This document shows positions 1 through 64,000 of a stretch of 64,000 nucleotides of DNA, one piece after another. The translations under genes and the position numbers were made by a program. The notes beneath the pieces were generated by a model, which made no database searches, was not told the origin of the DNA, and worked only from the letters and a program-made list of their open reading frames with translations. Numbering within the stretch: the stretch's first letter is position 1; the number at the start of each line of letters is the position of its first letter. The stretch is from Lingula anatina. Its lineage: Eukaryota; Animalia; Brachiopoda. The DNA is taken from assembly GCA_051362555.1 (NCBI GenBank), contig CM120644.1:18250534-18314533 (forward strand), given 5' to 3'.

Positions 1-1228
1 AGACTCAACCGCCCCCCAGGACCCCCCCCCCAAAAAAAAAAAAAAAAAAAAAATCCGAAGTGCCCTCCCACATTCAAAATAGTATGTAGCCACGTTTCAT
101 GTTCCTAGCATAAAGTACGATGTAAAAATTAGAATAGACCACCCCCAAGTCACAATTGAATTCCGAAGAGCCTTTGCAAATCCCTATAATGATAGGTTTA
201 TTAATCCCCGACGTATCAAGTTCCTAACTATGATGGTTTAGGAAGTAACAATGTTAAATAGATTATGCATGTATATAATAAATTGTCCACCACAGGGAAA
301 GCTTGGCCAATGTAAGCGTACCTAGCCGAGACAACCCCGTCCCCATTCCAATTCTACCTCTATAGAAATTCACACTAGCTATTTATTGACTAAGAAAAAA
401 TTCTGGTTGCAAAATGCGTTCTGGTTGAAAAATTCGTTTTCACGATTTTCTTTGGTTGCAAAATGCGGCTCTACACCAGTTTTATGAATCCCCGGCATTT
501 CATTCTCCCCAACATCTATCTGGACAGTTGACCGTTTCAAATGATTCAGATTTCAGACTTTCCGACCTAAGCGTTTTCATTAAGTATATAGGCCAGGAGG
601 TCAAACGACCGAGATATTTTCGAAACATTTATATGTTGCATATCAATAGAAAAGCCTATTTTTACAGCTTGTTATTGCAAGTCATAACGTTTATGTCATA
701 GTTACAAAAGAGATACTTCTATAACACGAATAATGGAATAGACTGTTTGTTAAAGATATTAATGTACACTTAGTGTGGAGCAAAATTAAAACCTCTCTGC
801 CTAGTAGAGTTCTCTACCTACAGTGGAAAGGCATACATTCTTGCTACTGTGTACTAGCCACATCTATAAACCTGCGCCGTCAATCAAACCACACATGGTC
901 AGTTTTATGCCCTAGTTTAAAGGCAGGCAATGTGTTCATTTATACACTTCGTTTGTCTTATACATCTAGTGCCTTAGACCCATCATGATTCAACGTCCAA
1001 ATATTGTCAGTTTTTAATCGTCCTGAAATCTGAAAAATCTCAAAACTAAATGGGTAAAACAAAAAACTAGCTTTATGCTTTCCGTCACTGGACCGGAGCT
1101 CTTGAAATAAAGTACTTTATTTATAGAAGTTAATCTCACGGGTATCTACGAGAACATCTGAAAATAACAGCTTCATTAAACTACAACGAGATAAAATACG
1201 CACTATCATGTGAGTGAGTAATGTTATC

Positions 1229-1259
<31 letters not shown>

Positions 1260-2884
1260 CCCATTTCAAATACGCGCGTCACTCTGGAAATCATGGTCTA
1301 GAATGAAACATCATATCGACCTTTACGCCTAATTTCCGCATCCAACCAGAACTGGAACATGTTTGGATACAATGTACCATGAAGTGGTAATATACTACGA
1401 AGTCTCCTAAGGGTCCTTATTTTTTAACCAATGAAGTCGCCTTCTATCATGAAGTAGTAATTCTTATCCTATGAAGTGGTAATATACCATGAAGTATCTT
1501 AACATACGTCATTTGGTAGCCTCTGAAAATTTTAATCCTGAAATATTGGAGAACATAACAGAGTCAGCTAAGGACACGTTTGTGGAACGCGTTTGTACAC
1601 GTCATAATGGACATTTACAGGTGTAGGACCAGAACAGAGCCTCTTGTAAACATTTTAGAACCAAGGGACCGAAATTGATTTGAGGACCAGAAGAGAGGCT
1701 TAACAGACGTTTACAGCACACAAACAGTATAATATCATAAGGTATGTATCATAAACGCTTCGGAGCTCATCAACCAACTAAAATTCCAATGTTCATGAAC
1801 ACTGAATCTTAAAGTTGTCAAAATGACTGAAGTTCTTGATACCTTCGATACAGCCTATATCCCCCAATGTGTAGTTCTAAACTTAACTTACCAGATGCCT
1901 GTTGCTTCTCTTATCGAGCCCAGTCTTATGTAATGTCTTGTTTAAGTGATCGTGATGTATTTAATTACGACCATTGCGCAGTATTGTCAGGATTAACATT
2001 ATTATAGTCACGCATTTCCCCTATCCGACATGTTACAAACCCACAGACAGCCTCATCTTTGAAAACATACATTTGTACCACTGGATGTAAACATCAGACT
2101 ACCTTTCATACGGGCTATGAGACAAAATAGGACACCCTGTTGTCAAACATTTGAAAATCGTTAAAGCAGATTGCCTCTTTTGTGATAGATGCATTTAAAT
2201 AGATAGATAGATAGATAGATAGATTCTAGCAGTTGAATCACTTAATGATCTGCCTTCTCCACTTTCTTACAATCTCCAAGCATTTCCTGCAGTCAATCAT
2301 GCTAACCATATCCAATATAATTAATTGTATTTTTGTGATGAAAATGATGCTTTATGTCGCATGTTGCTTACATTTGGAAGACACATAATTCTTTACCGGT
2401 TGTCAGTGGATGTCGGCTTTCTTTATTGTTATTTTCCTAATAAAATTAATTGTCATACCGGCTGCCAAGTGCAGAAACTTGTTGGTCATCTCATTACTTC
2501 TAAAGATACATACGAACCGAGCATCGTTGGAGCGTGGATTCCCAGTAACACATGTAAACAACTTCTACTAGATTCTTATATGACTCAAATAAATTCGACA
2601 TACCAAGGGATAAACTGAATAGATCACTCGATCAGCCATAAAAAAACATTTAGACTGCTCCTTTCTTTAAATTCTTGGTTGTAAATTTAACCTACTTTCG
2701 TGACCTACTTTCCCGCCCCATTGACATACAGCTTAGAATGCCAGCAGAAAAAATCCGTTTAAACATCATTTTCGGGTAAAATTAAACAATGTCTTTTGGT
2801 AATTCTCTTAGTTATACTACTTAAAACTATATGCTGGCTTTTGGTTGGTTTTGGTGACAAAAATTGACTTTGTATGCATCTTAA

Positions 2885-3918
2885 CCCTCAAGTGACCGAG
2901 TGGGGTCATTTACGACCCCAGCCATATGATTTAATGTGCCATCTCTTTATTTTTTATTCGAATTTTCTTTCCTTGCATGAGTTTGTCAGTCTACTAATCC
3001 TACACACTTTCACAGTTTTTTGTAGGGATCAACCAATTAGTGTGGCGTATACATCAAAAACTCTTGTGGGGTCATTTATGACCCCAAAGAGAAGCATTGG
3101 TTTTTACATATTAATTTTTAAATTTTATTCAAATGTTTTGCCCAAGCAACACTGACAGGAAAATGTCACATGCATGTGCTTCATGCAACCAGCCAGTGTG
3201 CCCAAAACATAGGCACAAATAAGTGGTTTGTGAAGATTGTGCTTGAAGTGTTACTAATAGTGAATCGCTGAATCTAATTTCAGTAGCTTTGTTGGAACTT
3301 GTTCTCATAACTGGGTCTCTCATTTTGACGGTTACAATTTTCGAGTATTTCTGAAATCTAAATAATTCTGTCGATATCATATTATACATATATTAACAAA
3401 TTATTTGTGTGGATTTTCTTTTATACACAGCTGTGGTAGTAACATACATATAGGTTGATTGAATGAGTTCTGAGTAGTATGACTTTCTTATCAGCATTAG
3501 GGTATTCCCTACTCAGCAAGTCAGCTAATTATTCTTATTGAAGTTAGCAGGATGCTATCTCAACATAAATCAAAATATTTTTACTCAAAGTAATTTTGTA
3601 ATGTACTTTTTTCATTTAGTGTGGCAAATAAAAAGAGAAATATTTCTGCAAGTGGAAACTTTCAATGACTGTCTAAATACCGGTGTAATGTTGTTCTTAA
3701 AATCTGTGCTTGGTTATTTCATGCATTAAAAGTATTATTACCAAATACTTATTACATTAGATCATTATAAAATACTTGTCTTAAATCCTGGGAGTAGTAT
3801 GGGTGTGATAAAGCCTCAACAGCCTTTTATAATAAGGATCTCTGTACAGAGCACAATGGGGTCATAGATGACCCCACTTGGTCATTTCAGTCAGTAAAAT
3901 AGCTTGGTCTCTTGAGGG
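2885..3918 (+). mobile_element. Non-autonomous piggyBac-derived element, copy 1 (1034 bp)
   Basis: TTAA on both sides (2881-2884, 3919-3922). TIR CCCTCAAGTGACC...GGTCTCTTGAGGG. Internal remnant (~3139-3246) reads CPSNTDRKMSHACASCNQPVCPKHRHK*VVCEDCA*, like the piggyBac C-terminal cysteine-rich domain. Near-identical copy at 58987-60020. Confidence 0.85.
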
Positions 3919-4497
3919 TTAATGTTGGGATTTATGGATTTTCGAAGCCATTAATGGACAATTTTTGGGTAAAAGAAATAGCCATGCCATTCGTCCATCA
4001 CGACTAAAAATGTCCACTGTTGCTTGATCAAAAAATATGCCTTATCAATTAATAGATGCTCTTCAAAAGCAATTAATTAGGCAAGCAAACAAAACATGAA
4101 ACTAGTCTGACCGTTGTGGAAATAAAAGGCCTTCCGTCGCGAGCTGCTTTATTGTTCAACAATTTGACATGCAAAGTGGAATATGTAATATGGAGAATAT
4201 TGGCCGAAGATTACCAACGTTTCAGTTTTGGTCATATCTCTTGGATCATTCGAATCGGGGTGTCTCATACTTTCATGTCACATCAAACAAAACATTACAA
4301 TGACAGTTTATCCCGCCTCTTTTTATTTATGTATAAGAAACTTGTTATTCATGTACTAGAGTAGTAGATATGGCTCTCGGGGCAAAGCGTCTTTGCTCCA
4401 TGCATCAACATCATATATGAAATAACCAAGTTATGATTCTAAGGATTCATCGGTTGTATATGAGCATGGAAATCACTAAATAAATCTAAATGAAGAG

Positions 4498-4502
<5 letters not shown>

Positions 4503-4548
<46 letters not shown>
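4503..4548. repeat. (GA)n microsatellite
   Basis: Direct reading; explains the ERERER ORF 4490..4714. Confidence 0.95.
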
Positions 4549-4549
<1 letters not shown>

Positions 4550-4874
4550 GCAGGTCAGATGTATATGATAACCAAGCACAGAGTAGAGACATTGATTAAA
4601 ATTCAATCCAGGCATGCCTTATATTTGCCTGCCTGGCACTGTTCTGAGGAGAATCAACTTGCAACTGATATTCTTCTCCCACTACATAACGCACCTGTCA
4701 TGTATCATTTATAATTTTCTATACGTACAAAATGTACTTTCTGTTTCTTATAACATATTTAGCCCCTGACCTTTAACTGCAACACTTTGTTGTCCCTTTG
4801 TTGTTTACAGTAGCCGTTTACGGTTCTCGTAAACACCCGATTTAAAGTTGTCTAGCATTCGTGTCTGGACCTAC

Positions 4875-4949
4875 CTTTACCATTTTCGAACAGCAGATAG
4901 TTTGAACGACCATAAGAAACAGGAGAACTTTCAGATTGTTTGGGGACAT
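4875..4949 (-). pseudogene. Orphan A-type signal-peptide exon (MSPNNLKVLLFLMVVQTICCSKMVK)
   Basis: 75-nt exon homologous to 13470-13544 with the same AAG|GTAGGT donor. No EF-hand exon found between it and the window start; it could splice beyond the window. Confidence 0.65.
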
Positions 4950-7749
4950 TCTTATATGAACTCTATGTTGTTAAGATTTCTAAAACAAAAGTAACAACCA
5001 ACTTACAAAAGTAGCAAACAACAATATTCATCGAGCGTGAAATACAAATTTATGATTCGCGTCGTTTCTCATCGCTGTCTCATCGTGTCTCATCACATCG
5101 CTGCCACACATGACCCCTATTTGATGTCGCCATCGACTTAAAGAGTTTTAAAATTGCATTTTAAATGCAATCATCGAACTATATATCATACGGGCTACCA
5201 AGTCACAAAAGAAGCCCATTATACTGTCAGACTTGTGCAAGACATTGGCAGTTAAATTTAAACTTTCACTTTGATGTATAAGACCTTTCAGTTACACAAC
5301 TAATACATACATTAAGTAATAGAGTAATATATACTAGTGTAGACACTTTTAGCGGAAATACTCGATCGGGTTACATTTATTTGATCCAACAGTTTGAGAA
5401 TATGCTGACATATATTAAGAACAAATGGTAAGCTTTCATGCTTATAATAAACACGTTTCGCAAGAAAATGGGCAAATTTACGTCATATACTTTAATTTGA
5501 AGCTTGAACTATCTTTTTGCGCTTTCAAGAAAGTCAAACGCAATGTAGAAAACACATTAATAAAACGTTTGGACGTTACAATTTAGGATACAGAATTCTT
5601 CGTATGCTCTCACCAGTAGTTATGAACTTAAATATTTCTGAATTTAAATAAATATTTCAAAGATAAAAAAAATGGAGTCCATTTATTCAAATACCCAGTA
5701 CACTAAATATTAGTCAAAGAAAGCTGAATGCTTAAAGCATTACAAATGTGCAGCAAAAGACATGGTAATATACATGGTAATATCCCTTTATATTTAACCA
5801 TGTGTGATTTTTTCATAAATATGCAATCTAAGGTCAACTTCCCATCGTTTATTTCATTAATAAACCGAATTAAGCAATTAAAAGTCATCATACTGCTTTG
5901 ACTAGCAGCAAATGTTACCAATGCATTGTTTCAATTCGAAGTAGAATTACTAGCAGTAATAGTACGTTTTGTGAAAATCATGATTCGCACCATATTCTGA
6001 TACCACACAATTTCCTTTAAATATGCAATTTAAAGTCAATCACCCATCGTTTTCTTCATTTTGGACACAAACATAATTATCTTCAAAATAAACCGAATTA
6101 AGCACATAAAAGTCATCGAACTTCTTTGACTAGCAGTGAATTGTACCAATGCATTGTTTTAATTCAAAGTAGAAATACTTACAGTAATTCCTGGCAGTAA
6201 CAGTACGTTTCCTAAAAGTCATGTTTCGTACAATATGTACATGTAGCATGGCTGTTTTACATCAGGAGTTGATGCATGAAACATGGATGCTCTGGCCCGA
6301 GAGCTATAACTACTACTCTAGTACATGTATATATATTATAAAGTTACTTATATAAATAAAAAGAGGCGGGATATACTGTCAGTGTAATGTTTTGTTTGAT
6401 GTGACGTGTAGGTCTGTCAAACCCAAAATCGAATAAATCAACACATATGGCGCAAATTGAAACGGTGGTCATCTTCCGACAATATTCTACATATTACATA
6501 TTCAACAAGCTGTTGTACAATAAAGCAGTTGCGACGGGAGACCTTTTGGTCACACAAATATACAAAAGGTACGTTCCTACTCAGCTGACCGAATAGCCAG
6601 ACCAGTTAACCTATATATTTTCATGTGGTTTCATCTGACCTAATTAATTGCTTTTGAAGAACACCTATTAACTGATAAGGCACATTTTGTTGATTAAGCC
6701 ATAGTGAACAGTCTAAGTCGTAATGGACAAATCGCTTGGTCATTTCTTTTACCAAGGATTTGGCGATTAATGGCTTCCAAGAATCCACAAATCCCAACAC
6801 TAGAAATAATTAGGTGAATAACACATTTCTACACTTGGCAGTCTGTATGACAATTAATTTTATTAGGAGAATAACAATAAATAAAGCCGACATTCGCTTA
6901 CGACAGGTATATAAGTGTCTGCACAATGTAAGCCAAACCAAAATACAATTAATCATACTGGATATGATTAGCATGATTTACTGCTGTAAATATTTGGAGA
7001 TTGTTAGGACGCGGAGTAGGCAGATCATTAAGAATCCAACTGCTAATATTCATCTATCTATCTAACTGTTTATCTATCTATCACAAAAAAGACAATCTGC
7101 TTTAACGATTGGTTTTCAAAGGTTTGACAACAGGATGACCTAATTTGTCTCATAGCCCATATTAAATGTAGTTTGATGTTTACATCCAGTGGTACAAATG
7201 TATGTTTTTAAAAATGGAAGTGTCAGGGGATAGGTAACATGTTGAACAGGGGACACGCGTGACTGATAATTTTCATCCCGACAATACTGCGAAATAATGG
7301 TATTTAGGTATACCATGCTCACTGAAAAAAAACACTACATAAGACTGGGTTCTAAGAGAAACAACAGACATCTGATAAGTAAAGTAAAATATAATTACGT
7401 ATTGAGGGATATAGTCTATATCGAAGGTATCAAAACTTCAGTCATTTCGACAGCTTTAGGATTCAATGATCACAAACATTGGGATTTCAGTTGATCGACT
7501 GAGCTGCTTAATGTGTTTATGATACAAATCATATGATATTACACTGTTTGTGTGCTGTAAACGTTTCCACATGTAGACCTACCAAAATACAGACGCTGTT
7601 ATATTTTTGATCATAGATTGCCTATCTAGGTTCCTATGTAGGCAAAGTAAAGCAAGAATATGTTATATAAACTTGCATATCTCGATTTATTGTTCAATAT
7701 ATATTAGTAGATTGTTAATTTTGTTCTAGAGACCTTCCCAGCGGGCAAA

Positions 7750-8600
7750 TCAACATTGAATCAATGTTGAATCAACGTTGAAGGTCAACATTGAAACTAT
7801 GTTGATATGACGTTGACTATGAAAGTTGACTCAACGTTGAACCATAAAGGTTGAATCAACCTTGGAGTATCAAGGTTGAATCAACGTTGATGGTCAACGT
7901 TGAAACTATGTTGATATGACGTTGACTATGAAAGTTGACTCAACGTTGAACCATAAAGGTTGAATCAACCTTGATGTATCAATGTTGAATCAACGTTGAC
8001 GGTCAACGTTGAAACTATGTTGATATGACGTTGACTATGAAAGTTGACTCAACGTTGAACCATAAAGGTTGAATCAACCTTGACGTATCAATATTGAATC
8101 AATGTTGACGGTCAACGTTGAAACTATGTTGATATGACGTTGACTATGAAAGTTGACTCAACGTTGAACCTTAAAGGTTGAATCAACCTTGATGTATCAA
8201 GGTTGACTCAACGTTGATGGTCAACGTTGAAACTATGTTGATATGACGTTGACTATGAAAGTTGACTCAACGTTGAACCATCAAGGTTGAATCAACCTTG
8301 AACCATCAAGGTTGAATCAACGTTGACGGTCAACGTTGAAACTATGTTGATATGACGTTGAATATGAAAGTTGACTCAATGTTGAACCATCAAGGTTGAA
8401 TCAACCTTGAGGTATCAATGTTGAATCAACGTTGACGGTCAACGTTGAAACTATGTTGATATGACATTGACTATGAAAGTTGACTCAACGTTGAACCATC
8501 AAGGTTGAATCAACCTTGAACCATCAAGGTTGAAACAACCTTGAGGTATCAATGTTGAATCAACATTGATACCTCAATGTTGAATCAATGTTGAAATAAA
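7750..8600. repeat. ~7 copies of a 109-bp tandem unit rich in CAACGTTG palindromes
   Basis: GAAACTATGTTG recurs at 7793, 7902, 8011, 8120, 8229, 8338 and 8447. Confidence 0.95.
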
Positions 8601-9749
8601 GTTGAATTTGAAAATCGAATTAAAGTTGATATATCAATTAGGCTATCAGGATATTTGATTGAAATTTGCCTGATGGCTGAATGTGTTCTCCATGATCAAG
8701 CATTTCTTGAAATAAAAAGACTCAGATCTGAAAAAGGGGGGGGAAATTAGGAAAATTACCTACAAAAAAAGGTAATTTCGGAAAAAAAGGGGGGGGGTCC
8801 AGACCCCGGGACCGGGACCAGTTTGACGCTCAGTGTAACGGTCCAAAACAGCCCGAACATAAAAAAACACAAACAACAACTAACTTAACTATGAATATAA
8901 TATATTACAAACAATGAACATACACTAACTACATGTAATACTATCATGTTGCATAAACTTTAAATTTGTCAAATACAGTTAAATTCTAACAGATTCGTAG
9001 ACAGTTAAGTTTTGAAGACGCAATGTCACAGTTTTACGAGTCCTTCTCTGTTAAACGTTCCTCCTGATAGTGTGGGGTTTTGAAGACGCAATGTCACCGT
9101 TTTCCATGTCCTTATCTGTTGAACGATCCTCCTGATAGTGTGGCCTCACAAAGTACTGTTAATAAAGTACAGTTTTTGTACTGTAAAAGTGTTACACACT
9201 GCCCACACTCACGTGTTGCATCAGTTAATGTTATCCGGAGTCTCGCACTTAATAACAGTCCCGCACTTCATTTACATTATACAAGTATGCAGGCACATAC
9301 GGTAATTACTCATAAAAATTAAACAACAAATTAGCTTTACTAAAATAATTATAACGTCACATCAGGTAGTTAAGATAATTTAAAGAATACAAAAACAAAG
9401 GGTCACCAGTCTAATTTTTTTTCTCGCAGCTAACTTAAATTTCCAGAAAAACAGGCATTTTTGGCTTTTTCAAGCTTTTTCTTCAACCTTGAGTAAAATT
9501 TTGTCAATTTGCCATAAAGTAAGGCTGGTGACCCTATGTTTTTTTTTTCTTAAAGATAACCTGTTGAAAGTTAAAAAAAACTGACTACCGCTTTTTTCAC
9601 AAAATTAATTTTAATGAAAAAGGGGTAAAACAAGCGCTTCATGAGGGGTAATTACCCCTATGCATACCTCTCTAGTGAGATAATCATTTAAAACTATTAT
9701 CAAGGTTATGATTAAGGTTATAAAGTCAAGGTTGGCCCAATGTTGAGAT

Positions 9750-10245
9750 ATAGTTGATATGTCAACATTGACAAAGGGTTTACAAACACAGGTTGATTCA
9801 ATGTTAAAATCCTGTTGATCTATCAACATTGAAAACTGATTGACAAAGAAAGGTAAAATCAATCTTTGAGACCCTGTTGATCTATCAACATTGACAATTG
9901 GTTGACAAGAAAAGGTTGATTCAATGTTGAAATCCTGTTGATCTATCAACATTGAAAACTGATTGACAAAGAAAGGTAAAATCAATGTTGAGACCCTGTT
10001 GATCTATCAACATTGACAATTGGTTGACAAGAAAAGGTTGATTCAATGTTGAAATCCTGTTGATCTATCAACATTGAAAACTGATTGACAAAGAAAGGTA
10101 AAATCAATGTTGAGACCCTGTTGATCTATCAACATTGACAATTGGTTGACAAGAAAAGGTTGATTCAATGTTGAAAACTTGTTGATTTATCAATATTGAT
10201 GGATCAATATCATCTCAACCTATCCTCAATGTTGAATCAACGTTG
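9750..10245. repeat. ~122-123-bp tandem unit (about 3.5 copies) at the right end of the foldback element
   Basis: TGACAAAGAAAGGTAAAATCAAT recurs at 9841, 9964 and 10086; GTTGATCTATCAAC palindromes. Confidence 0.9.
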
Positions 10246-10281
10246 AGTGCCCGCTGGGTTAACAATACGGGGATCATAAGA

Positions 10282-10326
10282 ATGTCCCCAAACAATCTAA
10301 AAGTTCTTCTTCATTTTTATGGCCGA
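10282..10326 (+). pseudogene. Truncated, frameshifted A-type signal exon (MSPNNLKVLL...)
   Basis: ATGTCCCCAAACAATCTAAAAGTTCTTCTT is homologous to 13470ff. Homology breaks after ~45 nt, and the foldback element is inserted just 5' of it. Confidence 0.6.
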
Positions 10327-10524
10327 ACAGGTGCAATGCAAAGGAGAGCCAAACTCCTAAAAATCTGGACCAACTCTCCCAAGCTCTTTAGAATGGAACA
10401 ATATCCCATAAAACAGAATTGTTACCCTTGTTGATGGCAGGCCGCGCCACCTACAGGAGGTATATGCAGTACGCGGTAAATACAAACGCTATTAGACAAA
10501 GAGACTTTAACAAGCATACCAAAT

Positions 10525-11000
10525 TGCTAAATGTGTGTAAATTTGGTGACATTTGGTGTTGTCATTTCAATTTAATGGGCATTTCTTTACATCTAGGGAA
10601 AGGACAAGGGGAACATCGGATTTAAAAGGGAACATGTAATAAATGTGAATAGATGGTATTAATTATGGATATCTGAACCGTTAGCTTGTATTTTCCGAAC
10701 GACTAATCATGTTAGTTGTGGTATGTGGAATGAAAACCATCATTAATAGCAATTAACGAGCACACCCTAATGCTAAATGTGTGTAAATTTGGTGACATTT
10801 GGTGTTGTCATTTCAATTTAATGTGCATTTCTTTACCTCTGTGGAAATGACAGTGGAACATCGGGTATGAGGGGGTACATGTAATGAATGTGAATAAATG
10901 GTAGTAAATGTTGATATATTCACCGCTAAATTGTGTTTTCTGTATCACTAATCATGTTAGTTATGGTATCTGAAACGAAAATTACCATTTATAGCAATCA
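10525..11000. repeat. Two-copy ~246-bp tandem duplication
   Basis: TGCTAAATGTGTGTAAATTTGGTGACATTTGGTGTTGTCATTTCAATTTAATG at 10525 and 10771. Confidence 0.85.
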
Positions 11001-13469
11001 CCTCCTATGATGTAATCGTTTATAAATGAAAGCAAATGATAGTATCTCTGTCGAGAGTGGCTGAAGTAGGAAAAGGCTTTACAGTAAGAAACGATAACTT
11101 GCAGCTGGATCTGTCTGAGTTGTACATACAGCCATGTATTTGTGTGTTGTTATAGTGAATGCTACACACAGTTAACTGCTGTGATGAGTAAATGGCGTAT
11201 AAAATAAACAAAGAAAATACATATCGTTGGAAGCCCGCATGACAAACTTATCTGTTACGTGAATGTTAACATACATAGAAAAACCCACCCCAGAATTAAT
11301 TATAAGAATTGAAGTCGCGATGGGGTGGATTACATCTGAAGTAATCGTGATATAATGAAGACTGAATCAGCAGAAATATATAGTGTACATATATAAATAT
11401 AGCAGTTCAACTTAGAAAAACCAAATGTGCTGAAAGCAACAGAAAAAATACCAAAAGTAAGAGAGAAACATTTAATATCTATATTTTTTTATCTGTCTTT
11501 ACCTACATATGTAGACACTCATTTCGCATTCATCATATTATCCAATAAAATTATTGGAAAAATGCTCATGCGCAATAACGGAAAGTATGAAGAAATACTC
11601 TGCGTCACTCGTGATGAGAATAAAGCATCGCTCTGCAAAGGACAATAAAGGTTTTATTAGAAACCACCCGGTGCGTTCGGAGCATAAGCTTTACAGGTTA
11701 AAGATCAGCATAAGGTATGAAACATGATTTTCAGATTTTACTGTGTGCTTTAATATTCGGCTAATTTTGAAGAGAATTATGTCTGTGTGCAAATGAAGAA
11801 AACTATAGGTTGTTGATCTCAGATTGCATATTTATATGAAATTGTATGGTATCAGCATATGGTACGAAACACTATATTCAGAAAAGGTACTATTACTGCA
11901 AGTTTGTGTCCAAATGAAGAGGTGATGGGTAGTTGTAGTTATATTGCATATTTATATGGAATTGTATCACGAGTTGCTAAATTATATAGGAATGGCCATA
12001 AATGTGAATATTACCATGTTTTTTATTACTGCACATTTCTAGCGGTAGAATTATAATGCACAGAACTTAAGACGGCTTGCAGCCCTGAGACAACCACGTT
12101 TTTTTTTTTTTTTTTAAATTATTGTAAATTCTTTTGGCACATCTTATTACAATTACAGCATTCGGTAATCAACAGAAGTGTCCTTTTATATGGACCTGTT
12201 TTCAAACATTTTTTTTCTTACTACTTTTCTGAATTATCAAAGAAAACCAAGATGTCTTGTTAATCTTACAGATTATTGAGCGTCTATTTCGAGACTTTGA
12301 TTCCTGAATTCAAACCGCAAGTAAAGCATTACAAAAGTAAACGGCTGTTTTAAGTAATAAAATAACCATTCCATTCTACGTTATCTGGGTTTCTTTATTT
12401 TTCAAACTAACCGCTTAGGGCAAAGATTGATTAGTAACCGCCTAGTCAGAGAAACGGCCAGTAGTTCCCCTTGCTGCAGTTACACGGCAGGTTTTCACAT
12501 TGCTCTTTTGTATACCCTTCATTTTATTTAGATATTTTAGGTGGTGATATGTATTCTTCCCAAGGTCATGGACACCTTCAACCTTTTGGTTTCTGTGTAT
12601 AAATAAACTTATTGTACTACTTATCCTATTAAGCCCCGAGGAAGTCCAATATGACGGATTTGCTTTACTAAGACTCTGATAGCGATAAGAAATCACATAT
12701 ATCACTCAGAAAATTAGTGTTGCCCAGTGATATTAACAATCAAGTGTGGTTAGGGAGATCATTAAGTGAGTTATCTGCTAGTGTATGTCTGCGTGTCTGT
12801 CTATTTGTCTGTCCATCTATCCATCACAAAAGAGACAATCTGCTCGAACGATTTTCAAATGTTTGACAACAAGATGACCTAATTTGTCTCATAGCCCGTA
12901 TAAAATGCAGTTTACTGATTATATTCAGTTGTAAAAATGTACTTTTTTTTAAATGAAGGTGTCTGGGATTTGTAACATTTCGGATAGGGGACACGCGTGA
13001 CTAATAATGCTCATCCCGACAATACTGCGAAATGATTGTATTTTAATATACCATTACATAAGACTGGGTTCTAAGAGAAGCAGACATCTGGTAAGTAAAG
13101 CTAAGTAGAATACATATTGAAGGATATGGTCTGGATCTAAGGTGTCAAAAACTTTAGTTATTTCAACAGCTTGAAGATCCAGTGTTCACGAACATTGTAA
13201 TTTCTATTGATCGACGATACATACCCTATGGTTTTGTACTGTTTGTGTGCTGTAAACATAGACACATGTAGGCCTACAGAAATACAGACACTGCTTATTG
13301 TTAATTGCAGATTTCAAATATAGCTTCCTACGTACGCAAAGGGAAGCGATAATAATTTCTTATATTAAAGGTGTTATATAAATTTGTATTCCGTTAATAT
13401 TGTCGAGTGTAGTTTAAGTTGTTTGTTACTTTTTTTTAGAAATCTTACCAATACAGAGTTCATATAAGA

Positions 13470-14525
13470 ATGTCCTCTAACAATCTGAAAGTTCTGCTCC
13501 TTCTTATGGTCGTTCAGACTATCTGTTCTTCGAAAATGGTAAAGGTAGGTCCAGACACGAATTTGTTATTGTCTTTTGAATATTTTAAGAAGCTAGACTA
13601 CTTTAATTCGGGTGTCTACAAGAATTGTCAACGGCTTCTGTAAACAGCAAAGGGACAACAAAGTGCGGCAGTTAAAGGACAGGGGTTAAATATGTTACAA
13701 AAAAAGACAAAGTAGCCTACATTTTGTAACGCATATAAATGCTACTTCAGGAACCCATCATATAACAGGATAATAGCGCAGGATAAAATTCAAGGAACAA
13801 TTTGATAAGCGCAAACAGCGAGAACCCACGCTAATCACTTGGTCATTGGTGTTTGGCGCAGTGATTTAGTAGTAAGGTCCTGCTATGAAAGCAAACAAAA
13901 TTAGGGTGAACAATAAGCAATGTTTGGCCATTTGCAGTTGTGTCGCGTCCACGTCATGTTTGTTTTATAATATTTTGCAAAATTTTAGAACCCCAAAGGA
14001 AACTTTAGTGAGCACTGGGTTTCCAAGTACAAACAATTCTTTGATATAATGGACATCGATGAAAATGGCATGGTGAATGAAGAGGAATTTGTCGATTCAA
14101 CAACAGAGCGAGCTCAGCAAGTCCTCCCATCTTGGCGAGCCATGGCGGTGAATGGTATATTGTACAGTGCCTTTCACCTGTGGTGGTTAAATGAAAACAC
14201 TATCTATCCAAAATCCTTCACGTTTCAAGAAATGCTTCGGTCTGAAGAGGCGGAAATCCCTATTACAAGAGAAAAGATCGTCAAAAACGCAAAAGATTGG
14301 CTTAACGTGCTTGATCTCGACTGCGATGGCAGATTGATGGTAGATGAGTATGCCAACTTCCTTACTATTTTCCGTAACACTGCTAAGGTTCAAGATATAT
14401 TTGATGTCATTGATTGGAATGAGGATGGTGTGATTGACACCAACGAGTTCATAAACGCTTTCGTGGGCTACTGGGCTGAACAAGAGGCCAGCTCCTCTGA
14501 TGTCCTTTTTGGTACTCGTTATTAA
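13470..14525 (+). CDS. Secreted SCP-like EF-hand protein, subtype A; coding exons 13470-13544 + 13989-14525
   Basis: Exon 1 MSSNNLKVLLLLMVVQTICSSKMVK ends AAG|GTAGGT. Acceptor TTTTAG|AAC at 13989 is in frame (phase 0) with ORF 14049..14525. EF loops DIDENGMVNEEE, DLDCDGRLMVDE, DWNEDGVIDTNE; EF2 degenerate. N-terminal SEHWVSKYKQFF and C-terminal LFG resemble invertebrate SCPs. Confidence 0.9.
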
Positions 14526-15140
14526 GCGTATGATCATAAAATCTTAATTTGGCCATGACCATTTTGATTATAAATTGCATATTAACTTCTGAACTTTTGA
14601 AATGTAAATGTATTTGCTTAGCTGTTGCCTCTCCGCATAAAAAAAACACCATTACTGTATTTGTTGATTCTCCTCGGAACAGTGTGAGACCAAAAAAAAA
14701 AAAAAAAAAAAAAAAAACATACGTACATGCCTTTATCGCTTTTTAACCATTAGCTTTACTGTTTGCTTTGCATATGATGTATATCTTATTTAGAATAACC
14801 ATTAAATCATCCTTTCTGATGCCCATGTCTTGCTCTGTACATTTTGAGGTAATATGTCCTAACTTTCTTGTTCAAAATCAACCGGTGGATTTCTCTTCAC
14901 AATTATAATATGGTATTTACCAAAGTCAAGACAAAATTTTTCATCTTTATTTTATACATTTTAATTCAGGAATATTTTAAGCGCTGTTGAGAGTATACGT
15001 TGGAATGTTTATTTATTATTGAATGTCAGCGTTTCATTGTTGGCATCATAGTTAACTACAAATAAACATTTTATCGATTATAAAAACGCATATTTCGTTT
15101 GTGATTTTAAATGACCAATCTATCTATCTATCTATCTATC

Positions 15141-15245
15141 AGATGGCCTTGTGGTCAGAATGTCCGCCACCGGAACGGGAGGACGTGGGTCCGGGGGCAT
15201 ACCAGTCCTTCATAAACAGCGCTTGCTGTCTTCCCTCTTGCTCAT
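15141..15245 (+). mobile_element. tRNA-derived SINE fragment
   Basis: GATGGCCTTGTGGTCAGAATGTCCGCC...GACGTGGGT..GGGGCATACC head with an A-box-like motif. Related copies at 24136-24215 (-) and 53600-53700 (-). Confidence 0.55.
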
Positions 15246-15654
15246 CTTGTTCTTCTAAAAGTATCTATCTGTCTGTCTATATCAAAAAATATTATCTGCT
15301 TTTGATTATGATTTTCAAAAGTTTGACCTCTGTGTCATAGCCGGTAAAAAATGTAGGTTGATGTTTTCATTTAAAGTTCAAATGTAAATTCCTAGAGGTG
15401 AAAGAGAAAGGGGATATATAACATGTCGAAAGGGGGGCAAGCGTGACTAATTATCTTAAATGCGACAGTAATGCGACAGATTGTATTTAAATAGACAACG
15501 CTCATACAAAACATCAGAAAAGATTGATTGAAAAAACAGCGGGAAGACAGCAGGCGCTGTTTGCGTGCTGTAAAATTTGCAACATATAGGCCTTACGAAA
15601 ATGCAAAAAATGCTTTTGTTAGCGATAGTTAGCTTATATGAAGGGACGTGCTAC

Positions 15655-15891
15655 AGGGTCGGATCCAAGCTTATTTGAAGGGGGTCCGAAACGACAGCCT
15701 CCCCCCCCCCCCCCGCCCACCCCCCCACCCCCCCATGGTGTAGGGCCTGCTCAAGAGCCCCGAACAATTCATGGTGTTTTGGAGAGCAAGCAGTGCTCTC
15801 AGTAACCTTTGGAACAGTTTAGAACTATAAGTGGGGAATATTTGTGTGATATATTTTAGGACCCCCCTGACCCCCCCTAACACCGACACTG
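15655..15891. mobile_element. MITE with CAG termini
   Basis: CAGGGTCGGATCC...AACACCGACACTG flanked by TGCTA on both sides; orthologous copy in the right arm at ~52957-53165. Confidence 0.5.
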
Positions 15892-15986
15892 TGCTATATA
15901 AACTTGTATTTCCCACTCAACGAATAATGGATTATAAAGTTTAAGTCTGTTGTTTTAAATATCTTAACAGAATAAAGTTCGTAAGG

Positions 15987-18573
15987 ATGTCCTCCAGCAA
16001 TCTGAGAGTTCTGCTCCTACTTGTGGTTGTTCAAACTCTCTGCTCCTCAAAAATGGTGAAGGTAGAACTCCAAACACGATTTGCTACGGTGTGTTGAGTA
16101 TTAGGAAGCTACAAAGTTAATACTTAATATGGGATTTTTTAAATCATTTGTTAATTTTGAGTGCAGATTATTTTTTGTGGCTTAAATCACCAAAAAGTTA
16201 TGTCACTGAGTGATAAAAATATCCAGGCTTCTGTTGTTGGATAGTTTGGCCAATAATATTAAATCTGATATAAAATATCTCTCAAAAGAAAAGAACACCT
16301 CCAGAAGACCATATCAACAGTTTGATGACAGTATGAACTGTATGCTAACTTATTAAAGAAAACGTTAGACTTCGGACAGTGATATGCTAAACAGACAAAG
16401 AACTCATTACAGTAAATCAAGTAATCATTGGTGGGTATATCCTCCAGCAGCGCCCTCAACCTACATGACAAGCTTTTCAGAGTTTGGATGGGGCTATCAT
16501 TCAACGCAGTGATATTTGCCTGTCGTAGTTCATCACGATTTACCGGCTGATGACTTCTGCCCACATATTATCAGTTGGGTTCATACCTGGGGAGTTTGCT
16601 GAACCCATTGCTTTTGAAGAAAACTAGTGATTCTGCGAGTACGATGTGGGGATGCGTAGTCGTGTTGGTACACAGAGTTGTTCCTGAAGATGGTGCTTTC
16701 TAGAAAACCAACTGGTTCTGGACACCGACATGAAATGCTCCCAAAACAGAGACGCTAACACCGCCTGCTTGCACCCTAGGCAGTACACAATCATCGTTAT
16801 ATGCCTCTCGTACACGTTGGCGGACACGTTTGACCGCCAACCCTTAAAACTCCATATTTGGCCTCATCACTGAAAACAACGTGATGCCAGTGGTTTGGCT
16901 GCAAACTCTCGGGGTCCCAAGCCCATTGCAGACGTCGCTGTGTATGACCTGCTGTTAACAGTGGTTTCCGAATTGGTCTTCCTGCAAAATAACCGGCTTG
17001 TAGTAATCTCTTGTTCACGAGGGATATTGAAGCGGGCGTTTGAATGAAATTCGGTCACTTTCTTCTAAGGACACTGGTTGTCGTTGTACGACCAGCTCGG
17101 CACAGTGTAAGGAGAAGGCAATCCTGTCTCCTTGTTGTGATACGAGGACACCCTGGTAGAGGTCTTGGAGAAGGTGCGCCTGTAGTAGCATTTTTTGGAG
17201 GACTTCACTAACGGTTCCCTGTAAAATGTTAAATTGCCTGGGAATGGCTGCCCGTGTTGGCCATTTTCTCTGAGAGCAAGATTCCCATATTAAGCTGAGT
17301 TGCTTAAACGTCGAAAGATATCTTCTCTAAGCTACCTGTCAAGTTTCAGACCGATCCCTTTGTTGCTTCTCGAAATATCCTCCAAAGATTGACCAAACCC
17401 ATGCGTTTTTATACAAGGGCAGAAATTACCGAAAAGACCACCCCTCACATTTCTGATCGCAGGACATGCAACTGCATGCACCAGTTGTTTCGATTGGTAA
17501 TTAGGTAGCTCGCCTGGCTACACATTAAGTGACACCTCAGTTTCAGATTTAAAATAGTTTGAGAGAAAATAAATATTTTGTAGAAAATTTACTCGCCAAA
17601 AATAATATTCCATATTGAGTATTAACCCTGAAGACTACTTTTAATCGGGTGTCTACAAGAATCGTAAACGGCTACTGTAAGCAGTAAAGGGACAACAAAG
17701 TGCAACAGTTAAAGGGCAGGGGTTAATATATATTATAAGAAACACTTGTACATTTTGTAACGCATAGAAAATTATAAGTGATAATTCATTGTTTTATTTT
17801 ACATAAATCTCATCATTTAATGCGATGAATTAGCACAGGGTAAACTTCAAATGGTAATGGAATTAACTACAATAAACAGCACCAATCACTTGGGTATGGT
17901 GTTTAATGTAATGATTATTCTTATCAATTGCGGCTATAAAAACAGTCGTAAAGAGACAATATAGATAATTGTTTGCCTTACCAGCCGTGTTCAAGTCGTG
18001 TTAATTTTTTAATACCTTTTCGTATTTTAGAACCCAAAAGGAAACTTAAGTGCGCACTGGATTTTCAAGTACAAGCAATTCTTTGATATCATGGACGTTG
18101 ATGAAAATGGAAGGTTGACTGAAGAGGAATGCATCGATTTAACAACAGAGCGAGCTCAGCAAGTTATCCCGTCTTGGAGAGCCATGGCGGTGAATGGTAT
18201 ATCGTCTAGTGCGTATTACTTGTGGTGGTCAAATGAATACAACAACTATTCCAAATCCATCACGTTTGAAGAAATGCTTTGGGCTGACGAAGATGAACTC
18301 ACTAATATAAGCTTAAGAGAAGAGACCGTAAAATTCGCAAACGACTGGCTTGGCGCGTTTGATCTCGATTGCGATAGCAAATTGATGGTAGATGAGTATT
18401 CAAACTTTCTTACTGTTTTCCGTAACACTGCTAAGGCTCAAGATACATTTGATGAGACTGATTGGAATAAGGATGGCGTGATTGATTCCAACGAGTTCAT
18501 AGACGCTTTCGAGGACTACTTTGTTGGTCAAGAGCCCAACCCCTCTGATCTCATTTTCGGCGCTCGTTATTAA
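15987..18573 (+). CDS. Secreted SCP-like EF-hand protein, subtype B; coding exons 15987-16061 + 18031-18573
   Basis: Exon 1 MSSSNLRVLLLLVVVQTLCSSKMVK ends AAG|GTAGAA. Acceptor TTTTAG|AAC at 18031 is in frame with ORF 18091..18573. EF loops DVDENGRLTEEE, DLDCDSKLMVDE, DWNKDGVIDSNE. Confidence 0.88.
16117..17625 (-). mobile_element. Degenerate Tc1-family transposon in the gene B intron
   Basis: Fragments RPIRKPLLT..RRLQWA..WHHVVFSDEAKY and an ANSP-type motif, with frameshifts. Short TIR TTAATACT(T/C)AATATGG at both ends. Absent from the homologous gene A intron. Confidence 0.8.
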
Positions 18574-19560
18574 GTCGGCGATTATAAAGACGTACCCATG
18601 TAATTCAGGGATGGCCTTTTGGTTAGATTTCATTTTACCTTTTTAATTTTTTTATTTTTAAGCGTGCAAAATTTCAAATTCTACTATGCAGTAAATGCCG
18701 ACATATGGATACTTTTTAAAGAGAAACATATCTTGACAATGCCAGGTTTTGACCAGCCCAAAGGGGCACAATCCAATTAAATCATTGTATATTACACAAT
18801 GCAGCAGCGCAACAGACAAAGTAATCAGTTAAATGGTAGCTACACACCTGACTACACACTACTCCATTCACCTATCTTATATGAGATCGAAGTTTTTTAA
18901 AAGAACACATTTTTACAAAGGCATACTTTGAAACTGAAATATTCCATATCAAATGTCAGGTCTGTACAAAAGGGACGTTCCTACTCAACCGACCGAATAG
19001 CCAGACCAGTTCCAATATACCAAGGAGTATCGTGTGGCCATATTGTTTTTATCCTATGTGTTTTCATGTGGTGTCTGCTAACCTAATTGCTTTTGAAGAA
19101 CACCTGTTAATTGATAAAGCAATAGTGAACATCTTAAGTCATGATGGACTAATCGCATGGTTATTTCTTTTACCAAAAAATTGGCGACTAATGGCTCTGA
19201 AGAATTCTTAAATACGAACATTATAGATAGGTGAATAACGCATTTCTACACTTTGCATTTGGCCCCTGTGGAACATATCGAATCGAGGTCGTCCCTGAAC
19301 AGCAATTGTTGTACAAATACATTGCATTTATAAAAATCATGGCGAAATATAACGTTACAATAAATTACTGGAAGTCTACATTAGACAGAGTGGAAAATCA
19401 GCACTATATATTAGTTTTTAAATAACATTGATTGTTTTTTAATTGTCTGTGGCAAGTAAAACGATAAAATAAATGTCTCGTTTTTAATTTTTCTCACAAT
19501 GATATGACTTGTTTTACATTAGATCCAATATACTCTTGCACAATTATATTTTGCTTCCTT

Positions 19561-20111
19561 CAGGCCTACCCAACTACCAGACTCGGCACCTAAGGATCCT
19601 GAATTAACCGGTATATCGGACCACGCTACCCGTTTTCAAGGTGTGTGTCAGATCGCATTTTGGAGTATCATACCCCAGAACAAATTTTGTAGCACGACTG
19701 CGGGCTCATCCACGCTCGGCTGAACAACCTTAAACTGTACTCTTACTTTAGAGTACTCTATTTTATTGTCTCTATGGGGATATATGGGGACTTTACGACA
19801 TTCGGTTTGAATGTTTTAACCACTTTTGATAGAGCTTTTTTGCATTGTATAAGATTAATGTGGCAGTCTAAGGTTCACCCAGGTGGCTTTCAAAATTATG
19901 CACCCGGTTTTAAAATCATATAGCGATTTTACGACAATCGTTTACTATCCAATCAAGGTGACAGCCGAGCATGCCAGGGTTCATCCTGTCAATGTTCTGG
20001 TTGATACTCCGAAATGCGATCTGACACACACATTGAAAACGGGTAGTGTGGTCCGATATACCGGTTAATTCAGGATCCTTAGGTGCCGAGTCTGGTAGTT
20101 GGGTAGGCCTG
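19561..20111. mobile_element. MITE with long (~110+ bp) TIRs, CAGGCCTACCCAACTACCAGAC termini
   Basis: 19561-19670 is the reverse complement of ~20003-20111. TTCCTT on both sides. Empty site in the right arm at ~44835. Confidence 0.85.
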
Positions 20112-20399
20112 TTCCTTGGGCTAATATTTTATAGTCGCATATCCTCGAAACGGCTGGATGACTCACTCAGGCTCATTTGAGTTGTTCTACCTTCAATCTG
20201 ATGTGCGTTTGTTTACAAATAATCACATGGCAGCTGTAAGCCGTTTTGATTAGTATTTTTGTTCCATCAACCAACTTTGAGATGACTTTAGGTTAAAAAA
20301 GTCCAATTTCCTTTAAAGATATTTATATTTAATATCATTTATTCAAATTAAGAACAAGCACCCCCTCAAATATAGCCTAATTTTCCATAAAAGTAAAAA

Positions 20400-21020
20400 T
20401 AATCATCAAACTTTTAAAACACCAATTAATGCATTCGAATCGATACGCAATATAAGCATCAAAATGCACGTGTCAAGTAGCATGCAATCCGATGAGGCAC
20501 TACAATTATAGCTGCAAATCTGCAGATATAATTGCTTCCAAGGATACTATCCCTTTCTTCCATAACAGCTTGGCAGAGGTATTTCAGGTTGTTAGGGAGA
20601 TCATTATTTCCTGCATTGTGCACTCGGAATCATCCCTCAGGTCCTTAATAGAATTAGTATTCGAGCTCAAAGATGTTTGTTTAAACCCCAGAACGTTGTT
20701 TCTGCAACAACTCAACCAAAAACCGAGAGCTGTGAGCAAGGCCGTTGTCATGATGAAATTTGTAGATATTGCTGAGGTCACCTCTTGCAAATGTAGTGAG
20801 ATATTTGCAAAATGTTATGGCCCAATTAACGCTCTGTTCCGGAATGAACGATTAAAAAAAAACATGAACATGGACTGCACCTTAAACGTGGACTGATCCA
20901 GCACTTCGATGATATTTCCCTGCACACGCTCTGTCTACCATCGATAGGGTAAAACAAAAATTGAAAACTTCCATCAAATACATCTCGATTCTAATGACGG
21001 CTGGCCAGGTTCTGGCATCT
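20400..21020 (-). mobile_element. Highly degenerate Tc1-like transposase relic
   Basis: A minus frame reads YKFHHDNGLAHSSRFLVELLQKQ...RVHNAGNNDLPNNLKYLCQAVMEERDSI, like the Tc1 QHDNA..H motif and C-terminal helix region. Mirror copy at ~43930-44520 (+). Confidence 0.55.
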
Positions 21021-21309
21021 CTTAGACTACTGATCGAGGCAATTAACCTTGTGTCTCATATACAAGAGGTGACGTCAGGGATGAAAGATAAAAAAATGAA
21101 AATTTCTGTCAATAAAGGCCCATCTATTATATAATACACAATGTAAATAATCTGTAAGTTAATCTGCAGAGATAATAATGCCATACGTCTGTTTTAAGAG
21201 AACCTGGTGGTTCGCAGCACATAAAAAGCAGTCACACCGTAAAAGCTCCCACCAAATACCATATCATTGGCATTTGCCCATTTTATTCATCATGACATTT
21301 TCAGTTCAA

Positions 21310-24300
21310 CTATGGAGGCGTCTGTAAAATCGTTTCCACACTCTTAAACATGGACAGCCAAATGAGCCTATCCCTGTCCTTGGACAACTTTAAAGGATGA
21401 AGTAAATTGCACGACCGCGCCTTAAGTGCCGTATCGCGACCAGTATGTGGATAATTGTTCTTTAATGGAATGACATCAGATCGGTCCGGCTTTTCGGTGG
21501 TTATAAGGTCAACTAGCAATGGCGTGGCGATTTCAGCAAATAATCGTGGCATGTTCGGTCCCATCAACCATTTCAAAACTTCAATAAAGCGTGTTTTGTA
21601 TTGGTTGTTTGGAATGAATACAGTATCTGCATTAAACCTAGAAATCAATCGTTTTCCTGATTGTGTCCAATTTTTCACGAGGGCCAAGTGGTCTCTCCAT
21701 TCTTTAGGGAGAATATCGATGATTTTTCGCAGCGCGGCGCCACCGTACGGCAACGGCCACCAATACCACCCATCTGGCCACGTGACGTCAATGTCCAGTG
21801 TTTTTAAAGGTCCCAATATCCACAGAACATCCCGGCGATAGGACAAAAAGGATGAAAGATTGAAGAAGGTATCATCACTTACAAAAAGATACGACGTGCT
21901 ATTGTTTCCAAACCCACCATAGGTTAAGTGCTTAGGAAGACACCGATGCAGAAAAATGCCACCTTCTTGATCATTACAGGGCAGAAAATGAACACTTGGG
22001 TCCATAAACGGTTGCCTAGTGCCTTCCCCGGTGAATGTTATCTCTTTAAAATGCCTACTGTACATTTGGTACAGTGTTGTAAATGCTTGCTTGTTGGGGA
22101 CATGATTGAAATGAACACACAACCTTACACCGTCCCAGGGTTTGGCCATCGCCCTTCTTTCAGCCCAGCTTGGTACTTGGGCTCGCGGGAAGACATACCC
22201 AACTGCCGTCAGCAACTCTATCCAGGTGTCTAATATCACCAGATCTTCTTTCAAAATGATTCCTTTATCGAATAAATGTAGGTACAGTTCTTTTAACCTT
22301 GCATTAATTGATGGCGACTTGCTGGACCACGCCATTAAGTGATTGACTATTTCAATTTGAGTTTTGTTACAAGTTTGAGAGCCTTTCCCCAGTGTTTGAC
22401 GGAGTGGGTTTGTTCTCTTTGTCCAGGGCGGCGAGACCGACATGCTACCGTTTATGTCCCACAGCAGTCTTTGAGTGATATAACCACGAATAATATCAGA
22501 TATCGACACCTCACATGTAGTGGGTACTAGAAGTCCCCAAAATGCATCATACATATGTAGCGTCGAATGGTGGCTATAGGGTACAAATGTGCCTTCTTGC
22601 ACTTCCACTGGACCAATGATTGATTTGTCGAATTTCAATGGCGACTTGAAAAGTTCTTCCGGCACATCGGCATACCCATCTATGAGATAATGCACAAGTA
22701 ATACGCTCGAATTACGCAATGCGTATGGCACCGGCGGAGCACTGCAGGCAGGACGATTGGCCATGTTTCCTGGGAAACCTCGAGGCCAGACATCACTTCT
22801 AGAGAAGAAATACGAAAAAGGGTTCCAAAAGTTCACTTTGCCTGCTGGTATAACGAGAGGAACCTCAGTACTTTTGTTATCAAGGGGTGGACTAGAGGCC
22901 AACCATTCATATCCCATTCCTCCATCGTCGTCATAGATCATAGTTGCTCCACTGGTTATAGCAAACAAGTAGCCGATCGTTTTTCTACTCACTGGGGACT
23001 TGAAAAGGCTGCTGTATTCAGTCACTCCATTTACGTATATTATGCCATTTTGTTTATTTGGTAAAATGACATGCAAAGAACGTGACGATGTTAACGTATC
23101 TGAGACTACAATAGCGCACCAGGGAAAATGTAGTCTATCAGACACTTTTTCAATCTGTTGGGCGGATGCATGTTTTCCTGCATCCACAACAACCCATCTG
23201 TCACAGGTCAGGTTTCTGGGTAATCCCATAAAGACTCTATAGCTCAATTTTAGGCCCTCACCCGATTGTTTGGTTTCTGGCAAAAGGTTTGCCACGTAAG
23301 AAAGGGCATTTTTCTGGTTGATGGTAAGGTAGGCCAACAAATACAAAAACGTTAAAAGGCCAACCGCCTTGATGGCATATCTAGAAAGAAAATTAAAGTA
23401 ACCAGGTCATAGGATTAAAAGTAAACAAAACTTAGATGAATGGTTTTAATATCCCTTTTAAACACAGCGGGAAGACGAAGAAAAAAGACCTGTACATTTT
23501 CCCTACCGTTGTGATCAATATGTGTCGGTCTACTGTTGAAAAAAGCCTTTCCAATAAAACAGATTTGTTCAAATTTCAGTCCCAGGAAATTTCAAGAAAA
23601 AATAATAATATTTACTTCTAAAAAACTGCACGACACTACCGTCTCAGTGCTGTTTACAAATAAAGTTATCAGAAAAACAAGCAATTATATGAATAATAAA
23701 AGCTGAGTAAATATAATAATTAAAATGATTAATGTTGGAAATCCAGGAAAAAGTGTCGTAAGCAACGCAGCCTTTTACACCTTTACTTTGACGACAAATT
23801 ACAAATTGTACACAAATTACGAACAAGCAATCCCCATCTTAACATTTAAACCGAATGATCGTTGGTCTTGAATAAACACTGAGAATAAAATCTGAGTCCA
23901 AGTGAGTCCAAACTTGGAGTCCAGCAGTGGTGCCTAAAATAACTCCCAATTGGAGTCAAGGTAACTCCGATGGAGTGACGCCATCCCAGACTCCACAGGA
24001 GAGTAACAATAGATTCCATTCACACATCCATTTATCTCTTGATTTATCTCTTCAAAAGAGTCACCATAACTCCATATTAAGGAATTTTTGACTCTTTGAC
24101 ACATAAGTATTTAAAAAAACAAAACTAAAAAAAAACAGGTATGACCCCGAGCGGGTTTGAGCACACGTTCTTCCCCTCCGGAGGCGGACACGCTAAACAC
24201 AAGGCCATCCGGTCAAGAAGAATAGTCAAGCAGCAATAACAAACAGTTTGTGACTCTGGTAATAAACAGCATGACATATATCTATACCACAAATATACCA

Positions 24301-24799
24301 ATGAGTGAGCATTCCTCCCCAGTGACATGCATAAGCGGGTCAAACCTACAACCTGGAAACAAAACCTGCTGGCTATATACCAACATATCACATAAAGGGT
24401 GTGGGCAACTGAAAGCCCGGGCCAGTAATAAGTCCACGAGTTCTGCGTGCAGAAACACACAGAAAATCTCTTGTTCATGCAAAACTAAAACCGACCATGG
24501 CCAATAAAGTAATGTTTATACTGACACTGGCCCCCGGTAATTTGAATCTAATTTTAGAGTAAGATTTACTCCATGAGAGCCAGGGGGTGATTGGCTCTAA
24601 TAAGATAGTCTAAAGACCTTGGTAGTGGGGTAATTTGACCCTTATATAGGAGTCATATTAACCCCGAGGGTCAAGGGGTGCTGGGCTCTGACTAGAGAGT
24701 CAAACGACTCCAATTTTATTCTAGGTTAATGCTTAATAGCATTTTATGTACAATATGCTTACGTTAATTTACTTACCTCGATAACGTACTTATTCTCAT
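21310..24799 (-). CDS. STELLO-like (DUF288) putative glycosyltransferase, type II membrane; coding exons 24799-24777 + 23380-21310
   Basis: 678-aa ORF with KTIGYLFAI..GA..IYDDD, NP..F....VWPRGFP, YDAFWGLLVP, DIIRGYITQRLLW and YLFVSDD motifs. Micro-exon MRISTLSR (AG|GTAAGT) joins in frame to the TM segment YAIKAVGLLTFLYLLAYLTI. Confidence 0.85.
23877..24725. mobile_element. Non-autonomous DNA element with GAGTC/GACTC subterminal repeats, in the STL intron
   Basis: Imperfect TIR (AGAATAAAATCTGAGTC / GACTCCAATTTTATTCT) and many GAGTC/GACTC motifs. Absent from the paralogous intron (~40200). Confidence 0.55.
24136..24215 (-). mobile_element. tRNA-derived SINE head
   Basis: Reverse complement TGACCGGATGGCCTTGTGTTTAGCGTGTCCGCC...GTGCTCAAACCCGCTCGGGGTCATACC has A-box- and B-box-like motifs. 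Confidence 0.55.
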
Positions 24800-25350
24800 T
24801 GTTTTCAAGTGGTATGGTGTCCAGATGTACTAATATAAACACCACACTTCACTGCTCTGTGGCATTAATACAATGGTCATGTGCTAAAATCAAAATACCA
24901 AAAATTATAATATAATATAATTTAATATAATAGCCAGTTGCACCTTTGGATGTGGGAATATGTGATCCAAGAGGGTTAAGCACAAGTTTTTCTCAAGATT
25001 CCATGAAAAAAAGACATCTTCGAAATTGGAGAGAAAAACTGCAATAAAACTCACAGCATTGCTATGAATCTTTTTTTTTCTATTTTTTTTTTGGGGGGGG
25101 GGGGTCACCAGGGGCTTTAAAGATAGCAACAAAATCCACCTATAAAATACTAAAGAGAAGGAGCAATTTGTGACAATAAGCGGGGTATCAATCGGTACGG
25201 CACTGTTAAAAAGGTTACCATCGGCTGGGTGACATCGTTTTTGAAAGCCATTGTGGTTTGGGGAATTAAGGGAACCAACAATATAATTGTTGCAATATGC
25301 AACCACAAGAGAAGTGTCATAAACAGACCCAGGTTTGTTGAGTTTACAAA

Positions 25351-25354
25351 ATAA

Positions 25355-25399
<45 letters not shown>
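25351..25399. repeat. (TAAA)n microsatellite
   Basis: Direct reading. Confidence 0.95.
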
Positions 25400-25402
<3 letters not shown>

Positions 25403-25499
25403 GTTTGTCACAGTCAGTATAGATATGGAGGAGTTGTTCCCAATACTGCCTTTACTCTACAGTTTATAACTCTACAGGTTGTACGCGGTAAAATGTCTG

Positions 25500-27640
25500 A
25501 TATTGTAAAGAATGAATACTCACCACCACCCAGGTGCAGGGGGTTATTTCTATACTACCGAAAGGTGACAAACCAAGGGAATTTCTGACCAACTGGAGGC
25601 CGATCTCCCTGTTAAATAATTGTTATAAAATTCTTTCCTCGTGTATTGCTAATACTGTAATAGGTTAAAATCTGTTATTGAATTTTTAATTCACGAAAAT
25701 CAGAAGGTCTTTTTAAAGGGGAGGTACATAGGAGGTATATAGGAAAGAACATCAGAATCCTGTATGACGTTCTGCAATATACAAAAGTCAAAGAAATCCC
25801 AGGTATTATTTTACTTATTGATTTTCAAAAAGCTTTTGATAGCATATCCTGGTCTTTTATTTACATAACATTAGATTTTTTAAATTTTTGAAATGACCTT
25901 ATTAGGTGGATTAAAATCCTTCATAAAATGCTGAACTGTGTGTCATATAGAATGGAATTTTCTCTCGATTTTTTAAAATAGGCAGAGGGTGTCGACAGGG
26001 TTACCCTGCATCACCCTATATATTTAATTTATGCGCAGTAATAATAGGAATTCTTATAAGACAGGAAAAAAACATAAGAGGAATCGGTATAGCAAGAGAA
26101 GAGATAAAATTATTACAATATACCAATGATACAGTGGTATTTTTAGACGGCTCAGAGAAATCGCTAAAACGTGCATTAGACCTTTTGTTCCAGTTTTCCA
26201 AATATTCCGGTTTAAAACAAAATATCTCCAAAACAAAAGCAGTATGGATTGGCTCAAAAATCAATAGTAAGAAAATTCTGCGTAGAAACGAAAAAATAAA
26301 CTGGGCAAATGAATCTGTATCTGTTCTAGGTTTTACCTTTCCAGCTGAACTTGATTGTATAGAAGAACGCAATTATAATATAAAGTTGGCTGTCATCAAA
26401 AAAGAGATTAATAACTGGTCACCCTAGGAAAAATAACGGCGGTTAAATCACTACTGATACCAAAGTTTACTCATCTGTTCATGTCACTACCAGGTCCCAG
26501 TGCCCAATGGATAAAAGAGTTAAACTCAATTCTTTTCAAATTCATTTGGCATGGGAAAAATGATAGGGTATCGAGAAAGACAATTATTCAAGACTTCGAA
26601 AATGGGGGCTGTAGAATGGTGCATTTGGAATCATGTATTAAAGCTTTAGAACTAACTTGTATTCGCAGAATACTATCGAATACTAACCAATACGGAAGGA
26701 TTTTTACCGAAATTACAAGTTGTGACACGACGTCGCTCTGCCAGTTTGGGCCTGTATATGCGAAACAATGCGGGGAAACCACGACAAATTTATTTTGGAA
26801 AAAATTATTTTCATATTACTCACAGTACGCTAGCGTAATACAGGAAAATGACACACAAGATTTTCTGGAAGCTCCATTGTGGTATAATCCGAGTATTTTG
26901 ATCGAAAACAAGGCCGTTTTCTTAAAACCATTATTTGAGAAAGGTTTCCGGGTGGTGCTCGACTTGCTTGATCCAAACGGCATATAGAGAAATCACGTAT
27001 GCATACAAAATAGTCTCCCAATTACAAAATATTTTGGCCTAAGAAATGCTATCTATAATGCATTTCCCAATTTAAAAGAAATAACTGGTACACAGAAAAC
27101 TTATAACCTGAAAATACCCAAACCGCTTATGCTTATATATGGAAAAACAAAAAAGGTTGTAAAGCGATTTATGATAAGTTTATAAAAAACTCTACGAAAC
27201 CCCTAAAAATGAAATAAAATGGGAAAGGTTCCTTAATAAAGCAATAACATGGAATCTTAGCTACAATCGTCTCCTGACAGATATAAAAGAATCCAAACTC
27301 AGATGGTTTAACTTTAGATGTATTCATAGAAATCTAGGGACAAAATACTTACTGTTCAAATATAAAATAGTTGATAATCCTCATTGCAATTTATGTAGCA
27401 CAAGGATGGAAGCAATTGAACATCTATTCGTAGATTGTGATCTCGCAAAAAAAAAACTTGTGGATGCAAATCGAAAAGTGGTTAAGGGAAGAAAAGGGAG
27501 TCAATATTCATATTTTTGCATCGGATATTATTCTTGGAAACAATGACGATAATTGAATTTATTAATTTCCCAGGTAAAATATTACATTTACACTAAATAA
27601 AAAAATGGGGGACATCTGTCGGTTAGGGACATCGAATGCT
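25500..27640 (+). mobile_element. 5'-truncated, disrupted L1/Tx1-type non-LTR retrotransposon ORF2 (RT + C-terminal zinc finger)
   Basis: ILPKGDKPREFLTNWRPISLLN, LLIDFQKAFDSISW, GCRQGYPASP, LLQYTNDT (degenerate YADD), SGLKQNISKTK, CNLC...EAIEHLFVDC; multiple stops and frameshifts. Confidence 0.9.
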
Positions 27641-30600
27641 ATCTGTGTTAGAAAAAAAATGCTGTGCTTATCAAAATATCTTATTTATTAATGAAAATGA
27701 TGAGACATCAGTAGCAGTTATGTGTGTATGTATGTATGTATGTGTGTGAGAGAGCAGTAAGCGAGGGGTAACAAAGAAGTATTGTATACTGTAATTTACA
27801 TTTCTTAAGTTCAATAATAAAAAAAGAATGAATATTGAATGTGTGCAACATGGAGACGGAAAGACATATATTAAAATGAAAAATAAATTCAAATGGCTTT
27901 CTAGCCTTCCAGGGATAAAGGTCTTTCGTAGCATATGATACCTAAAAAATAATATGTGTAAGCTTGAATGTGGGTGCCATATGCAATGAATCTATTAATA
28001 ATTTAAATATGCTTTAATTATTAACAGATTTCAGTGCAGTATCTCTGTTTAAGGTTATATAGATGCACAAGGACTAACTGTCATAGCCGCGTACTATATG
28101 AAGGTATTGTTGAAACTCTCCCACACCTGTTGACTTGTGTTTTACTCAAATGTTGAATTATACTCCTTTGTCACCAGGGGTATGTGTATATGTGGAAAGA
28201 CCACAGTTTTGTACCAGCTAGCAACGTGTAAGACGTGGTCGCGTAGTGTACCAGTACACATGGGAACTTAATAATGTCGCACATATTATTTTTCCTAAGA
28301 ATATGGAAATCGGGCTAATTTGATTTTGGCGTTTTTGAAGGAAGTGGCTTGATGCAGGACAGTACTCACTTGTACTCTCCTAGCTTTCCAGTGGAAGTAA
28401 CGGTCAAGTTTACAAGAGATTAAGCGTTAATTTGACAGCACATGTTGGCTATCCAACACACCACATTGATAAGAAAGGAAGTTCCAATCTAAATCTTCAA
28501 ACCATGACATAATTTTCATTGAATATTAAGTTATTGAACCCAAAAATAGTTACTATGGGACATTATGCATTTATTACACTCAAAATATTAAAGGAAAAGC
28601 ATGTTCATTTCTAAGAGCATTTTCCAATCAGACCTTACGAACTATACTTACTGATTAATATTGCAGCGTGACGTAAATGTGGCCAAGTGCCTTATATTAA
28701 AGTACTTTATTTCTCGATTGACTAAAGATGAATGCACTCACTATGTAGCTTTCTTGCTAAAGTCAGCATAGAAAAGAACGATTTATTTCAAGCAGTGCTT
28801 TTATAGTCATGTCAACCCATATATACATATCCACCAATAAGAATAAGTTATACAGTGAACATCTTTACCTTTAAGTTACCAATCAAAATAGATCATGCAA
28901 CGTTGCAGACTGTACTTAAATCACAGAGACATCTACCGGTTGCATTACAAACAAATATCAGCCTATGTCCCTATTCTACCCTCACTAGGAATTTCAAAAT
29001 CCGCCAAGGATTAATAATTTTAGGGTTCTTAGTTCAATCGTGATTAATTGTTTTTAGTTCTTAACTGATTCTCATTTAATCTCAGTAAATTATTACTGTT
29101 CGTAAGAGATCAAGTAATCAGGGGAAAAGTTTTGAGCTGCTAAATATTTTGGCCCCGAATTCCCGAATGCAAAAACAATTGTGTCACTCTCTTAAATCCC
29201 TCTCTTACATTTTTAATTTATTTGTTATTATTTATTTTTTTGGGGGGTGTATACTTTCCCATTTACATATCATATAGTTTGCCTTTGACAACTTACCTGG
29301 AAATTTTCAGCAATGGAATAATTGTAACCCCCCTGTGGCCATTACCATATACATTTTTTTATGTTTATTTAATTCCACGTTCGTTTAAAAATTCTATCTA
29401 AGGTCATTCACCCACCATTTCCTTCGTTGTAAAACAGAACCATGTCTTTACCTTAAATCGCTCTCATATAAAACCTGTAGCAAAACACCTTTACTTGCAT
29501 AAAAAAATGTATCAGCGTGTCATTCAAATAGTCAATTTGCTTTCAATCATGATCGCTTTGCTGAAAATCACGCTTCTTACCTTGTTGATCCTATGTTTAG
29601 AGATGCCCAGAACACGTCTGATGGATTCGGATATTTGAGGCCCCTCATTTATTTATTGGCTGTACAGTTTTAACAGTACTATACCGTATCTCGAACGATA
29701 TACTGTCTCCCCCCCCCCCCCCTTCCTACTCTATACATTTCCAGTAGCAGTATCGTATGCGGGTTGAAAAAAGATCATCATAAATATGTAATTACAATGC
29801 TACGGTAGTATATGACACAAGTCAATTCACTACATATTAAAGGGAAAAATGAGCTGAAAATATGTAGTGCAAGTCATATCGATATATTGCCTTGAAACTT
29901 GTAAGTCGGGGCAGGTAACGAAGCTCAATCTGACTCCTTGGGCAAGGTCACCGATTGAAAGGCTGCATATGGCGTTGATTGTTCCTCTGAAAACTTGTAT
30001 ACGTTTTAGCAATTTGTCCGGGGATGTTTCCTTTTGACGATACTCCCAGAGTATACGATGCTCCCAGGCTGAAGTTACAGAGTCGACAAAAATGGTTAAT
30101 AGTTGGTTGGGTATGTTGCTCTCTTCGATGGCACTATGTGATCTTACAGGCAGTTCCTCGAGTGATTCCGGCATGGACAGCAATATTCTTTTGTTTATGT
30201 CACCTCCATCCCAGTGTACCACAAACTTTCATAGTTCCATTCATAACAAGAAAGAAGGCACCAAAGGATATCGATTGTTTGCGGTCATATGTTTCACAAA
30301 CTTTCTTACTCAGGCTATACGACGAGGCATGTCATTTTTCAGATATGCTGTAAAGATATAACTTGCAACACCAAAAGCCTGACAGCGACTGGGCTATAAG
30401 TTCGTGTTTTTTTTTTAGGATATATAGTTACCAGTTATTTTCCATTGTTCATGGAATCCTACTCTCTTTTATAATGTGAATATTGTTTATTGGTCACTGA
30501 AATATATGATAATCTCTGTATTACCAAAATATACCATCATTTTAAAAGACGACCTCAGTGAAAACAGAAGTACCTTACAAATCCTTGGCAAAATAATAAC

Positions 30601-30872
30601 ATTTCCCAGACCGTTGTGAAATTAAATTTAAGTAGGAGATCATAAAAAATTGACAAAAGTAGCAGCATTGAAATTTTTGAACTTGGCAGTCCGTATGAAT
30701 CATAGATTTGCACTGAAGGAAATGAAAATAAGACCTTGAAAACGCGCCAGTCGATGACGAGTGGATTAAAATACACAGGGATTATCATACATTTCAGTAA
30801 TGCCCTGAATTTTGTTTCTGCAGACCAAGCTCAAGGTACTTTACAGTGAAATTACCTGTTCCACGGTTTTCG

Positions 30873-30874
<2 letters not shown>

Positions 30875-30944
<70 letters not shown>

Positions 30945-30966
30945 TTGTTGAGTAAAAGATATACAG

Positions 30967-31054
<88 letters not shown>

Positions 31055-31078
31055 CTGTATATCTTTTACTCAACAAGT
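30875..31078. repeat. Two (TA)n runs with an inverted ~28-bp duplication forming a perfect hairpin
   Basis: ACTTGTTGAGTAAAAGATATACAGCTTT-(TA)n-AAAGCTGTATATCTTTTACTCAACAAGT. Confidence 0.9.
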
Positions 31079-32339
31079 GTACTAGCTGACTGACTTATAG
31101 TAGCCTCATTCATCACTGAAAATGCCAGTTATGATATTATTTTTGTGTGCAATAAAACTGTTCACGGCCTTACATACTTTACATGAGACAGATAATTGAA
31201 AATTAAAGCTTAATTGATTGCGATTAGAATTAAGGACCAACATACAAAACATTTGTTATCCAGTTTTGATATGAATCCAATCCAAACTCGTAAAGCACCA
31301 TGTGGAGCTAGATGATCCATTGCAGTTGTTTTAGTGCTGTTTCTCACCCACGAGAGATCACATAGTACTGCGTTGTTTGAATGTTTTAGGTGCGACACAG
31401 GAATTACTCTGTTTATGTTATATTATTTCGGTAGAATACAGACTCAAAGGCAGAGACTGGCGGCATTTGGGATTTTATTACATAATTATACCATATGAGC
31501 TGAAAGCAAAGGGAAGAAATACAAAAAGGAAGAGAGGAACATTAAATATCTTCGCTTTTTTTTTTATCCGTCTTTACCTACATATGTAGACACTCATTTC
31601 GTATTCACAATTTTATCCAATAAAATTATTGGGAAAATGGGCATGCGCAATAACGGAAAGTATGAAGAAATACTCTGCGTCACTCGAGATGAAAATAAAG
31701 TATCGCTCTGCAAAGGACAATAAAGGTTTTTATCAGAAACCACCCGGCGCGTTCGGAGCATAAGCTTTACAGGTAAAGGATCAGCATATATTTGTACGAA
31801 ACATGATTTTCAGAAAAAAAGTACTAATACTGCATGTATTGCTACTTTGAGTTGAAACTATGGGTTGGTACAGTTTAGTGGTAGACGGAGCAGTTTGATG
31901 GCCTCTATGTACTTTATTCGGATAATTTTGAAGAGAATTAAGTCTATGTCCAAATGAAGAAAACGATGGGTAGTTGACCTTGAATTGCATATTTATATGA
32001 AATTGTATGGTATCAGCATATGGCACGAAACACGATTTTCAGAAAACGTACTATTACTGCAAGTCTGTGTCCAAATGAAGAAGTGATGGGTAGTTGAAGT
32101 CAGACTGCATATTTATATAACATTTTATCACGGATTGTTAAATTTTATAGGAGTGGCCATAAATGTGAATATTACCATGTTTTTATTGCTGCACATTTCT
32201 AGCGGTAATATAATAATAATAATAATAATAATAATAAAATAAATACTATGAAACAAACATTGCCTATTGTTCATCCTAACTTTAATTTTTTGTTTTTATA
32301 GAAGCACCTTATCAGTTTAATCCAAACCCCAATGACCAA

Positions 32340-32555
32340 GGCTGTATTCCCAGAGCTTTTAGATCGATCTATCCCCGCGGGGAGTCTCACTAGATTACTG
32401 TCAGATATTCCGGCTTAAATGTCCGTCCCGCCTACTACAAGCTGTAAAGGTGTAATTAACGTTTGTGTCCGCCCGGCTGACAGCTATTTAGCGTGAACCC
32501 CCAGGGAGTTAGGTCGATCTAAAGTAGATCGATGTAATCTCTGGAAATGGGGTCC
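32340..32555. mobile_element. Short MITE
   Basis: Imperfect TIRs (TTCCCAGAGCTTTTAGATCGATCTA / TAGATCGATGTAATCTCTGGAAA). It interrupts AATGACCAAG|TGA, which is contiguous in the gene A intron. Confidence 0.55.
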
Positions 32556-32844
32556 AAGTGACTAGCGTGGTTTCTTGCAGTATACCTTTTTAAATGATGC
32601 TTTAAATCCTGTGCTCATATCCTGTTATAAAATTGGTTCTATTTACAGTAGTACAGGTACACTGAACTACATGCATCCTTTATAATCTTTTATGCGTTAC
32701 AAAATGTGCTCTGTGTTTCTTATAACTTTGTTGTCCCTTCACTGTTTACAGTAGCAGTTTATGATTCTTGTAGACACCCGATTTAAAGTAGTCTAGCTTC
32801 TTTAAAGATTCAAAGGACAATAACAAATTCGTGTCTGGACCTAC

Positions 32845-32919
32845 CTTTACCATCTTCGAAGAGCAGTTATTCTGAACAACCATAAGAAGGAGAAGAACTT
32901 TCAGATTAATTGAGGACAT
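32845..32919 (-). pseudogene. Orphan A-type signal exon (MSSINLKVLLLLMVVQNNCSSKMVK); EF-hand exon deleted
   Basis: 75-nt exon with an intact donor. Downstream intron homology continues to ~32245 and stops just before the expected acceptor. Confidence 0.7.
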
Positions 32920-34964
32920 TCTTATATGGATTCTGTATTGTTCAGGTTTCTAAAACAAAAGTAACAAACAACTTAAACTAAACTGTACAACGTTCATCGA
33001 GTGTGAAATACAAATTTATACAACACCCTTCATATAAGAAAATACTATTGCTTGGCTTTGCATACATAGGTACTTAAATATGTAATCTGGAATCAACAAA
33101 AAACAGTGCCTGTATTTTGGTAGGTCTACATGTGGCAACCTTTACAGCACACAGACAGTGCAATATCATAAGGTTTGTACCATAAACGCTTCAGAGTTCG
33201 GTCGATCAACTGAAATTCCAATGTTCGTGAACATTGGATCTTAAAGTGGTTGAAATGACTGAAGTTGTTGACACATTCAATACAGACTATATCCATCAAT
33301 ATATAATTCTATTTACCTTAACTTACCAGAGGTTTGTTGCTTCTCTTACAGAACCCAGTATTATCTACTATTTGTTTCAATGAAAGTGGTGTATTAAAAT
33401 AACGATTGTCGGGATGAACATTATTAGTCACGCCTGTCCCTTATCCGACATGTTACCAATCATCTTACACTTCCATTTTCAAAAACATACATTTGTATCA
33501 CTGGATGTAAACATCAAACTACATTTAATGCGGGCTATAAGACAAAATAGGACATCCTGTTGACAAACATTTGAAAATCGTTCAAACAGATTGTCTCTTT
33601 TGTGATAGATAGATGGATAGATAAATAGATGGATGGATGGACAGACAAATAGACAGACAGACACCAGTAGATAACAAACTTAATGATCTGCCTAAGCTGT
33701 TTTGATAACCACGCTTGATTGTTAATATCACTGGGAAACACTAATTTTCTGAGTGATTTATGTGATTTCTTATCGCTATCAGAGTCTTAGTAAAGCAAAT
33801 CCGTCATATTGGACTTCCTCGGGGCTTAATATAAGAAGTTTATTTATACACAGTAACGAAAGGTTGAAGGTGTTCATGACCTTGAGAAGAATACATATCA
33901 CCATCTAAAATATTTACGTAAAATGAAGGGTATACAAAAGAGCAAAATAAGTTCTAAAATAAATAAAGCACACAACTCTAAAGTTTGATGCAATGGAGAT
34001 ATGATAAATGATATGCAATGAGGACCAAGATAAGTTCTAGAATGAAACACCGATCCCTAAATTTTGAAAGGAAAACGGAATGAAGCTATTTTTAAAACGT
34101 TCCGTTCTAAATTTTGGTACACTAAATTATCACTGGTTATGCCTTTTTCTGTCTGGTTTGCAAGTAAATTGGTAATTCAGCTTGGCTCTGTCGTTTTCCT
34201 TTTTTTATTTTCGCAAAGAATGATGCACAGAGCTCTGCCATCCATCATCGTAAATGTAAACATCGAACTTTATTTTATATAGGATATGCTACCATGTGAC
34301 AAAAGAAGCTCATTATGCTGCCAGGCTTGTGAAATACATCGACAGCAGAATTGAAAAAAAATATCTTACGCTAGAAGCTTGCGAACATTAAAATGTCCAT
34401 GTCTTCCCTATCATGACTTTTTTTACTTATATACAGGACAGTTACACGCAAAACAAATTTCTTCGAAAACATTCATGGATATTTTGAAAGATCAGAAGAG
34501 AACACCTGAAGTACCTGTAGATGGATTAACAATAAAAGACCTATTAGTAACACGAGTAATATATATACATATACTAGTGTAGACACTATAATCAGCGGAA
34601 ATACTCGACCAGCTTACATTTACACTCTTTATTTGATCCAGCAGTTTGGGAATTTGCTGACATATATTTAAAGAAAATGACATGCATTTATAATAAACGC
34701 GATTCGTGAGAAAATAAGCAACTTTACGTCATGTTTATTAATTTAAAGCTTTTAGTGTTATCAAGAGAGGCGATCGCAATGTGAAAAACACAACTATAAA
34801 AATGTTTGGATGTTAAAATTTAGGATACATGTTTCCTTGTTTGCTCTCTCATATAAAATATTTCTGAATGAAAATAGATAGTTCAAAGATAAAAGAATGG
34901 AATCCATTTATTCAAATACCCAGTACACTAAATATGAGTCAAAGCAATTTGAATGCTTGAAGCA

Positions 34965-35065
34965 CAGGCCTACCCAACTACCAGACTTGAAAACGAATAT
35001 TGTGGTCCGATCTACCGGTGAATTCAGGATCATTTAGTGCCGAGACTGGTAGTTGCGTAGGCCTG
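34965..35065. mobile_element. 101-bp internally deleted copy of the CAGGCCTACCCAACT MITE
   Basis: Same termini as 19561-20111, AAGCA on both sides; empty site in the paralog at ~61703. Confidence 0.8.
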
Positions 35066-35237
35066 AAGCATTTACTTGAAAAATTCAAATTGAATGAAAA
35101 ATGATACATTTCAAAAGCGGATACGTTTTTAAATAAATATTGCGACAGGCAAGAATACACTGTGAAATATCAGAAAAGTCATCCCTCAACCAAAATTAAA
35201 TGGAAATCCATTGACTTGCTTTTTACCCAAATCGATT

Positions 35238-36097
35238 TCAATCTCGTGAGCCAAAAATATAAGCAGCGGAGTTGGCAGCTTGGTCGAAGGAAAAATGATA
35301 TACCCCATACGTGAACTCCTTAGCATCAATGACGTTATCACCATCCCTGTCAATGACATGGAAAACGGCCCTTTTATTCGCCGTGCTGCGATATATATCA
35401 AGGAATTTAGAGTACTCACTAAGCGTTAAGTCCTCGCTGCAGTCGAGGTCAACAATATGGAAAAAATCCATAGCCCATTCGAAGACTGCATGTATATCAC
35501 TGGTAGAGCCGGAAACCTTTTCAATAGACTGAACCCAATCCTCAAATGCAATAGACGTCTTAAAGTCGGTGTATTCATTCGACCACCAGGTCTTATAGGC
35601 CATGGTCATTAAACCATAGACTGCCTTAACTCTCCAGGATGGCAGTGCAGCTCGCTCTGTCGACAAATCAATGTACTCCTCCTTTGTTACATTGCCGTCT
35701 TTATTGACGTCACAGATGTCAAATAATTTTTTTAATTTCTTGAACCTATACGGAGTAAAATCTTTGTTATCCTCTTCAACCTGGATAAAAAAATTACATT
35801 TTAAATTGAAGAGATCACTAAAATTCCTGCTACTAAAAGGCTACAATAAAGCTTTTATTAAATTGATTAGAATGACAAAATATTTGTCATATAATTTTGA
35901 TTGCAACATCATGATACATTGTAGCCTCTCTGTGTACTGAACTACACGATAACCTCAACCGTCATAAATTTCCAGCACATCATTTAAGTCGGTTAAGAAA
36001 GAAAATTATAAGACTAAAGAATTACCTTCCCTCCATATGACGAATCAAAGGTTAGAACAAATGAAAGCAGCAACAGTCCAAATTTGATGGAAAACAT
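35238..36097 (-). CDS. Secreted SCP-like EF-hand protein, subtype C1; coding exons 36097-36026 + 35780-35238
   Basis: Exon MFSIKFGLLLLSFVLTFDSSYGGK ends AAG|GTAATT. Acceptor ATCCAG|GTT is in frame: VEEDNKDFTPYRFKKLKKLFDICDVNKDGNVTKEEYIDLSTERA... EF loops DVNKDGNVTKEE, DLDCSEDLTLSE, DRDGDNVIDAKE. Confidence 0.88.
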
Positions 36098-36351
36098 TTT
36101 TATTGAATCTGGGTCAGACGATAACCTGTAATTAAAAAAAAATAAAATGAATAACACACCTTTTGGTTTATTCAAATAAAATACAATATATTCAAATTAT
36201 ATAAATATACACACATTATTTTTCCAAATACCCATTTATCCATTTCTAGAAGCTTTGAATTTGTAAAATTAACCTCTGCTATGAATTGTCTCTAAGGAAA
36301 TCAATGCTCCTTCAGACAGATTACTTGCAGAAAAATTGAGCAGCTAGCTAC

Positions 36352-36430
36352 CTTTGCTTCTAACAGGGACCCAAGATCTCCTGGTGTGAACCCTATTTAA
36401 ACAGAGGGCATAAATCACTCTCTGATTTAA
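36352..36430 (-). promoter_or_regulatory. Putative core promoter and short non-coding first exon of C-type genes
   Basis: Minus strand AGAGTGATTTA...TTTAAATAG (TATA-like), then ~40 nt, then CAAAG|GTAGCT donor. Conserved at ~56985-57060 and ~62993-63070. Confidence 0.4.
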
Positions 36431-38232
36431 CAGTCCCCTCATAAAACTGACAAATCAGAACCGACAAAGACTAGGAGTAAGACCGACTAAGAAAAAACCT
36501 GTCAGAATAATGGTATTGTCTCTTGAAGAGCGTAACTGCAGCAAGGGGAGTCGTTTCTCTTACTAAGCAGTTACTAATCAATCTTTACACTATGAGGTTA
36601 ATTTGGGAAATAAAGATACCCAAAACACGTATGCAATGGTTATTTTATCTGATAATTCAAGTAAGTAGCAAGAAACATATTTTTGAAAACAGGTCCATAT
36701 TAAAGGACAATTCTGTTGATTATGTTTTTAGTGTAAGTGTACCAAAAGCATCCACAATAATTCAAACAACCTTGGTTGTGTCAGAGCTTCAAGCCGTCTA
36801 AAATTCCGTGCAACATGTTTCTACCGCTAGAAATGTGCAGCAATAAAGACATGGTAATATTTGTGGCCATTCCTATATAAATTAACAACTCGTGATGCAA
36901 TTGCACATAAATATACAATCTAACTTCAACTACCCATCACCTCTTCATTTGGACACAGACTTTCAGTAATAGTACGTTTTCTGAAAATAGTGTTTCGTGC
37001 CATATGCTGATACAATACAATTTCACATAAATATGCAATCCAAGGTCAACTACCCATCGTTTTCCTTATTTAGACACAGACATAATTTTCTTCAAAATTA
37101 GCCGAATAAAGCACATAAAAGCCATCATTCTGTTTTGTCTACCACTAAACTGTACCAATGAATTGTTTCAACTCAAAGTAGAAATATATGCAGTATTAGT
37201 ACTTTTTCTGAAAATCATGTTTCGTACCATATGCTGATCCTTTACCTGTAAAGCTTATGCTCCGAACACGCCGTTGGTTTTTGATAAAATCCTTTATTGT
37301 CCTTTGCAGAGCGATGTTTTAATCTCATCACGAGTGACGCAGAGTATTTCTTCATTCTTTCCGTTATTGCGCATGCCCATTTTCCCAATAATTTTATTGG
37401 ATAAAATTATGACTACGAAATGAGTGTCTGCATATGTTGGTAAAGACAGATAAAATGAATATATATTGTTCCTCTAGCTCTTATATTTCTTGTATTGCTT
37501 ACCGTTGTTTTTAGCGCATTTGGTTTAACTCCGGTGAACTGCTATACATATTTATATATGTACACTATGCATTTCTTCTGATTCAATCTTCATAAAATTA
37601 CGATTATATAAAGTGTAATCTACCCCACTGCGACTTTAATTCATAACATTAATTCTGGGACTTTTTTATGTATGTTAACATTAACGTAGTAGATACATGT
37701 ATGTTTGTTATGCAGGCTTTCAACGTTATGTTTTTCTTCATTTATTTTATACGCCATAATTCTCATCTGTTTGTAATGGAAACAAAGGCAAAGCTTTGTA
37801 AGGCTAGGAAATATTTTTTTAGCCGGTATGCTAAAGATGAGTTTGGCTACATGACTTCCATTTCGTTGGCTCGACACATTTCTTTTAATGTGATAGATGC
37901 TTTATAGTTGGCGTATTCATTTGACCACTACAGTTTGAAAACAGCGGACAATACATATAATCATACGTATAGTGTATAATTAGGTACTAAAACCCCAAAT
38001 GCTGCCAGTCGCTGCCTTTGAGTCTGTATTCTACAGCCATAATATAACATAAACAGAGCAATTTCTGTGTCGCACCTAAAACATTCAAGCAACGCAGCAC
38101 TGTGATCTCTCGTGGGTGAGAAAAGAACTCTGAAAGCAACTGCAATAGATTATCTAACTTTACATTGTGCTTTACGAATCTGGTTTGGATTCATATTAAA
38201 ACTGGATAACAAATGTTTTGTATGTACCTCTT

Positions 38233-38428
38233 TATGTCCGACAGGCCATATATGTCCTACGACCAGAGAAGGCCAGATATGTCCGACAAAAAAGAGCCAG
38301 ATGTGTCCGACAGGCCAGATATGTACAACACAACCGGTTCTTTTTTGTCGGACATATCTGGCCTGTCGGACACATCTGGCTCTTTTTTTCGGACATATCT
38401 GGCCTGTCGGACATATCGGGTTGTCACA
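38233..38428. repeat. Foldback array of TGTCCGACAGGCCAGATA units (MITE end)
   Basis: Units in direct orientation 38235-38320 and inverted 38345-38415; source of several spurious overlapping ORFs. Confidence 0.8.
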
Positions 38429-39987
38429 TTCAGAAGATTTGAAATAGTAACCAATTTGCCCACAATATGACTAAGTGCACGTAGTATGTAGACTCCATAA
38501 CATCAATGACGTCGTTATTTACCACCAAGGTCAATAACACTGAAAGTGACTCAAACGTCGGCATATATCGAGGCAATTGAAATATTCATTTAGTGTTAAC
38601 ATTTCACTGCACCCATTCTCAACAACATGGAAAAGTTGCTTGCGTCACACCATGATATGAATCCAGTCTTCTTATACATCACAAATGTAAGGATACGGCC
38701 TAGGTTTAAAGCAGTGTTTTTTAGAGAAAAAGTATAGTCATCTGTAGACTGTTTCAGTGTCACTTGCTGAGTAAAAGACATTTTATAAGGTTTTTATAAA
38801 TACAGTATGTGCTGCATATTACGAAAACCGTGGCACACTGTACAGGTAGTTTCACTGTAAAGCACCTTGAGATTGGTGTTACATGTGGAATTACTTGATC
38901 TGCAGCAACAAAATTCAACGCATTACTGAAATGTATGATAATTCCTGTGTATTGTAATCCACTCATCATCGACTGTCACGTTTTCAAGATCTTATTTTCA
39001 TTTCCCTCAATGTAAAACTATATGATTCATACAGACTGCCACGTTAAAAAAGTATTTATACAGGCTGCCAAGTTAAAAAGAAAGCTCAAGGCTGCTACCA
39101 TTAAAATTCAATTAAAATGCTGGTGCTTTTTTAATTAATATGTAATTATTATGTGGTTCCTATCACTTAAACGACAAGGCAATGTATCGATATAATATGC
39201 ACTACATTTTTTCAGCTCATTGTTCCTTCTTATATATAGTGAATTAACTATGTCATATACTACAACAGCATCTTAATTGCATATTTACGCCAATCTATTC
39301 TCACCCCGCATACGCTGCTGGAAATATATAGAGCAGGAAGGAGGGGAGCAGTATATTGTTCGTGATATGGTACTGTTATCACTGCACAGGCAATAAACGA
39401 GAGGCCCCAAACATCCGAATTCATCGGAGTACCTCTGAACACAGGATCAACAAGGTATGAAGCGTGATTTTCAGCAAAAAGAACATGATTGAAAGGAATT
39501 GACTCTGCATTTGAATGACAAGCTGATACTTTTTTACTGCGAGCCATGGTGTTTTGCTACAGGTTTTATATGAAAGCGATTTTTGATAAAGTTTAGTTTA
39601 GTTTATTTCACCGTAACATTTGCATCCACTTGTGTGGATGAAAATGACAATATGAATACAATTTTTGTGAATATGTTATTAAACAATCACAATGAGAAAG
39701 AATATTTACTTATTTACTAAAAAAGTTTCTATTACTACTATTACTACGATTACTCAATTGCCGATGAGTGCAGCACTGTCTTGTAGATCCCTCCTAGCAA
39801 AAGCGGAGGAGAGAAACTGAGCTAGTAAAGACACTGTTCTGTTTTACAACGAAGAAAATGGTGGATGTGCTGTGAGTTTCATTGCAGTGTTTCCCTCCCA
39901 TTTCGAAGATGTCTTTTTTTTACATGGAATCTTGAGGAAAATTTGTACTCAACCCTGTGGGTTCAGACATTCCCACATTCAAAGGTT

Positions 39988-40045
39988 TATATTATATTAT
40001 ATTATATTATATTATATTATATTATATTATATTATATTATATATT
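39988..40045. repeat. (TATTA)n microsatellite
   Basis: Direct reading. Confidence 0.95.
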
Positions 40046-40146
40046 TTGGTATTTTGATTTTAGCACATTGTCCATTGAGTTGATCACAGAGAAGGGAAGT
40101 GTGGTGTTTATAAAGGTATATCTGGACGCCATAACACTCGAAAACT

Positions 40147-43100
40147 ATGAGAAGAACGATGTTAGCAAGGTAATTTAAAGGATGGACGCAAGCATATTGA
40201 ATAAAGAATAAAGCATTCTAGACCAACAGTCACTAGGTTTAAATGTTTAGATGGGGATTTCGTGGCCCCCGTTTTACAAAGAATCTTAAATATGTAGTTG
40301 ACTAGCTCGAACTGCGGTCTACTAGGAGTGTTTCACAAAGAATCTGAAGTCCTACAGTACTGTCTAGCTTTGTTTGCTTACAGAAATTGACGTAGGAACT
40401 CTTCAAGAAAAGGAGGTATATATAGAAAGATAAAAGGAAATTTGTTTTTGAACTTATTGATTGCTTAAACTTTAATACAATTTCAAAATAACAGTAAATA
40501 TTAGCTGGTCTTGAAACGTTAACGATGCAATATGACGTCTAGCGATCCAAAGTACTAGTATAAACAAACCGGCGATCTGCTGGGTGATATTTCATTAAAT
40601 TTCTTTTTTGATTTATAAAATCAACAAATTTCCGTAACATCCAAATATGTTATAACACAATATCTTGAAGAAGGTATGCACTTTCAATTCAATTACGTTG
40701 GTAACCAAACTCTTTGCCAGGGAACCCGACTTTTTGAAACGGGGGCTTGTCCCTAATTTGTGAAAAAAATCTCGTCATAGTTTAAGTGTGAAAGTTGCGT
40801 TGTTTACAGCATTTTTCCGGGAATTATTGCATCGACAGAACGATCGATGTGCCATTATTATTTACATGTACGTGGACCGTTCCTAACAGGACACTGCTTC
40901 CCCCTTTTTTTCTGGAAATTTTTGAACAAATCCGTTTGATATTGTAAAGGCTTTTTCCAACAGTATACTGACACGTATAGATCACAACGGTCGCGTGTTA
41001 CAAACAGGTGCGTGTATGCCTCCCCCCCCCCACCCCCCCCACCCCCCCACCCCCACCCCACAGCACTCTTTTATGTTAATAAGAAAACAAAGAAGCAGAT
41101 TTTTGTTCCAGCCTATGTTGGTTTTTCGCCGTCTTCAGGCGATTCACTTTGAGAATTACTCTCTTTGTCTGAATGTTTCTGTAAGTTTTAACAAAAAATA
41201 TGACTCCGACTATATGCATATATAAATGTATGTCTTTTATACTGTGTAAATATTGTACCCTAGTGAGCCTAGAAATTTATCCTCATTTATTGCTCATTCA
41301 GTGCTCAAGAAACTTATTTTTATAATTATTAGCTGAACTTTGCCGAACCGCATTCTGTTGTTGAATCTGGAATACGTGTAGCTTCACAAGTCTCATCTAC
41401 CTTCTTGATTCCTATCAGAGGGACTTGGCAGAAACCTCTCTTGTATAATATTTTATTTTACTCTTTTACCCCATGATTAATTGTTTTAATTCATCTTTCC
41501 GCTGAGTGAAAAGGGATATACAAATCCATCTTAATATTATTTGCTTTTACTCTTATGTCCTAGTTTTATTTTCGTTCTAGGTATGCCATCAAGGCGGTTG
41601 GCCTTGTGGCGTTTTTGGGTTTGTTGGCTTACCTTACCATCTACTGGAAAAACATCGTTTCTTTCACGGCAAACCTCCAGACAAAAACCAAACAGTCGGA
41701 CAAGGACCTAGAATGGAGTTATAGAGTCTTCATGGGATTACCGAGAAACTTGACCTGCGAAAGATGGATCGTTGTGGATGCGGGAAAACATGCATCCGCC
41801 CAACTAATTGAAAAAGCGTCTGATAGACTACATTTTCCCTGGTGCGCTATTGTAGTCTCAGATACGTTAACATCGTCACGTTCTTTGCATGTCATTTTAC
41901 CAAATAAACAAAACAGCATAGTATACTTAACTGGTGCGGCTAAATACAGCAGACTTTTCAAGTCCCCATTGAGAAGAAAAACGATCGGCTACTTGTTTGC
42001 TATAACCAGTGGAGCCACTATGATTTACGAGGACGATGGAGGAATGGGATATGAATGGCTGGCCTCTAGTCCACCCCTTGATAACAAAAGTACTGAGGCT
42101 CCTCTCGTTATACCAGCAGGTACAGTGAACTTTTGGAACCCATATTCATATTTCTACTCTGGAAGTGATGTCTGGCCTCGAGGTTTCCCAGGTAGCATGG
42201 CCAACCGTCCTGCCTGCAATGCTCCCCCGGTGCCATACGCACTGCGTAATTCAAGGGTATTACTTGTGCATTATCTCATAGATGGGTATGCCGATGTGCC
42301 AGAAAAAATTCTCAAGTCGCCATTGAAATTTGACAAATCCATTAGTGGTCCAGTAGAAGTGCAAGAAGGCACATTTGTACCCTATAGCCACCATTCGACG
42401 CTACATATGTATGATGCCTTTTGGGGACTTCTAGTACCCACTACATGTGAGATGTCGATATCTGTTATTATTCGTGGTTATATCACTCAAAGACTGCTGT
42501 GGGACATAAACGGCAGCATGTCGGTCTCGCCGCCCTGGACAAAGAGAACAAACCCATCCCGTCAAACACTGTGGAAAAGCTCTCATACATCTAACAAAAC
42601 TGTAATCGAAATAGTCAAACACTTAATGGCGTGGTCTAGCAAGTCGCCATCAATTGATACGAGGTTGAAAGAACTGTATCTACATTTATTCGAGAAAGGA
42701 ATCATTTTGAAAGAAGATCTGATGATATTAGACACCTGGATAGAGTTGCTGACGGCAGTTGGGTATGTCTTCCCGCGAGCCAGCGTACCAAGTTGGGCTG
42801 AAAGAAGGGCGATGGCCAAACCTTGGGACGGAGTACGGTTATGTGTTCATTTCAATCATGTCCCCAACATGCAAGCATTTACAACACTGTATCAAATGTA
42901 CAGTAGACATTTTAAAGAGATATCATTCACTGGGGAAGGCACTAGGCAACCGTTTATGGACCCAAGTGTTCATTTTCTGCCCTGTAACGATCAAGAAGGT
43001 GGCATTTTTCTGCATCGTTGTCTTCCTAAGCACTTAACGTATGGTGGGTTTGGAAACAATAGCACGCCGTATCTTTTTGTAAGTGATGATACCTTCTTCA

Positions 43101-43651
43101 ATCTTTCATCCTTTTTGTCCTATCGCCGGGATGTTCTGTGGATATTGGGACCTTTACAAACACTGGACATTGACGTCACGTGGCCAGATGGGTGGCGTTG
43201 GTGGCCGTTGCCGTACGGTGGCGCTGCGCTGCGGAGAATAATCGATATTCTGCCTGGAGAATGGAGGGACCACTTGGCTCTCGTGAAAAATTGGACACTA
43301 TCAGGAAAACGATTGATTTCTAGGTATAACGCAGATACTGTATTCATTCCAAATAACCAGTACAAAACACGTTTTATTGAAGTTTTAAAATGGTTGATGG
43401 GACCGAACATGCCACGATTATTTGCTGAAATCGCTACCCCATTGCTAGTTGACCTTATAACCACCGAGAAGCCGGACCGACCCGATGTCATTCAATTAAA
43501 AAACAATCATCCCCGTGCTGGTCTCGATACGGCACTTAAGGCGCGGTCGTGCAATTTACTTCATCCTTTAAAGTTGTCCAATGACAGGAATAGGCTAATT
43601 TGGCTGTCCATGTTTAAGAGTGTGGAAAGGATTTTACAGACGCCTCCATAG
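40147..43651 (+). CDS. STELLO-like (DUF288) putative glycosyltransferase, paralog; coding exons 40147-40169 + 41581-43651
   Basis: Micro-exon MRRTMLAR (AG|GTAATT), acceptor TTCTAG|G at 41581, in frame with YAIKAVGLVAFLGLLAYLTIYW and ORF 41606..43651. Same motifs as the minus-strand copy (YEDD instead of YDDD). Confidence 0.85.
40263..40746. mobile_element. MITE, PIF/Harbinger-like termini, in the STL' intron
   Basis: GCCCCCGTTTTACAAAGA ... CTTTTTGAAACGGGGGC; empty site at ~23825. Confidence 0.6.
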
Positions 43652-43929
43652 TTGAACTGAAAATGTCATGATGAATAAAAATTGGCAAATGCCAATGATA
43701 TGGTATTTGATCGGAGCTTTTACAGTGTGACTGCATTGTATATGCTGCGAACCACCAGACGTATGGCATTATTATCTCTGCAGATTAATTAACAGATTAT
43801 TTACATTGTGTATTATATAATAAATGGGCCTTTATTGACAGAAAGTTTCATTTTTTATCTTTCATCCCTGACGTCACCTCTTGTATATGAGACATCAGGT
43901 TAATTGCCTCGACCAGTAGTCTAAGAGAT

Positions 43930-44520
43930 GCCAGAACCTGGTCAGACGTCATTAGAATCGAGATGTATTTGATGGAGAAGTTCATTTTTTGCTATACCAT
44001 ATCGATTGTCGAATGTGAGCCCGTCGATAATTTGGGGGATGCCTTTTGGGAGAGTGTGTGCAGGGAAATATCATCAAAGTGCTGGATCAGTCCACGTTTA
44101 AGGTGCAGTCCATGTTCATGGCTTTTGAAAATCGTTCATTCCGGAACAGAGCGTTAATTGCGCCATGTCTACAAATTTCATCATGACAACGGCCTTGCTC
44201 ACAGCTCTCGGCTTTGGGTTGAGTTGTTGCAGAAACAACGTTCTGGGGTTTGAACAAACATCTTTGATCTCGAATACTAATTCTATTAAAAGGACCTGAG
44301 GGATGATTCCGAGTGCACAATGCAGGAAAGAATCATCTCCCTAACAACCTGAAATAACTTTACCAAGCTGTTATGGAAGAAAGGGATAGTATCCTTCATA
44401 ACTGACCTGCTTGTTGGAAGCAATTATATCTGCAGATTTGCAGATATAATTGCAGTGCCTCATCGGATCGCATGCTACTAGACATGTGCATTTTGATGCT
44501 TATTGCGTATCGATTTGAAT
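43930..44520 (+). mobile_element. Degenerate Tc1-like relic (mirror of 20400-21020)
   Basis: YKFHHDNGLAHSSR motif at ~44170; reverse-complement homology to the left arm. Confidence 0.5.
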
Positions 44521-46469
44521 GCGTTAAGTGGTATTTTAAAAGTTTGATGATTATTTTTACTTTTATGGAAAATTACTGTGGAAGGCTATATTTGAGGGGT
44601 TGCATGTTCTTAATTTAAATAAATAAGGTTAAATATAAATATCTTCAAAGGAAATTGGGCTTTTTTAACCTTAAGTCATCTCCAAGTTGGTTGATGGAAC
44701 AAAAAATACTAATCAGACTGCCATGTGATTATTTGTAAACAAACGCACATCAGATTGATGGTAGAACAACTCAAATGAGCCTGAGTGAGTCATCCAGCCG
44801 TTTCGGGGATATGCGACTATAAAATATTTGCCCTTGAGGAAGCAAAATATAACCGTGCAAGAGTGTATTGGATCTAATGTAAAACAAGTCTCATCATTTT
44901 GAGAAAAATAAAAAAACGAGACATTTATTTTATCGTTTTACTTGCCACAGACAATTAAAACAATTAATGTTATTTAAAAACTAATTTATGTAGCCAAATG
45001 TTCACAAGCACAACGAAGCTCTGTTTTTGCTCCAAATTAAGTAAGATAAGTCCATATGACTGAAATTGTCATTTATTAATGACGAAAACTAATAAGATAC
45101 AAAGTTACAAAATTGGGGAGATAATCAAACATCCCCCAAACTATATAAGTGCCAAATATAAAAATAATAAAGTATGTTACTGAATGTAACCAGGATTAAT
45201 TATGAAAAATATGAGAAATTACAACAGCTATAGGAGCAAAAAGTTGGCGCAAATGAAAATAAAAAGTGGCTGGGGAAAACTAAACAATCCGAAGAAAATA
45301 AAGTCACCAAGTAACAAATAGCCCTCCCCAAATCTTGAAACCACAAAAGTGATGACTGGTAACCAGTGTACAAATAACAATAAAGAAACGTAAGTAATAA
45401 TACAGTGTAGCTGCTAAAACTGCGGGTAAATATATCCGCAGCTACAAAGCTGAATGACTTCTCACTGAATGCAGCTCATTGGAATTTGTCTCCAAAACAT
45501 CTTTCATAGAATATACATGTGTGTGCCTTGATACACAGCAGCTAAGACATTCCTTAACCCTGGACATCTGTTATCACCTTGCCTTGGTCAACTACTTAGG
45601 GTCAAAATGTGCAGACACAAGACCCAAACAAAACGTTGATGTATTACCAAAAAAGTTAAAAGCACCACTAAAACAAACCATTTGCTACATAAATACAATT
45701 AATTGTCTTAATTGTAGTTATATAGTGCTAATTTTCTACTGTAGATCTCCAGTAATTTATTGTAACGTTATATTTCGCCATGATTTTTATAAATGCAATG
45801 TATTTGTAGAACAATTGCTGTTCAGGGACGACCTCGATTCCATATCTGCCACAGGGGCCAAATGCCAAGTGTAGAAATGCGTTATTCGCCTATTTATAAT
45901 GTTCGTATTTAAGAATTCTTCAGAGCCATTAGTCGCCAAAGTTTTGGTAAAAGAAACAACCATGCGATTTGTCCATCACGACTTAAGATGTTCACTGTTG
46001 CTTTATCAAAAATGTGCCTTTTCGATTAAAAGGTGTTCTTCAAAAGCAATTAGGTCAGCAGACACCACATGAAACCAAATAGGATATATACAATATGGCC
46101 ACACGATACTCCTTGGTATATTGGAACTGGTCTGGCTATTCGGTCGGCTCAGTAGGAACGTTCCTTTTGTACAGATTTAATATGGAATATTTCAGTTTCA
46201 AAGTACGCCTAGGTAAAAATGTGTTCTTTTAAAAAAACTCCGATCTCATATAAGATATGTGAATGGAGTAGTGTGTAGTCAGGTGTTTATAGCTACCAAT
46301 TAACTGATTACCTTGTCTGTTGCGCTGCTGAATTTTGTAATATACAGTGATTTAATTGGATAGTGCTCCTTTGGGCTGATCAAAACCTGGCATTGGCAAG
46401 ACATGTTTCTCTCAAAAAAGTATCCATATGTCGGCAATTACTGCATAGAAGAATTTGAAATTTTGCATG

Positions 46470-47100
46470 TAAGCGGTCGTTTCTACAGTGCGTAAAATGA
46501 GCTAAGCAGCATTTTACAACATTGTTAATCTGTGTCAGAATGGCCCTAAAAATAGAGACATTGCCAGACAGATTATTTGCGCCAAACGCAACGGTCCTCA
46601 GAGTTTTATAGAGTAATTCCCAGACTGATGCACCCACACAGAGGTCACACCCAATGCGCCGAAACCTTACCACTAGGGTACAGGACCCACTGTCTTTCAG
46701 GATATGCTGCTGCAACTAAACAAAAGCCACCCAGTCTGTTCAGAATGAGCGGCAAATTGCCACCAGATCGCGTTTTTCAAGGACCCTAGCGAATACCAAA
46801 CAGGTTAAATATCAGATGACCTCCGAAGAACCCACTGTAAATAGCAAAACATTGTCGTTGACCGATGCCTGGCACGTTATTCCAGATTGAACTCTAAAAA
46901 CCCTTTCCAAGGAATGCCTTGTCGCTTGAGAGCGCTGGTAGCAGCCAGAAGAAGTCAGGCGTAACATCTACAATTGCTTTGACTAGACACTGACTTGAGG
47001 GTCCTTTTTGGGGCGTGTAGCTCTTTAACTAACGATTATTTGGAAAATCGTTTTTAATGGTTGTCGCATGGCATAGAATAGGCAATATATTTTGTTTGCT
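46470..47100 (+). mobile_element. Degenerate Tc1-like 3' fragment, right-arm specific
   Basis: WHVIPD*TLKTL / QGMPCRLRALVAARRS at ~46870-46960 resembles a Tc1 transposase C-terminus. Absent from the left arm. Confidence 0.45.
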
Positions 47101-47954
47101 TCACTGGAGAATTCAATTAATAAACTGATGTCAAAATGCCATCAAAGAGATCATTAAAGGATATCAAGTCTGTGTATTTGTGTGACCAAAGGCCACCCGT
47201 CGCGTACCGCTGTTTACATCAACGTCATAACACGCGAAGTGGAATATGTGGTATGAAGAATATTGGCGGAGGATGACCACGGTTTAAATTTGCGCCTATC
47301 TGTTGGATCATTCGGGGTGTGACATAATTTCATGTCACATCAAACAAAACATTAAACTGCCAGTTTATCCCGCCTATTTTTATTGATATACAAAAGTTTA
47401 TAATTATGATACATGTACTAGAGTAGTAGTTATGGCTCTCGTGGCAAAGCATCCATGTTCCAAGCATCAAAATTATATGTGAAATAACCATAACCATAAG
47501 GATTCATCAGTTGTATATGAAAACGGAAATCCCTCATTAAACGTAAATGTAGAGAAATGAAGAGAGCAAAAGACATGCACTTCGGACAGGATGATTCAAT
47601 GGTTTAATCTTAATAAGATATACATCTATATGATAACCAAGCATAGAGAAGAGCCAGTAGGTAAATTTTAATATGGGCATGCCTTATCTTTGCTTGCCTG
47701 GCACCGTTCCGAGAAGATTCAACTTATAGGGAAAAATGAGCTGATTTAAAACGTTGAAACTGATATTCTTATACGGACAAACTACAAATATCTCACGCAC
47801 CTATCATATCTAAAACACAACATAACAACAACACATCCAAATGCTAATTGGCAAAAACAAAGGAAATAATGCACGTCTAAAAATTCAAAAGGTAAAATGA
47901 AATCTAACCAAAAGGCCATCCCTGATTACAGGGGCACGTCTTTATGATCGCCGG

Positions 47955-49053
47955 TGTAGCGTGCCGTAGAGTCCGGCCCTTTCAGAGTCCGGCGGACCCT
48001 ATGTTTTAAAACTGAGTGTCCGGCAGACACTCAGTTTTAAAACGTAGGGTCCACGGATACTAAGTTTTAAATCTGAAAGTCCGGGGGACTTCCTATATTA
48101 AAACGTGCAGTCCGCAGACGTTCAGATTTAAAATGAACAGTCCGCTTTGAATCGCAGGGTCCCCCTTACTGTTGCACTTTAGGCAAAAGAAAATCGAGTT
48201 TAATTCGTACACATAAGGCAATATTCCTTATTTTTTGCAATATGTATGCTTTATACATTTCATTGAAGTAATAGTTCTATTGATGCAATATAATTGTAAC
48301 TAATTATCAATATAAATATATTTTTTTTAATTAAAAAAAGACAAAAATACAGAAAACCTGTTTTAACTGGGTGTTTATTGTTTACAATCTTCTTTGTTGT
48401 ACAAAATACTCAATTATGTAATTCTTTAATATTTAACTGGTTTCAGCTTCGCCTTCAGCTCTGAAATTCAAAAAGTCAACGTGCTATAAATGCTGACCAA
48501 ATTGATCATGAAAACGCAATGACAATAAATATTAAGTTGATGTTTCAATAGCTAATATTGTTTTTATAGAACAAATAAAAGATGCCATTAACATTTTAAA
48601 TTTTTTAAAGAAAAATCACCCATTTTCGCTGTACTGCTTTAGCTGACCAGCACCCACAGCCAAGGGAAAAAGTTTAAGAGACTTTTTCCTTCGTAAATTT
48701 TCCAGAATATACGTGCTGTTTGACTTTTTTGCCACTATTGTGTATGGCCCCATGTACCTTGGGGCAGCTTTCCCTCCCTTTCTATCTTCCCTTCTAAGGT
48801 TTTTCTTTAACACTTTAATTCAAATTTGAAAGTCCTTCGTGAAAGATATGAAAAATGGTATGTATTATCGATGGTTAAAACTAATCTATGCCACACACCA
48901 GTAACAATACGTACTATAAAGGAAATAACACAATATCAATGTATTTGATAAAGATATAGATTTTCTGTGAAAATAATAAAATACTAAAGTTTTAGTCCTA
49001 AGTGTATCATTAGCAAGAAATTAATTCCTACCTCACTCTGGTGTCTCAGGTCG

Positions 49054-49131
<78 letters not shown>

Positions 49132-50937
49132 CCTTTCTTGGACAGCACGGATTCAACACTGAACAGATGTACTTGTTTGCATTGTACGATTTATCCACTG
49201 CCACAAGGTCAATTCCAATCTGTAATAGATATTTGATAATAACATTAATATAAAGTAATATCTGTGTTAAAGGAAAAAGGCATTGCTGCTGTGTTAAATT
49301 TTGGCCTGTCATATAAAATAATTGATGGATAACCATTTCATAATCTTTATTAAGCGTTTTTTTTCTATATTTTTCATGTGAAATTATTAAAAAGGGGTAA
49401 CTACCTGGCTCCATGGCTTACAAATAGACACTGGTACTGGGTGGAGAGGAGGTTTGGTGCTCTTAGCTTTTGGATTTTGCATTTGACATCTATGGCACCT
49501 AGCTATGTATTTTTTTACATCATCTGACATGCGATGTAAAAAGAAATGTTGCTGCACTTTGAGGAGAGTCTTTGTGACTCCCATGTGACCACCTACATTA
49601 AAACATTAAAAGAGACATGAAAGAAAATGCAAAATACTAAAAGCCTATAATGCCAACCAAATAATTTTAAAATATGATAAGTCTGCACATAAGTTGCGCC
49701 CTTACTTTCGTCATGTAATTGCTTTATTAATGTGTGCTTCTCCACAGAATTTTCCACAACTTTTCACCACTTTCCGTTAGTGACCGTGGGTCCTCCATCC
49801 TCTACATTCTTGATTTTCTGCTCGGTTCTGTACAATAGGATTCCATCTTGTAGCTAAATAAAAAGGGAAATTAAGAAATACACTATGCGTGCTGCATTAA
49901 ATAGAGACGAAAAGGTTGATACGAAATAAGAAATGCTTGTGCTATCATGCAGTTACAGTGTCTTAATATACACCCAATGAACACTTTTGTACAATGCTTC
50001 TTGCATAATGAAAGTATATGACAACCTGCAAATGAACAGTCTGAAACAGTGTTAAATACGCAGCTAGTATTTTGTTTACATTGTAATGATTTTTAGCGGT
50101 GCGTCTCAACGTTTTAGCGTTCAACGTTTCGCCAGCTTGGTACTTCCCCTCTTATAAATACAACCGCAACGCCTTAAGATCCATCGTGAGTTGACTGCGA
50201 GTAAGATAAACCCTCCATAAATATATAGGTCTCGTGTGTGAAATGTGAAAATTCCCTATGGCGTACCCATTAAAACACGGGTGTGTATCTTTAGGTGGGT
50301 TTAGCTTTTACGTTGGTTTATCTAGTGAATTCAGTAATATACACCAAGCGTAAAATGAGCTTGCCCATCGAAAAGTATTCACTAAATATCATGATAGAAT
50401 AAAAATAACATTGGGATATCGATAAAAAGGACCAATTTTAGTTAAATAATTTGTTTATAGAAACGCTCTGAGACTAAAGGGGCTTCTGTGTGATACGAAC
50501 CTGTTTACTAACCATATCCATACCAGCTGCTTGAGAGCCTCTATTCCATCGCTGCATCTCTGCCACTGTACCACGAAGGAAGCTGTGCCGAAAACTCGAA
50601 ACACCGTGACTCTTATTGTCAACGCCCTTTCGTGTTCAGTAGTAATACAATATGAATATTTATGACTATGTTAATGAACACTTAATAGATTTATAAATAT
50701 TTAAATTAGAGGACAAGCACGGACTCTGAGTTTTGCTATAGTTGTAACGTGACAGAAAGTCCGTGTAATAGAGAGTCCGGGGGACCCTCTATTACACGGA
50801 CTCTCTGTCACACTAGAGGGACCCTATATTTTAATGAGGACTCCCTGTTTCAGAAACCAGGGGTCCTACGGACCCCTGGTTTCTGAAACCGGGAGTCCGC
50901 GGACTCTATGTTTCGACGGACTCTGTGTCACGTTACA
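47955..50937 (-). mobile_element. Ginger1-like DNA transposon (Gypsy-type integrase, intron-containing, probably defective)
   Basis: Termini TGTAGCGTG...CACGTTACA with CCGG TSD (47951-47954, 50938-50941). Fragments GHMGVTKT...CHRCQ...PPLHPVPV (integrase H2C2 zinc finger) and KAAPRYMGPYTIV..STYIL (GPY/F). Splice-like boundaries. Empty site after the gene B stop (18574ff). Confidence 0.85.
49056..49129. repeat. (TA)n microsatellite inside the Ginger element
   Basis: Direct reading. Confidence 0.95.
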
Positions 50938-50942
50938 CCGGC

Positions 50943-52852
50943 TTAATAACGAGCGCCGAAAATGAGATCAGAGGCGCTGGGCTCTTGACCAACAAAGTAG
51001 TCCTCGAAAGCGTCTATGAACTCGTTGGTATCAATCACACCATCCTTATTCCAATCAGTGGCATCAAATATATATTGAGCCTTAGCAGTGTTACGGAAAA
51101 CAGTAAGGAAGTTGTAATACTCATCTACCATCAATTTGCTATCGCAATCGAGATCAAACGCGCCAAACCAATCGTATGCAAATTTTACTGTCTCTTCTCT
51201 TAAGCTTATATTAGTGAGTTCATCTTCGTCAGCCCAAAGCATTTCTTCAAATGTGATGGATTTGGAATAGTTGTTGTATTCATTTGACCACCACAAGTAA
51301 TACGCACTAGACGATATACCATTCACCGCCATGGCTCTCCAAGACGGGAGAACTTGCTGAGCTCGCTCTGTTGTTAAATCGATGCATTCCTCTTCAGTCA
51401 ACCTTCCATTTTCATCAACGTCCATGATATCAAAGAATTGTTTGTACTTGAAAATCCAGTGCGCACTGAAGTTTCCTTTGGGGTTCTAGAATACGAAAAG
51501 GTATTATAAAATTAACACGATTTGAACACGGCTGGTAAGGCATAACATTATCTATATTGTCTCTTTACGACTGTGTTTATAGCCGCAGTTGATAAAAATA
51601 ATCATTACGTTAAACACCATACCCAAGTGATTGGCGCTGTTTATTGCAGTTAATTCCATTACCATTTGAAGTTTACCCTGCGCTAATTCATCGTATTAAA
51701 TGATGAGATCTATTTAAGATAAAACAATGAATTGTCAGTTATTATTTTCTATGCGTTACAAATGTACAAGTGTTTCTTATAATATATTTAACCCCTGCCC
51801 TTTAACTGTCGCACTTTGTTGTCCCTTTACTGTTTACAGTAGCCGTTTACGATTCTTGTAGACACCTGATTTAAAGTAGTCTTCAGGGTTAATACTTAAT
51901 ATGGAATATTGTTTTTGGCGAGTAAATTTTCTACAAAATATTTATTTTCTCTCAAACTATTTAAATCCGAAACTGACGTGTCACTTAATGTGTAGCCAGG
52001 CGAGCTACCTAATTACCACTCGAAACAACTCGTGCATGCAGTTCAATGTCCTGCGATCAGAAATGGGAGGGGTGGTCTTCTCTGGAATTTCTGCCCTTGT
52101 ATAAAAACGCATGGGTTTGGTCAATCTTTGGAGGATATTTCGAGCAGCAACAAAGAGATCGGTCTGAAACTTGACAGGTAGCTTAGAGAAGACATCTTTC
52201 GACGTCTAAGCAACTCAGCTTACTATGGGAATCTTGCTCTCAGAGAAAATGGCCAACACGGTCAGCCATTGACAGGCAATTTAACATTTATCAGGGAACC
52301 GTTAGTGAAGACTAGGGTGCAAGCAGGTGGTGGTAGGCTCTCTGTTTGGGGAGCATTTCATTTCGGTGCCCAGAACCAGTTGGTTTTCTAGAAAGCAACC
52401 TACACAGAGACATTCTACAGCAAACAATGCTTCACTTTGTAAGCGCCATCTTCAGGAACAACTCTGTGTACCAACACGACTACGCATCCCCACATCGTAC
52501 TCGCAGAATTTCTTCAAAAGCAATGGGTTCAGCAAACTCCCCAGATATGAACTCAACTGAAAATATGTGGGCAGAAGTCATCAGCCGGTAAATCGTGATG
52601 AACTACGACAGGCAAATTTCACTGCGTGGAATGATATCCCCATCCAAACTCTGAAAAGCTTGTCACAGGGTATGCCATGTAGGGTGAGGGCGCTGCATAA
52701 AAAATCCCATATTAAGTATTAACTTTGTAGCTTCCTAATACTCAACACACCGTAGCAAATCGTGTTTGGAGCTCTACCTTCACCATTTTTGAGGAACAGA
52801 GAGTTTGAACAACCATTAGTAGGAGCAGAACTCTCAGATTGCTGGAGGACAT
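50943..52852 (-). CDS. Secreted SCP-like EF-hand protein, subtype B'; coding exons 52852-52778 + 51485-50943
   Basis: Exon MSSSNLRVLLLLMVVQTLCSSKMVK, donor GTAGAG, acceptor TTCTAG|AAC, in frame with ORF 50943..51425; paralog of gene B. Confidence 0.88.
51889..52722 (+). mobile_element. Internally deleted copy of the intronic Tc1 element
   Basis: Same TIRs and insertion site as 16117-17625; FRNNSVYQHDYASPHRT and ANSPDMNSTENMWAEV motifs. Confidence 0.8.
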
Positions 52853-54348
52853 CCTTACGAACTTTATTCTGTTAAGATATCTAAAACAAAAATAACAACA
52901 GACTTAAATTATATAACCCATTATTCGTTGAGTGGGAAATACAAGTTTATATAGCACAGTGTCGGTGTTAGGGGGGGTCAGGGGGATCCTAAAAATATAT
53001 CACACAAAAATTCCCCACTTATAGTTCTAAACTGTTCCAAAGGTTACTGAGGTTACTGTTTGCTCTCCAAAACACCATGAATTGTTCGGGGCTCTTGAGC
53101 AGGCCCCACACCATAGGGGGGAGGTTGTCGTTTCGGACCCCCTTCAAATAAGCTTGGATCCGTAGCACGTCCTTTCATAAAGCTAACTATCGCTAACAAA
53201 GTATTTTCTGCATTTTCGTAAGGCCTACATGATGCAAATTTTACAGCACGCAAACAACGCCTGCTGTCTACCTGCTGTTTTTCCAATCAATCTTTTCTGA
53301 TGTTTTGTATGAGCGTTGTCTATTTAAATACAATCTGTCGCATTACTGTCGGATTTAAGATAATTAGTCACGCTTGCCCCCCATTCGACATGTTATATAT
53401 CCCCTTTCTCTTTCACCTCTAAATATTTACATTTCAACTTTAAATGAAAACATCAAACTACATTTTACAGTATACCGGCTATGACGCAAAAGTCAAACTT
53501 TTGAAAATCATAATCAAAAGCAGATAATCTTTTTTGATAAAGACAGAGAGATAGATATATAGACAGATAGATAGATACTTTTAGAAGAAAAACTCGAGCA
53601 AGCGGGAAGACAGCAGGCGCTGTTTATGAAGGACTGGTATGTCCCCAGACCCACGTCCTCCCGTTCCGGAGGCGAACTTTCCGACCACAGGGCCATCTGA
53701 TAGATAAATAGATAGATAGATTGGTCATCAAACATCACAAAGGAAATAAACGTTTTTATAATCAATAAAAGGAAATAAAAGTTAAACATGGTTGTCAACA
53801 AACACAAATACCAAACAAAAATGTTTATTTGTAGTTAACTATGATGCGAACAATGAAACGCTGACATTCAATAATAAATAAACATTTCAACGTATACACT
53901 CAACAGCGCTTAAATAAATATTTCTGAATTAAAATGTATGAACTAAAGATGAACAAATTTGCCTTGACTTTGGTAATTACCATATTATAATTGTGAAGAG
54001 CCGTCCACCGGTTGATTTTGAACAAGAAAGTTAGGACATATTACCTTAAAATATACAAAGGGAGACATGCACATCAGAAAGGATGATTAAATGGTTATTC
54101 TAAATAAGATATACATCATATGCAAAGCAAACAGTAAAGCTAATGGTTAAAAACGATAAAGGCATGTCGTATGTCTTTTTTTTGTCTCACACTGTTCCGA
54201 GAAGAATCAACACAGTAATGGTGTTTTTTTTATGCGGAGAGGCAACAGCTAAGCAAGTACATTTACATTTTAAAAGTTCAGAGGTTAATATGCAATTTAT
54301 AATCAAAATGGTCATGGCCAAATTAAGTTTTTTTTTTTTATCACACGC

Positions 54349-55360
54349 TTAATAACGAGTACCAAAAAGGACATCAGAGGAGCTGGCCTCTTGTTCAGCC
54401 CAGTAGCCCACGAAAGCGTCTATGAACTCGTTGGTATCAATCACACCATCCTCATTCCAATCAATGACATCAAATATTTCTTGAACCTTAGCGGTGTTAC
54501 GGAAAATAGTAAGGAAGTTGGCATACTCATCTACCATCAATTTGCCATCGCAGTCGAGATCAAGCACGTTAAGCCAATCTTTTGCGTTTATGTCGATCTC
54601 TTCTCTTGTAATAGGGATTTCCGCCTCTTCAGACCGAAGCATTTCTTGAAACGTGAAGGATTTTGGATAGATAGTGTTTTCATTTAACCACCACAGGTGA
54701 AAGGCACTGTACAATATACCATTCACCGCCATGGCTCGCCAGGATGGGAGAACTTGCTGAGCTCGCTCTGTTGTTGAATCGACGAATTCATCTTCATTCA
54801 CCTTGCCATTTCCATCAACGTCCATGATATCAAAGAATTCTTTGTACTTGGAAACCCAGTGCACACTAAAGTTTCCTTTGGGGTTCTAAAATTTAACAAA
54901 ATACTAACATGACGTAGACGCGACACAACTACAAATGGCCAAACTTTGCTTATTGTTCACCCTAATTTTTTTGTTTGTTATAGCAGGACCTTACCACTTA
55001 ATCACTGCGCCAAACACAAATGACCAACTGCTTAGCGTGATTGCTCGCTGTTTGCGCTTTTCAAATTGTCCTTTGAATTTCAACCTGCCATATTATCCTG
55101 TTATATGATGGGTTCCTGAAGTATCATTTATATGCGTCACAAAATGTACTTTGTGTTTCTTATAACATGTTTAACCCCTGTCCTTTAACTGTCGTACTTT
55201 GTAGTCCCTTTGCTGTTTACAGTAGCCGTTATTCTAGCTTCCTAAGACATTCAAAAGACAATAACCATTTAGTGTCTGTACCTACCTTTACCATATTCGA
55301 ACAGCAGATAGTCTGAACGACCTTAAGAAGGAGCATAACTTTCAGATTGTTTGAGGACAT
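54349..55360 (-). CDS. Secreted SCP-like EF-hand protein, subtype A'; coding exons 55360-55286 + 54885-54349
   Basis: Exon MSSNNLKVMLLLKVVQTICCSNMVK, donor GTAGGT, acceptor TTTTAG|AAC. The 537-nt second exon has the same length as in gene A. EF loops DVDGNGKVNEDE, DLDCDGKLMVDE, DWNEDGVIDTNE. Confidence 0.87.
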
Positions 55361-55437
55361 TCTTATTTGAACTCTGTATTGTTAAGATTTCTAAAAGAAA
55401 AGTAATAAACAACTTAAACTATACTTAACAATATTAA

Positions 55438-55751
55438 AGGGATAATAACTGTTCGTTTTGGCCAAAAAATGTTCCTGGAGTAAACAACAATTTTCCCATA
55501 CTTACCAATGGCAAATGAATCCATTTTTACATTCAAAGCTAGTCCCTGTTTTTTTTTCAAAAAAAATTCTTAAGAGATTATAGCTGAGTACAGCCATTAA
55601 TGGAGGTCACGTAATCTGAAGGCAAGCTCAGATATCGGAAATAGCTATAATTGCCGTTTTTGTGGTAAAACAGAATATATTATATTTCTGTGAGTTGCTC
55701 ACAAAGTTTTTATTGTGAAATATAGATATCATACGAAGAGTTATTATCCCT
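55438..55751. mobile_element. Kolobok-like MITE upstream of the A' signal exon
   Basis: TTAA|AGGGATAATAACTGTTCGT ... ACGAAGAGTTATTATCCCT|TTGA; absent at the homologous sites 13400 and 32995. Confidence 0.65.
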
Positions 55752-56661
55752 TTGATGGAGTGTGTAATACAAATTTATATCACACCTTTCATATAAGAAA
55801 TGATTTTTGTTTCACTATAGCTAAATTTAAAATCTGTAATTAACAGTAAACAATGTCTGTATTTTGGTAGGCCTACATATGTATATGTTTACAGCACACA
55901 AGCAGTACAACATCATAAGGTATGTATCATAAACGCTTCGGAGTTCGTCGGTCAACTGAAATTCCAATGTTCGTGAACACTGGATCCTAAAGCTGTCGAA
56001 ATGACGAAAGTTGTTGACATCTAAGATGCAGACCATACCCTTCAATATGTATTTCTATTTAGCTTTACTTACCAGATGTCTGTTGTTTCTCCTAGAACCT
56101 AGTCCTATGTAATGTTTTGTTTCAGTGAACGTGGTATATTTTGAAACAATCGTTTCGCAATATTGTCTTGATGAACATTCGGGGTGAAAATTATCAGTCA
56201 CGAAGATCCCCTATTTGACATGTTACCAATCCCTTGACGCCTCCATTTTAAAAATCATACATTTGTATCACTGGAGGTAAACATCAAACTACATTTAATA
56301 CGGGCTATGAGACAAATTAGGTCATCTTGTTGTCAAACATTTGAAAATCGTTAAAGCAGATTGTCTCAGATAGATAGATAGATAGATGAATAGATAGATG
56401 AATAGACGGACAGACAGACATAAGCACAGACACACAGGCAGCCAGACACTAGCAGATGAATCATTTAATGATTTGCTTTAACTGTTTTTATAACCATGCT
56501 TAATTGTTAATACCACAGTATAAGTGATTTACGTGGTTTTCTTACTGTCAGTGTCCTAAAGCAAATTCGACATATTGGGCTGGCTTGGGGCTCTATCCAG
56601 TTTCAAGCACACCATTTCTAACATCTCGGTTTAAAGGAAAATAATAAGACTAAAGAATTAC

Positions 56662-56733
56662 CTTCACTCCTCATGAAAAATCAAAGGTTAGAACAACTGC
56701 AAGCAGCAACAGTTCATATTTTAATGGAAACAT
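56662..56733 (-). pseudogene. C-type signal exon pseudogene with an in-frame TGA; EF exon deleted
   Basis: MFPLKYELLLLAVVLTFDFS*GVK, homologous to 62657-62728. Intron homology ends ~56600. Confidence 0.75.
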
Positions 56734-58986
56734 TCTTGTTGAATGTGGGCCACAAGCGAATCCGGAATTTAAATAACACTCCTGTATACTGTATAGTCTT
56801 CTGTATACTATATTCAAATTGTATATAAATATGTTTTATTTTTCCAAATTCATTGTTATCCATTTCTAGAAGCTTTGTGTTTGTAAAATTGCCATAAATA
56901 AACATCTACGAAAAATTGTCTCTAAGCTAATCAATGCTACTTCACACAGATTACATGCAGAGACGTGATTTAGTAGCAAGCTACCTTGGCCCCTAACAGG
57001 GCCTAAAGATCACCCAATGTAAACTATATTTAAAACATAAGGGTGTAAATCACTCTCTGATTTAATAGTCCACTGGTACAGCTGACAAATCTGAACCGAC
57101 AGACTGGGAGTGAGACCGACTAAGAAAAAACCTGTCAAAAAGATGGAATTGTTTCTTGAATTGCGTAACTGCAGCAAGGGGAGCTACTGGCCGTTTCTCT
57201 GACTAGGCAGTTACTAATCATTCTTCACCCTAAAAGGTTAATTTAGAAAAAGAAACCCAGATAACGTATGCAATGGTTATTTTATTACTTAAAACAGCCA
57301 TGTACGTTTGTAATGCTTTACGTAAGGTTCCAATTTAGGAATTGAGGTCTCGTAATAGACACTGAATAATCTGTAAGAAGCTAGCAAGACATCTTGGTTT
57401 TCTTTGATAATTCAAAAATGTAGTAAGAAAAATATTTTTGAACGCAGATCCATATTAAAAGACAATTATGTTGATTACCGTATGCTGTAATTATAATATA
57501 CTGTACCAAAAGAATCCACAATAATTAATAAAACATGGTTGTCTCAGAGCTGCAAGCCGTCTAAAATTCTGTGCTACATGTTTCTACCGCTAGAAATGTG
57601 CAGCAATAAAAACATGGAAATATTCACATTTATGGCTATTCCTATATAATTTACTACTCGTGATACAATTTCATATAAATATACAATCTAAGTGCTACTA
57701 ACCATCACTTCATTTGGACACAGACTTGCAGTAATAGTACGTTTTCTAAAAAATAGTGTTTCGTACCATATGCTGATACCATACAATTTCATATAAATAT
57801 GCAATCCAAGGTTAACTACCCATCGTTTTCCTTATTTAGAATAAAGCACATAAAAACCATCAAACTGCTTTGACTACCAGTAAATCTGAAAATCATGTTT
57901 TGTAACCATGCTGATCCTTTACCTGTTAAGCTTATGCTCCGAACGCGCCGGGTGGTATCTGGTAAAAGCCTTTACTATTTCTGGTAAAAGCGATGCTTAA
58001 TTCTCATCACGAGTGAAGCAGAGTATTTCTTTATCCTTTCCGTTATTACGCATGCCCATTTTCCCAATAATTTTATTGGATAAAATCATAAATACGAAAT
58101 GAGTGTCTACGTATGTAGGTAAAGACAGACAAAAAAGTGCAGATATTTAATGTCCCTCTCTTACTTTTTGTATTTCTTCCCGTTGCTTTCAGCGCATTTG
58201 GTTTAACTAAGGTTAACTGCTATATTTATACTGTATATGTACACTATGTATTTCTGCTGATTCAATCTTTATTATATTACGATTACTTCAGGTGTAATCT
58301 ACCCCATTGCCACTTTTAATTCTTATCATTAATTCTGGGACGGGTTTTTATATGTATGTTAACATTAACGTAGCTGATAAGTTTGTCATGCGGGCTTCCA
58401 ACGATATCTTTTTGCTCTATTTATTTTATACGCCATAATACTCATGTGTTTGTAAAGGGTAAAGGACAAAGCTTTGTAAGACTAAAAAATAAAATTGTTT
58501 TTTAGCCGGTATACGTAACATGAGTTTAGCTAAATGACTTTCATTTCGTTGGTTCGAAGCTTTTCTTTAAATGTGATAGATGTTTTATAGTTGGTGTATT
58601 CATTTGACCACCACAGCTTGAAAACAGCGGACAGTACATTTAATTATACGTATGTATAGTACATAATTAGGTAATAAAATCCGAAATGCCGCCAGTCTCT
58701 GCCTTTGAGTCTGTATTCTAGCGCAATAATATAAAATAATATAATATAATATAATATAAAATAGTGCAATTCCTTTGTCGAACCTAAAACATTCAAACAA
58801 CGCAGTACTATATGGTCTCGAGATCTCCTGAGTGAGAAAACAGCGCTGTAAACAACTTCAATGGGCAATCTATACGTCATGCAGTCAGCCACCCTGGCAG
58901 CGTTTGATCCCAGGCATTGTTATTGTGGTGTGGCAGGAGTGCACGTCCTAGTAACGCAGTCCTAGGGCATACATTACTAGGATTAA

Positions 58987-60020
58987 CCCTCAAGTGACCG
59001 AGTGGGGTCATTTACGACCCCAGCCATATGATTTAATGTGCCATCTCTTTATTTTTTATTCGAATTTTCTTTCCTTGCATGAGTTTGTCAGTCTACTAAT
59101 CCTACACACTTTTACAGTTTTTTGTAGGGATCAACCAATTAGTGTGGCGTATACATCAAAAACTCTTGTGGGGTCATTTATGACCCCAAAGAGAAGCATT
59201 GGTTTTTACATATTAGTTTTTAAATTTTATTCAAATGTGTTGCCCAAGCAACACTGACAGGAAAATGTCACATGCATGTGCTTCATGCAACCAGCCAGTG
59301 TGCCTAAAACATAGGCACAAATAAGTGGTTTGAGAAGATTGTGCTTGAAGTGTTACTAATAGTACATCGCTGAATCTAATTTCAGTAGCTTTGTTGGAAC
59401 TTGTTCTCATAACTGGGTCTCTCATTTTGACGGTTACAATTTTCGGGTATTTCTGAAATCTAAATAATTCTGTCGATATCATATTATACATATATTAACA
59501 AATTGTTTCTGTGGATTTTGTTTTATACACAGCTGTGGTAGTAACATACATGTAGGTTGATTGAATGTGTTCTGAGTAGTATGACTTCCTTACCAGCATT
59601 AGTGTATTCCCTACTCAGCAAGTCAGCTAATTATTCTTATTGAAGTTAGCAGGATGCTATCTCAACATAAATCAAAATATTTTTACTCAAAGTAATTTTG
59701 TAATGTACTTTTTTCATTTAGTGTGGCAAATAAAAAGAGAAATATTTCTGCAAGTGGAAACTGACAATGACTGTCTAAATACCGGTGTAATGTTGTTCTT
59801 AAAATCTGTGCTTGGTTATTTCATGCAATAAAAGTATTATTACCAAATACTTATTACATTAGATTATTATAAAATACTTGTCTTAAATCCTGGGAGTAGT
59901 ATGGGTGTGATAAAGCCTCAACAGCCTTTTATAATAAGGATCCCTGTACAGAGCACAATGGGGTCATAGATGACCCCACTTGGTCATTTCAGTCAGTAAA
60001 ATAGCTTGGTCTCTTGAGGG
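58987..60020 (+). mobile_element. Non-autonomous piggyBac-derived element, copy 2 (1034 bp)
   Basis: TTAA at 58983-58986 and 60021-60024; near-identical to 2885-3918 with different flanks. Confidence 0.85.
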
Positions 60021-61854
60021 TTAAATGTCCGTAGGACGAAGGCTCCCAAGTAATGCAAGTCCTACGTGTAGTATTACAGATACACCCCGGTTACGGCCAC
60101 GCTGTAATACCTAGAACCCCAACTGTTCATAATTATAGTGCTGTTTTTAGCGAGAGTGGCCGGCGAGCGTAGCCGTTTGGAGCCTTGCAGTTCCCTGTCG
60201 GGAATTCCCTGTCATATATTGCCTCCATAATATTCCACCTGAACCTGCCTTTTGTTCCCACATGTGGCGGCACGCTGCGTCTTCGCATGTCCGTTTGTAG
60301 GAAAGTCGCATTTTAAGAGACGATGTTGCTTGCTTACTAGCACTACGTATTCAATTACTGAATTTGCTTTTTTTAATTTCACACACATAGAGGTAAACTT
60401 TTCTCAATGATTACCTTTTTATTCACCAACGTTTGACTGCGGTTTCTCTCTTTTATTATTGTATGCAACTGATCTATTAATTGTAATTGTACAGTACATG
60501 TAACTACACTTTTGTCCTAACTCAGTGGTTAGGAATAGGATGCTTGGACAAAAAAAACTTGCATTCAACTCAATTAGGCCTAGGTTGTGATGCTGCTATT
60601 AAGGTGTTAATCCCATCCGAGGAAACACCTATACTGAACCCTCTACCAGAAGCCCCCTAGCTGAAACAATTTCTTTTTAATCGTCAAACGATTAGTGATT
60701 TCAATGAACGTCATTGATCGAAAGCCTATGACAAAAACCGAGCCGTCTGCAATTTTGTTTTTTAAAGCGTATGTGTATTAATCATGATCTATTTTGTTAT
60801 GTTCTTTTTTTTAATGAGAGTGGTGAAGTTTAATACCATCATTTCGCAGTATTGTCGGGATGAACATCATTAGTCACACGTCTCCCCTATTTGACATGTT
60901 ACCAATCCCCTGACACCTCCATTTTTCAAAGCATACATTTGTGCCACTGGATGTAAACATCATACTCCATTTAATATGGTCTATAAGACAAAATAGGACA
61001 TCCTGTTGTCAAACATTTGAAATTCGTTAAATCAAAATGTCTCTTTTGTGATAGATAGATAGATAGATAGATAGATGAACAGACAAACAGAAATTTGGTA
61101 CATTAGATTTTGACTGGTTATGCCTTTTTCCTGTGTGGTTTGCAAGTAAATATTTTCTATCATGATTTTTCTTCTTATCTACAGGACAGTTGCACGCAAA
61201 ACAAATTTTTTCGAATACTTTCATGGATATTTTGAAAGGCCACAACAGGCCGATGGGGACGATCTTTTGAAGCAGATGGATTAATTATATAAGAGACATA
61301 CTAGTTACGCCAGTAAAAGATAGATAGATAGATAGATTAGTGTAGACACTTTGAGCGAAAATACTCGATCAGTTTACATGTGATTTCTTTATTTGTTCCA
61401 TGCTTATAATAAACACTCAACGTAAGAAATTCAGCAAATTAGCAAACTTATGTCATATTCATTAGTTTACAATTTTTACTCTCTTTTTGCGTTTTCAAGA
61501 GACTCAATCGCAATGTGAAAAACACAACGATAAAAATGTCTCGACGTTAAAATTAGGATACATACATCCTCCTTTGCTCTCACCAGTACTTATAAACTAA
61601 AATATTTTTTAATTAAAATAAATAGTTCAAAGATAAAAGAATGGAATCCATTTATTCAAATATCCAGTACACTAAATATGAGTCGAAGCAATTCAAATGC
61701 TTGAAGCATTTACTTGCAAAATTCAAATTGAATGAAAAATGATACACTTCTAAAGGGGTTAAGTTTTTTCATTAAAATTGCGACAGACATGAATAAAGCC
61801 ATCCCTAAACCAAAGTTAAATGGAAATCCATTGGCTTGTTTTGTCGTCAAATTT

Positions 61855-62728
61855 TTAATCTCGAGAGCCAAAAATATATGCAGCGGATTTGGCTGCTTGA
61901 TCATAAGTATAATCTTTTACTGCATAGGTGAACTCCTTAGCATCAATGACGTTATCACCATCGCTGTCAATGGCGCTGAAAATAACTTTATTATCCGCCG
62001 TGTTGCGAAATATATCAAGAAATTTAGAGTACTCATTTAGCGTTAACTCCTCGCTGCAGTCAAGGTCAACAATATGGAAAACATCCAGGGCCCATTCGAC
62101 TACTAGATCGCTTGTAAAGCCGACAACATTTTCTTCAGACTTAACCCAGTCCTCAAATACAATAGACGTCTTATAGTTAGTGTATTCATTCGACCACCAT
62201 GTTTGAAAGCCCATGGTCATAGCACCATAGACTGCCTTAGCTCTCCAGGATGGCAGTGCAGCACGCTCCGTCGACAAATCGATGTACTCTTCCTTCGTCA
62301 CGTTACCGTCTTCATTAACGTCAAAGATGTCAAAGAATTTTTTGTATTTCTTAAGACAATACGGAGTAAAATCTTTGTTGTTACCCTGTGCCACCTGGAT
62401 AAAAAAATGTTTATTTCATACTGAAGTGATCTCTAAAAATTAATGTTACTAAAAGGCTACATAAAAGCTAAATTGATTTGAATCAGAAACAATTCGTTAT
62501 ATAATTTTGATTACACCATTATGCTAGCCTCTCTGTGTATTGAACTGCATCATAACCTCAGCTGTCATTATAGGCTTTTGATATTTAAGAAGGCTCTCTT
62601 TCGAGCACATCATTTTAAGTCGGTTTTGAAAGAAAATTATAAGACTAAAGAATTACCTTCACTCCATATGACGAATCAAAGGTTAGAACAATTGCAAGCA
62701 GCAACAGTCCAAATTTGATGGAAAACAT
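61855..62728 (-). CDS. Secreted SCP-like EF-hand protein, subtype C2; coding exons 62728-62657 + 62394-61855
   Basis: Exon MFSIKFGLLLLAIVLTFDSSYGVK, donor GTAATT, acceptor ATCCAG|GTG, in frame with ORF 61855..62394. EF loops DVNEDGNVTKEE, DLDCSEELTLNE, DSDGDNVIDAKE. Confidence 0.9.
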
Positions 62729-64000
62729 TTTTAATTGAATTTGGGTCACACGCTTACCTGTTATTTAAAAAATAAAAAAATCAAAATAACAAAATATGAA
62801 TAACACGCTGTTCTGAATTCAAATATAATATTATATATTCAAATTATATATAAACATACATTATTTTCCCAAAGCTTTGTATTTGTAAAATCGCCATAAA
62901 TGAACGTCTGCGATAAATTACATTATATCTCTAAGCTAATCAATGCTCACACAGATTACTTGCAGAAACATGTGATTATAACCACCTAGCTACCTTGGCC
63001 CCTAATGGACACCCAAGATCCCCTGATGTAAACTATATTACAAACACGAGGGGATAAATCACTCTCTGATTTAATAGTCCACTGGTACAAATAACAAATC
63101 TGAACGGATAAAGACTGGGAGTAAGACTGACTAGGAGAAAACCTGCCAGAAAGATGGTATTGTCTCTTGAAGAGCGTAACTGCAGCAAGGGGAGTTACTG
63201 GCCCTTTCTCTGACTAGGCAGTTAGTAATCAATTTTCACCCTAAGAGGTTAATTTGAAAAATTAAGAAACCCAGATAACGTATGCAACGGCCATTTTATT
63301 ACTTAAAACAGCCATGTACTTTTGTAATGCTTTACTTACGATTTGAATTCAGGAATCAAAGTCTCGAAATAGGCACTAAATAATCTGTTAGAAGCTAACA
63401 AGACATCCTGGTTTTCTTTGATAATTCAGAAAAGCAGTAAGAAAAATATCTTTGAAAACAGGTCCTTATTAAAGGACAATTCTGTTGTTTACCGTGTGTT
63501 GAAATTGTAATATAGTGTACCAAAACAATCCACAATAATTAAAAAAACCCGAACATGTCTCAGAGCTGCAAGCCGTCTAAAATTCCGTGCAACATGTTTC
63601 TACCGCTAGAAATGTGCAGCAATAAAAAACATGGTAATATTTGTGGCCAATCCTGTATAATTTAACAACTCGTGATAAAATGTCATATGAATATGCAATC
63701 TTACTTCAACTACCCAACACGTCTTCATTTGGACACAGACTTGCAGTAATAATATGTTTTCTGAAAATCGTGTTTCGTACCATATGCTGATACCATACAA
63801 TTTCATATAAATATGCAATTCAAGGTCAACTACCCATCGTTTTCTTCATTTGGACACAGACTTAATTCTCTTCAAAATTATCCGAATAAAGTACATAGAG
63901 GCCATCAAACTGCTCTGTCTACCACTAAACTGTACCAATTCATTGTTTCAACTCAAAGTAGAAATACATGCAGTATTAGTACTTTTATCTGAAAATCATA

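What the first reader, a model, noticed from the sequence alone, without database searches (positions are those of the whole stretch)
13470..62728. Expanded family of secreted SCP/aequorin-fold EF-hand proteins with hidden signal-peptide exons
Seen: all six EF-hand ORFs begin at a phase-0 splice acceptor, and each has a 72-75-nt upstream exon encoding Met, a Lys/Arg-containing n-region and a hydrophobic core. The C-termini (TRY, ARY, SRD) lack KDEL/HDEL, and N-glycosylation sequons are present (NFS, NLS, NYS, NIS, NVT). Known: SCPs, calexcitin, aequorin/obelin and Renilla coelenterazine-binding protein share this 4-EF fold with one degenerate loop and are cytosolic. Secretory-pathway EF-hand proteins of the CREC family have a different architecture. 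Inference: this is a lineage-specific extracellular Ca2+-binding family (mucus, adhesive, biomineral matrix, toxin or ligand carrier) that would be mis-annotated as ordinary SCP if exon 1 is missed.
Basis: partly seen in the sequence, partly recalled or inferred. Interest (0 to 1): 0.85.

Follow-up and report, generated by a model that had tools for sequence, protein, structure and literature searches.

The report
Secreted aequorin-fold protein family in Lingula
In the lamp shell Lingula, six clustered genes for jellyfish-aequorin-like calcium-binding proteins, a kind that normally stays inside cells, each carry a front exon for a predicted export signal; they belong to a family of about twenty genes that likely releases paired proteins, possibly to carry or trap small molecules outside the cell.

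Summary
Six intact EF-hand exons start at phase-0 AG acceptors, each with a 72-75-nt upstream exon encoding a signal-peptide-like leader. All named close relatives are from the brachiopod Lingula anatina. RefSeq models a 98%-identical copy of gene F with this exact splice. RNA reads of relatives join a non-coding exon to the leader exon (8 and 3 reads) and, thinly, the leader to the EF exon (2 and 4 reads). Of 23 RefSeq family records, 13 begin with such a leader; the five A/B-type models start at an internal Met and lose it. The model (pLDDT 91) has the SCP/photoprotein fold but not obelin's His-Tyr residues. A homodimer is predicted (score 0.71, best control 0.01) on the family's own signature motif. 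Corrections: sequons are at chance level, the leader exon is the second exon, and the family is absent from a Lingula shell-proteome list. Best guess: secreted, calcium-loaded, dimeric carriers of small hydrophobic molecules; secretion is predicted (no SignalP or protein data) and no ligand is known. No paper describing the family was found in 9 searches. New variant of a known kind.

The parts
12990..13090 (+). Gene A non-coding first exon (3' end at GTAAGT donor; 5' end unknown, start shown is the edge of the conserved stretch)
   Evidence: Conserved copies; 3 reads of a relative join it to 13439/13440; donor and acceptor read
13440..13544 (+). Gene A leader exon; coding from ATG 13470, predicted signal peptide; second in-frame Met 9 nt before the donor
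   Evidence: 2 reads of a relative join 13544 to the EF exon with 7 replaced letters
13989..14525 (+). Gene A EF-hand exon, 178 codons + stop; SCP/photoprotein fold
15987..16061 (+). Gene B leader coding exon; the upstream AG acceptor seen in D is changed to AA here
   Evidence: no junction reads listed
18031..18573 (+). Gene B EF-hand exon, 180 codons + stop
36026..36097 (-). Gene C leader coding exon
35238..35780 (-). Gene C EF-hand exon, 180 codons + stop
   Evidence: 96% to XP_013386495.1
52778..52852 (-). Gene D leader coding exon
50943..51485 (-). Gene D EF-hand exon, 180 codons + stop
   Evidence: low read depth from relatives
56073..56180 (-). Gene E non-coding first exon (3' end 56073; 5' end unknown)
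   Evidence: 8 reads join 56073 to 55390 across a GT-AG intron of 682 nt
55286..55390 (-). Gene E leader exon, ATG 55360; has Lys inside the hydrophobic core, whereas all reads laid there show Met
   Evidence: (31/31, 35/35, 31/31 reads at 55323)
54349..54885 (-). Gene E EF-hand exon, 178 codons + stop
62657..62728 (-). Gene F leader coding exon, identical in protein to the first 24 residues of RefSeq XP_013390120.1
   Evidence: 4 reads of a relative splice from this donor in frame
61855..62394 (-). Gene F EF-hand exon, 179 codons + stop
   Evidence: 98% to XP_013390120.1
4875..4949 (-). Orphan intact leader exon, no EF exon downstream in the window
32845..32919 (-). Orphan intact leader exon with its own non-coding exon copy at 33307-33438, no EF exon downstream on this strand
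56662..56733 (-). Orphan C/F-type leader exon with an in-frame stop
37853..38638 (-). Decayed EF-hand exon remnant in two pieces
58536..58640 (-). Decayed EF-hand exon remnant

Best explanation
These are six intact copies in a duplicating gene cluster of a Lingula family of SCP/aequorin-fold calcium-binding proteins whose spliced leader exon is predicted to send them out of the cell, where they likely act as calcium-loaded paired carriers or traps for small hydrophobic molecules. Shown: gene layout (non-coding exon for A and E, leader exon, one EF-hand exon), about twenty family members, three EF loops kept and the second lost, obelin's His175 and Tyr190 not kept. Predicted: signal peptide cleavage and secretion (about 0.85), fold (pLDDT 91), homodimer on the family motif P-S-W-R-A-x-A-V-x-G (about 0.6). 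Inferred: in seawater-like calcium the loops would stay filled and hold the fold shut rather than sense calcium; the inner pocket that holds coelenterazine, okadaic acid or juvenile hormone diol in relatives of this fold would bind a ligand, and copies would differ in what they bind.
For: Leader kept in 13 of 23 RefSeq records up to about 45% core identity apart, inside 2 fused models, and in all six window genes. Leader exon under purifying selection between A/E and B/D types (dN/dS 0.08-0.28 in 4 of 4 such pairs, 25 codons only). RNA shows the first ATG lies in the spliced message. Nearest solved folds: juvenile hormone diol kinase Z 18.0 (rmsd 2.6, 169 aligned), Nereis SCP 17.9 (2.9, 167), Renilla coelenterazine-binding protein 17.0 (3.0, 171), calexcitin 16.1, okadaic acid binding protein 14.2; PMC5754374 (passage) notes several proteins of this fold bind small molecules. 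Positions matching obelin's 20 pocket residues (PMC10095345 passage; mapped by hand) vary more among paralogues than 34 other core positions (1.46 vs 1.10 bits, permutation p 0.06; 0.085 with all 26 rows). EF-exon dN/dS between A/E and B/D types is 0.54-0.75. Homodimer of gene A: score 0.71, best of 3 controls 0.01; mark reached by 21 of 30 solved microbial homodimers and 0 of 23 monomers, 17 of 29 eukaryote pairs (animals 7 of 16), 0 of 30 eukaryote single chains; runs agree in at least 97% of contacts, pLDDT at least 83. 6 of 14 family-specific near-invariant residues lie in that 22-residue interface (Fisher p 0.003).
Against: No ligand, protein, tissue or SignalP evidence. The pocket-variation test is not significant and rests on a hand mapping at about 20% identity; several mapped positions are polar. 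The closest single relative by sequence and Foldseek is Nereis SCP, a plain calcium binder. No dN/dS value exceeds 1. The dimer pass may be from memory of solved relatives: only 1 of 7 eukaryote pairs without an older relative reached the mark; only one paralogue was folded. Five RefSeq models start at a second Met in strong context. No read spans a leader-to-EF junction of a window copy letter for letter; reads are mostly 82-95% alike.
Confidence: 0.4

Rival explanations
1. Secreted calcium shuttles or buffers in mantle, extrapallial or coelomic fluid that hand calcium to phosphate for the apatite shell without being built into it.
For: Acidic (pI 4.1-4.8) with three EF loops. Pearl oyster Pf-SCP releases calcium to carbonate and lies in mantle cells (PMC12542302, passages); it is a structural neighbour, Z 15.7. 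An unchecked scan note reports a secreted SCP in a clam (e1-9860327).
Against: 0 of 22 family accessions checked in the 2026 shell-proteome supplement, whose two EF-hand-pair proteins are CHP1 and MACF1; no SCP/aequorin/obelin entry found in the 2015 genome supplement. A calcium shuttle does not need twenty copies with varied cores. Shell lists do not test fluids.
Confidence: 0.25
2. Secretory-granule or mucus calcium-store proteins that condense and release mucus or adhesive from gland cells.
For: Leader without an ER retention tail; expression seen in 3 of 3 runs of one study and in 0 of 4 runs of two others, as for a gland product; predicted dimer could cross-bridge.
Against: Read depth is low (mean about 5-30 per bin with relatives pooled) for a bulk secretion; no repeats or low-complexity parts; tissues of the runs are unknown; three of the four negative runs were laid at a stricter likeness.
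Confidence: 0.15
3. Mostly cytosolic SCP-like buffers: ribosomes skip the first ATG and start at the Met of MVK, or the leaders are inefficient.
For: Second ATG in strong context (A at -3, G at +4) in 3 of 4 A/B-type window genes, first ATG has T at +4; 5 of 5 A/B-type RefSeq models start there; gene E has Lys in its hydrophobic core.
Against: C/F-type and 11 other RefSeq models have the leader and no Met at that place; first ATG has A at -3; leader codons are constrained. Could hold as a second, cytosolic isoform of the A/B type only.
Confidence: 0.12
4. Secreted photoproteins or luciferin carriers, as the RefSeq names 'obelin-like', 'aequorin-2-like' and 'mitrocomin-like' suggest.
For: Obelin and aequorin are the best sequence hits of the family profile (E 2e-11); Renilla coelenterazine-binding protein is a near fold.
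Against: His175 is replaced by Phe or Val and Tyr190 by Phe in 6 of 6 window proteins, His22 by Tyr or Leu. Photoprotein-like genes also occur in non-luminous animals (PMC3570280, passages). Lingula is not known to be luminous (recalled).
Confidence: 0.03

Closest known systems
Sarcoplasmic calcium-binding protein of Nereis diversicolor (PDB 2scp/1q80) and Pf-SCP of Pinctada fucata (9l5m; PMC12542302)
   Same: Same compact eight-helix fold (Z 17.9, rmsd 2.9, 167 aligned; Z 15.7), loops 1, 3, 4 kept as in Nereis-type SCP, C-terminal F/W-G cap
   Different: About 21% identity; leader peptide; family-specific S-W-R-A-x-A-V-x-G motif and invariant Cys in loop 3; own clade apart from Nereis-type P0170; large tandem expansion
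Small-molecule binders of the same fold: Renilla coelenterazine-binding protein (2hps), sponge okadaic acid binding protein OABP2.1 (4wri), insect juvenile hormone diol kinase (7pjd)
   Same: Fold matches Z 17.0, 14.2, 18.0 over 169-174 residues
   Different: 15% identity; these are intracellular as far as I recall; no ligand known here
Calcium-regulated photoproteins obelin, aequorin, clytin, mitrocomin
   Same: Best sequence hits of the family profile over 165 positions; Z 13-16
   Different: His175, Tyr190 and His22 not kept in the six window proteins; leader present
RefSeq predicted Lingula anatina proteins XP_013390120.1 (obelin-like), XP_013407389.2, XP_013390114-117 and 17 more
   Same: Same family; F is 98% identical with the same splice
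   Different: Automatic names only, split over five labels; 8 of 23 lack the leader; 2 fuse neighbouring genes
Other secreted EF-hand proteins of invertebrates (Orpin, bioRxiv 2020.05.22.110411, abstract seen; abalone Hdh-SMP5, PMC10741955, listing seen)
   Same: Signal peptide plus EF-hands in marine invertebrates
   Different: Hdh-SMP5 is 134 aa by its listing; neither was aligned here, and neither abstract or listing calls them SCP/photoprotein-fold

Membership tests
SCP/calexcitin/photoprotein fold group | Compact four-EF-hand, eight-helix domain of about 175-190 aa with C-terminal cap | tested here: met
   Model pLDDT 91, pTM 0.87; Z 13-18 to SCP, CBP, calexcitin, photoproteins over 152-174 residues
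SCP/calexcitin/photoprotein fold group | EF loops 1, 3, 4 with D/N-x-D/N-x-D/N...E pattern, loop 2 degenerate | tested here: met
   Three loops found in 6 of 6, none at site 2; loop 3 departs from consensus in B, C, D, F (Ser/Glu at positions 5-6)
Sarcoplasmic calcium-binding proteins proper | Soluble cytosolic protein without signal peptide | tested here: not met
   Leader exon spliced in frame; location itself not measured
Sarcoplasmic calcium-binding proteins proper | Groups with Nereis-type SCP in a tree | tested here: inconclusive
   Family forms its own clade with P0029 (97/90 and 94/94); deeper forks are open; named SCP and photoprotein sequences could not be included
Sarcoplasmic calcium-binding proteins proper | Binds calcium with high affinity | not testable with these tools
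   Loop sequence only
Hydromedusan calcium-regulated photoproteins | His175-Trp179-Tyr190 and His22 holding the peroxy-coelenterazine | tested here: not met
   His175 absent in 6 of 6, Tyr190 is Phe in 6 of 6, Trp179 kept in 2 of 6; mapping by HMM alignment
CREC family (calumenin, reticulocalbin, Cab45) | Signal peptide, six to seven EF-hands, about 300-360 aa, often HDEL/HEEF tail (recalled) | tested here: not met
   About 203 aa, three intact loops, tails TRY/ARY/SRD
Lingula shell matrix proteins | Detected in shell proteome | tested here: not met
   0 of 22 accessions checked, of 23, in PMC13425148 supplement, positive control found
Secreted proteins | Cleavable signal peptide, no retention or membrane segment | tested here: inconclusive
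   n-region, 8-11-residue hydrophobic core and small residues before the junction by a home-made score; SignalP not available; no protein data

The most novel reading that the evidence does not exclude
Lingula has turned the aequorin/SCP fold into a secreted, dimeric, fast-diversifying family of small-molecule scavengers, a brachiopod counterpart of lipocalins or odorant-binding proteins, that traps algal toxins or other lipophilic compounds in mucus or body fluid; leader-bearing relatives of unnamed origin suggest an older, unrecognised secreted branch of the fold.
Probability: 0.3. Interest if true: 0.75.

Novelty: new variant of a known kind. Interest (0 to 1): 0.52.

Why it matters
The aequorin/SCP fold is treated as intracellular. 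A secreted, expanded, probably dimeric branch would widen what the fold does, give ready candidates for Lingula's extracellular calcium and small-molecule chemistry, and offer naturally secreted scaffolds related to calcium-reporter photoproteins. It also corrects RefSeq, which scatters one family over five names and cuts the leader from a third of the records. The limit: function is untested and most leaders already stand in database models.

Tried and rejected
No whole genome was held, so the family could not be counted in this assembly. No RNA holder was listed by index; raw-read runs with the same species label were laid instead. First fold on 19 rows failed (pLDDT 50) and was replaced. 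Sequons as evidence: rejected. Bacterial origin: Streptomyces-type proteins were weak hits (E 1e-5) and top Atlas structure rows, but they do not group with the family in three trees; rejected for lack of support. Orphan leader spliced to the STELLO-like gene: rejected, phases differ and that gene has its own membrane segment. Cys112-Cys112 disulfide: Cys112 is in the predicted interface but is not among the 25 listed pairs; left open. The first tree kept leader columns and was rebuilt without them on 28 and 23 of 48 rows; P0090, P0126, P0124, P0150, P0110 were left out of the last as long branches. Supplement search with XP_ prefixes was not trusted and was repeated with digits. The taxa of P0028, P0029, P0077, P0090 could not be read. 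Paper searches listed no paper on this family; subscription journals are not searched; bioRxiv supplements, figures and possibly cut tables were not seen and may hold expression data.
Full report
Observation. Six stop-free EF-hand exons lie at 13989-14525 (+, A), 18031-18573 (+, B), 35780-35238 (-, C), 51485-50943 (-, D), 54885-54349 (-, E) and 62394-61855 (-, F). Each follows a pyrimidine-rich AG in phase 0, and each has a 72- or 75-nt coding exon upstream that reads Met, one basic residue and a hydrophobic run and ends AAG|GTA. Of 224 ATG-to-GT open frames of 20-30 codons in the window, 15 passed a signal-like filter, and all 15 are these exons or orphan copies. The sequons are there but at chance level, 10 seen against 8.4 expected.

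Organism and family. All 4 hits for A and all 7 for F in a search of 5.8 billion proteins are Lingula anatina RefSeq models; a profile search added nine more clusters before a drop from E 1e-66 to 1e-5. With cluster members this is 23 records on 12 scaffolds told apart by length, named obelin-like, aequorin-2-like, mitrocomin-like, calmodulin-like, SCP-like or uncharacterised; some may be alleles. 13 of 23 begin with a signal-like leader (in P0021 after 15 extra residues), 2 are fused tandem models that hold one, and 8 lack it: five A/B-type models start at the Met nine bases before the donor, one is partial and two have other starts. XP_013390120.1 is 98% identical to F and joins the same leader at the same place.

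RNA. Seven runs were laid on two stretches. Runs X7, X8 and X9 (one study) cover the EF exons and the leader exon at low depth with reads mostly 82-95% alike, so they come from alleles or paralogues. X5, laid at the same likeness, has no depth on the E and F EF exons; X1, X2 and X4, laid at 92%, have none on the A exon and next to none on B. Joints: 8 reads join 56073 to 55390 over a GT-AG intron and 3 join the matching exon to 13439/13440, which shows a non-coding first exon and places the first ATG inside the message; 2 reads join 13544 to the EF exon with seven replaced letters, in frame, and 4 splice from the F donor into a slightly shorter EF exon, in frame. All reads over codon 13 of E's leader show Met where E has Lys, so the expressed relatives keep an unbroken hydrophobic core. 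No read matches a window copy's leader-to-EF joint exactly; C was not tested.

Cluster. The window is a patchwork of tandem and inverted duplications: A-B mirrors E-D, C pairs with F, and two STELLO-like glycosyltransferase genes are mirrored between them. It also holds three whole orphan leader exons (one with a stop), a partial one, four orphan copies of the non-coding exon and two decayed EF exons: birth and death of copies. EF-exon dN/dS is 0.27-0.41 within the three recent pairs and 0.54-0.75 between A/E and B/D; none exceeds 1.

Structure. Loops 1, 3 and 4 are kept and loop 2 is lost in 6 of 6; loop 3 carries an invariant Cys and is less canonical in B, C, D and F. An AlphaFold2 model of A on 48 rows has pLDDT 91. 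Its nearest solved folds are juvenile hormone diol kinase (Z 18.0), Nereis SCP (17.9), Renilla coelenterazine-binding protein (17.0), apo-aequorin (16.2), calexcitin (16.1), Pf-SCP (15.7) and OABP2.1 (14.2); Foldseek ranks Nereis SCP first. Against obelin's pocket residues (PMC10095345, abstract and passages), His175 and Tyr190 are lost in all six, so these are not standard photoproteins despite their names. The 20 pocket-equivalent positions split into five invariant and several highly variable ones; on average they vary more than 34 other core positions, but only at p 0.06-0.085.

Dimer. Two copies of A scored 0.71 against a best control of 0.01; the mark was reached by 21 of 30 microbial homodimers and 0 of 23 monomers, by 17 of 29 eukaryote pairs (animals 7 of 16; 1 of 7 without an older solved relative) and 0 of 30 eukaryote single chains; runs agree in at least 97% of contacts, pLDDT at least 83. 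This supports binding and does not show it, and it may be recalled from solved relatives. The interface centres on residues 47-60, the motif that marks this family: 6 of the 14 residues that are near-invariant in the family but rare in 21 distant relatives lie in the 22-residue interface (p 0.003; related rows are not independent). That agreement is the most specific new clue.

Reach. A search of 1.84 billion representatives found P0029, a 210-residue leader-bearing member with the motif and the Cys, and two more distant leader-like proteins, P0077 and P0090. In trees without leader columns P0029 joins the family (94/94, 97/90) and P0077 lies next to it with moderate support (87/92, 94/91). 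Their organisms are unnamed, so 'lineage-specific' is open. An unchecked scan note describes a secreted SCP in a clam (e1-9860327); I did not test it.

Function. Shown: gene layout, family size, loop pattern, loss of photoprotein residues. Predicted: secretion, fold, dimer. Inferred: outside the cell, millimolar calcium would keep the loops filled (general knowledge), so a sensor role is unlikely; several relatives of this fold bind small molecules (PMC5754374, passage), and many diverging copies suit a binder repertoire. I put this at 0.4, a calcium shuttle for the shell like Pf-SCP (PMC12542302, passages) at 0.25, a mucus or granule store at 0.15, a mostly cytosolic product at 0.12 and a photoprotein at 0.03. 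Against a shell-matrix role, none of 22 accessions checked occurs in the supplement of the 2026 shell proteome (PMC13425148; abstract, section 8, passages and supplement searches), and the 2015 genome paper (PMC4595640; passages, supplement part 6 of 24 and term searches) lists EF-hand domains as abundant but not this family among its 20 most expanded. The held supplements of PMC13121700 gave no hit (term search only). PMC3570280 (passages) and PMC12907440 (passages) were used for background only.

Verdict. A real and apparently undescribed secreted branch of a known fold, found in no paper in nine searches, though most leaders already stand in database models and no function is tested. New variant of a known kind; interest 0.52.

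Noticed in passing
window 21313-23380 (-) and 41580-43648 (+): Two 88%-identical single-large-exon genes of about 690 codons with an N-terminal membrane segment and weak STELLO glycosyltransferase match (E 3e-4, 1e-3), mirrored in the inverted duplication; runs X1 and X2 show reads of a relative on the expected strand.
   Followed up: partly
window 25951-27543 (+): Frameshifted LINE-type reverse transcriptase fragment (RVT_1, E 4e-14).
   Followed up: no
window 55431-55753 and 19560-20111: Short interspersed repeats with very high RNA depth and inverted ends; the first lies inside gene E's first intron.
   Followed up: no
window 7748-8638 and 9728-10199: Tandem arrays of 109-nt and 122-nt units.
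   Followed up: no
window 2881-3922 and 58983-60024: A 1042-nt element duplicated at 98% identity with RNA depth in 4 of 4 runs; likely a young mobile element.
   Followed up: no
window 15950-15975: Gene B has AA where D has the AG acceptor before the leader exon, and no donor like A's was found for the B/D first exon, so B and D may start differently.
   Followed up: partly
P0014 (XP_013404058.1), P0026 (XP_013386927.1): RefSeq models that fuse two and three tandem family genes, with signal-like segments inside.
   Followed up: no
P0036, P0063, P0033: Unnamed proteins made of two to four tandem SCP-like domains.
   Followed up: no
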